From positions 160,001 to 224,000 of the forward strand of contig CAXXUO010000004.1 of NCBI GenBank assembly GCA_963666485.2: 64,000 nucleotides of DNA. The letters run 5' to 3'. Below are positions 1 through 64,000 of the stretch, piece by piece. The translations under genes were made by a program, and so were the position numbers. The notes under the pieces were generated by a model that saw only the letters and a list, made by a program, of their open reading frames with translations, did no database searches and was not told the origin of the DNA. The stretch comes from Syntrophorhabdaceae bacterium. Its GTDB lineage: Bacteria; Desulfobacterota; Syntrophorhabdia; Syntrophorhabdales; Syntrophorhabdaceae. Each line of letters opens with the position of its first letter. Within the stretch, counting starts at the first letter, position 1.

Positions 1-127
1 CGATCGGCATTTCCATCTTCATTGCTTCGAGGATTGCAACCTGATCGTCTTCCGCTACCTTGTCGCCAACTTTAACGTCAACTTTAATGATCTTTCCAAC
101 CATGGGGCATGTAATTTCTGTAGCCAT
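1..127 (-). CDS. Biotin carboxyl carrier protein (5' part; runs off window), probably the glutaconyl-CoA decarboxylase biotin subunit
   Basis: Manual translation MATEITCPMVGKIIKVDVKVGDKVAEDDQVAILEAMKMEMPI contains the EAMKM biotinylation motif; AAGGAGG SD upstream of ATG at 127; absent from the ORF track. Confidence 0.85.
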   Translation of the reverse strand, partial: MATEITCPMVGKIIKVDVKVGDKVAEDDQVAILEAMKMEMPI

Positions 128-159
128 ATTTCCTCCTTACGAGATTGACTGTTAAATTT

Positions 160-1314
160 TTATTTCCTGTACCCGAGTGCGAACTGGGCGATGATCATCT
201 TCTGTACGTTTGATGTTCCTTCCACGATCTGATAGGACTTCGCATCCCTGAGGTATCTCTCGACAGGATATTCTGAAGAGAAACCGTAGGAGCCGAAGAT
301 CTTCACTGCTTCACCGGCGCAGAAGTTTGCTGATTCGCCGGCATAGTATTTAGCCATCGAGGTCTCGAGGGTGTTGTTCATTCCCTGGTCTTTCTGCCAT
401 GCTGCCCTGAGGACGAGAAGCTTCGCGGCTTCGTGCTCAACTGACATGCGGCCGATCTGCTCCTGGACCATCTGGAACTGGCCGATCGCCTGACCGAACT
501 GCTCTCTTTCATTTGCATAGCGGCATGCTTCTTCGATACAGCTTTCTGCAACGCCGACTGCCCTGGCTGCTGAGCTCAAGCGGGTGAAGTTGAGCATCGT
601 CATACAAATGTTGAAGCCCTGGCCGAGCTTGCCGACGAGTGCGCTTTTCGGGATCTTCGCTTCTTCGAAGAAGATCTCGCCGGTGGGTGCGCAGTGGAGG
701 CCGAGTTTCGTGGTGATGGCTCTCTGGACAACGCCCGGGGTGTTGAAATCGATGAAGAAGGCCGACATGCCTTTGTGCTTCGCTGCCTTGTCGGTCATTG
801 CATAGACTACGCCGCAGCCGCAATACGGTACGCCGGAGATCCATGTCTTTGAACCGTTGAGGATATAACCGTCATCGACTTCGACTGCGGTGGTCTTCAT
901 GCTTGCAACGTCGGAACCGGAGTTCGGCTCGGTGATTGCAAAGCAGCCGCCGCTTGTGCCTGCGATCAGGCCGGGAAGGAACTGCTCTTTGAGTTCTTCG
1001 CTGGCATACTTAAGGAGAACATTCTGGGGACCGTTCATCTGAAGGTTGAAGGGAAGACCCCATGACGGGCTGACCCGTGCGAGCTCGGTTGCCATGAGAG
1101 TTGCTGCCATGTTGCCTTCTTCGAGTCCCAGGCCGCCGAATTTTTCCGGGGCCAAGCAAGCGAACATGCCCTGATCGCCCATTTTCTTGAGAAGTTCCGG
1201 ACGATATTTGTGCTCTTTCTCGTCTTCTTCCATCGTCGGTTTAATATTCTTTACTGCAAAGTCATAGGCCATCTTACGCATTGATTCGAGTTCGTCGGAA
1301 ATCTTAAATTCCAT
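160..1314 (-). CDS. Acyl-CoA dehydrogenase, likely non-decarboxylating glutaryl-CoA dehydrogenase
   Basis: ACAD motifs FAITEPNSGSD, NGSKTWIS, REQFG, C-terminal IVEGTSN (Val before the catalytic Glu); start MEFKIS at 1314 has an AAGGAG SD; adjacent to a biotin carrier. Confidence 0.8.
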   Translation of the reverse strand: MEFKISDELESMRKMAYDFAVKNIKPTMEEDEKEHKYRPELLKKMGDQGMFACLAPEKFGGLGLEEGNMAATLMATELARVSPSWGLPFNLQMNGPQNVLLKYASEELKEQFLPGLIAGTSGGCFAITEPNSGSDVASMKTTAVEVDDGYILNGSKTWISGVPYCGCGVVYAMTDKAAKHKGMSAFFIDFNTPGVVQRAITTKLGLHCAPTGEIFFEEAKIPKSALVGKLGQGFNICMTMLNFTRLSSAARAVGVAESCIEEACRYANEREQFGQAIGQFQMVQEQIGRMSVEHEAAKLLVLRAAWQKDQGMNNTLETSMAKYYAGESANFCAGEAVKIFGSYGFSSEYPVERYLRDAKSYQIVEGTSNVQKMIIAQFALGYRK

Positions 1315-1576
1315 ATTTTGCTCTCCTTTCTTTTCGGTATTTTTATGGCAATATTGTGAAACAATTAGCAAACCTATCTTAGCAAAAGCGCTTTTCGCCT
1401 GTCAAGCTAATTCTGATAAATATTTTAAGCGTTTACCAATGATTTAAGGTGGTTAACCGATTGCCGGTACACCCTTAGTTCCCGCCCCGAATTTTGTCTG
1501 GATAACGGGCAGGAATCATTGCATAAGTGCTTATTATTTTATATAATTAATCCGTCTGCATGGCAAGAAGAAAAGA

Positions 1577-2491
1577 ATGATCATCAATAGAACTGGACTC
1601 GTAGACCGGGAATTGTACGTCGCCGGCATGGCGTGGTCGCCAACATACCTTGTGAATGCTGTCACACCCTTGCTTTTCGAGGCAGGGTTCTACCCTATCG
1701 CTCCGGTCTATCTCAGAGACATCCGGAAGGTCATCGGCGAACGTCAGCCTTCCTATCTCTTTCTGACCCATGTCCATTACGATCATTGCGGGGCGGCAGC
1801 ATATTTCCGGCAACACTTTCCCGGCATGAAGATCTGCACCTCGAAAAGGGCGGCAGAGATACTGAAAAGGCCTAACGCGATAGAGCTCATGACGGAATTG
1901 AGCCGTAATTTCGCCCACATCGCCGAAGATCTCCCGGGGATAAACAGGGATGACATCCTCACCGCCGATTTCGAACCCTTCACCCCGGACATCGTCTTCG
2001 ACAGCGATCAGCTTTTCGAGGCCGGCCCCTCCCTTACCGTTCAGGTGCTCGTCACCCCGGGGCATACCCGGGACATGCTGAGCTTTTACGTCCCGGAGCG
2101 CAAGATACTCATTGCCACGGAATCCGCGGGATGCCGCAGTCACACGGGGGAGATCGTCACGGAATTCCTTGTAAATTTCGATGAATATGTCGAATCGTTG
2201 AAAAAACTGTCCCGTCTTGACTGCGACATCGTCTGCCAGGGACATCATTTTATATATACAGGGACCGACGTTCAGAGGTTTTTCGATGACTCCCTGAAGG
2301 CCGCCCTCGACTTCCGTTCCCATGTCAACGAGCTTCTGGATGCGGAGGGTGGTGACGTGGAAAAGGTGGTAACGAGGGTAAAACAAGAGGAATACGACCC
2401 GAATCCCGGGCCGAAACAGCCCGAAACTGCATACCTCCTCAACCTCAGGACCCGTGTCAGTCACCTTGCCGGGCTTTCCCGGAAAGGTTAA
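1577..2491 (+). CDS. MBL-fold metallo-hydrolase
   Basis: THVHYDHCG (HxHxDH), TPGHT and CQGH motifs. Confidence 0.85.
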   Translation: MIINRTGLVDRELYVAGMAWSPTYLVNAVTPLLFEAGFYPIAPVYLRDIRKVIGERQPSYLFLTHVHYDHCGAAAYFRQHFPGMKICTSKRAAEILKRPNAIELMTELSRNFAHIAEDLPGINRDDILTADFEPFTPDIVFDSDQLFEAGPSLTVQVLVTPGHTRDMLSFYVPERKILIATESAGCRSHTGEIVTEFLVNFDEYVESLKKLSRLDCDIVCQGHHFIYTGTDVQRFFDDSLKAALDFRSHVNELLDAEGGDVEKVVTRVKQEEYDPNPGPKQPETAYLLNLRTRVSHLAGLSRKG

Positions 2492-2667
2492 GCGTTACCT
2501 TCATCGTCTGCGTTCTGACAGCGGTCCCGCCTTGAGGCATGATACCCCGCAATAATATTGGCTTTAGGGACGAAAACTGTTGACACGTTATGCATAATAA
2601 TAGTTAGATATATGACCATGTGAATTTTTTAATTTTTCAAAAACCAAATCTAATTAGGAGGGGCTGT

Positions 2668-3528
2668 ATGGATATAAAAACGATCGGAGTTTTGGGCGCT
2701 GGCGTCATGGGTAACGGCATTGCTCAGGTAGCCTCAATGGCCGGGTACAATGTCATCTTAAGAGATATCGAAGACAGGTTCGTCGAAGGCGGAATAAAAA
2801 ATATCGATAAGTTCCTCGCAAAGACAGTCGAAAAAGGCAAAATGTCGGCTGACGACAAAAACGCCATCATGGGCAGGATCAAAGGCACCACCGATATGGG
2901 CGCCATGAAGGATGCGGACTTCGTCGTCGAGGTTGTTGTCGAAGTCATGGATATCAAGAAGAAAGTCTTCAAGGAACTCGATGAGATCACGAAACCCGAT
3001 GTCATCCTTTCCTCAAATACATCATCAATGTCACTGACCGAAATGGCGACCGCAACAAAGAAGCCGGACAAGGTCGTCGGCATGCACTTCTTCAACCCGG
3101 TCCCCCTCATGAGGCTCGTTGAGGTTATCCGTGCGGTCCAGACAAGCGATGCAACAGTGGCGGCAACCCTCGCCCTCACCGAGAAGTTCGGCAAAGTTCC
3201 CGTCGAAGTCAAAGTCGACATCCCCGGCTTCCTCGTCAACAGGCTGATGGTTCCCCACTTCATCGAAGCTATCAAACTTTACGAGCAGGGCATCGCATCC
3301 AAGGAAGATATCGACAAGGCAGCGAAACTCGGCCTCAACTACCCGATGGGCCCGTTCGAACTGATGGACCTCACCGGCCTCGACATCAACCTTCACGTAC
3401 AGCAGTATTTCTATGACAACCTGCCGAAAGAGCTCAAATGGGATCCCCCGCTGGCGCTCAAGAACCTCGTGAAATCAGGCAACCTCGGCCGCAAGAGCGG
3501 AAAAGGCTGGTACGATTTTTCTAAATAA
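2668..3528 (+). CDS. hbd: 3-hydroxybutyryl-CoA / 3-hydroxyacyl-CoA dehydrogenase
   Basis: GAGVMGNGIA Rossmann motif, SNTSS, GMHFFNP, PGFLVNR, GRKSGKGWY; AGGAGG SD before ATG 2668. Confidence 0.9.
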   Translation: MDIKTIGVLGAGVMGNGIAQVASMAGYNVILRDIEDRFVEGGIKNIDKFLAKTVEKGKMSADDKNAIMGRIKGTTDMGAMKDADFVVEVVVEVMDIKKKVFKELDEITKPDVILSSNTSSMSLTEMATATKKPDKVVGMHFFNPVPLMRLVEVIRAVQTSDATVAATLALTEKFGKVPVEVKVDIPGFLVNRLMVPHFIEAIKLYEQGIASKEDIDKAAKLGLNYPMGPFELMDLTGLDINLHVQQYFYDNLPKELKWDPPLALKNLVKSGNLGRKSGKGWYDFSK

Positions 3529-3551
3529 GACACGGGAAAGGAGGGCTCCTC

Positions 3552-4334
3552 ATGGCCTATGAAACTATCATAGTCGAAAAGGAAGCACCGATCGGGATCA
3601 TCAAGCTGAACAGGCCTCCCGTGAACCCGTTGAGTGTCCAGTCCTACTATGACCTCTACGACGCGATCGTAGATCTCGAAAAAGACGATTCAATCGGCGC
3701 AATCATCATCACGGGCAACGGCGACAAGGCCTTTGGCGCCGGCCTCGATGTCAAGGATGTCATGGGAAAATCCGGGGTCGAGACGCTCGATTTCCTCTGG
3801 AAAGCACCCAGGAAAACGTTTGATAAATTAACCTCTATCGCAAAGCCGACCATAGCGGCCGTTTTCGGCCTGGCACTCGGCGGCGGATGCGAAGTGGCGA
3901 TCTGCTGCGATCTTCGCATAGCATCCGAAGACGCAGTCTTTGGTGTGCCGGAGATCAACCTCGGCATTATGCCGGGTTCCGGTGCGACACAGCGCCTGCC
4001 GAGGCTCGTCGGCCTCCCCAAGGCAAAAGAGATGCTCTATTTCGGTGACACGGTCAATGCCGAAGAGGCATACCGGGTCGGCCTTGTCAACAAGGTCGTA
4101 CCGAAAGACAAATTGCAGGAAGAAGCAAAGAAATGGGCAAGCAAGCTTGCGGCGAAACCGAAGGCGGCGCTTGCACTGATCAAGAAATGTGTCGATACCG
4201 GTATGGACACAGATATTGCAGCGGGATTGACCCTCGAGATGGATTCTTTCGCTATCGCGTTCACGTCGGAAGACGGGCGCGAAGGCATTAATGCCTTTGT
4301 CGAAAAGAGAAAACCGGTTTTCAAGGGTAAGTAA
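3552..4334 (+). CDS. crt: Enoyl-CoA hydratase (crotonase)
   Basis: AFGAGLD, ALGGGCE, FGVPEINLGIMPGSGATQRLPR crotonase motifs. Confidence 0.88.
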   Translation: MAYETIIVEKEAPIGIIKLNRPPVNPLSVQSYYDLYDAIVDLEKDDSIGAIIITGNGDKAFGAGLDVKDVMGKSGVETLDFLWKAPRKTFDKLTSIAKPTIAAVFGLALGGGCEVAICCDLRIASEDAVFGVPEINLGIMPGSGATQRLPRLVGLPKAKEMLYFGDTVNAEEAYRVGLVNKVVPKDKLQEEAKKWASKLAAKPKAALALIKKCVDTGMDTDIAAGLTLEMDSFAIAFTSEDGREGINAFVEKRKPVFKGK

Positions 4335-4363
4335 GTAGGACCAACCGATATAAGGAGGAATTT

Positions 4364-5548
4364 ATGGCACGAAATGCAGTAATATTGGCCGGTGGCCAAT
4401 CCAAATGGGGTGTCAGAGAGGCCCACATTGTCGACCTCTTCCAGGAAGCAGCGAAAGCCTGCATGGACGACGTCCCCAATCTCAAACCGAAGGACGTTGA
4501 CGGTGTCGTCGTTGCCACGTCATACGCCGGAAGGTGCTCGTTCCAGGTTAATACCGCTCCCGTCATCGCCGAGAGATGCGGTCTGAAACCGACATCCATC
4601 TGTACACGCTGCGACACACTGTGCGCAGGCGGCTCGACTGCTATCATCCTCGCAAAGGGCCTCGTGGAATCAGGCTGTGCCGACATCGTCATGGTGCTCG
4701 GCGGTGAGAAACTCTACACACCGCAGAAATGGGAAGTCTTCTACAGCGAACTCGCGTCAGTCGACCACGACTGGGACGGCGTGCACGGCATGGGCCTTCC
4801 GCCTCCATTTTTCTCATTGACCGCACAGGAACACATGATGCACTACAACACAAAGAAAGAAGACCTTGCGGCCGTATCGGTAGCCAACTACAACTACGCT
4901 GCAACGAACCCGGTTGCCCAGATGCAGAGACCTCTGACACTTGAAGAGGCGATGAGCGCTCCGGTCGTCGTTCCCCCGCTGACACTGTACGATTGCTGCC
5001 CGATCACGGACGGCGCTGCGGCGGCTATCATCACGACCGATGAGATCGCAAAGAGATTCAGCGACAGGCCTCTCGTTTACATCAGGGGCACCGCACAGAC
5101 ATGCTTGAACAGCGTTTCAGCGAACTTCCCGGGCGCGCACCTCGCAGACTGGGCACACACCAGGATCGCGGCTGCGAAGGCATACGAAAGAGCAGGAGTC
5201 ACGGCAAACGACGTTAAGGTTGCCCAGACACATGACTGCTTCTCGATTTCCGAAGTCATCGAAGTTGAGGAACTCGGATTCTGTAAGAAAGGTGAAGGCG
5301 GAGAGTTCTGCAGCTCCAAACAGATAGAGCTCGGCGGCAAGGTTCCCGTGAACACAGACGGCGGGTTGCTGGCAGTTGGCCATCCCTTCGGCGCAACGGG
5401 TATCCGGCAGGGTACCGAGATCATGAAGCAGCTCCAGGGAAGAGCACGTCATCAGGTGAAAGGCGCCGACATTGGACTCACGCATAACCTCAGCGGAGCC
5501 AACGCGGAACATACGATCTTAGTGTATGGCCAGACCCCAGTAAAATAA
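4364..5548 (+). CDS. Thiolase (SCP2/archaeal-type acetyl-CoA acetyltransferase)
   Basis: Catalytic Cys in LCAGG, PITDGAAA, HDCF, GHPFGATG; followed by a DUF35 partner. Confidence 0.88.
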   Translation: MARNAVILAGGQSKWGVREAHIVDLFQEAAKACMDDVPNLKPKDVDGVVVATSYAGRCSFQVNTAPVIAERCGLKPTSICTRCDTLCAGGSTAIILAKGLVESGCADIVMVLGGEKLYTPQKWEVFYSELASVDHDWDGVHGMGLPPPFFSLTAQEHMMHYNTKKEDLAAVSVANYNYAATNPVAQMQRPLTLEEAMSAPVVVPPLTLYDCCPITDGAAAAIITTDEIAKRFSDRPLVYIRGTAQTCLNSVSANFPGAHLADWAHTRIAAAKAYERAGVTANDVKVAQTHDCFSISEVIEVEELGFCKKGEGGEFCSSKQIELGGKVPVNTDGGLLAVGHPFGATGIRQGTEIMKQLQGRARHQVKGADIGLTHNLSGANAEHTILVYGQTPVK

Positions 5549-5559
5549 GGAGGAGAAAT

Positions 5560-6057
5560 ATGGCTGTTTTGGGAATCCCTATACTTGAAGACCTTTACCC
5601 ATCAACGATGGATATGTGGCCTCTCGAGGCTAAAGAATTTAACAGGTCCTGGCAGTTTTATGAAAACCTGAAAGCTGGCAGACTGACGACAACAAAATGC
5701 AAAGCCTGCGGGAACGTTTCATACCCGCCCAGGGTTATCTGCCCGGAATGCTATTCCGAGGATCTCGAATACACCGATCTTCCGACAAAGGGAAAAGTTA
5801 TCGTTTTCTCCGAAGAGGTGAAAGGTGTGCCCCTGGGATTTGAGTCACCGCTCATCCACGCGGTTATCGATCTCGGACAGGACCCGGCACGCAGGGTTCT
5901 CACCAGGATCATGAACTGCGCCGCCGGACAGCTCCAGAGAGGCGACGAAGTGCAGCTCATCGTTTTTCCGGTCCCTGCCCTTCCTATCGATAAAGGCAAA
6001 CAGGGAACAATTATGTCCGATAGAGTGTTTTTTGCTTTCGAACCGGTAAAGAAGTAA
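5560..6057 (+). CDS. DUF35 Zn-ribbon/OB-fold thiolase partner
   Basis: CKACG...YPPRVICPEC Zn ribbon followed by an OB-fold; directly downstream of the thiolase. Confidence 0.88.
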   Translation: MAVLGIPILEDLYPSTMDMWPLEAKEFNRSWQFYENLKAGRLTTTKCKACGNVSYPPRVICPECYSEDLEYTDLPTKGKVIVFSEEVKGVPLGFESPLIHAVIDLGQDPARRVLTRIMNCAAGQLQRGDEVQLIVFPVPALPIDKGKQGTIMSDRVFFAFEPVKK

Positions 6058-6065
6058 AAAAGCAT

Positions 6066-6109
6066 GCCAAATAAAAAAGGCCGGAGCAATCCGGCCTTTT
6101 TTATTTGGC
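6066..6109. terminator. Intrinsic terminator with A-tract and T-tract (bidirectional shape) ending the hbd-crt-thl-DUF35 operon
   Basis: GCCAAATAAAAAAGGCCGGA-gcaa-TCCGGCCTTTTTTATTTGGC perfect inverted repeat. Confidence 0.85.
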
Positions 6110-6238
6110 GGCGTACGGCGTACGGCGTACGGCGTACGGAAAAAATATCCAGATTGTTACACTATACTGCCGCCCTTTCGCCTTCCGCCTTTTTGCTTTT
6201 CACCGTCAGCCGTACGCCGTCAGCCGTACGCCGTTTTT
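6109..6238. repeat. Inverted heptamer tandem-repeat element 1: (CGGCGTA)4 ... (CCGTCAG/CCGTACG)4
   Basis: Left arm 6109-6139, right arm 6203-6234, ending CCGTTTTT. Confidence 0.85.
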
Positions 6239-6379
6239 TAATCAACATTTTCAAGCCTTATCCCCCACCCCTTACCCATCACCTGTCACCTTCCCTTCCA
6301 TATCCCTGTAAAGATTATTTTTTATCACGCGCATATTTTGTTTCCTGTATCGGAGAATATAGTGTAAAATCATCTCGAT

Positions 6380-6997
6380 ATGCTTAGGAGACTTATCGCC
6401 TCGGCCCTTTTTATCGCGCTTCTTTTGCCCGCCATTCCCCTTTTTGCCAGAGACACGGTCGTGCGCAAGATCATCGATGGAAATACGGTCCAGCTCGAAA
6501 CGGGAGAGATAGTGAAGTACATCGGGGTGGCGGCGCCCGAGATGAACAAGAAGGAAGGGCCCGAGTTTTACGCAAGGCAAGCGGTGAACTACAATAAGAA
6601 ACTCGTTTTTATGAAGAAGGTCAGACTCGAGTTTGATGCGAAGAGGAAGGACGAGAAAGGCAACATGCTCGCTTATGTCTTCGTCAAAAAGACGCTGGTA
6701 AATGCGGAACTCATACGGAACGGCTGCGCACGGGCGGAAGTTCAGCCTCCTAACCTGAGGTATAAAGACGCCCTCCTCGATGCGCAGAAGAAGGCGATGT
6801 CCGAGGATAAAGGCATCTGGGCCGAGAAAAAGAGAGACACGGAAAAATACTATGTCGGCAACAAACGGGCCTCCATGTTTCACAGGCCGTCATGCAAATT
6901 GGTCGAGAAGATACCCGACAAGGGCAGGATCGTCTTCCATAGCAGGAGCGACGCAATAAAGATAGGTTACGTACCATGCAAGATATGCAAGCCATAG
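6380..6997 (+). CDS. Secreted thermonuclease (SNase) family protein with C-terminal Ada-type Zn-binding domain
   Basis: Signal peptide, IIDGNT, YIGVAAPE, LAYVFV, VNAELIRNG; C-terminal YVGNK..FHRPSC..GYVPCKICKP. Confidence 0.82.
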   Translation: MLRRLIASALFIALLLPAIPLFARDTVVRKIIDGNTVQLETGEIVKYIGVAAPEMNKKEGPEFYARQAVNYNKKLVFMKKVRLEFDAKRKDEKGNMLAYVFVKKTLVNAELIRNGCARAEVQPPNLRYKDALLDAQKKAMSEDKGIWAEKKRDTEKYYVGNKRASMFHRPSCKLVEKIPDKGRIVFHSRSDAIKIGYVPCKICKP

Positions 6998-8481
6998 CCG
7001 AAGAATATCTCCGCTACTGGGGCCTTGAGCACCACCCTTTCCTCCTGGCCCCCGACGGTCACATGATGTGCGTTACGGGCCAGTACTTCGAGTGTTACGA
7101 GCGCCTGAAATATGCGATCATGACAAACAAGGGCGGTGTCCTTATCGCATCCGAAGAGGCGGGGCTCGGCAAGACAACTATACTGCTCAAGCTGATCGAA
7201 GACATGACCGAGGAGCACGGCAAGAATTTCCGGTACGCCTATATCGATCATCCCACTGTTAGCGCCGACGAGATGATCGGGCAGATAACGGAAATGATAA
7301 GCGGTATACCCGCTTCGGAAAATAAGATCCAAAACCTGGCGACCCTCAAAAATGCCCTTATCGCCGGTAAAATGGAAGGAAGCCGGAACATTATCGTCGT
7401 CGACGAAGGGCAAATGCTCTGCGACGCCCGCCCTGTGCTGCAGGAATTGCGGGCACTCATAAATCTGACCCATCACGGCCAGTACCTTCACACGTTTATC
7501 CTGTCCGGACAAAAGGCGCTCTGGGACACCCTGCAGGAAATGCCCGAGTTCTGGCAGAGGCTGCCTGTCCGCTATTATCTCACACCGCTGCGCTTTGAAG
7601 AGACGCGCGAAGTGATCCGATATCGTCTCAACAAGGCCGGCCTCGACGTAGCTCGCGAGCTATTCACCGATGAGGCCATCGAGATCATCCATAAATATGC
7701 GCAGGGCCTGCCGCGGACTATTATAGCTGTTTCCGATCTCGCTCTCCTCACCGGTTATAACGACAAAACACGAAAGGTGGGCTTCAAAGAGGTCACAAAG
7801 GCGATCAATTCGATGAGCGGCAGGGGCGAGACCATGCCGTATGTTATATCGGACAAGAATGGCAATGGCGGGGAATCTGCTTCACGGGTGGCCGAAGCGT
7901 TTTCCACCCGGAATGGCTTATCACCTGTTGAAAACACATCCCGGCCCCCCGGCAGGGGTTTTTTCGATTCGGTGCAGGCTCTACGGCCAGTCATTATTGT
8001 ACTTCTTATAATCACTTTCATCTTCATAGGTGCATTGGGTTACCGCTTGTTCTCGTCCGCGATCACCCCTCCGCCGCCAAACACTGTTATAATCAAGGAA
8101 GTGGAAAAACCGGAAGCGCCCAAAAAACCCGCCCCCGCCACTCCCCCCGTACAAAATGCGGAAGAACCCGCCAAGACAGAGCCGGCGGGCCAACTGTCAT
8201 TTGAACCCGGTTCTCAGAAAGACATCATAGAGTCCTTCAGGGAAGAGACCAAAAAAAGGCGTGAAGCAAGCCGATACGCGGTTATCACAGTGGAGTCCGC
8301 AAACGTTCGCAGTGCCCCCGACATTGGATCCTCACGGATCCTGACGATAGTCCGGGGTGAGAGGCTTGCCATTATCGGGGAGAAGGAAGACAGTGACGGA
8401 ATGAAATGGTACAAGGTAAACCTGTACGGCAGCCGGACCGGGTGGATCGCATCGATAGTGGCGGAAGCGAAGAACAGATAA
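6976..8481 (+). CDS. ExeA/GspA-like AAA ATPase with TM segment and C-terminal SH3b domain
   Basis: YWGLEHHPF N-terminus, AGLGKT Walker A, IIVVDEGQ Walker B, GLPRTI; one TM helix, Pro-rich linker, ANVRSAP...WYKV...GWI SH3b. Confidence 0.82.
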   Translation: MQDMQAIAEEYLRYWGLEHHPFLLAPDGHMMCVTGQYFECYERLKYAIMTNKGGVLIASEEAGLGKTTILLKLIEDMTEEHGKNFRYAYIDHPTVSADEMIGQITEMISGIPASENKIQNLATLKNALIAGKMEGSRNIIVVDEGQMLCDARPVLQELRALINLTHHGQYLHTFILSGQKALWDTLQEMPEFWQRLPVRYYLTPLRFEETREVIRYRLNKAGLDVARELFTDEAIEIIHKYAQGLPRTIIAVSDLALLTGYNDKTRKVGFKEVTKAINSMSGRGETMPYVISDKNGNGGESASRVAEAFSTRNGLSPVENTSRPPGRGFFDSVQALRPVIIVLLIITFIFIGALGYRLFSSAITPPPPNTVIIKEVEKPEAPKKPAPATPPVQNAEEPAKTEPAGQLSFEPGSQKDIIESFREETKKRREASRYAVITVESANVRSAPDIGSSRILTIVRGERLAIIGEKEDSDGMKWYKVNLYGSRTGWIASIVAEAKNR

Positions 8482-8604
8482 ACGGTTCAAAGTTCAAGGT
8501 TCAAAGTTCAAGCAAAAAATCCCCCATCAAAAAATTATGTCTCTTTGAGGCTTACGTAAGTTTTTTTAACTTTGAACTTTGAACTTTGAACCTTGAACGG
8601 TCTT
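8482..8604. repeat. Inverted heptamer element 2: (GTTCAAR)4 ... (YTTGAAC)4
   Basis: Arms 8485-8512 and 8571-8598; fills the whole gap between two convergent stop codons; ends GGTCTT. Confidence 0.88.
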
Positions 8605-10494
8605 TCAGCCTCTAAGTACTCGCTTATCACCCTTACGGATCGTCAGTTTTATCTGATCGAGATATTCGAGCAGCGGAATAAGGAACTTACGGGACAGGTT
8701 CAGTTCTGATTTAAACTCGGACGGTCCCATTTCCTGGTGCTGCTTGAGGTAATCTATCGCCTTGCGCTTGACCTCTTCGATCATGTCCGGATGAAAGTAC
8801 ATGTCCTGGGCAACCTTGATCACGCCGCCACGGAAGGCAAGGCGGTCAAGAAGTTCCCGCGCATTTTTTTCGTTGATGCCGATGCCGGCTGCAAGGTCTT
8901 TCGGGCCCGGCGGTGTAAACGCAGACGAACGGAGCGCCTCTACGATCTTTCGTTCCGTCTCATTGTTCTGGTTTGCCCTGGCGTGCGCCCCTGACGTCAC
9001 GCGGTCCTTCTCGAGGACAATACGACCGTCTGCAGCACATTCATCAAGCGCTGCCTGAAATATCTGGACATCGGTGGCCGGGAGCCGCATCCGCAGTTCT
9101 TCTTTCGATATACCAACCTTTAAGGGGTTCGCCTTGTGGTATTCATTGACCAAAGAAGTGATCCGCTCTATATAATCCTTCCAAAAATCATTATGGATAT
9201 AAGACTTGCCGATAAGCTTCACGCTGGAATTCTTTATCAGGACCTCGCCCGTCCTTTCGGTGAACGCGAGGTCTTTCCCGATCAGGATCGAAAGCGTCTC
9301 CTGTTTTATTCCCCGGTACGAGCCCTTCTTTATATGATAGGCCATTTTATCGACGTCTGAGCCCCTATTGAGGACCTTATACACGTTCGCGAGGGTGTCG
9401 CTCTTCCTCTTGTGGCGGGCAGGCATGATGTCGAGGACATTACCCCCTCCCACGGTCTGTATCGCGTAGGAACCGCGCAGGATGAAGCGATCTCCCGGAA
9501 GGACAACGATCGGCTTCTTGAATACGAATTGCACAAATTGCTCCTGACCCGGTTCTATCTGGTCGGACCCGAGGAGCACCAGCCTTGCCTCCTCCTGCGT
9601 CGTCGCGATATGAAAACGCAGGATGCTGTCGTGCCGTATCGGTTTTATCGGGAGCTTCAAAAGTTTCAGCGAAGCGTCAATCCGTGACGTGAGCAGAAGC
9701 GTGTCGGGCCGCGCGATCATGCTGCCGCGCTCGACCTCCTGCCTGTCGAGGCCCTGCAGATTGAGGGCGATACGCTGGCCTGCCATAGCCTCTTTTACAT
9801 CGTCATGATATGCCTGGATGCTGCGGACCCGTGCCCGCCTGGCGAAAGGGAAAAGCTCAACGTCTTCACCGATCTTGAGCGAGCCCGATATGCATGTGCC
9901 CGTTACAATGGTGCCGAGACCTTTCAGCGTGAAAACCCTGTCAACCGGCAGGCGGAATATGCCCTCGCGGGACCTCTCCTCTATCGTGTCCGCGATGGTG
10001 CGCAGCATATCTTTCAGAATATCGAGATTCTCACCCGTCGCCGCGGAAACAGCCACGACAGGGGCTCCTTCCAGTGCCCGGCCCTTGAGGAAATCCTTGA
10101 TATCCTCCTCGACAAGCTCGACCATATCGTCATCGACGAGGTCCTTCTTCGTGATGACGACGATGCCCTTCGTAAGCCCCAGCATTTCGCATATGTCGAG
10201 ATGTTCCCGTGTCTGCGGCATCACACCCTCATCCGCGGCCACAACGAGAAGGACGGTGTCGATGCCCCACGCACCCGCCACCATGTGGCGCACGAACTTC
10301 TCATGGCCCGGCACGTCTACGATACCGACAAGGAGATCGTCGTCGAGGTGCCAGTGGGCGAACCCCAATTCCGTAGTGATCCCCCTCTCCTTCTCTTCCT
10401 TCAGCCGGTCGCAGTCTATTCCCGTCAAGGCCTTGATCAGGGTCGTCTTCCCGTGGTCAATATGCCCGGCAGTGCCGATAACTATGCGTTTCAT
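8605..10494 (-). CDS. selB: Selenocysteine-specific translation elongation factor
   Basis: GTAGHIDHGKT, DRLKEEKERGIT, DVPGHEKF; C-terminal winged-helix SRKFLIPLLEYLD..RKGDKR. Confidence 0.95.
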   Translation of the reverse strand: MKRIVIGTAGHIDHGKTTLIKALTGIDCDRLKEEKERGITTELGFAHWHLDDDLLVGIVDVPGHEKFVRHMVAGAWGIDTVLLVVAADEGVMPQTREHLDICEMLGLTKGIVVITKKDLVDDDMVELVEEDIKDFLKGRALEGAPVVAVSAATGENLDILKDMLRTIADTIEERSREGIFRLPVDRVFTLKGLGTIVTGTCISGSLKIGEDVELFPFARRARVRSIQAYHDDVKEAMAGQRIALNLQGLDRQEVERGSMIARPDTLLLTSRIDASLKLLKLPIKPIRHDSILRFHIATTQEEARLVLLGSDQIEPGQEQFVQFVFKKPIVVLPGDRFILRGSYAIQTVGGGNVLDIMPARHKRKSDTLANVYKVLNRGSDVDKMAYHIKKGSYRGIKQETLSILIGKDLAFTERTGEVLIKNSSVKLIGKSYIHNDFWKDYIERITSLVNEYHKANPLKVGISKEELRMRLPATDVQIFQAALDECAADGRIVLEKDRVTSGAHARANQNNETERKIVEALRSSAFTPPGPKDLAAGIGINEKNARELLDRLAFRGGVIKVAQDMYFHPDMIEEVKRKAIDYLKQHQEMGPSEFKSELNLSRKFLIPLLEYLDQIKLTIRKGDKRVLRG

Positions 10495-10516
10495 GGGTGG
10501 GTAAAATATAACATAA

Positions 10517-10773
10517 AAGACGGGCAATAGGCGATAGGCAATAGGCTATGGGAAAAACAGAGATCTTTTCCATCATTTTGGTTGTTCCCTATCGCCTATC
10601 GCCCATTGCCCATCGCCCGTCAATAGCCTATGGGAAAAACAGGGATCTTTTCCGTCATTTTGGTTGTTCCCTATCGCCTATCGCCCGTCAATAGCCTATG
10701 GGAAAAACAGGAATCTTTTCCATCATTTTGGTTGTTCCCTATCGCCTATCGCCTATCGCCCATCGCCCGTCTT
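10517..10773. repeat. Composite heptamer element 3: three 40-bp cores joined and flanked by GGCGATA/TATCGCC-type heptamers, with AAGACGGG...CCCGTCTT termini
   Basis: Cores GGGAAAAACAG..ATCTTTTCC.TCATTTTGGTTGTTCCC at 10550, 10632, 10700. Confidence 0.9.
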
Positions 10774-10811
10774 CTCTTGACTTCCCCCCTCCGCATATGA
10801 TTTATAAATGC

Positions 10812-11567
10812 ATGGAAAAGATCAAGACTATATACAGCCCCGTATTCCTTACGGATTATCCCACTGTCGATTGCGAGAACCCCGGCAGGGTCGAATTCAT
10901 CCATGCCAAGATAAAAGACATCGTAGATCTTATCGAACCGGAACCATGCACCCTGTCCGATCTCGCCCTGTGCCACAGCGACGCCCTGATCAAGACCGTC
11001 CAGCGGACGAAGGAAGTTTTCGACACCGCGGTCCTTGCCGCCGGCGGAGCGATGATGGCTGCGGAGATCGCACTGAGGGAGCCGTCTTTTGCTCTTATCA
11101 GGCCGCCCGGACATCACGCCGGACATAATTTCAATGGCGGGTTCTGCTTTTTCAACAACATGGCGATCGCCGTCAAGAACCTCCTGGCACATGATACGAT
11201 AGAAAGTGCACTGATAGTGGATATCGATCTCCATTACGGGAATGGTACGGAGGATATCGTAAAGTCCGATCCCCGGATCGCATTCCGGAACATAGACGCC
11301 CGTTCAAGAGAGTCTTTTTTTCAGGACCTCGAGGAAGCCCTCACGGATGCATCGAAGTTTGACATACTGGGATGCTCGGTGGGCTTTGACACGTACATCA
11401 GGGACTGGGGCGGCCTCCTGTTCGGAGAGGATTACCACAAGGTCGGCTCTATGCTCGTTACCGCCAATCGGCGCCTGTTCTGCCTCCTCGAGGGCGGCTA
11501 TTATGTAGCAGACCTCGGGATCAATGCCCAGTTTCTCCTCCAGGGCATCCTGAAGGCTTGTTCGTAG
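10812..11567 (+). CDS. Histone deacetylase family (AcuC/AphA-like) protein
   Basis: RPPGHHA, GGFCFFNN, DIDLHYGNGT, GFD, LEGGY; the ORF-track extension upstream runs through the repeat. Confidence 0.9.
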   Translation: MEKIKTIYSPVFLTDYPTVDCENPGRVEFIHAKIKDIVDLIEPEPCTLSDLALCHSDALIKTVQRTKEVFDTAVLAAGGAMMAAEIALREPSFALIRPPGHHAGHNFNGGFCFFNNMAIAVKNLLAHDTIESALIVDIDLHYGNGTEDIVKSDPRIAFRNIDARSRESFFQDLEEALTDASKFDILGCSVGFDTYIRDWGGLLFGEDYHKVGSMLVTANRRLFCLLEGGYYVADLGINAQFLLQGILKACS

Positions 11568-13813
11568 CGTCGATCAGTGCTTTCATAGCAGGCATATATC
11601 TCGGGACCTTCGAATATCACATAATCACCTGGGCAGGAGCTCTTCTCCTCGCTATAATAGTACTCGTGCCTTTTCTCCTCAGGCACGGTCTTCTGCGCAT
11701 ATCGGCTGTTGCTCTCGTTGCCGCCTTCTTCCTGACGGGGATAGTGCGGGTATCGCTGACAAGCACAGACGAAAAACCGCTTGTGTACACGGATGCGGCC
11801 GTATTCAGCGGTACGGTGGTTGAATCCTCACAGACCACAAAGACGATCACCATAACCTCCCCGGAAGAGATGCGAGGGGCAAAAGCTTTGATCCGTTCGG
11901 ATGAAAGCGCAGGGATCGGGGACACCATCGTTGCATACGGGACACCAAAGGAACTTGCGCTCAATTTCAAGAACCCCGGCCGGATATCCTGGACATGGAT
12001 AAAGAAGCAGGAGGGGATACTGTACGAGATCCGGGGACGCATCATCTCGGTTCGTGCGGACCCCGGCATCATCGAGCGGATACGGCGCTATTGTGCTGAC
12101 AGGATAGATGCGAGCGGAGCGGCACATCGGGACGTAATAAAGGCCCTGACGATCGGCGATACGGCAGACCTCGATGGCGCAACAAAAGACCTCTTCCTCA
12201 GGACGGGCACGACCCACATCCTCTCCATATCAGGGTCGCATCTCGCGGTCGTCACCGGCCTTGTCTTTTTTCTGGCCACCCGCCTTATGTGCATCAATCC
12301 CCGTCTGCGGCTCAAAGGATCGGACAAAAAGTATGCCGCCTTTGTTGCGATCCCTTTCGCGGTCGGTTTCATGCTGATAAGCGGGTCCAGCCTTCCCGCC
12401 ATCCGGGCCACCATTATGGTTGTCATCTATATGTTCGCCATCATCTTCGACCGCAACCGGCATATCGAGAATGGCCTTTTTTTGAGTGCCCTCGTCATTT
12501 TGACCATCTATCCGCTCTCCCTGTTCTCACCGTCATTTCAATTGACGTTTCTGAGCGTGCTCTTCATAATCCTGGTAAATAAAGCCTTTGGACATAGGCT
12601 TTCAAGGATGCCCCGGCCCTTGCGCTGGGTCATATCCATGATTCTCGTAACAATAGCGGCCACGGCCGGAACGCTCCCCGTTGTGCTCTATCACTTCTAT
12701 GGATTTAACCCTTTAAGCATGGTCCACAACCTTATAGCGGTGCCCCTAATGTGCACCGTGGCGACGCCTCTTTCCCTCGCGGGCATCATAGCACCGTTTG
12801 GCGAGCATCTTTTACGGCTCTCCGGGAATATTATCGAATACACCATCCTGGTGCTCGACAGGCTTAACTGGGGATATATTTACCCCGTCATACGGCCGAG
12901 CCCTCTGGAGGCGATCATTTACCTTACCTTCGCAATCTCGCTCGTCTACATCAGGACAAAACCGGTCAGATCTATCTTCATCACACTGGTTCTGCCGATC
13001 TCTCTTCTCACTGCGGGGCTCGCCTGCCACGAGCGGCTTGGAAATAAGGACCTGTGCCTGGACTATATCGACGTCGGGCTCGGCGATGCCATACTTGTAC
13101 AGGCACCCCGCGGTGCCCGGCTTCTCATAGACGGCGGCGGGTTTTACGGAGATAATTTCGATATCGGCAAATCAGTTATAGGTCCATTCCTTCTCGCGAA
13201 AAAAATATCGACCCTGGATTACGTTATCAACACGCACCCGCACCAGGACCATTTTGCCGGTCTTCAGCACATCCTGCAGCACTTTGGCGTCCGAAATTTC
13301 GCTGCGGGAACGGAAGGCCCGGAACCCCGCAGTATCAGGAAGATCACTTCCGCCGCAAAAATACCGTTCACGCACATGCGCACGGGAGATGTCATCCGGA
13401 TCGGGAGCGACCTGTCCATCCAGGCCCTCTATTCTTTCCCGGTCCCGGGGAACACTAATGACTCTTCCCTTGTCCTCAAGCTCACGTATGGCAGCATCGC
13501 CTTCCTGCTGACCGGGGATATCGGGGAAGACGTCGAGAGGTCGCTTATACTGCGCAAGGGCGACATCAGGGCGAATGTCCTCAAGATCCCCCATCATGGA
13601 AGCCGCCATTCAAGCACCGTGGCATTCATACGGGCCGTGAGACCCGATATAGCCGTGCTCAGCGCCGGGCCCGGCATACGGGGCATCCCCTCCAATGAGG
13701 CAATCGCGCGCTACAGGGCTTTCAATATCCCTCTTTACAGGACAGACAGGGACGGATGCGTCCGCGTGTGCACCGACGGCAAAAACCTGACCGTTCAAAC
13801 AGAACAGCGGTAA
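11558..13813 (+). CDS. comEC: DNA internalization competence protein ComEC/Rec2
   Basis: GTTHILSISGSH competence domain, SFQLTF, MBL domain DVGLGDA, THPHQDH, LLTGD, PHHGS. Confidence 0.92.
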   Translation: MFVASISAFIAGIYLGTFEYHIITWAGALLLAIIVLVPFLLRHGLLRISAVALVAAFFLTGIVRVSLTSTDEKPLVYTDAAVFSGTVVESSQTTKTITITSPEEMRGAKALIRSDESAGIGDTIVAYGTPKELALNFKNPGRISWTWIKKQEGILYEIRGRIISVRADPGIIERIRRYCADRIDASGAAHRDVIKALTIGDTADLDGATKDLFLRTGTTHILSISGSHLAVVTGLVFFLATRLMCINPRLRLKGSDKKYAAFVAIPFAVGFMLISGSSLPAIRATIMVVIYMFAIIFDRNRHIENGLFLSALVILTIYPLSLFSPSFQLTFLSVLFIILVNKAFGHRLSRMPRPLRWVISMILVTIAATAGTLPVVLYHFYGFNPLSMVHNLIAVPLMCTVATPLSLAGIIAPFGEHLLRLSGNIIEYTILVLDRLNWGYIYPVIRPSPLEAIIYLTFAISLVYIRTKPVRSIFITLVLPISLLTAGLACHERLGNKDLCLDYIDVGLGDAILVQAPRGARLLIDGGGFYGDNFDIGKSVIGPFLLAKKISTLDYVINTHPHQDHFAGLQHILQHFGVRNFAAGTEGPEPRSIRKITSAAKIPFTHMRTGDVIRIGSDLSIQALYSFPVPGNTNDSSLVLKLTYGSIAFLLTGDIGEDVERSLILRKGDIRANVLKIPHHGSRHSSTVAFIRAVRPDIAVLSAGPGIRGIPSNEAIARYRAFNIPLYRTDRDGCVRVCTDGKNLTVQTEQR

Positions 13814-13827
13814 ATGTGGTCTGCCGT

Positions 13828-15360
13828 CTAGCCGTCGATTATTTTGTGCAGCTTTCTTTCGAGCTCGCCCGCGTCGTAGGGCTTTGTGAGGACTTCCGCG
13901 AAACCGTATTCCTTGTAGTTTTGTATGATCGGGTCGGTGAGGTATCCGCTCGATATGATCGCCTTGACGTCGGGATCGGCCCGAAGAAGTTCACGCATCA
14001 CTTCCTTGCCTCCCATGCCGCCCGGAACCGCAAGATCGAGGATGACCGCGTCAAAAGGTTCGTTCAATTTTACTGCCTGGTTGAACAGGGTTACCGCCTC
14101 CTCGCCGCTTTGGGCGGTGATCGCCGTGTAGCCGAGATAATTCAGGAGCTCCTGCGCGATCTCGAGGATCAGGGCCTCATCGTCGAGAAGCAGTATTCTG
14201 CCCGTCTTTTTCGATGGACGGTCCTCCGCCGTTCTATCCGCCGAAACATCGCTCCCGTACGCGGGAAGGTCGATATGAAAGGCTGTTCCGTGTCCCCGTG
14301 TGGATTCGAGGGTTATGTTCCCGCCATGCTTTTTGATGATCGCATAGGAAATGGCGAGCCCGAGGCCAACGCCCTTTTCGGCACCCATCACCTTGGTTGT
14401 ATAATAAGGGTCAAACACCCGGGGAATGTCCTCCGGCAGAATCCCCACCCCCTCATCGATGATGGATATCCTGACATAATTCTCCTGGATAAGGGGAAGC
14501 CTGTCGTCCGGTGCGAGCCTGATATTGCTGACTTTCACAGTTATCTTCCCGCCGGCCGGCATTGCATCCCTCGAGTTTCTCAATATATTTTCAAAAACCT
14601 GCCTCAATTGCTCCCGGTCGGCCTCGATAGAATGAACGCCGGGCGGAATGTCAAAAACGCACGTTATCGCGGTGCCCCGCAGTATATCTTTTGCCACGGA
14701 CGCCACGATCGATTCGAGTTCGATTATACGCCTGACCGGATTTCCGCCCCGCGAAAAGGTCAGCAATTGCTGCGTCAGGTTCTTTCCCAAAAATGTAATG
14801 CGCTCGGCCTCGTCGATATATTCGGCCGCATTGATATTCTTCGAGACGTTGAGCTTGGCAAGCGAGAGATTCCCGACGATCGCCATCAAAAGGTTATTGA
14901 AATCATGGGCGATGCCCCCGGCGAGCGTTGCGAGCGACTCAAGGTTCCGCGATCTTGAGACCTCGGCTTCCATATTCTTCTGCTCACTGATATCCATCAG
15001 CAGGCCGACAATACCTGCTATTTTCCCGTCGGGACCTGTGATGGTCGCTTTTTTCACTAACTGGTGGCATATCGACCCGTCATTTTTTACCCATTGCAGT
15101 TCATACATCTTGGAGCCGGGTTCTTTAAGGAGTTCCAGGTCTGCTTTCCGATGCACCTCGGCATTCTCGGGGCGCATCGGCAGGGCCGAGACATCCTTAC
15201 CGATGAATTGGTCACTAATGCCAAAATATTCCCTGAATGCTTTATTGATGATGATATAGACACCCCGGGTGTCCTTGTAATAAACCGGACTGGGGATGTT
15301 ATCGATAAGCGCCTGAAACAGGTCAGGCGTGGCCGAAATGAGCTCTATGAATTTTTCCAG
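13828..15360 (-). CDS. PAS-domain hybrid sensor histidine kinase/response regulator (start uncertain)
   Basis: GGIAHDFNN H-box, DEGVGI and GVGLGL G-boxes, receiver LLDDE..ILDL..KP; frame stays open with PAS-like sequence upstream of ATG 15177 as far as the stop at 15391-15393. Confidence 0.85.
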   Translation of the reverse strand: MEKFIELISATPDLFQALIDNIPSPVYYKDTRGVYIIINKAFREYFGISDQFIGKDVSALPMRPENAEVHRKADLELLKEPGSKMYELQWVKNDGSICHQLVKKATITGPDGKIAGIVGLLMDISEQKNMEAEVSRSRNLESLATLAGGIAHDFNNLLMAIVGNLSLAKLNVSKNINAAEYIDEAERITFLGKNLTQQLLTFSRGGNPVRRIIELESIVASVAKDILRGTAITCVFDIPPGVHSIEADREQLRQVFENILRNSRDAMPAGGKITVKVSNIRLAPDDRLPLIQENYVRISIIDEGVGILPEDIPRVFDPYYTTKVMGAEKGVGLGLAISYAIIKKHGGNITLESTRGHGTAFHIDLPAYGSDVSADRTAEDRPSKKTGRILLLDDEALILEIAQELLNYLGYTAITAQSGEEAVTLFNQAVKLNEPFDAVILDLAVPGGMGGKEVMRELLRADPDVKAIISSGYLTDPIIQNYKEYGFAEVLTKPYDAGELERKLHKIIDG

Positions 15361-15433
15361 ATCTATTCTCTCTTGTCTTGCACTGCAGTTTTATCATTAA
15401 ACGAAAATGACCGTCCACAAAAATCTGACCCGG

Positions 15434-16333
15434 TCAGCATCTTTCGTAAAGCAGACCATACCGGACGCCCGCCGCGCTGACAATGCAGGATTCGAAACCG
15501 CCGTGCAGCATGACTTCCTTCAGTATCATCGCTCCCTGCACTATAATATCTTCCCTGCCGGCTTCCATACCCGGTACATCCCTTCGGGCCGAGCTTTTCA
15601 GCGGCCGGAGCGAAGCAATAAGGCCCTCGAGGTCTTTCATGCGGATAGCATACCCGTGTATCCTGGACTTATCATATTCATTGAGGCCCAGTATCAGCGC
15701 GGCAATATTTGTCACTGTCCCTGCCGTGCCGATGAGCGGCCCATTCTTGTTCATGCGCAGGTTTGTGAGATTTTCCCGGATGAACGAGGATACATTGTGC
15801 AATTCATCGGCGCGAGGCGGATCGTGCGAAACATACGCGTCTGTCAGCACCACGCTGCCTATCGGTAAAGAGACATACCCGGCGAAACGGTTCTCAGCCC
15901 CGTCGATTATCTCCGTACTGCCTCCCCCGATATCGACTATCGTCATATCGGAGCACTGCAAAACCTCATCATTGCTGACAGACAGGTACGTGTAATACGC
16001 CTCGTCACGCCCGCTTATTATCTCGATATCCAGACCGAACATGTCTTTGACCCGGGCTACAAATTCATTTCCGTTCTTCGCTTTTCTCAGCGCTTCGGTG
16101 CCGACGCATATAATTTTATCGACCGTGTTGGATTCGATAATGCCGAGATAATTTCGCAATCCCTCGATGGTCCGGGAGATTGCCTCTTTCTTGAGGCTGC
16201 CTGACCGGACCAGGTCTTCCCCGAGCCTTACTATGTTCGAGACATCAGCTATGTCGGTAAGCGCCTCCCCGTTCTTCTCGGCGATCAGGAGGAGGACCGT
16301 GTTCGTTCCGATATCTATGGCCGCACATTTCAT
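15434..16333 (-). CDS. Ppx/GppA family phosphatase
   Basis: AIDIGTNT, VRLGE, DIGGGSTE, GVRYG. Confidence 0.9.
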   Translation of the reverse strand: MKCAAIDIGTNTVLLLIAEKNGEALTDIADVSNIVRLGEDLVRSGSLKKEAISRTIEGLRNYLGIIESNTVDKIICVGTEALRKAKNGNEFVARVKDMFGLDIEIISGRDEAYYTYLSVSNDEVLQCSDMTIVDIGGGSTEIIDGAENRFAGYVSLPIGSVVLTDAYVSHDPPRADELHNVSSFIRENLTNLRMNKNGPLIGTAGTVTNIAALILGLNEYDKSRIHGYAIRMKDLEGLIASLRPLKSSARRDVPGMEAGREDIIVQGAMILKEVMLHGGFESCIVSAAGVRYGLLYERC

Positions 16334-16370
16334 TTGACATCCCTGCTATATAATCACTAAATTACCTGAC

Positions 16371-17102
16371 ATGACCCCTGCTTCAATAAATGTGAGCGGG
16401 ATCGCAGCTTTTCTGTCAGGCCTGCTGTCCTTCTTCACCCCGTGTATCCTGCCTCTCGTACCTTCGTACATAATTTATATCAGCGGCATAACGGTCCGTG
16501 ATATGTCGGCCCCGGAAGCCGGCCACAGGAAAAAGGTCTTTCTTCATTCGCTTCTCTTCATTCTCGGTTTTTCCTTCGTTTTCGTGGCGCTCGGCGTCTC
16601 GTCGTCACTGATCGGCACATTTCTTTTTAAATACCAGGCATATATCATCCGGATAGGCGGAGCGGTCCTTATTCTCCTCGGCCTGTTCTACCTCGACATC
16701 CTGAAGATCCCTGTTTTTAACCGGCAGTATGCGCTTCAGCTCAACCAAAAACCCATCGGGCTTTTCGGTTCGTTCATAGTCGGCATCATTTTTTCCCTCG
16801 GATGGACACCCTGTGTCGGCCCCGCCCTGTCATCGATCCTCATCGTCGCATCGGTGTCCGGCAAGGCATTGGACGGCCTGTATCTGCTTTCTCTTTATTC
16901 GCTGGGACTTGCCATCCCATTTTTGCTATCTTCCCTTCTTTTTGACAGGCTTTTTTCCTTGCTGAAAAAATACAGCTTTATATCCCGGTACGTAGTACGC
17001 GTGCTCGGGATACTTCTTATCATTCTCGGCCTGTTGATGGTCACGTCATACTACCGCCTGATCAATCTATGGTTGGGAATGATACTCACGCCGGGAACCT
17101 GA
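16371..17102 (+). CDS. ccdA: Cytochrome c biogenesis thiol:disulfide protein CcdA
   Basis: SFFTPCILPLVP and GWTPCVGP motifs, multiple TM helices. Confidence 0.92.
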   Translation: MTPASINVSGIAAFLSGLLSFFTPCILPLVPSYIIYISGITVRDMSAPEAGHRKKVFLHSLLFILGFSFVFVALGVSSSLIGTFLFKYQAYIIRIGGAVLILLGLFYLDILKIPVFNRQYALQLNQKPIGLFGSFIVGIIFSLGWTPCVGPALSSILIVASVSGKALDGLYLLSLYSLGLAIPFLLSSLLFDRLFSLLKKYSFISRYVVRVLGILLIILGLLMVTSYYRLINLWLGMILTPGT

Positions 17103-17137
17103 TAAAGAAAGTCGGCGGGAGCAACACCAGAAAAACC

Positions 17138-17165
17138 CTGGATTCCGGCCTTCGCCGGAATGACG
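17138..17165 (-). repeat. CGTC-type REP-like palindrome (single copy)
   Basis: Reverse complement CGTCATTCCGGCGAAGGCCGGAATCCAG matches the 49.2-49.6 kb copies. Confidence 0.8.
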
Positions 17166-17178
17166 ACAGGGCCACAGA

Positions 17179-17328
17179 AGCCTTTAGCCTTTAGCCTTTA
17201 GCCTTTAGCCTTTAGCCGTTAGCCTTTAGCCTTTAGCCTTTAGCCGTTAGCCGTTAGCCGTTAGCCGTTAGCCTTTAGCCTTTAGCCTTTAGCCGTTAGC
17301 CTTTAGCCTTTAGCCGTACGCCGGTCTT
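17179..17328. repeat. Heptamer array element 4: about 20 x AGCC(T/G)TT, ending CGCCGGTCTT at the rpoH stop
   Basis: Direct reading of 17179-17318. Confidence 0.92.
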
Positions 17329-18225
17329 TTAAAAATCCATCTCATGGAACTCGCTCTGAAAACGTTCCTTGAATTTCTTGATGACCCTGTTCTCTATCTG
17401 CCGCGCCCTTTCACGGGAGATCTTGAATTGCTGGCCGATCTCCTGGAGGGTAAGAGGATCTTCGGACATGATCCTCTGCTCGAAGATGAAGACTTCTTTA
17501 TCGTTGAGGCCCTTCTTGAATTCTTTTACTCTCTGGGCAAGTATCTCGCGCTTTTCTTTGCTTGAAACGACTTCTTCCACATCGTCGCCGCCACGGATCA
17601 TATCCATGATCGTATCATCGCTCTCATCGTGAATGGGCGAATCGAGAGATACATCCGTGAATGCAAGACGTTTTTGCATCTCTTCTATCTCTTCTTCCTT
17701 CACGTCGAGGTTGGTGGCAAGCAGCGCCGGCGCGGGGATCATGCCGAGCGCCTCCAGTTTCTGCTTTTCCTTGTTGAGGCGGTAGAATAGCTTTCTCTGG
17801 CTCTGTGTCGTCCCGACCTTGACGAGGCTCCACGAATCCATGATGTACTTCAGGATATAGGCCCTGATCCAGAACGAGGCATAGGTAGAGAATTTCGTGC
17901 CCTTGTAAGGGTTGAACTTTTTCACTGCGTGCAGGAGCCCGACATTCCCTTCCTGGATGAGGTCGAGCACGTTGAGATACGTGTTGTAATATTCGAGGGA
18001 GATCTTGACCACCAGTTTGAGGTTCGACATGACGAGCTTCTGTGCTGCAAGCCGGTCCTTGTCCTCGTATACCAGGCGGGCGACCTCGAACTCCTCCTCC
18101 CGCGACAGGACACTGTAACGGGACACCTCGGAAAGGTATTTCCGCAACGGATCGAACGTGGTCGGTAAAGAACTGTCCTCTGTCCGGGGCGGTGATGGTC
18201 TTTTTTCTGTCTTATCTTCATCCAT
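17329..18225 (-). CDS. rpoH: RNA polymerase sigma factor, RpoH (sigma-32) family
   Basis: DLIQEGNVGL, FSTYASFWIRA, RpoH box VKVGTTQSQRKLF, TLQEIG..ISRERARQIE. Confidence 0.85.
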   Translation of the reverse strand: MDEDKTEKRPSPPRTEDSSLPTTFDPLRKYLSEVSRYSVLSREEEFEVARLVYEDKDRLAAQKLVMSNLKLVVKISLEYYNTYLNVLDLIQEGNVGLLHAVKKFNPYKGTKFSTYASFWIRAYILKYIMDSWSLVKVGTTQSQRKLFYRLNKEKQKLEALGMIPAPALLATNLDVKEEEIEEMQKRLAFTDVSLDSPIHDESDDTIMDMIRGGDDVEEVVSSKEKREILAQRVKEFKKGLNDKEVFIFEQRIMSEDPLTLQEIGQQFKISRERARQIENRVIKKFKERFQSEFHEMDF

Positions 18226-18236
18226 ATAAAGCGCCT

Positions 18237-19235
18237 CTACTCAGCGCGGACCTGAATAAGCTGGCCCACGATGCTCACAGCTATTTCCTGCGGTGTTTCA
18301 GCCTTGATCGCAAGGCCGATCGGAGCGTGAACCTTTGATATCGCTTCGTTGGAAAAACCGGACTCACGCAACATGTCAAATATCATCTTCACTTTTCTCC
18401 TGCTCCCGATCATTCCGATATACCGGACATCTTTTCCCAGGGCCTCGCGAAGGACCACCGCGTCGTGCGCATGGCCGCGGGTCACAATAACGACAAATTC
18501 GCTCCCGGAAAAAGATAAATTCGAAAAGCTTTTCACGAAATCTTCAACCATGATCTCGTCCGCCTCGGGGAAACGGGCGGAATTGGCGAATTCCTGCCTG
18601 TCATCGATGACGGTCACGGCGAATTCAACCATTGCGGCAACTTTAGCGATAAATTGGGAGACATGGCCGGCACCGAAAATATAGAGCCGTGCCCGGTTAA
18701 ATACGGGTTCAACGAGGAAAGCGCCGTCGTCGGAGATGACGGGCCTTGCCCCGGAGACAAGGCCCAGGCACTGCATCGCATTGCTTTCGCTCATCTCATC
18801 ACCGGTAATGCCCAGGTTTTCATCGATAAGGGTCTTCGAAAAAACATCCGTCAGTGACGTGACGACGATCCCCTTCTTTCCTTTCCGTTCCATGTCCGCG
18901 AGCCGTTGATATAATGCACCATGCCGTGCCATGACAGGTTCGAGGAGAACATCGACGTTGCCGCCGCAGATCATCCCCTGGTCCGCAACGGTTTTCGCGT
19001 TCATCTGGAAATGCATGATAGCGGCCGCGCCGTTATCCTTACGCTCGACAGCAGCGTTCTGTACCTGCAGTTCGATCAGTCCGCCGCCAACCGTTCCGTC
19101 ACTTTGCCCCATCTCGTCTACGAACATCCTTGCCCCGACATCCCGGGGTGCCGAACCGGTACGGCTGATCACGGTCGCAAGGACCCCTCTTCTGCCTGCT
19201 TCAAGGCTTTCTCTGATGGTGTCATATATGCTCAT
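18237..19235 (-). CDS. xdhC: XdhC/CoxI family molybdoenzyme maturation factor
   Basis: GSAPR, GTVGGG, GMICGG, FGAGHV, TRGH, YIGMIGSRRK, APIGL..ETPQEIA. Confidence 0.9.
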   Translation of the reverse strand: MSIYDTIRESLEAGRRGVLATVISRTGSAPRDVGARMFVDEMGQSDGTVGGGLIELQVQNAAVERKDNGAAAIMHFQMNAKTVADQGMICGGNVDVLLEPVMARHGALYQRLADMERKGKKGIVVTSLTDVFSKTLIDENLGITGDEMSESNAMQCLGLVSGARPVISDDGAFLVEPVFNRARLYIFGAGHVSQFIAKVAAMVEFAVTVIDDRQEFANSARFPEADEIMVEDFVKSFSNLSFSGSEFVVIVTRGHAHDAVVLREALGKDVRYIGMIGSRRKVKMIFDMLRESGFSNEAISKVHAPIGLAIKAETPQEIAVSIVGQLIQVRAE

Positions 19236-19242
19236 CGATCAT

Positions 19243-20070
19243 TTACCTTTCATCTTGACCAAAATAATAATGGAGAACTGCCTCGAGCACTCCTCCCGCG
19301 ATGCCGCGCGCCTTTTCGGAGATCGTAAAACAATACTCCTTTTTGGCCCTCGGGTCGACATCACCGACCTTTTCGCCTTTTTCGACCACCATTTCCCTGA
19401 TGAGCCCCCGAAGTATCCCGTCAAACGGCGCATGAACGGGAGCATCGCCGACATACAGCACAAGGTCTCCCTGCTTCACCTCGTCTCCGAGAAGATGCAC
19501 ATGCTTCACCGGTCCTGGAACAGGTGCCCGCAAAACGCGTTCTTTCGCAACACCCTTGATCTCGCCCGGCATCCCGGTATAGGGTTCAGCCGAACCATCG
19601 TAGATAACGCGCCCGAGGTCATGTCCGCGGTTGCTCTCGATAACCGCATGGACATCGTGCGGGGCGATGAAGCCAGGGCCAACCCCGATAACAAAGGGAG
19701 CTTCTTCCTTTCGCGTCCCGACGTTCCTCTTGGCCATAATTGCATCGATAACAATATCAGGCCTCACGTCCTTCAGGCTTCTCCATTCGGGGTCCACGGT
19801 CACAGCGATCTGCCCTGCCTTCCATGCCGACTCCGCATCCCGGGCGTTCTCAACGAATCTCGCGCTGATGTTCTCAACGGCGACCATGCCGTCATGCACG
19901 GCTTCACAAAATGACACGAAACGCCGCACGCACAGGGGGTTCGCAACCTCCAGCATGAGGATGCGCGTCATCCCCGACCGGTAGAGCCTGTGGGCTATTC
20001 CCGACGCCATCTCACCGGCGCCTTTTATGACGACGGTCGCATCCGTTATCTTTTTTTCTGTCGCGGGCAT
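19243..20070 (-). CDS. yqeB: Selenium-dependent molybdenum hydroxylase system protein YqeB
   Basis: KGAGEMASG, VRRFVSF, DAIMAKRN, GPGF, RGHDLG, ERVLRAP, KVGDVDPR, ISEKARGIAGGVLEA. Confidence 0.88.
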   Translation of the reverse strand: MPATEKKITDATVVIKGAGEMASGIAHRLYRSGMTRILMLEVANPLCVRRFVSFCEAVHDGMVAVENISARFVENARDAESAWKAGQIAVTVDPEWRSLKDVRPDIVIDAIMAKRNVGTRKEEAPFVIGVGPGFIAPHDVHAVIESNRGHDLGRVIYDGSAEPYTGMPGEIKGVAKERVLRAPVPGPVKHVHLLGDEVKQGDLVLYVGDAPVHAPFDGILRGLIREMVVEKGEKVGDVDPRAKKEYCFTISEKARGIAGGVLEAVLHYYFGQDER

Positions 20071-20083
20071 GCCCGAAACCTCG

Positions 20084-21103
20084 CTATAACCCTTTTCCGA
20101 AGTGACACGCCGGATAATGGCAGACATCACAGTACGTGCACAGTCCGCCATACCCGAGCATCGCCACATCACGCTTTGAAACCTTTTCCCCGGCCAAAAG
20201 CCTCAGGAGCACGATATCGAGTGCCGTATAGCCATTGTAATAGACGCATGCGGGAGCGCCGAGGATATATTTGCCATCCAGTTGCGCGAGAAGGAACATC
20301 GCGCCCGGGGCGATCGGCGTGCCATAGAATAACGTTTTTGCCCCTGTCGCCTCGATCCCCTCCTGTGTGACGTCGTCGGGATCGACCGAGAGACCGGCCG
20401 TAGTGATCACGATATCGGCCCCTTTCGCAAAAAGGTCGAGGATCGCGTCCCGGATCATGGGGACCTCGTCGGTAACAACCCTTTTCCCGATCACGTCTGA
20501 ACCGTATTTTCTGACCTTGGCCTCCACGATATGGGAACTGTCCGGCACCCGCCCGTCATATACCTCGCTGCCGGTGACGACGATACCTGCGGACAGTGCC
20601 TTAAACGGCATTACCTTGATCGTCTTCTTGTACTTCCCGCCTTTTTCGACACGGGCCAGGGACCTTTCATTGATATAGAGCGGTATTATCCTGGCGGCGG
20701 CTATCATATCGCCCGCTTTGACGGGGTACCTGTTCGGCAGCGTCGTCACGAGTACATCCTCGATCCGGTTCAACGCGTACAGCATGTCAGGGTCGACCTT
20801 GAACAGTCCGTCGACGGTGCTTTTGATAACGACCTTGCCTTCCTTCGGCGGCACCATCTCCATGAATTTTCCCATGACAGCACGCGCGATCCTCATGCCC
20901 GCGTCGTCCTCGTGCACCCCCTGTATGGAATCGTCAAAGACAAACAAATGCCTCTTCCCGAGATCGAGGAGCCTTTCCACGTCTGATGCCTTGATGACCG
21001 TCCCTTTCGTGAAAGCGACATCCTTCTTCTTTCCGGGAATGATCTCCGTAATGTCGTGGGCAAGTATCATGCCCGGGGCGTCTTCAACTCGTACCTTTTT
21101 CAA
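20084..21103 (-). CDS. Molybdopterin-binding (MoeA/MogA-like) protein
   Basis: LAHDITEI, HEDDA, TGSEV, GLSVDPDDVT, PGAM, C-terminal GGLCTYCDVCHYPACHFGKG. Confidence 0.82.
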   Translation of the reverse strand: MKKVRVEDAPGMILAHDITEIIPGKKKDVAFTKGTVIKASDVERLLDLGKRHLFVFDDSIQGVHEDDAGMRIARAVMGKFMEMVPPKEGKVVIKSTVDGLFKVDPDMLYALNRIEDVLVTTLPNRYPVKAGDMIAAARIIPLYINERSLARVEKGGKYKKTIKVMPFKALSAGIVVTGSEVYDGRVPDSSHIVEAKVRKYGSDVIGKRVVTDEVPMIRDAILDLFAKGADIVITTAGLSVDPDDVTQEGIEATGAKTLFYGTPIAPGAMFLLAQLDGKYILGAPACVYYNGYTALDIVLLRLLAGEKVSKRDVAMLGYGGLCTYCDVCHYPACHFGKGL

Positions 21104-21695
21104 CGTTGTATCCTTTTCGTGTCAGATTCTGGATATCGTCGGCGGTGTCGATATCGAACAACGCGCCGTTATCCGTTTCTATAAATAGCACATCTTCTTT
21201 ATGATTTTCTATAACTTCACGGAGGCCTTTGTCCCCCGCGAGGCCTTCCATTTCCTCGATATACAGGGCGGCATCGATCAGGACCGGGTGGCCTTTCTGC
21301 CCGCCGCACACAGGGACGATTATGGGCTTTCCTGCCGCGCGGAAAGCTTCGACCATATCTTCCAGCAATTCCTTGCTGATAAATGGCTTGTCCCCCAGGT
21401 GGAAAAATACCGCCTTCGCACCACGCACCCACGGAATGGCGGCCTTGACCGAACTCGACATGCCCGTGTCGTGGTCTTTATTATGTACGACGGTGACGTT
21501 AAGCCCCGTGAGTTCGCGGTTTATTTCAGGCAGATAAGGACCGGCAACGACGACAACATCTCCCAGGCCTGCCTCTATGAAAGGGAGGACCGATCTGCGG
21601 ATAACCGCCTCGGAATCGATCTTCAGTGTAAGCTTGTTGAAACCGAGCCGTCGTGAAGACCCTGCCGCCAGGATGACGGAACAGATGTCTCTCAT
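21084..21695 (-). CDS. MocA-like molybdenum cofactor cytidylyltransferase
   Basis: ILAAGSSRRLG, GMSSS, LGDKP, GHPV, GDKG, DIDT. Confidence 0.82.
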   Translation of the reverse strand: MRDICSVILAAGSSRRLGFNKLTLKIDSEAVIRRSVLPFIEAGLGDVVVVAGPYLPEINRELTGLNVTVVHNKDHDTGMSSSVKAAIPWVRGAKAVFFHLGDKPFISKELLEDMVEAFRAAGKPIIVPVCGGQKGHPVLIDAALYIEEMEGLAGDKGLREVIENHKEDVLFIETDNGALFDIDTADDIQNLTRKGYNVEKGTS

Positions 21696-21722
21696 GAAAC
21701 CAAAACACCGTTATGATACATT

Positions 21723-21920
21723 CTATTCTTCCCCGACGATCAGCATCAGGCCGGCGAGAAGCCTGTCGACATCTGCGCCGTGGACCTGTGCTGCCTGTTC
21801 GATATTTTCAAAAAGTGCGGCCTCGCAACCGGCACACCCGAGACCGAAATCCTCGAAGACTTTCAAAGACCCCGGGTATTTGCTCAGAACTTCACTGACG
21901 GACATCTTTCTATCGATCAT
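21723..21920 (-). CDS. DUF1858 small CxxC redox protein (65 aa)
   Basis: MIDRKMSVSEVLSKYP..FGLGCAGC..ENIEQAAQVHG; GGAGAGG SD before ATG 21920. Confidence 0.82.
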   Translation of the reverse strand: MIDRKMSVSEVLSKYPGSLKVFEDFGLGCAGCEAALFENIEQAAQVHGADVDRLLAGLMLIVGEE

Positions 21921-21966
21921 AGCCTCTCCGGTTGTGACCGGTGCATGTGCGCACGGCCCGAAATTT

Positions 21967-22500
21967 TTAGAAAACGTCGGCAGAAAAGATATATATGTCT
22001 GCGTCTTCAGATTTCCAGGCGTCCTTCGGCAGGCCCGCTTTATAGCATGTATATTCCAGGAACTCGGTCCTGTCCCAGCCCTGCTCTGTCGCGACCTGGG
22101 GAAGCAAAAGGCCCGAATGAACGCCTTTCTCGATATACAATCCGTGGACGCCAACCTCGATCTCGTCTACATTTTCGATCTTTTTCATGGGGGTCAGGAC
22201 CGAGATCTCGAAATCGCAATCCTTCCACTCGTCTTTCGAGACAGGCTCGAAGCGCGGGTCGTGAAAAGCGGCCTGCACCGCCATATGCCGCACGGTTTCA
22301 TGCAGGGGCAGGTAGCCCCGCAGGTACCCTATGCATCCCCTTAAAGACCCGCAGTTCTTTATGGTGACAAAAGCCCCGCATTTTTCGTCAAGAAGACCGG
22401 AGGTTTCGACCGGCAGGCATTCCTTGCCGAAAAGAACGCCTTCGATGGCGTCCTTGACCAGTTTCTTCAGTTTATCCCTTTCTTCCTGTGATAGTGCCAT
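21967..22500 (-). CDS. amrA: AmmeMemoRadiSam system protein A (AMMECR1 family)
   Basis: GAFVTI, LRGCIG, DPRF, EISVLT, GLLLPQV, KAGL. Confidence 0.9.
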   Translation of the reverse strand: MALSQEERDKLKKLVKDAIEGVLFGKECLPVETSGLLDEKCGAFVTIKNCGSLRGCIGYLRGYLPLHETVRHMAVQAAFHDPRFEPVSKDEWKDCDFEISVLTPMKKIENVDEIEVGVHGLYIEKGVHSGLLLPQVATEQGWDRTEFLEYTCYKAGLPKDAWKSEDADIYIFSADVF

Positions 22501-22511
22501 GATCCGTCCTG

Positions 22512-23348
22512 TCAGCTGTCGCTTCTAAACAACACGGCGGACACGTACCCGACGACACCGCTCCGGTCACCCGACACATCACCCGAGTTGGCATATTTCA
22601 GGATCGAACTCGAATGAGCGCCCAGTTTCCCGGCCGCCATCATGGTGGTGATCATAGGGCCCGCTCCGCATGCCTGGGCCTTTTCGGTCCTGATGTCACG
22701 CACCATTCCCGCGATGTCGAAATTCTTCAGATGCTCAATTGTAACGCTGTCAATTTTCACCGCCGCATCATAGGGATAGTAGTGAGAAAGGTCAGTACTG
22801 GCGACAATGAGGAACCGCTTATCACTACCTGATATGACCTGTCCAAGTATTCCCGCCGCCTCTTCGTACATGTCGTCATCCCCCGCGCCAACGAGCAGCG
22901 GCAACAGCAGGAAGTCCTTGAATATGAACTGGAGAAAGGGCAGTTGGACCTCGAGAGAATGTTCACCCTTGTGGACCTCCCTGTTTGCCCGGAAGGGACC
23001 ACCCCGCCCGACAATATCGGCGGCGGATGCGGCGTCTATTGCGATGTCCCCGAGAGGCGTCCTGAACACCCCTTCTTCCCACGCGGCGATCCCCTGGAAA
23101 TAAGCCCTGTGGCTCGGGGCAAGAACGATGACTGTGTCAAACTCTTGTGAAGACACAGCCCTGTACCCGTAGGCAGCGACCTGCCCTGAATACATATATC
23201 CCGCGTGCGGCGAAATGACCGCCAGGATATTGTCCGGGACCGGTCCGGAATCGGCAGCCTTCAGGTAACTCCCGACATCTCTCCTCAAGCTGACCGGATC
23301 ACCAGGATAAAACATCCCGCTCACAGCTGGTTCGCGCACGCTTGTCAT
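22512..23348 (-). CDS. amrB: AmmeMemoRadiSam system protein B (MEMO1 family)
   Basis: PAVSGMFYP, PHAGYMYSG, EHSLEVQLPFLQ, STDLSHY, CGAGP, NSGDV..VVGY. Confidence 0.9.
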   Translation of the reverse strand: MTSVREPAVSGMFYPGDPVSLRRDVGSYLKAADSGPVPDNILAVISPHAGYMYSGQVAAYGYRAVSSQEFDTVIVLAPSHRAYFQGIAAWEEGVFRTPLGDIAIDAASAADIVGRGGPFRANREVHKGEHSLEVQLPFLQFIFKDFLLLPLLVGAGDDDMYEEAAGILGQVISGSDKRFLIVASTDLSHYYPYDAAVKIDSVTIEHLKNFDIAGMVRDIRTEKAQACGAGPMITTMMAAGKLGAHSSSILKYANSGDVSGDRSGVVGYVSAVLFRSDS

Positions 23349-23403
23349 ATCATACCCATGAGTCCATTATAACATATTATACTTTTGACAGTGCGCGGCT
23401 TTT

Positions 23404-23433
23404 TTGGCAAACCGTGACTGGCAATGCTATAAT
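23404..23433 (+). promoter_or_regulatory. Putative sigma-70 promoter (TTGGCA-18-TATAAT with extended TG)
   Basis: TTGGCA 23404-23409; TGCTATAAT 23425-23433, 7 nt before ATG 23441. Confidence 0.55.
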
Positions 23434-23440
23434 ACATGCT

Positions 23441-23965
23441 ATGCTTAACGAACTGAAAAGAACTTTCCATACCCGGCTTGCCGTATGCATTCTTCTTTCG
23501 CTATGCGCCGCCGGATTCATTGCTGCCGGAGCTGCCGTGGCCACTGACAAACCTGTTATAGGCGCAGTAGAACACGTGATCCTCGAGCCCCAGGGAATCA
23601 AGATCACCGCTCGTATAGACACAGGGGCTGCAACCACGTCCCTCGATGCACGAAACGTGAAGGTTTCCGAAGACAAGGTCACGTTCAACCTTTCCCCCAA
23701 ATTCGGCGGGGCCGAGGTGACCATGCCGATCGTCGGCTGGAAGCACGTCCGCACAGCCGGGTCACGGGAAGAGAGGCCCCTCGTAGAGATGGACGTGTGC
23801 ATCGACTCGAAGCGGCTCCGCGTCCTTGTAAATCTTACTGACCGCTCGGAGATGCGCTACCCCCTGCTCCTGGGAAGAAATGTCATTATAGGAAATTTCG
23901 TGGTCGACCCGTCGAGTTCATATCTCACAAGGCCATCAAAGGATTGCGGGGACAAAGATAAGTGA
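23441..23965 (+). CDS. Exported retropepsin-like putative protease (RimK/LysX-associated)
   Basis: Signal peptide, ARIDTGAATTSL, ERPLV, NLTDRSEMRYPLLLGR. Confidence 0.82.
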   Translation: MLNELKRTFHTRLAVCILLSLCAAGFIAAGAAVATDKPVIGAVEHVILEPQGIKITARIDTGAATTSLDARNVKVSEDKVTFNLSPKFGGAEVTMPIVGWKHVRTAGSREERPLVEMDVCIDSKRLRVLVNLTDRSEMRYPLLLGRNVIIGNFVVDPSSSYLTRPSKDCGDKDK

Positions 23966-25488
23966 AACGTCCAGCGTTGATCGTTGCGTTGACGCTGATG
24001 TTTCTTTCGCTTTTAATCACCGCGTACCGGATACTCATCCTGGGGTACCCGCTGTCCCCGGCCACGCCCGATTACGTCTGGACGTTCCGTTTCGACGGAA
24101 CGGTTGAAGGCACGGGCAGCGAGACGCTGCTCCTTCTTTCATTGCCATCCCAGGACCATGGCCAGATCGTGCTCGAGGAATCCATAGGGTCCGGCTCAAT
24201 GAATTTTAACCTGCTCAGGGAATATGACAACCGCATCGGCGTATGGTCGGGAAAAACCGGCGAAGGCGACGAATACGTCTCTTACAAAGCATCGATCCTG
24301 ATGCAGCACAAGGGCGCTGTGGCACTGGCGGAGCATCCCGGTGCGCAGTACCCTTATGGGACGAAAACAGAGGATATACCGGTCATTGAAGGCGTTACGC
24401 AGGGATGGCGGCCGCTCAGCATCCCGGCGCGCGTACAGGTTATACTCGGAATTATGAGAGGAATTGACAGGGATGCCGGGAAGGAAGAGGACATAGCCAG
24501 GCTTCGGCCCGTGATCGAGAAATATGACCGGACCACCCGCCTCATCATCCTCCTTTCCTCCGTGAACATCCCGTCCCGGGCCGTCGAAGGCCTTATGCTC
24601 AAAGAAGGGGTAACCGACCGGACATCATCGTGGGTAGATGCCTGGACAGGACAGCGCTGGGACCATATCGATATGGCGAATCTCCAGCTTTATCCGCAAA
24701 AAACAGGATTTTTCCCCTTGAGCGTGGGGGGTATGTCGGCCATGAGGATGTCCGGCGGGCAGCTCTCGTCGGGCCGGTTCGAACTTACGCGCGATATCAT
24801 GAGCCGATGGCATATATTTTTCGAAAGGATCAACCGTTCACGCAAGATACTCGACCGGTGGTCGCTCTTCAGGATCCCGCCCGAATATCAGCAGACGTTC
24901 AGGCTACTGCTCCTTGTCCCCCTCGGAGCCCTCCTGATTGCATTCCTCCGCAATATGATCGGGTTTCAGACTTTCGGCATCTTCATGCCGCTTCTCATGG
25001 CGCTCGCTTTCCGGAACACGGGCCTTTTTTACGGACTTGCGATGTTTGCCGGCATTATTGTCATAGGCTACGGGGCGCGCCGCTATTTGAACACCCTGCG
25101 CCTTCTCCTCATTCCCCGGATGTCGGTCCTCGTCACCCTGGTCATATTCTGTTTTGTCATACTTGCATTGATCGGGAACAAAGCGGGCATCCGGCAGCTC
25201 ATGGCCGTCGGCCTTCTCCCATTCGTTATCCTCACGATGACGATAGAACGCTTTTTCGTTGTCGTCGAGGAACACGGCGCGAAGACAGCGCTGCAGACCG
25301 CACTCGGCAGCGCGATCGTTTCAGTCATCGCCTTTCTCATACTTCAGTGGGAGATACTCCAGATCACCTTTTTTGTGTACCCTGAATTGCTTCTCTTCGT
25401 CATGGGCCTGCAAATACTCGTTGGCAGGTACACGGGGTACCGAATATCCGAACTTTTCCGGTTCCGTTCGTTCGGGAGTCACGAGTGA
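23962..25488 (+). CDS. Inactive transglutaminase fused to 7TM domain
   Basis: IPSRAVEGL..WVDAW transglutaminase-like segment; 7TM with RNMIGFQTFGIFMP, PFVILTMTIER, GRYTGYRISEL. Confidence 0.85.
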   Translation: MKRPALIVALTLMFLSLLITAYRILILGYPLSPATPDYVWTFRFDGTVEGTGSETLLLLSLPSQDHGQIVLEESIGSGSMNFNLLREYDNRIGVWSGKTGEGDEYVSYKASILMQHKGAVALAEHPGAQYPYGTKTEDIPVIEGVTQGWRPLSIPARVQVILGIMRGIDRDAGKEEDIARLRPVIEKYDRTTRLIILLSSVNIPSRAVEGLMLKEGVTDRTSSWVDAWTGQRWDHIDMANLQLYPQKTGFFPLSVGGMSAMRMSGGQLSSGRFELTRDIMSRWHIFFERINRSRKILDRWSLFRIPPEYQQTFRLLLLVPLGALLIAFLRNMIGFQTFGIFMPLLMALAFRNTGLFYGLAMFAGIIVIGYGARRYLNTLRLLLIPRMSVLVTLVIFCFVILALIGNKAGIRQLMAVGLLPFVILTMTIERFFVVVEEHGAKTALQTALGSAIVSVIAFLILQWEILQITFFVYPELLLFVMGLQILVGRYTGYRISELFRFRSFGSHE

Positions 25489-26429
25489 TCCGGTTTGCGG
25501 CATTCAAGAACCTGCGCCAAGCCGGGATCCTCGGCATGAACAGCAGAAATTCCGACATCATAATGGCGTATAATCCCCGGTCCGGCTTTCCCCTCGTCGA
25601 TAACAAGATCTTAACAAAGGAAGCTGCCGCCCTGCACGGGATCCCGACCCCGTCGCTCTATGGCGTTATAAAGAAACACGGTGACCTCGGGAAATTCAAT
25701 TCGATCATTGGGAACGTTGATTCCTTCGCGTTGAAGCCAGCCCGCGGATCCGGTGGAAGCGGCATTGTCCTTGTCCGGGAAGCACTGCCCCGATTCTTCG
25801 TGACAACAAGCGGAAGGAAGATAACCCCGGTAGATCTCGTGTATCATATCTCGGATATCCTGTCGGGTATCTTTTCCCTCGAAGGCCAGGAGGACAGCGC
25901 GATCATCGAGGCGCTTATAGAACCGCATCCCGTTTTCGAACCGGTCACCTACAAGGGTATCCCGGACATAAGGGTGATCGTGTACCGGGGCATTCCCATT
26001 ATGTCAATGGTCCGGTTTCCCACGTCCGCTTCGGACGGGAAAGCCAATCTTCACGGGGGCGCGATCGGGGCAGGAATCCAGATCGGGACGGGCCTGACGA
26101 ACACTGCCGTGCACAAAAACACCATCGTAAACGTCCATCCCGACACACTGAACCCCGTAAGCGGCATCACCATACCCGACTGGGATAAGATACTTCATAT
26201 GGCCGCTGTTTCATGGGAAATGACCGGACTCGGGTATATCGGCGCGGACCTGGTGCTCGACCGCGCGAAAGGCCCGCTTCTCCTTGAGCTTAACGCACGG
26301 CCGGGGCTTGCCATCCAGATGGCGAACAGGGCCGGCCTTATGGACCGCATCAAAAGAGTAGATTCTGCCCCTGCCTCACTATTTTCAGATCCTGCAGCAC
26401 GGGTCGCCTGGGCACAACAAAATCTGTGA
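25485..26429 (+). CDS. Alpha-L-glutamate ligase-like ATP-grasp protein
   Basis: GILGMNSRN, YNPR..PLVDNK, KPARGSGGSGI, PDIRVIV, GKANLHGGA, LELNARPGLAIQ. Confidence 0.88.
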   Translation: MIRFAAFKNLRQAGILGMNSRNSDIIMAYNPRSGFPLVDNKILTKEAAALHGIPTPSLYGVIKKHGDLGKFNSIIGNVDSFALKPARGSGGSGIVLVREALPRFFVTTSGRKITPVDLVYHISDILSGIFSLEGQEDSAIIEALIEPHPVFEPVTYKGIPDIRVIVYRGIPIMSMVRFPTSASDGKANLHGGAIGAGIQIGTGLTNTAVHKNTIVNVHPDTLNPVSGITIPDWDKILHMAAVSWEMTGLGYIGADLVLDRAKGPLLLELNARPGLAIQMANRAGLMDRIKRVDSAPASLFSDPAARVAWAQQNL

Positions 26430-26435
26430 GTATAA

Positions 26436-27087
26436 TTATTTGAAGGATATCATGTCCGTGCGGGTGGCCGTCACCTGCTGGGAGACCCGCGGCGCATTGA
26501 GCAGATGCCAGACCGTATACTGTTCCGGGTAAAGGTCCTCGGCAGATATCCCGTCGACAGGTATAATAACTTTAAAACCGCGAAGGGCCGCTTCGCTCGC
26601 CGTGTGCAGCACGGCGCCGTGCGCGGCGGTGCCGGTGACGATCACGTGTGTCACGCCGGCCGTTTTCAGAATATTTTCAAGGTCGGTGCCCAGAAACTTG
26701 TCCGGGCCCGAGATCACGGAACGTTCGCCGGGCTTTGCGGCCAGGGCAGGAGCAACGTCGCCGAGGACGGCACCCGCCGACAGGCTGTAGGTGACCGGGA
26801 CCTTGGCGCTGCGGGCCCTCTGCGTCAGTTTCTCGACCGCAGGTACCGACGCTATGCACCTCGGGCGCCGCTCGTTATTGCACACCTGCTTGTTAAAATC
26901 GAGAAGGAGCAGCATTGTTTTGGAACTCTCGAGAACCACGGGTTTTACTTCGGGCGCCGGTTGGTGTCTTTACCTGGCCCCACAGGTCAATGATCGTTTG
27001 CGCGGACGCTGGGGTTGTGAGACCTGCCGTGAAAAAAAGTCCTGCGATAATTCCCGATACGATGAATACCGTTGGGATCTTTTTCAT
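26436..27087 (-). pseudogene. Secreted isochorismatase/cysteine-hydrolase family protein with one apparent +1 frameshift (~26961)
   Basis: Signal peptide ORF 26893-27087 (..ASAQTIIDLWGQVKTP) joins PAPEVKPVVLESSKTMLLLLDF..GPDKF..TGTAAHGAV if one base is removed; may be a sequencing error. Confidence 0.75.
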
Positions 27088-27468
27088 TACCGTACCTCCC
27101 TTTCAATTCTCTTGTGTGAAACCAGGGGAAATTACCTTCAACCCGGCCTATTTCATACAGGCAGGGACTACGGATGCGAGCCCTGCATCCCTGATGATAT
27201 CCCTGTAACGCTTGAACGCTCGCTCTCGATCTCCGCCTTGAGGGCCCGGCGGGCAGGGCGGCCCCCTTTTCAGGATATCGCTGTTGAGACCGGGCGAGGA
27301 CGGCATTGCAGCAGGCCGCCATACCGATCGCAAAATTGCAGGAACCTACCGTATCGCACAGGGTTATTTCGCCTGAACCATATTCGAATTTCCCCCGCTG
27401 AAGGATGAAGGAACTACGATGGTCCTCCCGATCGTTCGATGCAATTTTGGCGGAACAGGTGCTGGAAA

Positions 27469-28312
27469 TCACCTTCCCTCCCGATATGGTCCGTCAATGA
27501 TTCCAAGCCTGCGCAATACCTTCTCCAGGTCCTCGATCAATCGGGCCCTGTTCTTTATCGATTCTTCGTCCTCGATAATATAGGGCGCGTCCTCCTCTTT
27601 GGGAACCGCCTCTTCTTCTATTTTTACCGGCTCTTCGGCAGGTTTGCCTTCGCATATTAACGGACCGGTCCCGGTGCTCTCACAGGTAAGCTCTTCATCG
27701 GGTACCTGTGCCGGGCTTGAAGGCACCAGGCTCCGGGACGGCCTCAAGGACAGGGCCGGCGGAGGATTCAAGCTCTATGACCGCCGGGGGTTCCGGACCA
27801 TCAACTGCAGGGATTTCAGTTTCGGGGACCGCTGAGACCTGAGGCCCGGGGACTATGGTAGATTCAGGTTCGAAAACCCTGTCAGGTTCGGGTTCCGGAA
27901 TTTGACAGCAGTTCGGGGCTCAGGAGCCGCAACGAGTTTCAGGTTCGGGAGTCAAAAGCGATTCAGGTTCGGGGACCGCGGGCGGTGGCTCAGGGGGTGC
28001 TGTCGTTTGATCTTCGGCCGGAAGAGGTCCGGATGCCTCACCCGACATGCCGGCACTATCATATACGTCAAAGACTGCGCCATTTCTTACCGCGTAGTTA
28101 AGGGCGGGGAGCAGCGATTCTCCGTCGTAGACATTAATATTCCCCGACCCGGAGATCATCTGGAAACCCCGTTGTCTTCCCGTCTCTTAACGACAGGGAC
28201 CCAATCCTGTCCCCCGGCCCTGCTGAAGACATCTAGAGAGCCGGTGTAGCCCTCCTTCTTCAGTTTTTCAAGAAACTGGCCCAAAAAGGACGGGATTCAT
28301 GTTGAGCATCAT
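27469..28312 (-). pseudogene. Frameshifted hypothetical protein: small alpha/beta N-domain, Pro/Glu-rich linker, C-terminal amphipathic helix
   Basis: GAGG-5nt-ATG at 28312; reconstructed MMLNMNPVLFGPVLEKLKKEGYTGSLDVF..ISGSGNINVYDGESLL..PEPPPAVPEPE..KNRARLIEDLEKVLRRLG needs several single-base removals. Confidence 0.5.
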
Positions 28313-28336
28313 GTCGACCTCGTAGCTCGCGTATGA

Positions 28337-31300
28337 TCAGGTCATGACCACATCGATCCTGCGCACGGCCGAACTGCGTGCTTGCTATTTCCTCGGGCCT
28401 GGCCGCCCGGTCGAATGTGGCCATGAGGCACGCTAAATATTGTCCCGGTGCCAGGTTTCCTGTCGAAAATGAAAACGTACCGGAACAGGAACCGTCCTCG
28501 GCAAAACACGACCGGGGGGCGTGAGCGTCTGTTTCTTTTCCCTGCCGTCCATCGTGAGAATGGCAACTTCGACCAGCACCCGCCGTGATATCAGCCCCGT
28601 CCACCGGTGATGATCTTATAGTAGACGGTTTCCGGCAGGCCTTGATATATCGGACTTGGCTGTGCCATTATCGTGGCGTCGAGAAGTATCGTTAAGCCAA
28701 TATCAACAGGGGCATCCTTGTTCAACACAGCCGCCGGGCCGGCCTTTTCAACACCTCCCTGCTTTACAGGAGCCCCCGCAGGCGGTACGGCGTCGGGGCT
28801 TTTTCAAAAAATCGTGCTCAACGAAAAACTCCGCGATCGCTTCTGCCAGGTCTTCCTCCCCGTCGGACAGGACAACGCGCGCCCTGTGATACCCGGGAAA
28901 TGCCGATGTGAGGTTGAGCACTATCCCATCTATCCGTTTATCTACGCCTGGCGGGAAGTTAATGCCCCTGCGTGAGGCCTGCTGGATGATGGAACCATCG
29001 GCGTCTTCGATACTGGCCGTCAGCCGGGCGGTTTTCTCGGAATTGCTGACGTTCTTGAAGGGAACACCCGATACTCACGTTGTCGCCCCGCTGTAAATAC
29101 GTCATCGTTGAGATCGATGGAAGAGATGACACGACGAGGGCAGTACGTGGACGTGGCAGGGGCCGAATTCCCTGTGTATGGCGACACCCGCCGGCGTCCG
29201 TGTATGTTATGTGCAACGAATCGCTGATAACGCGTTCTTCCCCCGGGCGGGGGCCGAGCACCGTAACATTGAAGAGCGTATCCTCTTTCTGGCCAACTCT
29301 CAAGCTCTTCAGGTCCCATTCCACGGTGATCGTGTCGCCGTTCTTCTCGAGCCGGGTCCGGTTTCCCGCGTAAAAGATGCCTGGTCCACCATGACGTCGG
29401 GGCCGCCGATCGAGGTTGTGACGCGGACATCCTCCATCGGCTTCACGGGAAAAGGTGAATAATAAACGGGGTGTGGAGAAATACCGGGTAGCTTTGTCGG
29501 CACCCCTGTGCGTCCATATCCAGTTGGCTTCGAGGTCGATCCCGAAGAGGGTCGACCACCGACCCAAGCCCGTTCTTGCCGATCGAAACGGACCGCCCCC
29601 GGGGTGCCCCCAAACCGGTCGAGATATGAACCACCAGTGATCTTCCGAAGTCACGATCTTCTGCGTACCATCCGCAAAATGAAAATTAGGGTCGTTCAGG
29701 GTGAGGTCGCGCGATAAACGCCGGGACCGGTCCCTTCGTATCGACGCACTTTACATGGAGATAGTTGGTAACGCCGGGGACAAGGCAGGCATTGATGCTC
29801 TGGAGTGGATGCCCATCCCTGGCCCTTCCCGACCAGCGTGCCCTCCTCCGATTCGTCCTGGCTGACGTACAGGGAAAATAGATCGTTCGACGTAATATTG
29901 GCCGTAACGGACATCGACGAATAGGAGCATATCTTCACGACCCGGTCCGCATAAGAAGGGGATCATCCAGATGCAGTCACCGTCAAAAACGCCTCCCGTG
30001 AATGCATTCACGCCCTTGTGGAAGCCCTGCGGCCAATCGTGAAGCTCAAAAACCTCACCGGTGTCTTTGTCGATCCTGACGACGCGGTCCGCATTGAGGG
30101 GGACCATCCATAGGGACCGGGCCGTCGAAGGCGCCGCCGGAAAAGGCATATTCGGTCTTTCCCATCTCGGCCGGCCTCGGGTGATGACCGGTCATGCGGC
30201 CGTTTGACGTTGTCCATCCTGACGACCTGTTCCGAATAATACGGGACCATCCATAGGGACCGGCCGTCGAAGACGCCGCCGGAAAAGGCGTATTCCACCA
30301 TCGCGTGCCCTTCGGGCCACTCGTTATAATCTTTTCATTTCAGCCGTCACGGTGTCGAACGCGATCACGCTGTCTGCATTTGCCGGGATCATAAAAACGC
30401 TGCGGCCGTCGAAGGCGCCGCCGGAAAAGGCATGCCCGCCCTTTGCAAAACCTTCGGGCCAATTATTGTAGGCCGTCATATCACCGCTTATGGTGTCGAT
30501 CTTTACAACACTGTCCGCATAAGACGGGACCATAAAGATCGACCGGCCGTCGAAGACGCCGCCGGCGAAGGCCTGCTCGCCTTTCGTAAAACCCTGGGGC
30601 CACGCATTGTACGATGTCATCGCGCCATTCGTTATGTCGATCCGTATGAGGCCCTCGGCATTTCCCGGAATGAGCCAGACATACCGGCCGTCGAAGACGC
30701 CGCCCGAGAACGCCTGGTTGCCCTTGCGGAAACCCTCCGGCCATTGACCGTATGCCGTCATTTCCCCCGTGTTCCTGTCAACCTTGACGACGCTGTGGGC
30801 ATTTGCCGGTACCATCCAGATGTGCCCGCCATCAAAGACTGCGCCGGTGAATGCCTGGTTGCCCTTGCGAAAGCCGGTGGGCCACTGGCCGTAGCCGGTC
30901 ATGAACACACGCTCGGTGAGCGGCTTCGGCGCTATCGCCCCGCTGAAGCCGAACCCGTCCTGGTTGAAGACAGGAGGGGATACCCGGTTCGCTACCAGTT
31001 CATTAACAAACGGTATAAGGGGTCTTCCGTCGACGCATACCAGATCCTCGGACGAAAGCGAGATATATATCTGTGCGCCCTCGGAGACCGCATCTTCGAG
31101 CATCAGTTTAAGGGTCGTGATGTCGGGAATATCGAGAGAAAGGTCCTTTATGACAACGGGACTCCCATCGACTGTCACGGCAAACCGTGATTCATTCCCC
31201 GTCGGGTCCGCCATTGCCTTGTCGCAGGTTATGTATATCGCGTCCCCCACGGTGTTCGTCCGCGCATGCACGATGGACGGGTTGGCCGTGATCCCGACAC

Positions 31301-32777
31301 CCTCGAGGCGGATGCCTACCCGGACGGCCTTGTCGCCGTCGGGGGTAACGATCGAGGGATCGAGGCTCCGTGTCGCGTCGATACGAACGGGAGGGTTGAC
31401 ATGAACGGCCGTCCTTGCCTGTGAAAAAAGGGTGTTTCCTGACCTGACCGCCGCCTCGATGGAATATTGACCGCATTTCTTGAAATTGTACAGTATCGAT
31501 CCCAGCTCCATGACGGTATCCGGCGCAGAAACGGGAAGTTCAAATTTGACCGACTCCCGGTGCACGGTATTGCCGTCGGGGTCTTTCAACACGACGTCAG
31601 CTTTCAGGGGAGCATTCGTGTTCGATCTGTTCTTAAGGGACATCGTAAGCGCAATGCTCCCTTCCTCGTTCGCACTGCAGTACGCCGGGGTTGCCGATAT
31701 GCTCACCTCTTCGATCACGATGGCCGGGGTTATGGAAAAGTTTATTTTCTTCTCATCAAGAATATGGCCTTCGGCGGCATCGGCCACGGATAGGCGCACG
31801 CTGTACGCACCCGCAGGGTACATACCCGTATGCCATGACATGGCGACGGGTTCGAACGCACCGGGGCTGAGGTTCACGGACGGCCCTGTGTCATGCGATG
31901 CAGTGCCCGCGATATACCCTGACGGATCGGCGATCTGGGCGCTCACGACGATACTCCGGTCAAGATCGGACTTATTGTCGATCGTCGAATATATATGAAC
32001 AGTCTCGTTCGGCGGGTATTTCTTCCTGTCGGTATTCACCGATTGAATTGCAACATCCCGGATGGCCGCAGCGGCCGGGGGCTCAGACGCAGTCGAAGCG
32101 CTGGCCTTACGGCGGGAAACGAGGGATATCTTTGTAGGCTGGGACCTTTCACGGGCCGCTCGTTTTGTCGGGGCCGGGGTTTCAGCGGGGGGTGCACCTT
32201 CGCCCCCCTTAACACGCTGCCTGCCCGATACCGGCGGAGGAGCCTCGTTCACCTCATTCCGGGCTTTGTCGTCCTCAGCCGCGGACGGACGGGCAGCCTC
32301 ATCCTCGCGCCCGGGCCCAAAAAGGCTCGAGGCATCCATCGCAAGGATCGTCACATAGAGGTCATCATTCCACGAACCATTATTTAATTGGGAAGATGCG
32401 ATGAAATCGCGGGCCTTATCAAGGGTGTCCGACTGGCCGGGCATTCCGTGAAGGGCATTATAGACAAGGGCGGTATCCTTGACCGTGGAAACCCGGTCGC
32501 CAAATCCCCCGTCTTCGCGGCGCCCCGCCAGGAGGTATGCAACGGCCTTATTCGCGGAGATCCTTTTTCGCGGTGTTTCGGGGCATTGCCTGAGCGATAT
32601 CAGGGCCATCGCCGTCATTGCTATCGTGCTCGCATCGCCTCGTGCGGCGCCCCAGCCTCCGTCACTGTTCTGAAGGGAAAATAAATAGCGGAATGCTTTT
32701 TCGCTCAAAGAAGGACGGTCATCCGGTCCTCCCGGATCCTCTCCCTTTTCAAGATCTCCGTCAAATGCCTTCTTCAA
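28337..32777 (-). pseudogene. Large multidomain protein (~1470 aa reconstructed): prenyltransferase/squalene-cyclase-type repeats, Ig-like domains, SwmB-like domain, 7 x ~47-aa propeller repeats, lectin-like and further Ig-like domains; 3' part broken by frameshifts
   Basis: Intact 817-aa ORF 30324-32777; the repeat WPxGFxKG..AFxGGVFDGRxxWMVP continues across ORF fragments 30008-30301 and 29751-30149; likely end TQFAVRRIDVVMT* at 28337. Confidence 0.7.
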
Positions 32778-32943
32778 TTATTCGACCTTCTTCCGCACCC
32801 GCTTGCGCGTCGGGCCTCACGCTTCCCCGATTTTCTCAAAAGCTCCGTTAAATCAACTGATTATACCCATTCATAAAAAATACTGTCAATACCCGGCCTC
32901 ATGCGGGTGTGCATCGGACCAACCGATATGAACGGGATGTGCC

Positions 32944-33387
32944 CTATTTAGCCGTGTCGATTATCACGGTCACAGGTCCGTCATTGACGAGCGAGACATC
33001 CATGTGCGCCTGGAATACACCGGTCTCAACCCGGGCGACGCGCGTCTTTGCCTTTTCTACGAAGAGATTGAAGAATTCACGGGCCTCCGACGACGGCATG
33101 GCATCGGAGAACGACGGCCTGCGCCCCTTTGAGCAGTCTCCATACAGGGTGAACTGCGATACGACAAGGAGCGCCCCGTTGACGTCGAGCAAAGATTCGT
33201 CGAATTTGCCATCCTCTTTTTCAAAGATCCTGAGATTAACTATCTTGTCGACCAGCCAGTCAATGTTCTCCCCGGTATCACCCTTAGCGATACCGAGCAA
33301 TACGAGAAGGCCCTTGCCTATATGCCCGACACATGAATTATCGACGAAAACAGACGATTCTTTAACCCGCTGCACGACGGCGCGCAT
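32944..33387 (-). CDS. dtd: D-aminoacyl-tRNA deacylase
   Basis: MRAVVQRV, SQFTLYGD..KGRRPSF, NDGPVT. Confidence 0.95.
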   Translation of the reverse strand: MRAVVQRVKESSVFVDNSCVGHIGKGLLVLLGIAKGDTGENIDWLVDKIVNLRIFEKEDGKFDESLLDVNGALLVVSQFTLYGDCSKGRRPSFSDAMPSSEAREFFNLFVEKAKTRVARVETGVFQAHMDVSLVNDGPVTVIIDTAK

Positions 33388-33408
33388 ATCCTAAACCCTC
33401 CATTCCAT

Positions 33409-33434
33409 AAAAAAAGGGCCCGCTTCACGGGCCC
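33409..33434 (-). terminator. Intrinsic terminator after the EF-G paralog
   Basis: Minus strand GGGCCCG-tgaag-CGGGCCC followed by T7. Confidence 0.75.
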
Positions 33435-33459
33435 TCGTGTTATTCCCCACAGGCATTGC

Positions 33460-35556
33460 CTATTTTTCCTGTGCTTCTTTCTCTCGTTTTGCGGCTTCAA
33501 CGATCTTGTCGGCGATCTGTGCCGGCACCTCTTCGTAATGGGAAAATTCCATTGTGAACGTGCCGCGCCCACCGGTCATGGACCTCAGGTCCGGTGCGTA
33601 CCGCAGGACCTCGGCCATGGGAACGACAGCTTTTACCACCTGGTTGCTGCCCTTTGTTTCCACGCCCATTATCTTGCCCCTGCGGGAGTTCATGTCGCCC
33701 ATGATGTCCCCCATGTTTTCATCGGGAACGATCACTTCCATTTTCATGATGGGCTCGAGCAATACCGGCTTGCACTGTTCGAGGCCTTTCTTGAAGCCCA
33801 TCGACGCCGCGATCTTGAACGCCATTTCAGAGGAGTCGACATCGTGGTACGAACCGTCATACAGCATGACCCGGAAATCGATGACCGGATACCCGGCAAG
33901 GATCCCCTGGTTCATGGCCTCGACAATACCTTTCTCCACGGCGGGGATATACTGTCTCGGAATTGCACCGCCGACGATCTTATCGACGAACTCGAAACCT
34001 TCACCGCGGGGCTTCGGTCCCATTTCAAGCCAGGTGTCGCCGTACTGGCCCTTGCCGCCCGACTGTTTCTTGTATTTCCCCTGGATCTTGCAAGACCCCT
34101 TGATGGTTTCCTTGTACGGGACCTTCGGGTCCTTCAATTCAACTTCGACGCCGAACTTGCGCTTCATCCTTTCGACGACGACCTCGATATGTACCTGCCC
34201 CATGCCGGAGAGGAGGAACTCTTTTGTCTGTTCGTCGCGCGAATACTTGATGGTCTGGTCTTCTTCGATGAGCCGTGCGAGAGAGGTATTGAGCTTGTCT
34301 TCGTCTCCCTTGGCCTTCGGCTGAAGCGAGAAGGAAATAACGGGGTTCGCGACCGTTACACCCTCATACCTGATCGGGGCCTTCTCATCACAGAGCGTGT
34401 CGCCCGTCTGGACATCCTTGAGTTTTGCAACAACGGCAATGTCGCCGGCGCCTGCCGCACCCGCGGGTTTCTGTTTCTTTCCCACGAGGTAGAAGATCTG
34501 CCCGATGCGCTCTTTCTCATCCTTGAGCACGTTGAGGGCCGTCATATCCGGATGCACCTCTCCCGAATAGACCCGGAACATCGTCAACTTCCCGGCGAAG
34601 GGATCTGTTATGGTCTTGAAAACGAGGGCACTGAAAGGTTTATCTGCGGACTGCTCCCTGACCATCTTTTCCCCGTTCTTCGGATTTATGCCTTCGATCT
34701 CCTTTTTGAAGGTCGGGGCCGGGAACAGTTTCACGATATTGTCGAGCAGGGTGTTGATGCCGATATTCTTCGCAGCCGACCCGCAAAAGATCGGAACGAT
34801 CTTATTGCCCGCGATCCCGGCGTTAAGGCATTTCTCGATCTCTTCCGGTTTTATCTCGTCACCGTTGAGGTAGCGCTCCATGACCTCGTCGTCCATCTCT
34901 ACTGCTGTCTCGACGAGCTGTTCGCGGTATTTCTGTGCGAGTTCCGCTTCGGCAGCCGGGATATCGACCGTATCGAAGGCCCCGGACACATCGCCCTTAA
35001 AGACATATGCCTTCATCGAAAGGAGATCGACGATCCCCTTGAAATTTTCTTCCTGGCCGATCGGGACCTGTACGGCGAGGCATGTCTTGTCGGTGAAATT
35101 CTTCTTGATGTCTTCGACCGTTCTCGCGAAATCAGCCCGTTCCCTGTCCATCTTGTTGATGAAGATACCGGCGGTCGCGCCGAATTCGTTCGCATATCCC
35201 CAGACCTTTTCGGTCTGGACTTTAACCCCCGATACCGCGCTCACGACAATGATGGCACCGTCAACGACCCTCATGCAGAGCTTGGCGTCGGATATAAAGT
35301 TGTCATCACCCGGGGTATCGAGGAGATTGATCTTGTTCTTGCCCCATTCAAAACAGGCGAGCGACGAACCGATCGTGATCTTCCGTTCCACTTCTTCCGG
35401 CTCGTAATCCATCAGCGACGTCCCGTCGTTGACGCTGCCGAGCCTCGTATTTTCACCCGCCAGAAAGAGCATTGCCTCGACGATAGAGGTCTTCCCTTCA
35501 CCGCCGTGAGAAAAAATCCCAACATTCCTGATCGCATCAGGCTCGTACTTTTTCAT
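33460..35556 (-). CDS. Elongation factor G paralog (EF-G2-like)
   Basis: Full EF-G architecture (NKMDR, GMGQVH, KQSGGKGQYG, DGSYHDVDSSEMAFK) with divergent G1 SHGGEGKT and G3 DTPGDDNF; not in the str operon. Confidence 0.9.
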   Translation of the reverse strand: MKKYEPDAIRNVGIFSHGGEGKTSIVEAMLFLAGENTRLGSVNDGTSLMDYEPEEVERKITIGSSLACFEWGKNKINLLDTPGDDNFISDAKLCMRVVDGAIIVVSAVSGVKVQTEKVWGYANEFGATAGIFINKMDRERADFARTVEDIKKNFTDKTCLAVQVPIGQEENFKGIVDLLSMKAYVFKGDVSGAFDTVDIPAAEAELAQKYREQLVETAVEMDDEVMERYLNGDEIKPEEIEKCLNAGIAGNKIVPIFCGSAAKNIGINTLLDNIVKLFPAPTFKKEIEGINPKNGEKMVREQSADKPFSALVFKTITDPFAGKLTMFRVYSGEVHPDMTALNVLKDEKERIGQIFYLVGKKQKPAGAAGAGDIAVVAKLKDVQTGDTLCDEKAPIRYEGVTVANPVISFSLQPKAKGDEDKLNTSLARLIEEDQTIKYSRDEQTKEFLLSGMGQVHIEVVVERMKRKFGVEVELKDPKVPYKETIKGSCKIQGKYKKQSGGKGQYGDTWLEMGPKPRGEGFEFVDKIVGGAIPRQYIPAVEKGIVEAMNQGILAGYPVIDFRVMLYDGSYHDVDSSEMAFKIAASMGFKKGLEQCKPVLLEPIMKMEVIVPDENMGDIMGDMNSRRGKIMGVETKGSNQVVKAVVPMAEVLRYAPDLRSMTGGRGTFTMEFSHYEEVPAQIADKIVEAAKREKEAQEK

Positions 35557-35741
35557 TCAAAACTCCTTTCGATACCCGTAAAATCGTTTAAAAGTCAGTG
35601 AATTTAACACGATTTTCCGTCAGAAATCAAGCGTAAACCGGAAAGGCATAGCGTCAGGAAGCAAGCGGCATCGCTTGTGTCTTGACTCCCTGATAGTTTT
35701 ATGTTTAAGTAGTAATTTCAAATTAGAACAAGGGATGAAAG

Positions 35742-35876
35742 ATGAAAAGAACATACCAGCCGCATAACAAAAGCAGGAAAAGGACCCACGGGTTCCTCGT
35801 ACGCATGAGAACGGCCTCAGGGCGCGACGTGATAAGGCGCAGGCGGGCGAAGGGACGCAAGAGCCTGTCGGTCTGA
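35742..35876 (+). CDS. rpmH: 50S ribosomal protein L34
   Basis: Manual translation [44 protein letters not shown]; below the ORF-track cutoff. Confidence 0.97.
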
Positions 35877-35940
35877 GGACCCTGAAAGCAGAACATAGTG
35901 CGGCGGCTTGTTACCCGTAAAGCCGCTTAATTTATACCTG

Positions 35941-36291
35941 ATGACCCGCACGTTGACGAAACAAGAAAGGCTCAAAAAGGGGGACTTCCGAGGCGTAAGA
36001 TGGACACGATGCTCAGAGACGGCGCATTTTGTCCTGTTCGCTGCGGTCAACCGGTGCACCATCAGACGATTTGCCGTCACCATACGTAAAAAAACGGGGG
36101 TTGCCGTAGTGCGCAACAGGGTGAAGAGGGTCGTAAAGGAATATTTCCGCCTGCATAAAGAACTCTTCATAGAAGGATCGAATAACCTTATAAGGGTAAA
36201 GGGGCTGCCGGACGAACTGTCGATGAACGCGATGGGACCGGAGCTCGAGGCCCTTCTTGCTGCAGTACCTGCGCACATAAGCATCAGGTAA
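35941..36291 (+). CDS. rnpA: Ribonuclease P protein component
   Basis: [25 protein letters not shown] motif; located after rpmH. Confidence 0.9.
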
Positions 36292-36500
36292 TGAAAAAAA
36301 TCATCATCTTTGCTGTAAAGCTATACAGGGTGACATTCTCCGCTTTTTTGCCGGTCCAGTGCCGGTATTTCCCGACCTGTTCCCAATACATGATCGAAGC
36401 CGTTGAAAAGAAGGGCGCCTTAAGAGGAACGCTCCTCGGCATCAAGCGGATATTAAAATGCAATCCTCTCTTCCCGGGCGGATACGACCCGGTACCTTAA
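36291..36500 (+). CDS. yidD: Membrane protein insertion efficiency factor
   Basis: [24 protein letters not shown]. Confidence 0.95.
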
Positions 36501-36513
36501 CCGGAGGTAACGA

Positions 36514-38103
36514 ATGGATAAACGCACCATTATAGTGCTCGTGCTTACAATGGCAATGCTTTTTGTCTTCCAGACATATTTCATGCCAAAAGAAACGCCC
36601 CAGCAGCCAAAACCGCAGACACAGACCCAGCCGGCGCCTCCGGCCGACACGGCAAAACCCGCTGATAAAGCAGCTCCGCAAAAGGCGACGGGCACAGCAC
36701 CCGGAGGGTCTGCACCTGCCGCGGCATCCACCGAAAAGAAGGCAACGAAAGTTATCACGGTATCGACACCGTACCTCGATGTGGCGCTCACGGACCTTGG
36801 CGGGGGCATCTCGAGTGTCAAACTGAAAAAATACAAGGCCACTGTCAAGGGCCCGGAAGAAAAAGAAATAATCGAGCAGGTCGCACCATACAGCTACAAC
36901 CCGACCGTTTATGAGAACGCCGTACAGGACAAGGTTTACTTCAAGGCGGACAAGGATAAGCTCGTTGTGACCGACTCATCCGCCACCCTGACGATGACAG
37001 GTGATCTTCCGAACGGTACGAAAATCAAAAAGACATATACCTTCTATCCCGATAATTATGTTGTCGGGCTTACCGTCGAAGGGTCAGGTACCCGGCCCGT
37101 GTACGCAGACTTTGCCATCATCAACGACAAGAACGAGTCAAGCTACGTCTTCAAGGGCCCGTTCGTCTACAACGGGAAAAGTTTGAATCAGATCGAAAAG
37201 ATCAAGGAAACTCTTAATTTCAAAGAGGATTACCAGTACGCCGGGTTCGATGAAGGTTTCTTTACCTTCATTTATATCCCCTCGGACGCCAAACCGTGGC
37301 TGTCGATCGGCAAGACGGATACGAACATACCCTACGTCCGCCTCGCATCAGGAACGAACAAGCTGTCCGGCAAGCTCTATTTCGGCCCCAAAAAGAGCGA
37401 CATCCTTGCAAGCCTCAATGTCAAAGCCGAGAAGATCATTGATTTCGGATGGTTCGATGTCATCGCGAAGCCGCTCGTATGGCTTCTCGATTTCTTTAAC
37501 CGCTTCACGCACAACTACGGTATCGACATTATCCTGCTCACCATACTGATCAAGATAATCTTTCACCCGCTCAGCGTGATGAGCTTCAAGAACATGGCGA
37601 AGATGCAGGCGGTCCAGCCCGAGATCAAAAAGCTGCAGGAAAAATACAAGGATGACAAGGCGCGCCTCAACCAGGAGTTAATGGCGATCTATAAATCGCG
37701 CGGCGTCAACCCCATGAGCGGGTGTCTGCCCATGCTCCCCCAGATCCCCGTCTTCTTTGCCCTGTACAAGGCGTTGTCGGGGGCGATCGAACTCAGGCAC
37801 GCACCGTTCCTCTGGTGGATAAACGACCTGTCGGCCCCCGAAGACCTGTGGTCGTTCACGGTCATGGGATACACCCTGCCCATCAGGATCCTTCCGATCA
37901 TCATGGGCGCGACGCAGGTCATCCAGCAGAAGATGACGCCGACGAGCGCCGACCCCATGCAGCAGAAGATGATGATGTTCATGCCTATCGTGTTCACGTT
38001 CATCTTCTGGGGTTTCCCGTCAGGGCTCGTCCTTTACTGGCTCGTCTATAACGTGGCCTCCATAGGCCAGCAATACTACATCAATACGAAGTTGAAGAAA
38101 TAA
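36514..38103 (+). CDS. yidC: Membrane protein insertase YidC
   Basis: DFGWF, NYG, GVNPMSGCLP, QIPVFFALY, ELRHAPF, PSGLVLYW. Confidence 0.95.
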   Translation: MDKRTIIVLVLTMAMLFVFQTYFMPKETPQQPKPQTQTQPAPPADTAKPADKAAPQKATGTAPGGSAPAAASTEKKATKVITVSTPYLDVALTDLGGGISSVKLKKYKATVKGPEEKEIIEQVAPYSYNPTVYENAVQDKVYFKADKDKLVVTDSSATLTMTGDLPNGTKIKKTYTFYPDNYVVGLTVEGSGTRPVYADFAIINDKNESSYVFKGPFVYNGKSLNQIEKIKETLNFKEDYQYAGFDEGFFTFIYIPSDAKPWLSIGKTDTNIPYVRLASGTNKLSGKLYFGPKKSDILASLNVKAEKIIDFGWFDVIAKPLVWLLDFFNRFTHNYGIDIILLTILIKIIFHPLSVMSFKNMAKMQAVQPEIKKLQEKYKDDKARLNQELMAIYKSRGVNPMSGCLPMLPQIPVFFALYKALSGAIELRHAPFLWWINDLSAPEDLWSFTVMGYTLPIRILPIIMGATQVIQQKMTPTSADPMQQKMMMFMPIVFTFIFWGFPSGLVLYWLVYNVASIGQQYYINTKLKK

Positions 38104-38116
38104 GGATGATACACTC

Positions 38117-38941
38117 ATGGAGATACTCGAATTCGAAGGAAAAACATACGAAGAGGCTGTCAAAAAGGCGTGTGTTCAGCTCAACGTTGAAGAAAGGGAA
38201 CTGGATATTGATGTCAAGGAAGTAGATACCAAGGGGATCCTTGGCCTCCTCGGAACAAAGAAGATCCGTATCACCGTAAAGTTGCGGTCGCAGGAGAGCG
38301 CATCCCCCGAACCCCCGGCTCCGGCTCACATTCATGATACCCCGGCTCCGGCTCACATTCATGATACCCCGGCCCCCGGCGCCCCGGCCCGGGTCATCAC
38401 CGACACCTCGGAAGAAACGCCTGAATCCTTCGGCGCGGTCTTCCTCAAGGAGTTCGGCAGGCATGTCGGCCTGGATTTCCAGATAATGGTGACGGATATC
38501 AGCGAAAAGACGGACCGGATACTCTTTCTTATCCAGTGCGATGACGGTGATATCCTTATCGGCAAGGACGGCGAGATACTCGAGGCCATGCAGCACCTTT
38601 TGAGATTGGCGGTCGCCAAAAAATTCAAACATAACCTCAAATTGTTAATAGATATAAATGGTTACAGAGAAAGACGAAAAAAAGCTTTAACAATCATGGC
38701 TAAGAGAATGGCAGATAAGGCAAAAAGGACGGGAAGAAAGATGAAAACGGATCCTCTGAACCCGTATGAACGCCGTATCATTCACACTCTTTTTAAACAT
38801 AATAAAGGGGTTACAACCAAAAGTGAAGGTGACGGCCACATCAAGAAAGTCATCATCACGCCTACCGGCAAACCGTTCGATCGCGGCAACCCCCGTTCCC
38901 AGCGTGGAGGCTTCCGTGGAAATGCCCGCGGAAAGCGCTGA
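38117..38941 (+). CDS. jag: Jag/KhpB (EloR) RNA-binding protein
   Basis: Jag_N FEGKTYEEAV..KGILG, KH LIGKDG, R3H PYERRIIH. Confidence 0.9.
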   Translation: MEILEFEGKTYEEAVKKACVQLNVEERELDIDVKEVDTKGILGLLGTKKIRITVKLRSQESASPEPPAPAHIHDTPAPAHIHDTPAPGAPARVITDTSEETPESFGAVFLKEFGRHVGLDFQIMVTDISEKTDRILFLIQCDDGDILIGKDGEILEAMQHLLRLAVAKKFKHNLKLLIDINGYRERRKKALTIMAKRMADKAKRTGRKMKTDPLNPYERRIIHTLFKHNKGVTTKSEGDGHIKKVIITPTGKPFDRGNPRSQRGGFRGNARGKR

Positions 38942-40298
38942 GACCATATGTGCCGTCTCTACCCCACCCGGTGAAGGCGGGATAAACATAATTCGCCTGA
39001 GCGGACCGAACGCTCACCGCATACTCGACACTATCTTCAAACCCAGGAACAGATCGAAAAGATCGACGGCAGGAATGCTGCGCCTGGGGTATATACGCGA
39101 TCCCGGGACGGGAAACGATATAGACGAGGTCTTTGCCGTCCTTATGAAGGCACCGGGAACATACACGCGCGAGGATATTGCAGAGATCCATTCCCACGGG
39201 GGATTCGCTGCCCAGTCCGCGATAATGAAGGCCATACTGGCCCAGGGGGCCCGGCTTGCCGAGCCGGGCGAATTCACAAAACGGGCGTTCCTGAACGGAA
39301 GGATAGACCTGGTGCAGGCGGAGTCGGTTCTCGACGTCATCAAAAGTGAGACCGATGAAGAACTGGAATATGCCGTCAGCTACCTGAAGGGGCGCCTCTC
39401 GAAAAAACTGCACGGGTTCCGTGATATTCTCAAACATGCCCTGGCTGCCCTTGAGGCGTCTATCGATTTCCCCGAGGAGGACATCGATATCGACTTTTCA
39501 GGGCACCTGGTATCACTCACCAGGGCCAGGAAAGAGATCGACGGTCTCGTCTCGTCCTATTATGAAGGCAAGGGTTTCAAGAGCGGGTTCGAGGTATTGA
39601 TAGCAGGCCGGACCAATGTCGGCAAATCGAGTTTCCTGAATGCCCTGGCGCTCAAGGAACGGGCGATCGTAACCGAACTGCCCGGGACGACCCGCGATCT
39701 CATTGAAGAGACCCTGTACATCAAGGGAATGAAGGTGCACCTCGTCGACACCGCCGGCTTCAGAGCACCCGAAAATATCGTTGAGGAAGAAGGGATACGC
39801 AAAGTGAAGGAAAGGGCTGCCACGGCCGACCTCATCGCATGGGTCATCGACGGGTCTCAACCCTACTCCGCTGAGGATCAGCAGGTATATGATGAAATTA
39901 ACCAGTATAATCAAGTCGTTATAATAAATAAATCAGACATTGAACAACTTTTTGATATTAATATACTGAAATCATTAAATGTTACATCGTATCTAAATAT
40001 CTCGGCAAAAACAGGCGAGGGTCTCAGCGAAGCCAAAAACTTAATATTTTCAAAGATATTAAAGACGAGACGGAAAAATTCGCTCCTTATCACGACACTG
40101 CGCCACCGGGACATTCTTCGAAAGGTCTCCGGCAACATCGGGAGGGTTATAGCGGGCCTCACACAAAAAGAAACCCACGCCGAACTCCTGGCATTCGAGC
40201 TCCACGAAGCCCTGCATCACCTTGGGGAAATAACGGGAGAAACCTGTACGGAAGAAATACTGGATACGATATTCGGACAGTTCTGTATTGGAAAGTAA
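38922..40298 (+). CDS. mnmE: tRNA modification GTPase MnmE (start may be GTG 38916)
   Basis: TICAVSTP..IRLSG, PGEFTKRAFLNGR, GRTNVGKSS, GTTRD, DTAG, C-terminal FCIGK. Confidence 0.95.
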   Translation: MPAESAETICAVSTPPGEGGINIIRLSGPNAHRILDTIFKPRNRSKRSTAGMLRLGYIRDPGTGNDIDEVFAVLMKAPGTYTREDIAEIHSHGGFAAQSAIMKAILAQGARLAEPGEFTKRAFLNGRIDLVQAESVLDVIKSETDEELEYAVSYLKGRLSKKLHGFRDILKHALAALEASIDFPEEDIDIDFSGHLVSLTRARKEIDGLVSSYYEGKGFKSGFEVLIAGRTNVGKSSFLNALALKERAIVTELPGTTRDLIEETLYIKGMKVHLVDTAGFRAPENIVEEEGIRKVKERAATADLIAWVIDGSQPYSAEDQQVYDEINQYNQVVIINKSDIEQLFDINILKSLNVTSYLNISAKTGEGLSEAKNLIFSKILKTRRKNSLLITTLRHRDILRKVSGNIGRVIAGLTQKETHAELLAFELHEALHHLGEITGETCTEEILDTIFGQFCIGK

Positions 40299-40380
40299 AG
40301 ACGGTTCCACGTTCCAGGTTCCACGATTTAGGGAAAAGCTTTTCCGTGGAACCTGGAACGTGGAACGTGGAACCTTTTTT
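40298..40380. repeat. Inverted heptamer element 5: AAGACG(GTTCCAS)3 ... (STGGAAC)4
   Basis: Arms 40304-40324 and 40346-40373 around the palindrome GGAAAAGCTTTTCC; between convergent stops. Confidence 0.88.
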
Positions 40381-40887
40381 TTATTTTTTCTTCTCTCCCT
40401 TGGGAGGCTCGACCATTAAAGGTATTGTATTCAATTTATCTACCCTTACGCCGTGCTTGTAACAGACGTTGTCCCAGAGAACGCCGAGGATCGTTTCCTG
40501 GCTGAAGTATTGCCAGGGCTCGTTCTCGGTCACCATTTCGTTCTTGTCGGTACCGGTGACCGGGTCGTATTCCTTTGATGCGACAACACGGTATTTGCTC
40601 GAGGAGCAATCAAGCTCTATCAGGCTCTTCAATGAATCGACCTCACCGTCAGCCGTCTTGACCGCGATCTTCTCCCATACCCTGGCCCTTTGTCTGTCGA
40701 TCATTTGAACACTGGCGGGGTTGAAATAGTACCGTTTCGTCTGGGATTCCATATATATCTTCCATTCCGGGGCTTTTTCCGGGGTTTTCGGCTGCGCCAC
40801 GGGTGAAGGCTGCGCAAATACCCACGTTGACAGTAAGATGAGTGACAGACAAACAGCGCATACGATCCCTACCCTTTTCCCTTCCAT
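40381..40887 (-). CDS. Exported protein, surface-adhesin protein E-like
   Basis: Signal peptide; WKIY..YYFNPASV..RVWEK..IELDCSSSKYR..W..VC pattern; AAGGAG SD. Confidence 0.6.
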   Translation of the reverse strand: MEGKRVGIVCAVCLSLILLSTWVFAQPSPVAQPKTPEKAPEWKIYMESQTKRYYFNPASVQMIDRQRARVWEKIAVKTADGEVDSLKSLIELDCSSSKYRVVASKEYDPVTGTDKNEMVTENEPWQYFSQETILGVLWDNVCYKHGVRVDKLNTIPLMVEPPKGEKKK

Positions 40888-40942
40888 ATCCACTCCTTTT
40901 ATAACGGTTATCCGTTCTCTATACCATATATCGGCCCTTATG

Positions 40943-43144
40943 TCAGTAAGGGTTATTGCGCGAAGAAGGCTCGCCCGGCGTGGGTCGCTCAAGGGGGGCC
41001 GACGGGTCGGCAGGCGCGGGTGCGGGCGCGGAGTACGTGACCGGGAAATCATCAGGAGGAAAGTGGCGCAGTGCCGAACCCATGTAATTCATCCATATTG
41101 GCAGGCAAACGCGGCCCCCGCTTTCGCCCTTCCCCAGTGAGGTCCGTGCATCGAAGCCAACCCAGACCCCTGTCGCGATATGGGGTGAATAACCGACAAA
41201 AAGCGCATCGTAGTAATTGCTCGTCGTCCCGGTCTTCCCCGCGATGGGGTATCCGAGGGCAGATGCTCCCTTTGCGGTCCCGTATTGAACGGGCCCTTTC
41301 AGCAGGATATTCATGGATGCCGCGACTTCTTCCGGCAGGGCCCGTTCCTTCTGAATGACGGTATCTTCGAGGACATTCCCGTTCATCTCTACGACCCTGC
41401 GGACAAAGATCGGTCTTATCCGGCTGCCGCCATTGGCAAATGCGGCGAATCCCTTAACGAGCTCGATCAGGGTGATATTCGATGACCCGAGGGCAACGGA
41501 GAGGTTGCTCGGGACATCCGCATCTATCCCGAGGTCCTTGACCGTTTCCTTCACCGAGGCCACCCCTATCTCCTCGAGAAGCCTCACTGCTGCCGCATTC
41601 TTCGAATAGGCGACGGCGTCCCTCATCGAGATATCGCCGGAATACCGGCCGTCATAATTTTTCGGGGTCCAGCCGCCATAGGATTTTGCCTCGTCGTGCA
41701 GTACGGAGTCCGGGGTATAGCCCTTCTTGAGTGCGGTCACATAGATGAACGGCTTGAATGCGCTCCCCGCCTGCACTTTGGCCGTCGTGGCCCTGTTGTA
41801 CGGGCTTTTTTCGAAGTCGCGGCCGCCGACGAGGGCATAGACAAACCCCGTGTTGACATCCAGACTGACAAGTGCCCCCTCGACCTTCAGCGAACGTACC
41901 GGCTGAAAGAGGAGTGTTTTTTTCTTCGGGTCCTCGCCCGTGCACAACCCCTTCACGACATCGCCCGGCTTGAAGGGGTGGTCATCCATCTTCAGGGTCC
42001 CTTTTTTGTCGCCGACGAACACGGCGTAGCCCTCTTTTATCCGCTCGGATACGAGGAGATTACAGCTCTTTCCCTTCACGGCAGGGAAGAGCTTGAGGTC
42101 ACGCTCCTCGGCCCTCCTGAAATCATCCCACTTCCTGTGGGGCATGCGGTAAAGAACGGTAAATTCGCCGTTCCTCTGCTCGTACTGGTTAAGCCCCCGG
42201 ATTATTGCTCCCTCAGCCGCCTTCTGCATGGATTTATCAACGGCGGCATATATTTTAAAAGCCTTCTGCGAGAGTATGCCCCTGCCGTATTTGGCCTCCA
42301 TGTAGCGAAAGATATGATCTTTGTAATAACTGTCCTGGAAAACGCCGTCATCCTCCCGTATCGCTACCTTTTCCTTGAGGATCTGCTGCTTTGCCTTTTC
42401 ACTGATGAAATTCTTCTGGACCATCTGGTCGACGACGTATTCCTGCCGGATCCGGGCGTTACCCGGGTGTCTTTTCGGCGTATAGCGGGATGGCGCCTGG
42501 ACGATCCCGGCGAGGAGCGCCGCTTCAGCTACCGTGATATTCGAGACATGCTTGCCGAAATACACCTGGGATGCCGCCTCCACCCCGTAAACCCCGTGTC
42601 CCATGTAGATATTGTTGAGATACAGGTTCAGGATCTCGTTCTTGTTGAGGTACGTCTCGAGCTTCCAGGCAAGGATCGCCTCGCGTATCTTCCTGTTCAG
42701 GCTCTTTTCCGGGCCGAGAACGAGAGACTTGATCACCTGCTGGGTTATGGTGCTGCCGCCCTGCGCCATACGCCCGTACATGACATTCTTGACGAAGGCC
42801 CGCAATATGCCGAGCGGATCGACCCCCCTGTGCTTGAAAAAGTCCGCATCCTCAGCCGCGAGAAATGCCGCCCTGACATGCTTCGGTATCTTCTTGTACG
42901 GCACGAAAACGCGGTTGTCGGGTACGAAAAGGTATATCAGCTCATCGTGAGCGTCGTACACGCTTGTAACCGGCTTATTTTTCAGGTCTTTCAGCGCAAC
43001 CACGGAGGGGATGTCATTGATCAGGAAGAAAACGAACGCCGCGACGCACAGGACCCCCGAAGCGATGAGGAGAATGAGAAAGTATTTGAATATCTTTCCC
43101 GAAGAGGTCCTTGGTGCTGGTTTCCTGCGTTGTTCCTGCTTCAA
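40943..43144 (-). CDS. Class A penicillin-binding protein (PBP1A family)
   Basis: AEDADF..H.G, GGSTITQQ, RKIRE transglycosylase; SAFK, SKN, KTG transpeptidase motifs. Confidence 0.92.
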   Translation of the reverse strand: MKQEQRRKPAPRTSSGKIFKYFLILLIASGVLCVAAFVFFLINDIPSVVALKDLKNKPVTSVYDAHDELIYLFVPDNRVFVPYKKIPKHVRAAFLAAEDADFFKHRGVDPLGILRAFVKNVMYGRMAQGGSTITQQVIKSLVLGPEKSLNRKIREAILAWKLETYLNKNEILNLYLNNIYMGHGVYGVEAASQVYFGKHVSNITVAEAALLAGIVQAPSRYTPKRHPGNARIRQEYVVDQMVQKNFISEKAKQQILKEKVAIREDDGVFQDSYYKDHIFRYMEAKYGRGILSQKAFKIYAAVDKSMQKAAEGAIIRGLNQYEQRNGEFTVLYRMPHRKWDDFRRAEERDLKLFPAVKGKSCNLLVSERIKEGYAVFVGDKKGTLKMDDHPFKPGDVVKGLCTGEDPKKKTLLFQPVRSLKVEGALVSLDVNTGFVYALVGGRDFEKSPYNRATTAKVQAGSAFKPFIYVTALKKGYTPDSVLHDEAKSYGGWTPKNYDGRYSGDISMRDAVAYSKNAAAVRLLEEIGVASVKETVKDLGIDADVPSNLSVALGSSNITLIELVKGFAAFANGGSRIRPIFVRRVVEMNGNVLEDTVIQKERALPEEVAASMNILLKGPVQYGTAKGASALGYPIAGKTGTTSNYYDALFVGYSPHIATGVWVGFDARTSLGKGESGGRVCLPIWMNYMGSALRHFPPDDFPVTYSAPAPAPADPSAPLERPTPGEPSSRNNPY

Positions 43145-44883
43145 AATACTATCGAACCTTTTCGGACATCATATGTCCCTGATACCGTTATCCTGAGCTC
43201 TACGATAGAGGTGAAGGTCAAAAAACATGTTGTCCAGACCGGGTCGTCGAGCGTGCTGCCCGAGGTGTGGAGGATGGAATTCAATTTCCCGTAGGCGGAG
43301 CTTATTTCGAGGACGGAAAGGTTCGACATGGTCGAGCCGATGGGAAGGGCAAGTACATCGAGGACCTTTCCTCCTTCGACGACCGCAATGCCGCCATTAA
43401 TGGCCAGTACGGTATTTGCCGCGAGGGCCATATCCTCATCGTCGAAACCGTGAACGATAAGTCCGTGCGTCTCGTGGGCGACGGTCGAAGCGACGGCGGC
43501 GCGTGCACCGAACCCGTAGAGGAATCCCTGCCCCCACTTCTTCTCCTCCCTGCGGCTGTACAGGATCTTCCGGATATCGCGGTCGCGGCTGGGCAGTATC
43601 ACGTTGCCCTCCCTCGGCAGGTCAGCATCCATCCTCTTTGTCACGGTCCTGTCGATGATGCCGATCACAGGTACCGGGCCGGTCTCTTTCCGTTCGATCT
43701 TGAGTTCGGAAGGCTCTACCGACGAAAACGAGTAAGGATAGGACCGGATGTCGCCTTCGAGCCGGGTTGAGCGCTCCCTCGCAAGTACGCCATCGCGCGC
43801 AGCCAGCGTGCCCCTTTCATAGACCATGACAGGTTGAGGCCTCTCAAGGGCCGGGCACAAAAGTATATCGGCGATCCTTCCGGGAGCAACGCTTCCGACA
43901 TCGTGATCAACTTTAAAATAGCGGGCCGGGTTGAGCGTCGTCATCCTGATGGCGTCTTCAGGGCGGATGCCGAAGCCGATCGCCCCGCTCACGATATGGT
44001 CCATGTAGCCTTTATTGACGAGATCACCCGCAAATATACCGTCGGAGACGAGGATGACCGAATCCTTCGGCAGGGAATTGATCGTGGGGCACAGCGACTC
44101 AAGGTCGTTCCTGATGGAGCTCATGCGCACCATGGTATACAGACCGAGTCGTACACGGTTCCTGATGTCGTCCGGCCGGATTGACTCATGGCATGACGTT
44201 ATCCCCGCGGCGGCGAGGGCGTTTAAGCGGTCGTATGACGCGCCCAGGGTATGCCCCTCTGCATTTTTTCCCATCGATCGCGCCAGCAGGATCCGCTGCA
44301 GTATGTCGTCCTCGTTCTTCGTAATCCTGAGATAGGGCGAGACCTCGCTTAAAGACACGCATTCAGGATGGTCCGACAGGAGGCTGAAGACATCATAAAG
44401 CGAGAAGATGTCCCCGCCTTCGATCTCCGGATAAGGGGGATATGTTGCCGGGACCCCCCAGAGATACTTGACATTGAAATGCGGGGCCTGCCTTAAGATC
44501 TCGCGGAAACCTTTGGGGCCAACCGAGTTTATGAGGTCATGGCTGTCCGAGAAGACGGTCGTCGTACCTTTCGTGACGGCGATATCGGAAAATGTGGCGG
44601 GATTGTAGAAAAGGTCGGCATGGCCGTGCGCATCGATGTATCCCGGTATGACGACGAGGCCTTTCGCATCCACAATGCGGGTGTGCGGCCCTGTCCTCGC
44701 CTTTGCCGTCCCCACGTACGCGATCCAGTTACCGGATATCCAAACGTCACCCGGAATGACCTCGCCCGTGAACACGTCGAAGACCGAGCCACCCTCTATG
44801 ACGACATCCGGCGGCTTGTCCGCGGTCGCGACGGCAACGAGGTCTTTCAGGTCCTGTAGCGTCTTCTTGATCATTCCCTGCAT
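43141..44883 (-). CDS. Adenine deaminase family amidohydrolase (YerA-like); start 44883 or 44874
   Basis: PGYIDAHGH, GTTTV, EGH, CHES, VSDG, LNPARYF, APGRIAD, C-terminal Ade domain. Confidence 0.82.
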   Translation of the reverse strand: MQGMIKKTLQDLKDLVAVATADKPPDVVIEGGSVFDVFTGEVIPGDVWISGNWIAYVGTAKARTGPHTRIVDAKGLVVIPGYIDAHGHADLFYNPATFSDIAVTKGTTTVFSDSHDLINSVGPKGFREILRQAPHFNVKYLWGVPATYPPYPEIEGGDIFSLYDVFSLLSDHPECVSLSEVSPYLRITKNEDDILQRILLARSMGKNAEGHTLGASYDRLNALAAAGITSCHESIRPDDIRNRVRLGLYTMVRMSSIRNDLESLCPTINSLPKDSVILVSDGIFAGDLVNKGYMDHIVSGAIGFGIRPEDAIRMTTLNPARYFKVDHDVGSVAPGRIADILLCPALERPQPVMVYERGTLAARDGVLARERSTRLEGDIRSYPYSFSSVEPSELKIERKETGPVPVIGIIDRTVTKRMDADLPREGNVILPSRDRDIRKILYSRREEKKWGQGFLYGFGARAAVASTVAHETHGLIVHGFDDEDMALAANTVLAINGGIAVVEGGKVLDVLALPIGSTMSNLSVLEISSAYGKLNSILHTSGSTLDDPVWTTCFLTFTSIVELRITVSGTYDVRKGSIVF

Positions 44884-45042
44884 CTCATAGGATATTCGAT
44901 TCAATGTAGCCCAAAAGCCCACCGCTTGGCAAGAAATTAGCTTATCACCCGGCGATCATCGAAAGGCCTGAAAACAATACTTGGCATGGAACGGCTTTTT
45001 CAAGTAGAATAAAAATACTTCGACGGGAAAGACATAACCAGC

Positions 45043-46788
45043 ATGGACGCCGCGACAATACGGACACTTCTCGATGTTACGAAGGGTAAGACGCGCCCGG
45101 ATAGCGTCATCATCAACGGCAGGATCGTCAACGTCTTCACGAACCGCGTGGAGGATGGCTCGTCTGTTGTCATAAAAGACGGCCTCATCGCATCGGTAGA
45201 GGATGATGGCAAGGCGCTGGAATATGACGCGCGAGAGGTCATCGATGCCCGGGGGTCGTACCTCTGTCCGGGGTTTATCGATGCGCATACACACATTGAC
45301 AGCCTTTACCCGTTCCATTCACTTGCCCCGTACGCGATCCGCGGGGGCACGACGACGGTGGTGACCGAAACCAGCGCCGTTGCATGCGCATGCGGAATGG
45401 AGGGTGTCAATTCCTTCGTCGAAAGCACGCGGGGCTACCCGGTGCGCTGCTACTTTCTTGCGCCGCCCCTCACCCCTCCCTTCCCCGAAATGGAGGGATC
45501 GAAGGGTCTGAGCCTCGGTGAGTTCAAGAAATTCCTGAAGCGCGATGATGTCGTGGCGATCGGGGAGGCGTACTGGACCCGGATCGTCGAGGGGGACCGG
45601 CGCATCTTGAGCCAGGCCGCGGCCGCGCTTGACCTCAATAAGAAACTGGACGGCCACGCAGCGGGGGCACGCGGCAGACGGCTTATAGAGTATGTCCTGA
45701 CCGGCATCACGTCCTGCCATGAATCGATCACCATTGACGAAGTTATTGAGAAGCTCCGGCTCGGGATCTACATAATGATCCGGCAGGGCTTCGTCCGCAA
45801 GGAACTGCCCGAGCTCAAGGGACTCAAGGACATGGACATCGACGTGAGGCGGCTGATCCTCACCTCCGACGTCTTCGACGCGGTCATGCTCATCGAGGAA
45901 GGCTACCTCGACTCGATCGTCAGGACCGCGATATCGTACGGCTTCAGGCCCATCGACGCGATAAAGATGGCGACGATAAACCCGGCCGATTATTACGGCC
46001 TGCGCCACCTCGGCGCCATTGCACCCCTTCGCCACGCCGACATCCTCTTCCTCGACAGCCTGGAGGACGTCTCGGTGAAAAAGGTCATGGCCGGGGGAAA
46101 GATGGTCTTCGATGCGGGGGAATACATCGGGGATGTGAGGCCCCACCAGTACCCGAAATCCGCGCGCACCACGGTCAAGGCCCGAAAGATCCGCCCTGTC
46201 GATCTCAGGATCGCCTCGGATAAAGGCCCGCGCAAGATACGCATTATCAAGGTGCTCAACCAGACGATAACACAGGAGATGGCCTGGGATGCCCCCGTCA
46301 GGGGCGGATATCTCGAAAAGGACCTTTCAGCCGACATAATCCCCGTTTCCGTGATAAACCGCTACGACAGTTCCGTCAGGGGAAAAGGCTTCATCACCGG
46401 TACAGGCATCAGTCAGGGTGCATTCGCAACGACGCTCATCTGGGACACGGGCAACATCCTCGTCATGGGAAGCTCAGAGGATGATATGGCGAAAGCGGTC
46501 AACCGCCTGATCGATCTCCAGGGCGGCACGGTCATAGTAAAAGACGGTACAGTTATCTTCGAATTCCCGATGCCCGTTTTCGGGACCATGCCGCTCGGAA
46601 GCATTCCCGAGATAGCGGACAAGACGCGGGAAATGGTGGAAAGCATTCGCAAGATCGGCGTGACACTCGAGCGCCCCTTCCTTACCCTCCAAACCATACC
46701 CTTCTCCGGGTTACCCTTCCTGCGCATCACAGATAAGGGACTCGCGGATATCAAACAACGGAAACTGGTACCGTTGTTCATAGAATAA
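45043..46788 (+). CDS. Adenine deaminase family amidohydrolase (second paralog)
   Basis: PGFIDAHTH, GTTTVV, DGHA, CHES, TSD, ATINPA, LPFLRITDKGL. Confidence 0.82.
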   Translation: MDAATIRTLLDVTKGKTRPDSVIINGRIVNVFTNRVEDGSSVVIKDGLIASVEDDGKALEYDAREVIDARGSYLCPGFIDAHTHIDSLYPFHSLAPYAIRGGTTTVVTETSAVACACGMEGVNSFVESTRGYPVRCYFLAPPLTPPFPEMEGSKGLSLGEFKKFLKRDDVVAIGEAYWTRIVEGDRRILSQAAAALDLNKKLDGHAAGARGRRLIEYVLTGITSCHESITIDEVIEKLRLGIYIMIRQGFVRKELPELKGLKDMDIDVRRLILTSDVFDAVMLIEEGYLDSIVRTAISYGFRPIDAIKMATINPADYYGLRHLGAIAPLRHADILFLDSLEDVSVKKVMAGGKMVFDAGEYIGDVRPHQYPKSARTTVKARKIRPVDLRIASDKGPRKIRIIKVLNQTITQEMAWDAPVRGGYLEKDLSADIIPVSVINRYDSSVRGKGFITGTGISQGAFATTLIWDTGNILVMGSSEDDMAKAVNRLIDLQGGTVIVKDGTVIFEFPMPVFGTMPLGSIPEIADKTREMVESIRKIGVTLERPFLTLQTIPFSGLPFLRITDKGLADIKQRKLVPLFIE

Positions 46789-46794
46789 AAACAA

Positions 46795-46915
46795 AAGACG
46801 GTTCCACGTTCCAGGTTCCACGTTCCACGAAAAAGAAGAAACTCCTCTATATCCTAAAAGCTGGGTGGGCCAAGACCCGTCTTTAACGTGGAACGTGGAA
46901 CCTGGAACGTGGAAC
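46795..46915. repeat. Inverted heptamer element 6: AAGACG(GTTCCAS)4 ... (STGGAAC)4
   Basis: Arms 46801-46828 and 46888-46915; same units as element 5 but an unrelated spacer. Confidence 0.88.
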
Positions 46916-46957
46916 TTGCGTCATTTGGTAAAATGATGTTAGTTTGTTTGCCTGTTT

Positions 46958-47905
46958 ATGGAAAATACTATTGAAAGAATGTCGATCGCCGGGACAGTGA
47001 AGGCGTGGGTCACGTTATCGAGGCCCCCGTTTCATACGGTTGGGGTTTTTCCCTTCTTCCTCGGGACGATCCTCGCCTGGAGACTCGATAATGTCTTCAA
47101 TCTCCCGCTTTTCATTTTGGGAACGGTCGCTGTCATATTCATCATGCTGGCAACCTATTATGGCGGGGAGTATGCCGACGTGATGGAAGATAAACTCTCA
47201 GCCTCGATGGACAGGAACGCATTTTCCGGGGGTACCCAGGTCGTTGTCAAGAATCTTCTTCCCCGGCATCACGCTCACGTGGCGAGTTACATCGCCCTCG
47301 GCCTCACCGTCATCACGGGACTCATTATTCAGTTCAAATATGACACCGGTCTCCTCACGATACCACTCGGCGTCATCGGCATACTGGCGGGGTTCTTCTA
47401 TTCAATGATGCCGATCCGGTGGGTAACGCGAGGCGTGGGCGAGATAATCATCGGGTTCGCCTACGGCTGGCTTCCCGTGGCCGTGGCGTATTATCTGCAG
47501 ACGGGCAGGATTCATAGTATCATCAATTATATGTCAATCCCGATCGCGTGCACGGTTTTCAATATTATTCTCATTAACGAATTTCCCGATCATCCCGCGG
47601 ACGTCATCGCGAAAAAGAGCAACCTCGTCGTACGCTTTGGAAAGGCAAAGTCAGCGGTCCTTTATGTTGCCATGCACCTCATCGGCATCGCCGGCTATGT
47701 CGTCTCCGTAACTCAGGGCCTGCCGGTATCGGCGCTCATCTATTATGCGCCGGTCGCGGCCATCTGCCTCTGGTTATGCATTATGGTGGGATCAAAGAGG
47801 TACATGGACAAGAAAATGCTCGAAACCATATGTGCGCTGACCATAGTCACGAACCTCGGAAGCGCCCTTGCCTATATCCTTACCCTCTTTTTCATGAGGT
47901 CTTAG
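46958..47905 (+). CDS. UbiA-superfamily prenyltransferase, MenA-like
   Basis: W..LSRPPF, EYAD..D..FSGG, FFYS..P..RGVGE, INEFPD..D..KSNLVVRFG; multiple TM helices. Confidence 0.8.
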   Translation: MENTIERMSIAGTVKAWVTLSRPPFHTVGVFPFFLGTILAWRLDNVFNLPLFILGTVAVIFIMLATYYGGEYADVMEDKLSASMDRNAFSGGTQVVVKNLLPRHHAHVASYIALGLTVITGLIIQFKYDTGLLTIPLGVIGILAGFFYSMMPIRWVTRGVGEIIIGFAYGWLPVAVAYYLQTGRIHSIINYMSIPIACTVFNIILINEFPDHPADVIAKKSNLVVRFGKAKSAVLYVAMHLIGIAGYVVSVTQGLPVSALIYYAPVAAICLWLCIMVGSKRYMDKKMLETICALTIVTNLGSALAYILTLFFMRS

Positions 47906-49123
47906 ATGGGTCTTTTCGGGAAATGTCCTATAGCGCTCAGGCGAATATTCTGGCCCCCGAGCCTCGTGACAAAACAGCTCGGCAGCGTCCTTCTCTTCAA
48001 GCACCTCGTCAAGTGGGAACACTTCGGCACGTGGCTTTTCAGGCACAGCATGAAATCCCTTCCCGTCGCGGCAGGCGCGTACGGCATGGGATGCATCGGG
48101 TTTCCCGCACATCCCGCATGGGAAGTGACCGGTGCCTGCAACCTGCGGTGCATCCACTGTCACGCAACGTCCGGCAAGCCGGCCCCGGATGAGCTTACAA
48201 CCGCCGAGGCGAAGCGCTTCATTGACGAACTCGCCCTCGCCGACGAGTTCCGGATGCTTGTCTACACCGGCGGAGAACCGCTCGTCCGTCCCGATATCTT
48301 TGAGCTCTTCGAGCATTCCCGCAAGGCGGGTTTCGCGAACGTCATAGCCACGAACGCGACCCTTATCGACGACGCCATGGCAGAGCGGCTCGTAAACGCC
48401 GGGGTCGTGGGAGCCGCTGTGAGTCTCGATTCATCCGTCCCTGAGATACACAACAGGATCCGGGCGAACCCGAATGCCTTCGAACTGGCGATGAGGGGAA
48501 TGAAAGCCATAACGAAAGCGGGCATCCTCCTGCAGATCAATGTCACGGCAATGGAATACAACTTCGACACTTTGCAGGACCTCATCGAGCTTGCCGACGC
48601 GAAAGGCTCCGGCATCATGCTCATGTACCAGCTCGTTCCCGTGGGACGGGGAAGCAATATAGAGAGCGCTACCCTCGATATCACGGAGAACGAGAGGCTC
48701 CTCAATTTCCTGAAGGACAAGCAGAGGGATGTGTCGACGATCGTCGAACCGGTAGCAGGCCCGCAATATTGGCCCTTCCTCATGGAACAAAACGGCAAAA
48801 CAGACGGTATATGGATGAAGATGGCCGAGAAGACATTTCACGGATGCGCGGCCGGCAGGGGTTTTGTATACATCAAGGCGAACGGCGATATCTGGCCCTG
48901 CCCCTTTGTCGAGGTAAGCGCCGGTAATGTGCGCGACCGTTCGTTCGATTCCATCTGGCGGGACAGTGAAGTGTTCGTAAACTTGAGAAACCGCGAGCAT
49001 ACACTGAAAGGCCGCTGCGGCGACTGCAAATACCATGGCATCTGCGGCGGCTGCCGCGGCCGCGCCATGGCACTCACCGGCGATTACCTCGCGGAAGATC
49101 CGTCGTGCTTCATACGTAAATAA
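47906..49123 (+). CDS. Radical SAM/SPASM protein, AhbC/AhbD/NirJ-like
   Basis: CNLRCIHC, TGGEPL, LVPVGRG, SPASM CAAG..NGDIWPC..CGDC..CGGCR..DPSC. Confidence 0.85.
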   Translation: MGLFGKCPIALRRIFWPPSLVTKQLGSVLLFKHLVKWEHFGTWLFRHSMKSLPVAAGAYGMGCIGFPAHPAWEVTGACNLRCIHCHATSGKPAPDELTTAEAKRFIDELALADEFRMLVYTGGEPLVRPDIFELFEHSRKAGFANVIATNATLIDDAMAERLVNAGVVGAAVSLDSSVPEIHNRIRANPNAFELAMRGMKAITKAGILLQINVTAMEYNFDTLQDLIELADAKGSGIMLMYQLVPVGRGSNIESATLDITENERLLNFLKDKQRDVSTIVEPVAGPQYWPFLMEQNGKTDGIWMKMAEKTFHGCAAGRGFVYIKANGDIWPCPFVEVSAGNVRDRSFDSIWRDSEVFVNLRNREHTLKGRCGDCKYHGICGGCRGRAMALTGDYLAEDPSCFIRK

Positions 49124-49128
49124 AAATG

Positions 49129-49156
49129 GTTCAAGGTTCAAAGTTCAAGGTTCAAG
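49129..49156. repeat. Heptamer element 7 left arm (GTTCAAR)4; degenerate right arm near 49441-49470
   Basis: Starts 5 nt after the radical SAM stop; same unit as element 2. Confidence 0.75.
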
Positions 49157-49209
49157 GCTAAAAAAACCGCTACAGTATACCGGCTAACCCCATTCTGCCA
49201 AACCCCCAT

Positions 49210-49587
49210 CGTCATCCCCGCGGAAGCAGGAATCCACCATACTCCCGTCATTCCCGCGAAAGCGGGAATCCAGTGTCTTTGTCTTTTTAGACCGCACATA
49301 GTTTAACCCAAACCCTCCCCTGCATCGTCATCCCGGCGAAGGCCGGGATCCAGTGCCTTTTAATACCCGGTAGAACTTTCTTAAAGACGCTGGATTCCGC
49401 CGCAAAAGCCGGCGGAATGACGAACTAATGGGGCTGTTTCGTTGGACGGTTGGACCGTTGAACCTCGAACCCTCAATAACGTCATTCCCGCGAAAGCGGG
49501 AATCCAGTGTCTTTATCTTTTTATACGGGAACCAGATTACCCCAACCCCCATCGTCATTCCCGCGAAAGCGGGAATCCAGTGTCTTT
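49210..49587. repeat. Cluster of six CGTC-type REP-like palindromes
   Basis: CGTCATTCCCGCGAAAGCGGGAATCCAG and variants at 49210, 49246, 49326, 49390 (inverted), 49480, 49553. Confidence 0.9.
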
Positions 49588-49611
49588 ATCATTTCTGGAA
49601 GTGTTGGGGAT

Positions 49612-50217
49612 TTATCTTTTCTTGAAAGATAGTTTGTTCTCTGTTCCGCTGATGAGGCGGGATATGTTCTCCTTATGACGGATAAGGACGATGATGGCTA
49701 CCACGCTTGCCATAATGACATATTCGCAGGGCGCGTGAACGAGGTGAAGGGCGACTGGCACTATTATTGCGCCTATCATTGACGCGAGAGAGATATAGCG
49801 CCACACGATAAAGACAAGAAGGAAAATAATGAATGCGCCGAGGACAACGAGCGGGCGTATCGCGATGTAAACCCCGAGGCCTGTTGCAACCCCCTTCCCT
49901 CCCTTGAACTTGAGAAAAACGGGAAAGATATGTCCCAGGAATGCCGCGAGGCCGACGATCGCTATGATCAACGGGTCGAGACCGGACAGTATCGCGGCAA
50001 CAGTCGGGATAAACCCTTTCGCCGCGTCCCCGAGAAGCGTAATAATACCGAGCGCCTTCCCTCCGGCCCGCATGACATTCGTCGCGCCTATGTTGCCGCT
50101 CCCCGTTTTTCTCGGATCGACCCCCTTCATTTTCCCCAGGATAACACCCACAGGTATCGACCCGATAAGGTACGCCAGGACAATGAAAATAACGCTTATT
50201 ACATTGTTACTCACCAT
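49612..50217 (-). CDS. plsY: Glycerol-3-phosphate acyltransferase PlsY
   Basis: YLIGSIP, GSGNIGATN, DAAKG, GHIFP..GGKGVAT, RHKENISRL..GTE. Confidence 0.95.
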   Translation of the reverse strand: MVSNNVISVIFIVLAYLIGSIPVGVILGKMKGVDPRKTGSGNIGATNVMRAGGKALGIITLLGDAAKGFIPTVAAILSGLDPLIIAIVGLAAFLGHIFPVFLKFKGGKGVATGLGVYIAIRPLVVLGAFIIFLLVFIVWRYISLASMIGAIIVPVALHLVHAPCEYVIMASVVAIIVLIRHKENISRLISGTENKLSFKKR

Positions 50218-50272
50218 ACGTCGACAGAATAGGTGAAAAATCCCGCCCTGTCAACAAATCGGCCTTTTACGT

Positions 50273-50301
50273 TTGACAACCTAATCTTTTATTATTATAA
50301 A
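50273..50301 (+). promoter_or_regulatory. Sigma-70 promoter of tRNA-Leu
   Basis: TTGACA (50273-78), 17 nt, TATAAA (50296-301); 8 nt before the tRNA. Confidence 0.7.
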
Positions 50302-50309
50302 GAATGGGT

Positions 50310-50393
50310 GCCTGGGTGGCGGAATAGGTAGACGCAAGGGACTTAAAATCCCTCGCTCGTATGAGTGTACGAGTTCGATTCTCGTCCCAGGCA
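50310..50393 (+). tRNA. tRNA-Leu(TAA), CCA not encoded
   Basis: Acceptor GCCTGGG/CCCAGGC+A, D arm GCGGAATAGGTAGACGC, anticodon arm AGGGA-CTTAAAA-TCCCT, long variable arm, T arm ACGAG-TTCGATT-CTCGT. Confidence 0.95.
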
Positions 50394-50704
50394 TTAATGA
50401 TTTAAAGGCGGCATAAATCGTGATCGTTTACTTTTGGTATGGAGTCACGTCTTGCAATACGGCAATTCCTGAAACGGTCTTCTTGAAAAGTCCTTAATCT
50501 TCAAGCCTGGCAACAACCACACCTTTGAAAAAGTAATGCCCGGATATGACCGGCAATGGTCATTCGCATACTCAAACGTAGCCTTGCAGGACCTGCTTCC
50601 CTTTCCCACTCGTTTTGATCATGCGACTGGTATCGGGCACATTGAGATCGGTGAGATAGGGGCGCGACAGAGAGGGTTTCAAGTTGGGATATTGACATAT
50701 TTAA

Positions 50705-50768
50705 GGGCGTCCCGGTCGCCCCTACGTCCCGGTCGCCCCTACGTCCCGGTCGCCCCCCCGGTCACCCC
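50705..50768 (-). repeat. GTAG-type REP-like 17-bp tandem repeat
   Basis: (GTCCCGGTCGCCCCTAC) x2 plus partial copies; reverse complement begins GTAGGGGCGACC. Confidence 0.65.
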
Positions 50769-50769
50769 T

Positions 50770-51264
50770 TTAATGGCTGCATCCCCCGATGGAATTCGCC
50801 CCGCATTTCCTGCCATCAGTCCACTTTGCATTGTTAAATTTAGCCCTGGTTAAATCGGCACCCGTGAGGTTGGCACCGGTCAGATCTGCCCCGGTAAAAT
50901 CACTGTCTCTCAAATCGGCGTTGCTTAAATCGGCCTTGATAAATATAGCTTGATTAAACTTAGACGATATCATTGTTGCAGATTTCAGTTTCGCACCCTC
51001 AAATGTCGCTTGAATAGCAGTGGCTTTAACTAAGCATGCCATGTTAAGTGAGGCCCCTTTAAAGGAAGCCTGGCTTATGTCTGCCACACACAGCGCAGCG
51101 CCGTCGAGTACGAGATTATCAAAATTGCACTTATTCAGTCCACACCCCACGCAGGCCTTCGTGCTTCGAAAGGTGGAGCAGTCGGCCCGGGATGTATCCG
51201 CAGCTGCAAATATTCCGCACATCATCGCGGCCAGGCACAGCACAAATATCACGATCTTTTCCAT
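50770..51264 (-). CDS. Secreted pentapeptide-repeat protein
   Basis: Signal peptide, CVGC cap, A(D/N)LxxA repeats, C-terminal WTDGRKC...C; GGAGG SD. Confidence 0.88.
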   Translation of the reverse strand: MEKIVIFVLCLAAMMCGIFAAADTSRADCSTFRSTKACVGCGLNKCNFDNLVLDGAALCVADISQASFKGASLNMACLVKATAIQATFEGAKLKSATMISSKFNQAIFIKADLSNADLRDSDFTGADLTGANLTGADLTRAKFNNAKWTDGRKCGANSIGGCSH

Positions 51265-51655
51265 ATCATCCTCCGTCTTTTTTGGGCTTTTTGCCGGTGT
51301 TGCATTCTGAGACAGTAATTGATTAACACACATCCGGAATTTAAGGAATACGAAATTGGCCGCGGTTTACAGGCAATAGGAAAAGCCCCTGTGACTCTGA
51401 TACGGGCGATCTTCATCGGATACTCAAAAACCATCCCGGTCTTGCACGCGGGAAAGCACCGGGGATGATCAAGAACTACGGGTTATGGTAACTCCCGGAT
51501 CGGTCCCCTGGAGTCCGGTCCGTCAAAAATGCTTGGAACATCCCGGTCGTTGTGCTACCGTAAAATAAAACGTACCGATCGGGCCTCATGCGCTGTACCC
51601 GCACCCGCAGTATAGGCGGGCCGCATGAACGCCACATTAAAGAAGGAGGAACATC

Positions 51656-51832
51656 ATGGCGCTCGATAAGCAGGAAAGAGACCTTATCGTTCAACTCGTC
51701 GCTTCAAACCTCACCGTCGCGGGATACATCCGGGATGCACTGATCGAAAAAGGCGGCGAACCCGGCGTGAAGACCCAGGACGACGTTTTGGAAAGATACC
51801 GCGAATTCGTTAAAATATTGTTGGGAAAATGA
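51656..51832 (+). CDS. Small hypothetical protein (58 aa)
   Basis: AAGGAGG SD then ATG; MALDKQERDLIVQLVASNLTVAGYIRDALIEKGGEPGVKTQDDVLERYREFVKILLGK; below the ORF-track cutoff. Confidence 0.65.
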   Translation: MALDKQERDLIVQLVASNLTVAGYIRDALIEKGGEPGVKTQDDVLERYREFVKILLGK

Positions 51833-51860
51833 GGGACTGTGCATAGTCGCCCTCAAAGAG

Positions 51861-52478
51861 CTACTGTTTCAGATTATTGATCCTCTTCTTGAGCATGTTA
51901 TAGTAGGATTTGACCCGTTGGATGTACGTGTGTGTCTCGGCGTAAGGCGGGATGTTCATATTGTATTCCCTGACCCGTTGAGGCCCCGCGTTATATGCCG
52001 CCAGCATCAGGTCGAGGTCGCCCCCGAACGTGTCGCGTAAATATTTCAGGTATTTCGTCCCTCCGCTGATATTATCTTCCGGGTCCAGGGGATTTTCGAC
52101 CTTCATCAATTTTGCCGTGTCCGGCATCAACTGCATGAGCCCCTGCGCACCCTTGTGGGACACGGCGTTGGGATTGAAGTTAGATTCAGCCTTCATGACC
52201 GCCTTGACAAGCGATGCATCGATCCCGTGCGCGTTCGCGTGATATTTAATGATTGTGTCATATGTCGTTACGTCGAAGGCCCCTTTGCGGACATGCTTTA
52301 TCCGTTCCAACCCGACGACGCGGAACTTCTTGCTAACGGGGAGAATATTGGTGTAGTAAGTTATGCCGCTGCTGTCCGCGTACGTGTATACTTGCGAATA
52401 CGCCACCGCTGGGAAAACGCTCAACACAAACGTGAATATGCATCCTAAAATTGCTGCTGCGGCAACCGTTTCCCTCAT
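51861..52478 (-). CDS. Lytic transglycosylase (SLT) with DUF4124-like N-terminus
   Basis: VYTYADSSG..YTN, KAESNFNP, GAQGLMQLMP, AAYNAG. Confidence 0.9.
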   Translation of the reverse strand: MRETVAAAAILGCIFTFVLSVFPAVAYSQVYTYADSSGITYYTNILPVSKKFRVVGLERIKHVRKGAFDVTTYDTIIKYHANAHGIDASLVKAVMKAESNFNPNAVSHKGAQGLMQLMPDTAKLMKVENPLDPEDNISGGTKYLKYLRDTFGGDLDLMLAAYNAGPQRVREYNMNIPPYAETHTYIQRVKSYYNMLKKRINNLKQ

Positions 52479-52735
52479 GGAGCCTTCCGTGACCTCATTG
52501 CTGCCCTCTCCAGGTCGACGTCACATATTTTCGCGATGATGACGATTGCTCCGTTGACACCGTTATCGCCATACCTCATGTTCGCAACGTCCGTCTTATT
52601 ATTACCTAATTCACAACCCGGTTTGTGTCTGTCATCAAATCAACTAATATTTGGCACCATTTTCGACTACGGAGATTGTCAACATTCTTCCGACAGACCT
52701 TCAATGGAGCGTCTGCAGCCTGTTTGTCCCGCGCC

Positions 52736-53746
52736 TCAGTACCCTTCCAGGCGCAAATTCGTGAATATCATCGCGCAGGTCGCTATGATGGCGAAAAGAA
52801 GGTAAAAGAGGATCGATGCGAGGGTCAGCCGCCTCGCGATTGCCGGCAGGTAACCCTGAAGGCTGGGAACGTTCCGGGCGTGCAGGAGCGCCCCGACAGA
52901 GGCGCCGCTCACGACGCCGCCGGCCAGGGTCGCATAGAGGAAGTAGCCTGCGTAATAATAGTCCTTCTGGAGGATACAGAACGGACAGTGGTGGGTTGGC
53001 AGTTGATAGAAATAGAGCGAGATGAACGAGATAAGGGCTGAAACCGCCACGATAAAAGTGATGATGCTCGTGGACGAAAAGAAATAGCCCGTCGCGGGTC
53101 TGCCCCGGCGGTAATACAGAGTCCCGGATATCCCCGTCAGGACAACTGCCGCGTACAGGAGGACCTTCATGGGCGCGGTCGGAAGGGTCGAAATGAAAAG
53201 CGACCCAATGCCCCTCCCCTCCGGGCTGAACAGGCTCCCGCAGCAGGAAGTGATGACATGCGCGTCCAGATTGAGAAAGAACGCCGTTTGAAACACCGTT
53301 TCGCAAAGGATCAACGGTACCGCGGCGAGAAGGAACGCATATTTCTTCTTTATCAGCGGATAATCGACGGCCCGGTTATCGGCATAGTTCACGATGAGCC
53401 AGACCCCGCCGAGGATAAAATTGACGATCTTGAAAACGAGCGCCGGATACCCAAAACCGTTCATGTTCAGGGTACCCGCCGCGCACATGGCGCCGATAAA
53501 AAGACCGCTCAGTTTATCGGCGGTAAAGATGAACAGGAGAAGGGAAAAGAGCTGGAAGCCGAACGTATAGCCCATAATCGTCGAGATAAGGTATGTCTTT
53601 CTCTCGAGGTTCAGTTGACGTTCGCTGCCGTCCTTGAGGTCCCAGTGCCTCAAAATGCTCATGCCGTAGAAAGCGGCATACAAGACCATGGAACTCACGA
53701 GGAACGAACCAAGGAAAAGGGCGATTATGGCGGGCTGCATGATCAT
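52736..53746 (-). CDS. Cys/His-motif polytopic membrane protein of unknown function
   Basis: About 8 hydrophobic segments; GAMCAAG, TSCCGSLF, HHCPFC motifs; overlaps the ABC ATPase stop. Confidence 0.8.
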   Translation of the reverse strand: MIMQPAIIALFLGSFLVSSMVLYAAFYGMSILRHWDLKDGSERQLNLERKTYLISTIMGYTFGFQLFSLLLFIFTADKLSGLFIGAMCAAGTLNMNGFGYPALVFKIVNFILGGVWLIVNYADNRAVDYPLIKKKYAFLLAAVPLILCETVFQTAFFLNLDAHVITSCCGSLFSPEGRGIGSLFISTLPTAPMKVLLYAAVVLTGISGTLYYRRGRPATGYFFSSTSIITFIVAVSALISFISLYFYQLPTHHCPFCILQKDYYYAGYFLYATLAGGVVSGASVGALLHARNVPSLQGYLPAIARRLTLASILFYLLFAIIATCAMIFTNLRLEGY

Positions 53747-54432
53747 GGGTTTGTTTCAGCCGCCGACAAAACCCTGCCGTCGCGGAACTCCATCACCTTG
53801 TTCACTGCCGCCGACTCGTAAACGAGAGGATCGTGGCCCGCGATCAGGACGGTCTTCCCTTGCCGGTTGAGATTTGCCATGATCCCGATAAATTCATTCG
53901 ACAGTTTCGTATCCAGGTGTGCGGTAGGCTCGTCGGCAATGATGATCTGCGGATCGTTGATCAACGCCCGCGCGATCGTCACGCGCTGGGCCTCCCCGCC
54001 GGACAGCCATTCCACTTTGGACGCCGCCTTATGGGACATATTGAAGAGGTCGAGAAGGCCGAGGGCCCGTCTCTTGAGTTGTGCATGATGCTCTCCGTTG
54101 GGATATGCGGGTATCATGACATTCTCGAGGGCCGTTATGCCTTTGATGAGGTTGTAGTGCTGAAAGATGAATCCAAAGGTCCTGCGGCGTATTTCCGTGA
54201 GAAATCGCTCCGGAAGGCTTGTTATCTCGCGGTTGAGGACCTGAACCCTCCCCGTCGTCGGTTTCGTCATGGCGCCTATGATGCTGAGGAGGGTCGTTTT
54301 CCCTGAGCCGCTCGGCCCCTTCAGGACCGTGATCAGGTTGGGGGCTATGGTGAGACTGATATCGTCGAGGGCCAGAAACTCGTTCGAGTTGCCCTTGTGA
54401 AAGATCTTTGTCACATGCATGAGCTCGATCAT
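53743..54432 (-). CDS. ABC transporter ATP-binding protein (LolD/MacB-like)
   Basis: GPSGSGKT, GFIFQ, LSGGEAQR, ADEPT. Confidence 0.92.
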   Translation of the reverse strand: MIELMHVTKIFHKGNSNEFLALDDISLTIAPNLITVLKGPSGSGKTTLLSIIGAMTKPTTGRVQVLNREITSLPERFLTEIRRRTFGFIFQHYNLIKGITALENVMIPAYPNGEHHAQLKRRALGLLDLFNMSHKAASKVEWLSGGEAQRVTIARALINDPQIIIADEPTAHLDTKLSNEFIGIMANLNRQGKTVLIAGHDPLVYESAAVNKVMEFRDGRVLSAAETNP

Positions 54433-54436
54433 CGGT

Positions 54437-55576
54437 CTAGAGTCTCATTACTTCGTCAGGGTCCACGATCGCCGCCTTCCAGGAAGGTATGATAGTGGCC
54501 GCCATATAGGGGACAACCGCAAGGAAGAACAATGCCGCTATCTGGTAAAGTTCTACGTGAGGGACGAGGTGGAAACGGGGGTAGAGCACCGACCACCCCT
54601 TGAGGACCGGTTCAAAGAGAATGTACGAGGCAAAAAAGACGTGGAGGTACGCAAGGAGGGTCCCCATCAAAAATGCAAAGACAGAGACCGTCACGCCCTC
54701 CCAGAATTTCATGGTTATAACTTCCGACGTCTCCCATCCGACGGCCTTCAGTATGCCGATCTCCCTCTTCTCCTCGGCGCTTAAGCCCGACGCCTTGTCC
54801 CAGGCAAGGATCACGAAAGAAAGCAGCGCCCCGAGAAAAATAGCGATCATGATGCCCTGGCGCCAGTTGAAAACGGCCTCGTAGGTCCTGAGTATTTCGT
54901 CCCTGATGATCGGCCGTGTGCCGGGCAGGATTTCCGCGATCTTGGCAGCTATGGTTGTGAGTTCCCTCGGGTTGCGGACACTGACCGTGAGGTCGGTGGC
55001 ATAGCCGTCGGGGATCCCGAACAGCTGCCTGAAATCCCCTTCCCTCATGAGGATCAGGTCGGATGAAATGATCTCGTATTCCGCCGGCAATATGCCTGCT
55101 ACCGTGAGGTTCATGGCGGCGCCGTCGGATCTCGTAAACCACATCGTGTCGCCCTTCCCGATTCCGTGAGTGCGGGCAACCCCTGCCCCGATCATGATGT
55201 TGCCTTCCGGGTGGCCAAACCCTCGGGGTGCCATGACCGTGTAGTTCACCTTGGCGGAGGTATAGAAATAATAGCCCCAGAGCCGCGCTTTTACGCCCGC
55301 CACCCCCCTTACCGCCGAGAGGCTGTCGGCATGCGCGACCGGGATCAATTCATGTCTGCCCGCTACCATTCTCTGAACGACTATTTCCGGGGCATCTTTC
55401 AGTATGAAGGCAGCCCCGCGTTTCAGTGAATCAGCGAAGAACATCACCGATGCAAGAACAAAGACGATCATCGTGCAGACCATGATGAGTGCGATGTTCT
55501 TCCATTTCCTGCGCCAGAGCGAGGACAGGGTGAAATCGATAATGTTCTTCTGCTTTTCAATCAGGCTTTTTTTCAT
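54437..55576 (-). CDS. FtsX/LolE-like ABC permease
   Basis: N-terminal TM, large periplasmic region, REIGILKAVGW, C-terminal PSWKAA..DP. Confidence 0.88.
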   Translation of the reverse strand: MKKSLIEKQKNIIDFTLSSLWRRKWKNIALIMVCTMIVFVLASVMFFADSLKRGAAFILKDAPEIVVQRMVAGRHELIPVAHADSLSAVRGVAGVKARLWGYYFYTSAKVNYTVMAPRGFGHPEGNIMIGAGVARTHGIGKGDTMWFTRSDGAAMNLTVAGILPAEYEIISSDLILMREGDFRQLFGIPDGYATDLTVSVRNPRELTTIAAKIAEILPGTRPIIRDEILRTYEAVFNWRQGIMIAIFLGALLSFVILAWDKASGLSAEEKREIGILKAVGWETSEVITMKFWEGVTVSVFAFLMGTLLAYLHVFFASYILFEPVLKGWSVLYPRFHLVPHVELYQIAALFFLAVVPYMAATIIPSWKAAIVDPDEVMRL

Positions 55577-55868
55577 AACTCCCTGTAAGCGTCACCGGTG
55601 GTGAAACAAGCGACCCCGAAGGGAAGTGCTCCAGGGCACCCGGGTGGTCCTGGAAGGGTGTGTGCAGATCGGTCTGGGACAGGTGCCTCACGTACCGGGC
55701 ATCTGTGAAGAGGCAAAGGTCTGTGATTTGCAACACACCCGCCATCATCCTCATGCCGTCGAACACCTCCGCGTCTTTTCTTTGCTTTAAGGCAGCGTGA
55801 ACGAACATCCCGCAAAAAAACAGGAGTACGATCGAGGCAGATATAAGATAGGCAGACGATCTTCTCAC
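55557..55868 (-). CDS. Small membrane-anchored hypothetical protein (start GTG 55868 inferred)
   Basis: One TM then DLCLFTDARYVRHLSQTD..FQDHPGALEHFPSGS; GAGGAGG upstream; overlaps the permease start. Confidence 0.65.
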   Translation of the reverse strand: MRRSSAYLISASIVLLFFCGMFVHAALKQRKDAEVFDGMRMMAGVLQITDLCLFTDARYVRHLSQTDLHTPFQDHPGALEHFPSGSLVSPPVTLTGSYEKKPD

Positions 55869-55884
55869 CCTTGTCAACCCTCCT

Positions 55885-56247
55885 CTATTTTGGTGCGGCC
55901 TTCTTGCCGGCCGCTTTCTTTGCGGTATATTTCTTTCCATCGATCGTCTCGATGAAGAAGAATTCCGCCCCCTTGTCATCTGTATGTCCCTGAATGGTCA
56001 GGGGATCGCCCTTATCCTTGAGCTTCTTCAGCACTGCCTTATTTTGATTGACGATGAAAAACTCCCCGCCCGGTTCCTGGCCCTGTATGAAATAACCGCC
56101 GAGACGCTCGTTAAAACCGATGGTGCCCTTGATCGTTTCCTTCTCCGCTTTTGCAGGATCCACACACTGGGCCTCGAGAATATGCCCTGTCATGAACCCC
56201 AGGAACAGTAAAGATAGAACAATGATCTGTATCGCTCCCTTTTTCAT
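55885..56247 (-). CDS. Exported hypothetical protein (possible OB-fold)
   Basis: Signal peptide, GGAGG SD, beta-rich mature region, Lys/Ala tail. Confidence 0.7.
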   Translation of the reverse strand: MKKGAIQIIVLSLLFLGFMTGHILEAQCVDPAKAEKETIKGTIGFNERLGGYFIQGQEPGGEFFIVNQNKAVLKKLKDKGDPLTIQGHTDDKGAEFFFIETIDGKKYTAKKAAGKKAAPK

Positions 56248-56248
56248 T

Positions 56249-59200
56249 TCAGCTACCTCCGTGCGATATGTTTATTTCCCGTTCTCTCCTCAACTCAAAA
56301 TTCCATTTCCAGATCTGAAATATCGGCGGGTAAACAACCAGCTCCAACAGGAAGGATGTGAGGATACCTCCGACCATGGGCGCCGCGATGCGCTTCATCA
56401 CGTCTGCCCCCGCGCCCATCGACCAGAGTATCGGTATGAGTCCCACGAACATAGTTGTCATGGTCATGAACTTGGGCCGCAGCCTCTTCACCGCCCCGTA
56501 GCGGATGACCTCCTGCAGGTCCGCAAGAGACTTTAGCCTCCCCTCCTTCTTCGCCTGCCCGTAGGCCAGGTCGAGGTAGAGGAGCATGAAAACGCCTGTC
56601 TCCGCGTCAACCCCGAGAAGCGCGATAAGCCCCACCCAGACGGCGATGCTCATGTTGTAACCGAGGAGGTAAAGGAACCAGAAGGCGCCGACCGCGGAAA
56701 AAGGCACCGCAAGGAGAATGATGAATGTCTTGGTGAGAGAACGCGTATTGAGCCACAGAAGGATGCAGATAAGGAAGAGCGTGATGGGCACCACTACCTT
56801 CAGCCGTTCTTTGGTTCGTTCCATGCCCTCGTACTGGCCACTCCACGAGATCGTATAGCCCGCCGGCGGTTTGATCCTGTCGTTCAGAAGCCGTGAGGCC
56901 TCGTCGATGTACCCCTTAGGATCGCGCCCTTCGGTGTCCACATAGACGTAGCCGGTCAGAAGGCCGTCTTCGTTGCGGATCATGGACGGCCCGCTGGCGG
57001 CGCTGATGGCGGCAAGTTCGGACAGAGGGATCTGCTTCTGTCCGTCCGGGACCGAAACGAGCACGCGGCCAAGTGCATCTATGTCCTGCCTGAAGTCGCG
57101 CTTGTACCGCACGTTCACGGGGTACCGTTCCCGTCCCTCGATAGTGGTGGTCACGATCTCCCCGCCTATCGCCCGTGCCACTATGTCCTGCACCTCCTCC
57201 ATGCTCAGGTTGTAGCGGGCAAGTTCCGTGCGGTCCCACGTGAAATCGAGAAAACTCCCCGACCCCGTGCGTTCCGCGAAGACGCTGCGTGTCCCTTTGA
57301 CCTGTGGCAGCACGCCCTCGACCTGGGCCCCGATCTGTTCGATCACAGCCAGGTCCGGCCCTGAGATCTTGAGGCCGACGGGCGTCCGGATACCGGTGCT
57401 GAGCATTTCGATGCGGCCCTTGATGGGCATGGTCCAGCCCGCGGCCAACCCGGGCAATTTCAGGGCCTCGTTCATCTCGCCGATGAGTTGCTCTTGCGAG
57501 ATGCGGTCCGGTGTTATGTGCCGGAAGATCGCCGCCGCAAAGCCGGGGGCCCATGATGAATACCATGTGTCAACCGGGCGCCACTCTTTTTTCGGTTTCA
57601 GAATGATCACCGTTTCGAGCATAGAGAGCGGCGCCGGGTCCGTGGAGGTATTCGCGCGCCCCGCCTTGCCGAGCACGGTCTTGACCTCAGGAAACTGTTT
57701 GATGACCCGATCCGTCACCTGCAGGAGCTTCTGGGCCTCCGTAATGGAGATGCCCGGCATGGTGGAGGGCATGTAAAGAATGGACCCCTCCTCCAGGGGA
57801 GGCATGAACTCAGAACCAAGCTTCATGTAGACCGGGACCGTGACGATCACGAGGCCGAGGGCGCCCGCGATGACCCCCCACTTCCATCGCAGTGCCCATG
57901 TGACCACCGGTTCGTAGAAGCGGATGAGGAAGCGGCTGACGGGGTGCTTCTCCTCGGAGTGGATGGTCCCCACGAGTGCCGCGTTCGTCACCCGGCACAA
58001 GAGGCGCGGTTTGAAGGTAAAAGGGACCATGCGCGTAAAAATTACACGCAGGGCCGGGTCGAGGGTGATCGTCAGCACCGCGGCGATGATCATGGACAGG
58101 TTCTTCGTGTAGGCAAGCGGCTTGAACAGGCGCCCTTCCTGGGCCTCCAGGGCGAGGACGGGTATAAAGGAGACGCCGATGACGAGAAGCGCAAAGAAGC
58201 TCGGGCCGGCCACCTGCTTGATGGCATTCACGACCACCGTGCGGTAATCCTCCCGGCTGCCTGTCGACTTCCATTGCTCGAGGTTCTTATGCACCTGCTC
58301 GACGACGACGATGGCCGCGTCGACAAGTGCACCGATAGCGATAGCGATGCCTCCCAGGGACATGATATTGGCGGTGATCCCCATCATCCTGAAGGGGATG
58401 AAGGAAAGGAGGACCACCACCGGTATCGTAATCAAGGGGATGACGGCGCTGGGGATATGCCAGAGGAAGAGCAGAATGATGAGGGCGACCGTGATGATAA
58501 CTTCCGCAAGCGTCGACTTCAGGTTGTCAATGGCCCGGCGGATCAGGTCGGAGCGGTCGTAAATAGGAAGGATCGTGACGCCTTTAGGCAGACCTGGCTT
58601 GATCTCCTCGATCTTCTTCTTGACACGATCGATCACCTCAAGCGCATTCTGGCCCTGGCGCATGATGACGATCCCCGAGACCACCTCCCCTTTTCCGTCG
58701 AGATCGGAGGCTCCCCGGCGAAGATCAGGACCTTTCACCACCGTTCCTACGTCTTTGACACGGATGGGTGTGCCCCCCTCACCGGAAGCGACGACGATCT
58801 CTTCGAAATCTTTCACCGAGCGGGCATAACCGCGGCCGCGCACCATGTACTCCGTACCGCCAAATTCGATGAGGCGCCCGCCGGTTTCCGTGTTGCCGCT
58901 CCGTACCGCTTCTACAACCTTCGCTATAGGCAGGCCAAAGGACTTCAGGCGGTTCGGGTCGACATTGACCTGGTACTGTTTACCGAAACCACCAAAAGTC
59001 GCCACCTCGGCTACACCGGGGACCGCCTTGAGATAGTAGCGCAGGTACCAGTCCTGGTATGAGCGCAAATCGGCGAGGCTCCGCATGCCCGATTCATCGG
59101 TCAGGGCATACTGGAAGACCCAGCCGAGGGCCGTGGCATCAGGCCCTATTTCCGTGCGCACGCCCCGGGGAAGGCCCGGAAGCACGGACGAGAGGTATTC

Positions 59201-59530
59201 CTGCGTACGCGAGCGCGCCCAGTAAATATCCGTCCCGTCCTCGAAGATGATGTAGACGTAGGAGTAGCCGAAATCGGAGAAGCCGCGGACAGCCTTCACA
59301 CGGGGGGCGCCGAGCATGGCCGTCACGATGGGGTAGGTCACCTGCTCTTCAATGATGTCGGGACTCCGGTCCCATTGCGAGTAAATGATGACCTGCGTGT
59401 CCGAAAGGTCGGGAACGGCGTCGAGGGCCACGTGATTCATCGACCACCAGCCCGCGAGGCAGGCGGCGGCCACCATGGCGAGAACGAAGAATTTGTTGTT
59501 TACGGAAAAATCGATGATCCGGTTAATCAT
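56249..59530 (-). CDS. cusA: CusA/SilA heavy-metal RND efflux pump
   Basis: DAVPDLSDTQV, GPDATALGWV, ANIMSLGG, GALVDAA, EFMPPLEEG..YMP, LSMLET, RLRPKFMT. Confidence 0.9.
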   Translation of the reverse strand: MINRIIDFSVNNKFFVLAMVAAACLAGWWSMNHVALDAVPDLSDTQVIIYSQWDRSPDIIEEQVTYPIVTAMLGAPRVKAVRGFSDFGYSYVYIIFEDGTDIYWARSRTQEYLSSVLPGLPRGVRTEIGPDATALGWVFQYALTDESGMRSLADLRSYQDWYLRYYLKAVPGVAEVATFGGFGKQYQVNVDPNRLKSFGLPIAKVVEAVRSGNTETGGRLIEFGGTEYMVRGRGYARSVKDFEEIVVASGEGGTPIRVKDVGTVVKGPDLRRGASDLDGKGEVVSGIVIMRQGQNALEVIDRVKKKIEEIKPGLPKGVTILPIYDRSDLIRRAIDNLKSTLAEVIITVALIILLFLWHIPSAVIPLITIPVVVLLSFIPFRMMGITANIMSLGGIAIAIGALVDAAIVVVEQVHKNLEQWKSTGSREDYRTVVVNAIKQVAGPSFFALLVIGVSFIPVLALEAQEGRLFKPLAYTKNLSMIIAAVLTITLDPALRVIFTRMVPFTFKPRLLCRVTNAALVGTIHSEEKHPVSRFLIRFYEPVVTWALRWKWGVIAGALGLVIVTVPVYMKLGSEFMPPLEEGSILYMPSTMPGISITEAQKLLQVTDRVIKQFPEVKTVLGKAGRANTSTDPAPLSMLETVIILKPKKEWRPVDTWYSSWAPGFAAAIFRHITPDRISQEQLIGEMNEALKLPGLAAGWTMPIKGRIEMLSTGIRTPVGLKISGPDLAVIEQIGAQVEGVLPQVKGTRSVFAERTGSGSFLDFTWDRTELARYNLSMEEVQDIVARAIGGEIVTTTIEGRERYPVNVRYKRDFRQDIDALGRVLVSVPDGQKQIPLSELAAISAASGPSMIRNEDGLLTGYVYVDTEGRDPKGYIDEASRLLNDRIKPPAGYTISWSGQYEGMERTKERLKVVVPITLFLICILLWLNTRSLTKTFIILLAVPFSAVGAFWFLYLLGYNMSIAVWVGLIALLGVDAETGVFMLLYLDLAYGQAKKEGRLKSLADLQEVIRYGAVKRLRPKFMTMTTMFVGLIPILWSMGAGADVMKRIAAPMVGGILTSFLLELVVYPPIFQIWKWNFELRREREINISHGGS

Positions 59531-59536
59531 GGGCGG

Positions 59537-60922
59537 TCACCGGACATTTCCAGCACCGGGAACCGGAGGAACAGGCGCCAAAGTCTTGACAGTTCTATCG
59601 GGGCGGCCTGGCTCGTCCTTCACCGGCTGCCCGTTCCCCTCCGGCCGAGCGGGGGCCGGGGACATGCCTGCAGCCGCCTTCTTCATCCTGCTCTCCGAAT
59701 CGATGAGAAAGTTGCCCGATACAACGATCTGGTCGCCTTCCGTCAGGCCCTTCGTGATCTCGACCCGGTCGCCCAGGCGCCAGCCCGTCTCTACCTCGCG
59801 GGGCTCGAAAAACCCGTTGCCCCGGTCGACAAAGACGATCTTCCTAAGGCCGGAATCGAGGACCGCATCGGCCGGGACCGCAAGGGCAGGCGGCAGCGTG
59901 ACCGAAAACTCAACATCCACGAACATGTCGGGCCGGAGCAGGTAGCCGGGGTTATCGACCACCATGCCCACCTTCAGCGTCCTCGAGTTCGGGTCGAACC
60001 TCGGCAAAACCTTGCTCACCTCTGTGTCGTACAATCGTGTCTGGTGGGGCACCCTGACCCGGACTTTCGTCCCCGGCTTCACGTAATCCATCTCGTTGCG
60101 GAAAAGATCGGCAAGGACCCATACCTTGCCGAGATCGGCGATGCGAAAGAGTTCTTTCCCCTTATCGATGCGTTCGCCGGGCGTAATCGCCCGGAGGAGG
60201 ACGAAGCCGTCACTCGGTGAGATGATGTCTATCTCCTCACTATACTGACGGGTCCGCGCGATCTTCTCCAACTGGGCGTCTCCCATGCCCAGATTTCTTA
60301 ACGCTTCCCGGTTCTGCCGGATGGTATTGCGCGACACCTCGAGCTGCGCCTGCGTCTCTTTGCCGGTGCTCTGAAAACGATCCAGCGCCCCGAGGGAGTA
60401 AAGGTAGGCCTGTTCCGGCCCGATGAACTCAGGGGCGTAGAAGGATCCCAGCTTTTCGTTCTTCTTTACCAGACTCCCTACCCTGACGGGCATGACCTTT
60501 ACGATCCATCCGTCAATGGCCGCGTTGAGACGGTACGTCCTTGTTTCATCTGCTTCGACCTTACCGGTCGTCCGGAGTTCGCGATGCGTGGGAGTCCTTT
60601 CGACCCGACCGGTCCTGACCCCGATCAACTGCTGTTTTTCGGGCGTGACGCGAACCGTCCCCGGCGGATATGCCTCAGGCACCCCGTTGGGAACCGGCGC
60701 AGCCCCCGCATCAGCATAGATGGGCTCCATCTTCATGCCGCAGGGCGCGACACCCGGCTTGTCAGAGGTGTGGCCGGGGTTCATGGGGTCGACGTAGTAG
60801 AGGACGCGGCGTCCACGCGGCGGATCCTCCGTGGTGCCGCCACGGTGGCCGAAAAACGAACCCGTAATAAAGGCCGCGATCAACAGCACTGCGAGAAAGA
60901 TCCAGAAAAACAATTTCCGCAT
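59537..60922 (-). CDS. cusB: CusB-like RND periplasmic adaptor
   Basis: YYVDPMNP..PG..PCGMKMEP metal-binding N-domain, LRPDMF, GNFLIDSES. Confidence 0.88.
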   Translation of the reverse strand: MRKLFFWIFLAVLLIAAFITGSFFGHRGGTTEDPPRGRRVLYYVDPMNPGHTSDKPGVAPCGMKMEPIYADAGAAPVPNGVPEAYPPGTVRVTPEKQQLIGVRTGRVERTPTHRELRTTGKVEADETRTYRLNAAIDGWIVKVMPVRVGSLVKKNEKLGSFYAPEFIGPEQAYLYSLGALDRFQSTGKETQAQLEVSRNTIRQNREALRNLGMGDAQLEKIARTRQYSEEIDIISPSDGFVLLRAITPGERIDKGKELFRIADLGKVWVLADLFRNEMDYVKPGTKVRVRVPHQTRLYDTEVSKVLPRFDPNSRTLKVGMVVDNPGYLLRPDMFVDVEFSVTLPPALAVPADAVLDSGLRKIVFVDRGNGFFEPREVETGWRLGDRVEITKGLTEGDQIVVSGNFLIDSESRMKKAAAGMSPAPARPEGNGQPVKDEPGRPDRTVKTLAPVPPVPGAGNVR

Positions 60923-60981
60923 ACTTTAACTCCGTACTTCTGATTCGTTACCGACACCGATGACCCACGCACTTCATATCC

Positions 60982-61018
60982 AAAAAGAAGCCCCGCACGT
61001 GGTCATGCGAGGCTTCTT
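60982..61018 (-). terminator. Intrinsic terminator after the multicopper oxidase
   Basis: Minus strand GAAGCCTCGCA-loop-TGCGGGGCTTC followed by T5. Confidence 0.7.
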
Positions 61019-61039
61019 CGCTGCTGCAAGGTCACCTCA

Positions 61040-63301
61040 TCACGGTAAACCGTTTGGTGTGACAAGCAGCGGTCTCATCATATCGTGTTCTTCATGCTCC
61101 AGTATGTGGCAGTGCCAGACATACTCGTAACCGGTCGTCAGACCGGTACGGGAACTCAGTGGGGGTTTCCCGTTGGTGATAGCCAGTTGACCGGTGGCCG
61201 CGTTGGCTGTCGTAGTGATGTTTGTCACACCGTCTGGACCCGTAATCCTGGGCACATCGAATTTCATGATTACCCTTGTTACTTCACCCGGGTTCATCCG
61301 GACGGTTTCTTTCCAGCCGTTCTCTTGCGGGGTGGGTGGCACGGCCGGCCCGAGATACATGGGGACACCTGTATACTGCCCTACCTTGAAGGGTCGCCGG
61401 TCGAGTATCTGGACGTTCACCAGGTGGAAGTGGATCGGGTGGGTGTCGCCGGTGAGGTTGGCGATTTCCCAGATCTCAACATCCCCTTCCACGGGATTTT
61501 CGGTGACCGGATCAATGTAGGCCCTCCCGTAGGTGCCCTTCACGAGGGGGACATTCGTGCCCAAAAGCTGGATAAGGCGACCATACGCGTCGAAAGTTTC
61601 ATTGAGCGTGAGCGGCCTTACGGTTTTTACGACGACGCCGGGCGCCGGGACACCGCCTACAGCCAGGAAAGGATCGATACCGATTGGTTTGTTGTTCCAA
61701 TTTGCATTAATGAGTGGCGCACCAGCATCCCCCGAAGTCACTGCACCGGCCACGTCAAAACGCATGATCACGCGGGTATTGGGCCCCTGGCCCGCCAGCG
61801 TGGTTGCATTGACGGGATTCGCCTTTATGTTCCATCCGGGGAAATAGTCGTTGCGCGGGTCGCCGATCGGAAAAGGAGCCGGAGCGTCGTTGTAGAGTAC
61901 GATGCTCTTATTGGCAAAGGCACTGAAGTCGACGATAACGTCCCACCGCTCAGCGTTGCCGGTAACAAGGCTGCCCGTCAGGGTAACGGGGTTGAAGGGT
62001 ACATTAGATGGTACAGCGACCGGGTTTTGGATGAATCCGCCCTCCGTTCCTAAAACCGTCCAGGCAGGGCCGGGTAGATTGGTGGGGATGCCGGTTGCCG
62101 CATTCAGCGTGATGCCGTTGCGGTTAGGTAGGGCAGCAGTCGAATCATCAACAAAAAGCTGCAGGTTCAGGAAACGGGCGTTGCAGGCGTTGAGTATACG
62201 GAGGCGGTAACGTTTCGGCTCTACCGCTACCTTCGGATAGACCGTGCCGTTGACGAGCATAGTGTCACCGAAGAATTCGGGAATGACGGAAGGATCGACA
62301 GGAATGGTATTCCCTTTGGCGAAATTTCCCTGCATCTTCCACCGGGCCTTCTCATACACATGGGCGTACCAGAGACTGCCTACGGTCGTGGGTCCAGTCC
62401 ACGTGGGATCACCACCGACCGCCGTCTTGATGCTTGGTCCCACGAATATCTTGTCCTGGATTACAATAGGTATCTCCGCCGATGACAATCCAGGCGCAAG
62501 AACGGAATTTTCAATTCGAGGCAACCCCAAACCTGCTTCGAAAGTATCTCTGATGATGTAGCCTGATGCGACACCCGCATATGCGTTCGTACGCGTGATC
62601 CCATAGGCATGATCGTGGTACCACACAAACCGCGCGCTCTGGTTATTGGGATAGTAATATTCAGCGTCGCCAACGGTTAGTGGCGTCGGGTTGAAGACCG
62701 CGTTGTTCAGAAAGCTGGCCCCGTGGGCCCCGGCAGGAGTAAACCAATCAAACGGACCGCCATCACTGATCCACGGCACAAGACCGCCGTGAAGGTGAAC
62801 AGCCGTTCTGTTCGGCATCGCAGTGTTTACGCCGGGAATCGTAGTATCCACGGGGATGGGACTGGCGAGAGCAGTCCCCGTCGGAGTTTTATCTGAGGTA
62901 AGTTGATTCCTGAACGTGATCTGAATAGGCACACCCCTCTCTGCGACGATGATGCCCCCGAGGTGCCTCGGAGTCGGAGGACCGGCTACCAAATAATTAG
63001 TCGGGACGTACCCCCAGAGTGTCGTGCTGCTCGGGGCGAAAAAAGAATGCAGCCGGTCAGTGAACTGCTGTATGCCGATGGTGTAATGCGTAACCCCCGT
63101 GACAGGCGCAACCGTCGGCGCAGGGTCGGGGGCAGCTATGCCGATCTGTGTAGCCAGTGACGTTGCATCGCTGCCGCGCAGGGTTTCCGTGAAAAGCGTC
63201 AGTCCGGGCGGGCTCTGATAGAAGGCGTGGGAAGTGCCCACACCGGAACCTAAAAGCAATGCCATGCTCAGTACGACGAGAGAAACAAATTTTAATCTCA
63301 T
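61040..63301 (-). CDS. Secreted multicopper oxidase (CotA/bilirubin oxidase-like)
   Basis: HLHG, WYHDH, HPIHFH, WHCHILEHEEHDMM copper ligands; signal peptide. Confidence 0.92.
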   Translation of the reverse strand: MRLKFVSLVVLSMALLLGSGVGTSHAFYQSPPGLTLFTETLRGSDATSLATQIGIAAPDPAPTVAPVTGVTHYTIGIQQFTDRLHSFFAPSSTTLWGYVPTNYLVAGPPTPRHLGGIIVAERGVPIQITFRNQLTSDKTPTGTALASPIPVDTTIPGVNTAMPNRTAVHLHGGLVPWISDGGPFDWFTPAGAHGASFLNNAVFNPTPLTVGDAEYYYPNNQSARFVWYHDHAYGITRTNAYAGVASGYIIRDTFEAGLGLPRIENSVLAPGLSSAEIPIVIQDKIFVGPSIKTAVGGDPTWTGPTTVGSLWYAHVYEKARWKMQGNFAKGNTIPVDPSVIPEFFGDTMLVNGTVYPKVAVEPKRYRLRILNACNARFLNLQLFVDDSTAALPNRNGITLNAATGIPTNLPGPAWTVLGTEGGFIQNPVAVPSNVPFNPVTLTGSLVTGNAERWDVIVDFSAFANKSIVLYNDAPAPFPIGDPRNDYFPGWNIKANPVNATTLAGQGPNTRVIMRFDVAGAVTSGDAGAPLINANWNNKPIGIDPFLAVGGVPAPGVVVKTVRPLTLNETFDAYGRLIQLLGTNVPLVKGTYGRAYIDPVTENPVEGDVEIWEIANLTGDTHPIHFHLVNVQILDRRPFKVGQYTGVPMYLGPAVPPTPQENGWKETVRMNPGEVTRVIMKFDVPRITGPDGVTNITTTANAATGQLAITNGKPPLSSRTGLTTGYEYVWHCHILEHEEHDMMRPLLVTPNGLP

Positions 63302-63669
63302 ACCAACTTACCTCCCCGAATCGTCCCCATCGTAGTCGACCGCAGTGCGGCTGCCGTTATTTTCATTATCCGCGCAGCGGAAGCTAAGCCGACAACACTA
63401 ACGTGTTTTGCGGCTGTGGTATTCAATAATCCAGATATCTATTTATATGAACGCGCCGGGCAAAGCCGGTTGAACCATCGCTTCGCACCGGTACCTTAAT
63501 CCCTTCCGCATCATTTCGAACCAATTCTTATTCGGTTCCCGATACTTCTCCTCCATTGTCACCTACTAAAATTTGGTCATCCCCGTCTATCTGTCAACCG
63601 AGTGATGCCATATTCCAAGTGATTTTCATATGTTGCAAGACAGTAGAAAGAACACAGGATTAACCGGGC

Positions 63670-64000
63670 TCAATCCAGTCCCTTTATGACCGAAGCAGAG
63701 ATATCGTGAAACCTGAGCAGGCTTTTACCTTTATGGTCCCTCATGAACTCCGCAGCCTCCTCTTCCTTTTCAAAAGGTATGAGTTCCTTGCCCATGGGCC
63801 CGAAGACGTCGCTTCCCTGAACGTAGTGTGCCTTCAGGCCGTCAATAAGGGTCAAGCTGTAATAGTCGTTCACATAGACCGACGCGATATCGGCCCTGCT
63901 GTGCCGGGGGTCGTATTTATTCATATTCAGGTAATACTTGAGCATGTCCTTGACCCCGTCAAAGAAAACAACGGAGCCGTCCCGAAAAACAATCTGGGCG
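63670..64000 (-). CDS. NosL-family protein (3' part; start outside window)
   Basis: AQIVFRDG..FFDGVKDM, YVNDYY, YVQGSDVFGPMGKELIPF, AAEFMRDHKG. Confidence 0.85.
   Translation of the reverse strand, partial: AQIVFRDGSVVFFDGVKDMLKYYLNMNKYDPRHSRADIASVYVNDYYSLTLIDGLKAHYVQGSDVFGPMGKELIPFEKEEEAAEFMRDHKGKSLLRFHDISASVIKGLD

Follow-up and report, generated by a model that had tools for sequence, protein, structure and literature searches.

Abundant intergenic heptamer arrays are known from cyanobacteria as STRR, and in REPIN/RAYT systems and MITEs a gene is flanked by its own repeats, while numerous inverted doublets lacking the gene are scattered through extragenic DNA. The TAACTGA repeats of Beggiatoaceae are likewise abundant intergenic heptamer arrays of unexplained origin (PMC4679880). 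The GGGAATC heptamer arrays of Xanthomonas are intergenic, prefer four units, form 70-75 convergent inverted pairs per genome and lie near stop codons; in the portion of that text available to us they are read as one-unit G-quadruplex formers, and a protein partner is not mentioned there (Rehm et al., 2015; PMC4692102). In Coxiella, an intervening sequence (IVS) of the 23S rRNA carries an ORF for an S23p/PF05635 protein, heptamers before this ORF and a 28-bp terminal stem, and it is a single rRNA insert that is excised by RNase III (Warrier et al., 2016; PMC4990558). Paired heptamer geometry has already been published for Xanthomonas and the Coxiella IVS, and, as these sources put it, what S23p/TIGR02436 proteins do and why bacteria have an excess of heptamers are standing questions (PMC4692102; PMC4990558). 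Our literature search, which covered texts other than subscription journals and supplements, found no paper linking a four-helix-bundle (FHB) protein of this family to genome-wide arrays; the term "four helix" has no match, and no FHB link appears, in the available text of PMC4679880.

The window analysed here is a stretch of 64,000 nucleotides from a Syntrophorhabdaceae genome of 3.77 Mb (G000), in which the original prediction had described seven intergenic loci built from period-7 repeats, a spacer and reverse-complement copies. Period-7 arrays are present at all seven loci (Table 1). Inverted pairing is clear at five of them, with folding z scores of -5.9 to -10.4, whereas the partner at 49129 is only degenerate and the array at 17179 is a solo arm. 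The described link to stop codons was borne out: the loci at 8482, 40298, 46795 and 49129 begin 0-6 nt from a stop codon and that at 17179 finishes at the rpoH stop; the remaining two lie away from stops, one (6109) at a distance of 52 nt behind a terminator-like hairpin and the other (10517) between divergent starts. An FHB ORF is absent from all seven loci, and an Rfam scan of the window (E ≤ 1) returned nothing beyond one tRNA and miRNA-like hairpins attributable to chance, with Gut-1 unmatched.

Table 1. Heptamer-repeat features of the window (positions from its first letter).
Feature	Position	Strand	Details
Left arm, GGCGTAC x4	6110..6137	+	Directly 3' of terminator-like hairpin 6075-6102; clear pair 6110/6205
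Right arm, GGCGTAC/GGCTGAC x4 (6205-6232)	6176..6237	-	Two degenerate inner units at 6176-6189; terminus 6231-6237; fold z -5.9
Gene-less element, GTTCAAR x4	8479..8604		Left arm 8485-8512, 51-bp spacer, inverted arm 8564-8598 (clear pair 8485/8564); spans the interval between an ATPase gene and selB, which are convergent, from stop to stop
Gene-less element, GGCRATR class	10517..10773		Arms 10523-10550 (left), 10590-10617 and 10740-10767 (right; clear pair 10523/10590-10767), the second right arm arising from tandem repetition of 68 bp inside the element; selB and its neighbour start divergently on either side; a TTGACT -35-like box follows immediately
Solo expanded arm, ~20 units GGCTAAA/GGCTAAC	17179..17328 (units 17179-17322)	-	No inverted partner; outer end at the rpoH stop, inner end joins a palindrome of a second repeat family
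Gene-less element, GTTCCAS class	40296..40380		Arms 40304-40324 and 40346-40373 (clear pair 40304/40346); convergent genes; terminus overlaps the mnmE stop
Gene-less element, GTTCCAS x4 per side	46795..46915		6 nt 3' of adenine deaminase stop; clear pair 46801/46888
Element with GTTCAAR x4 left arm	49124..49471		Left arm 49129-49156; degenerate right arm ~49440-49471; arms ~280 bp apart, palindromes of the second repeat family inside

Across G000, 509 period-7 arrays were counted, far in excess of periods 5, 6, 8 and 9 (1, 22, 19 and 24, respectively), and a third-order Markov control sequence of 1.4 Mb contained no arms. The commonest units are GTTCAAG, GGCTAAC and GTTCCAC, none of which contains GGG. 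Four units are the mode (294 of 539 arms), inward pairs outnumber the opposite polarity by 147 to 1, and both arms belong to the same unit class in 144 of 159 pairs. In their four-unit mode, convergent pairing and stop proximity these arrays resemble those of Xanthomonas as described; they differ in that the units cannot all form a G-quadruplex and in that several classes coexist and are swapped at orthologous sites. The STRR and TAACTGA arrays, as far as the latter are described in the available source, are mostly unpaired direct repeats, in contrast to the inverted pairs of G000. Ordinary slippage microsatellites would follow no rule of orientation or copy number and would arise as independent loci, a description that the G000 arrays do not fit. 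A dedicated mechanism, as had been proposed, is supported by the inward polarity and the modal copy number, and further by the class-matched arms, by unit swaps at orthologous sites and by a candidate partner gene family found outside the window within arms of identical type. Slippage acts on the arrays secondarily, its signature being a lag-2 correlation of unit variants together with expansions to 10-50 units.

Genome-wide, arms abut stop codons or -35 boxes at A/T tracts, and the outer arm lies within 12 nt of a stop codon in 104 of 147 paired elements (null mean 57, maximum 71); gene calls came from a purpose-written ORF scorer that missed both FHB genes, and start distances are approximations. 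Compared with random intergenic DNA there is an excess of the shared terminus, but it is looser and weaker than had been claimed. Its exact form, AA(G/A)AC(G)G, stands upstream of 85 of 539 arms (16%; random intergenic DNA, 0.36%) and a looser form upstream of 175 (32%; 1.2%), mostly arms of GTT type (141/307, against 34/232 of the others). An 8-9-bp terminus is repeated on both flanks of some outer arms.

The candidate partner gene lies elsewhere in the genome, and the ORFs enclosed by such arms are FHB genes. Both TIGR02436 FHB genes of G000 sit outside the window inside inverted heptamer arms, one on C2 with GTTCAAG arms and one on C4 with GGCTAAC arms, and these arms represent two of the main unit classes of the genome. 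Inverted flanks exceeded shuffled controls around 31 of the 40 FHB genes examined within the order and around 67 of 75 sampled across numerous phyla (80 loci, five of which were dropped for short flanks). As in the Coxiella IVS described by Warrier et al. (2016), an FHB protein of the S23p/PF05635 family is combined with heptamer repeats; unlike that rRNA insert, both G000 cassettes, the window loci and the other gene-less copies, which number in the hundreds, are situated between genes for proteins and not in a 23S rRNA helix. The closest solved relative of the enclosed ORFs is XCC0516, and by homology the protein is predicted to form a homopentamer. We take the family to be homologous to Avd, a reverse-transcriptase partner; unlike a diversity-generating retroelement, G000 gave no match to reverse transcriptase (PF00078). 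No catalytic activity is on record in the accessible part of the literature on TIGR02436/PF05635. Within the order, protein clade agrees with unit class (GGCTAAM 3/3, GGYNATR 6/6 and one subclade with 9-mers), which can be plain co-inheritance, and a residue-to-base scan of 71 loci, run without tree correction and with a sorting flaw for invariant columns, gave no clean column. A tblastn search found no FHB remnants in the spacers of gene-less elements, and the GxxExxY gene of G000 has no heptamer arms around it. Two metagenome pattern scans returned 0 and 21 loci, the latter including neither a close G000 relative nor an FHB gene.

Comparison of 20 genomes of the genus shows elements kept at identical sites with their units exchanged. 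At the window sites the element is missing from many relatives, and others carry swapped units. The site at 8482 bears units other than GTTCAAR in relatives (a comparison that left out G002 and G019), and the site at 10517 has a single-copy form in G011 and GTTCAAG, GGCGTAA, TAGGACC or GGTNATR arms in others. At 17179, 8 of 16 relatives have an array-free gap of 26-37 bp, and at 40298 the relatives have 7-, 8- or 9-mer arms or are empty (8 and 19 bp). Among 287 orthologous gaps of G000 and G011, both genomes have an element in 29 and neither has one in 234; 21 and 3 are filled in just one of the two, and the unit class differs in 9 of the 29. Some sites that are gene-less in G000 are loaded in relatives: C9:14460-14683 carries a cassette in G008, G016 and G019 and a flipped one in G012, and at C3 ~76900 the cassette of G006 differs from that of G007. 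Where arms are stacked, cassette-backed classes lie external to GTTCCAC, a class with no cassette, in 11 of the 13 cases. Orthologous spacers could be aligned in only 2 of 15 cases, and in a relative about 93% alike both arms of one element are kept while its 51-bp spacer is replaced by 107 other letters. None of the close relatives compared offers a clean empty site as reference for a target-site duplication.

When the 20 genomes were ranked by unit matches per Mb, carriers of the matching FHB gene filled the top ranks for three of six unit classes (ATRACCA, ranks 1 and 2; GTTRCGN, 1 and 2; CGTRAAK, 1) and were more dispersed in the others (GGCKWAM, 1, 2 and 14.5; 9-mer, 2, 3, 4, 6 and 7; GGYNATR, 1, 4, 5, 7, 10 and 11), in a test whose patterns were chosen after inspecting flanks and whose genomes are related and mostly fragmented assemblies. 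The fewest matches occur in G014 (9), G003 (36) and G005 (37), the next genome having 100; these three have no intact canonical FHB gene and occupy three separate places on the tree. Exceptions run in both directions. Cassettes without a spread unit occur in G017 (0 matches) and G013 (7, all at the cassette), and unit-blind array density in samples of 81-168 kb, a scan that mixed arrays escape, was 0 and 2.9 per 100 kb in these two genomes with intact genes. Units without a matching FHB gene are GGYNATR (219 matches) and the GTTCCAC class in G000, CGTRAAK in G006 (187) and the 9-mer in G009 (235), and G002 has 194 matches although its FHB genes are all broken.

Because the arrays occupy hundreds of sites, share the arm types of FHB genes and change their unit at fixed sites between related species, the seven loci are best read as gene-less members of a family that includes TIGR02436/PF05635 FHB cassettes, the arrays probably being spread and rewritten in trans under the control of the resident FHB variant; we put this at roughly 55%. 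The homopentamer would recognize its own repeat unit, and a new arm would be written beside the old A-rich terminus, either outside the old arm or replacing it. Writing would probably consist of non-reciprocal copying from other arms during host repair at an extruded hairpin, with the interior turning over separately instead of being co-transferred, and selection would eliminate any event that disrupts a stop or a promoter. A bolder version, which we regard as rather unlikely, makes the FHB pentamer the specificity subunit of a hitherto undescribed DNA-writing system, in which the variant dictates the 7-9-base unit and has about four copies placed at A/T-tract ends beside stops and promoters, either through de novo synthesis or through guided copying.

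The pairs might instead be host-selected RNA hairpins at transcript ends, acting as bidirectional terminators or RNase III stems comparable to 23S rRNA intervening sequences, with FHB binding them as RNA and host recombination spreading them. Strong stems, a T-rich run 3' of most right arms, the preference for convergent gaps (52/245 occupied, against 79/945 tandem and 15/387 divergent) and the heptamer-bearing Coxiella stem, an RNase III substrate (PMC4990558), all fit. Against this, G.U mismatches do not exceed A.C mismatches on the mRNA strand (80 versus 120 pairs; 15 versus 21 by element, p = 0.4), that strand folds better in only 33 of 69 elements, relatives often lack the element at the orthologous site, no partner, even a degenerate one, exists for at least 150 of the 221 unpaired arms, and 15 paired elements lie between divergent genes and their promoters. 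The sequence comparison thus lends no support to the long 3' hairpin role that had been suggested, and we consider this explanation improbable. We would give still less credence to neutral concerted evolution, in which slippage and host gene conversion homogenize the units of each genome and the FHB gene is a hitchhiker inside one hairpin. The slippage signature, the frequent local duplication, in tandem, of an arm together with its tail and the unit classes with no resident gene speak for it; it leaves the armed FHB genes across phyla, the four-unit mode, the inward polarity, the switching of class in both arms and the low counts in the three genomes with broken or missing FHB genes unexplained.

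Two further mechanisms concern how arms arise. In a telomerase-like process, an enzyme guided by an FHB ring would add about four units and an A-rich tail to DNA ends that are then rejoined. Paired arms do share class and not variant order (0.45 versus 0.43 and 0.18 versus 0.16 when shuffled), spacers range from 49% A to 44% T, a single arm stands in frame within a 438-aa gene of another organism, and there is the presumed Avd homology. Yet G000 has no reverse transcriptase, GTTCYAS arms agree within pairs (0.63 versus 0.41), the lack of perfect mirrors may only reflect their purging, and spacers often carry native-looking terminators; we hold such synthesis to be very improbable. The idea that arms mirror each other exactly or descend from a handful of master copies was rejected for GTTCAAR and GGCRATR. 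A classical MITE, whose transposase would recognize the shared terminus and copy or cut and paste whole elements, seems to us less credible again. Inverted ends with a loosely common terminus, presence and absence among relatives, gene-bearing and gene-less forms and the 8-9-bp terminus flanking certain outer arms on either side recall such elements; the spacers, however, are mutually unrelated except for the second repeat family, 109 four-unit GTTCAAR arms comprise 47 haplotypes with no perfect mirror among 57 pairs, and side-by-side insertions are lacking. No Y1 (HUH) transposase (PF01797) was matched in G000 at E 0.001, and the enclosed ORFs encode FHB proteins and not a transposase; this, the tandem-array arms, the unrelated interiors and a partner of no known catalysis also set the family apart from REPIN/RAYT.

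If the copies are indeed FHB-controlled, the bacterial excess of 7-base repeats would gain a possible origin that can be tested; if the DNA-writing version were true, one small protein family would explain much of that excess across phyla as well as the ORF-bearing rRNA intervening sequences. The genus is a natural experiment, with several FHB variants, several units, gene-loss genomes and fixed sites with unit swaps, and both standing questions are therefore open to direct binding and gain-of-array tests. In Pseudoxanthomonas, an FHB gene (L231) is flanked by GGGAATG arms.

The arrays of seven-base units (arms) reported at seven loci of the window are present at all seven, and the preference for period 7 extends to the whole of G000, the genome that holds the window, in which 509 such arrays were counted against 1, 22, 19 and 24 of periods 5, 6, 8 and 9, respectively. 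The inverted pairing originally noted is clear at five loci, where strong stems are predicted (z −5.9 to −10.4); at 49129 the partner is degenerate, and 17179 is a solo arm. Scanning G000 with a unit library yielded 539 arms, which account for 468 of the 509 arrays, and zero arms in a Markov control. Four units make up 294 of these arms, neighbouring arms at most 300 bp apart face inward in 147 cases and outward in one, both arms are of the same class in 144 of 159 pairs, and 71 of 221 unpaired arms have a degenerate partner. On their outer side the arms end in an A-tract, AAAA(G/A)A(C/T)G. The common terminus is enriched but loose, the exact motif originally noted, AA(G/A)ACGG, preceding 85 of the 539 arms (0.36% at random) and a looser form 175 (1.2%).

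G000 contains two genes of the TIGR02436/PF05635 four-helix-bundle (FHB) family, each lying between inverted arms of four units, of the GGCTAAC type in one case and of the GTTCAAG type in the other. Their best named relative in the alignment is a Syntrophorhabdus MAG, which makes a Syntrophorhabdus-like host likely. Among solved structures the nearest is XCC0516 (five chains in 2GSC; E 7.5e-13), a homopentamer according to PMC4990558. All 19 other genomes of the genus have a match to the family. Inverted flanks exceed shuffled controls at 31 of 40 FHB genes of the order and at 67 of 75 drawn from many phyla; around the latter, upstream repeats have period 7 in 31 cases, 8 in 18 and 9 in 5. FHB protein clades correspond to the unit classes of their arms, cassettes (elements enclosing an FHB gene) at fixed sites are flipped or replaced between relatives, and two sites are gene-less in G000 yet loaded in relatives. 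The gene-less elements are a genuine genome-wide family tied to FHB cassettes, and the two work like an autonomous/non-autonomous pair.

Control of the arrays in trans by the resident FHB protein is the best reading, to which we assign a probability of about 0.55. When triple or double units were counted in the 20 genus genomes, which are kin and not independent, carriers of the matching FHB type ranked 1-2 for ATRACCA and GTTRCGN, 1 for CGTRAAK, 1, 2 and 14.5 for GGCKWAM, 2-7 for 9-mers and 1-11 for GGYNATR. The lowest unit sums were 9, 36 and 37, followed by 100; the three array-poorest genomes, which lie apart on the tree and have GTT-class counts of 17-24, carry only frameshifted or non-canonical FHB genes. 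However, there are counter-examples: all FHB genes of G002 are broken, yet it has 194 matches; G017 and G013 possess a cassette whose unit has not spread; and G000, G006 and G009 hold large unit classes without a matching FHB gene. No residue-to-base rule between FHB residues and unit bases emerged from the 71 loci scanned.

The window sites hold different units in relatives, and the two arms of an element change together. Comparison of G000 with 0.65 Mb of the 2.6 Mb of its relative G011 covered 287 orthologous gaps, of which 29 are occupied in both, 3 in G011 only and 21 in G000 only, although at several of these 21 inspection by eye shows that G011 does have arrays, either short or unclassified. 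The class differs at 9 of the 29, the dominant GTT-class unit is GTTCAAG in G000 versus GTTCTAC in G011, and 2 of 15 orthologous spacers are alignable. In a relative about 93% alike, one element kept both arms while its 51-bp spacer was replaced by 107 other letters (one contig), and a solo arm was replaced at another locus (one contig).

Within G000, the interiors of copies are not common to one another. In variant order, paired GTTCAAR or GGCRATR arms are no more alike than arms of different elements, perfect mirror pairs numbering 0 of 57 and 0 of 27, respectively, and 109 four-unit GTTCAAR arms comprise 47 haplotypes; GTTCYAS arms match by subtype within pairs. Stacked unit classes nest. 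In 11 of 13 stacks a class backed by a cassette is the outer one and the cassette-less GTTCCAC class the inner, and the terminus is often repeated on each side of the outer arm. Taken together, these features fit transposition of whole elements less well than a rewriting of single arms at their A-rich terminus. Neither a reverse transcriptase nor a Y1 transposase was found in G000, and its elements do not qualify as MITEs or REPINs. Slippage is superimposed on the arms (lag-2 correlation, expansions), and spacers grade from A-rich to T-rich. At locus L138, the upstream flank recurs in reverse complement beyond the right arm, whereas L134 has a normal flank at the same site; this fold-back is either an artefact or a hairpin-born inverted duplication.

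Of the G000 gaps of at least 70 bp, 52 of the 245 between convergent genes contain a paired element, as do 79 of the 945 tandem and 15 of the 387 divergent gaps. The proposed association with stop codons was confirmed, an arm lying within 12 nt of a stop in 104 of 147 paired elements (null 57); TAA accounts for 144 of 206 adjoining stops, compared with 42% genome-wide. Of 119 start-facing arms, 21 stop no more than 20 nt from a −35-like box, compared with a mean of 4 and a maximum of 10 in controls. The elements therefore fill free DNA as far as the nearest functional boundary. A role as 3′ RNA hairpins, also raised originally, was not favoured by a sequence test, since wobble pairs show no bias towards the mRNA strand.

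Convergent pairs of four-unit heptamer arrays close to stops, alike in these three respects to the G000 elements, have already been described in Xanthomonas (PMC4692102); also on record are a Coxiella IVS whose S23p ORF is surrounded by heptamers and a 28-bp stem (PMC4990558) and unexplained TAACTGA arrays in Beggiatoaceae (PMC4679880). No published link between an FHB protein and genome-wide arrays was found in the main texts of papers outside subscription journals.

Locations of the features discussed (G000 unless another genome or locus is named)
Feature	Location	Observation
Window	C4:160001-224000	
Site 10517	window 10517	GGCAATA in G011; GGTNATR in G002, G012, G013, G015, G019; GGCGTAA in G007; GTTCAAG in G009; TAGGACC in G004
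Site 17179	window 17179	solo arm, ~20 units; gaps of 26-37 bp in 8/16 relatives
Site 40298	window 40298	in relatives, 7-, 8- and 9-mers or no element (gaps of 8 and 19 bp)
Site 49129	window 49129	degenerate partner arm ~280 bp distant
Gene-less here, loaded in relatives	C9:14460-14683; C3 about 76900	
Motif AAAAGTAATA(T/C)	C2:636098; C1:1409609; C2:638626	also at the majority of FHB genes in the genus
Third long palindromic element (CTCGCCCGCTTCGCTC...)	C1:1385249-1385718; around C1:1409219	flanks GxxExxY gene; 9-mer-armed FHB cassette at the site in G001, G004, G019 instead
Second palindrome family, GTCAT(T/C)CC...GGATCC/GGAATCC	window 17139-17164, 49211-49580; C3:93284; C3:76010; C1:77120	
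Avd-like gene	L084 (G014:C103)	
Single arm in ORF	L141:3001-3036 (also L137, L149-L151)	AAAAACG-GTTCAAA x4
Stretch without called genes	window 27726-30324	~2.5 kb; dispersed TTCAGGTTCGGG-like repeats
Adenine deaminase paralogues	window 43141-46788	two, divergently transcribed

G000 contains 12 exact copies of the motif AAAAGTAATA(T/C). It is found 20-60 nt ahead of many FHB genes, of the GxxExxY gene and of a small module of two genes, and is possibly a shared promoter or operator. The second palindrome family has 419 motif matches in G000 and lies inside 27 of 159 heptamer pairs; three short GIY-YIG genes are bracketed by it in inverted orientation, and family and genes together are a parallel loaded/empty system. 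The true Avd-like gene lacks heptamer arms and is followed by a DGR-like template sequence, as read by eye. In an unrelated organism, the single arm at L141 lies in frame within a phosphorylase-like ORF of 438 aa.
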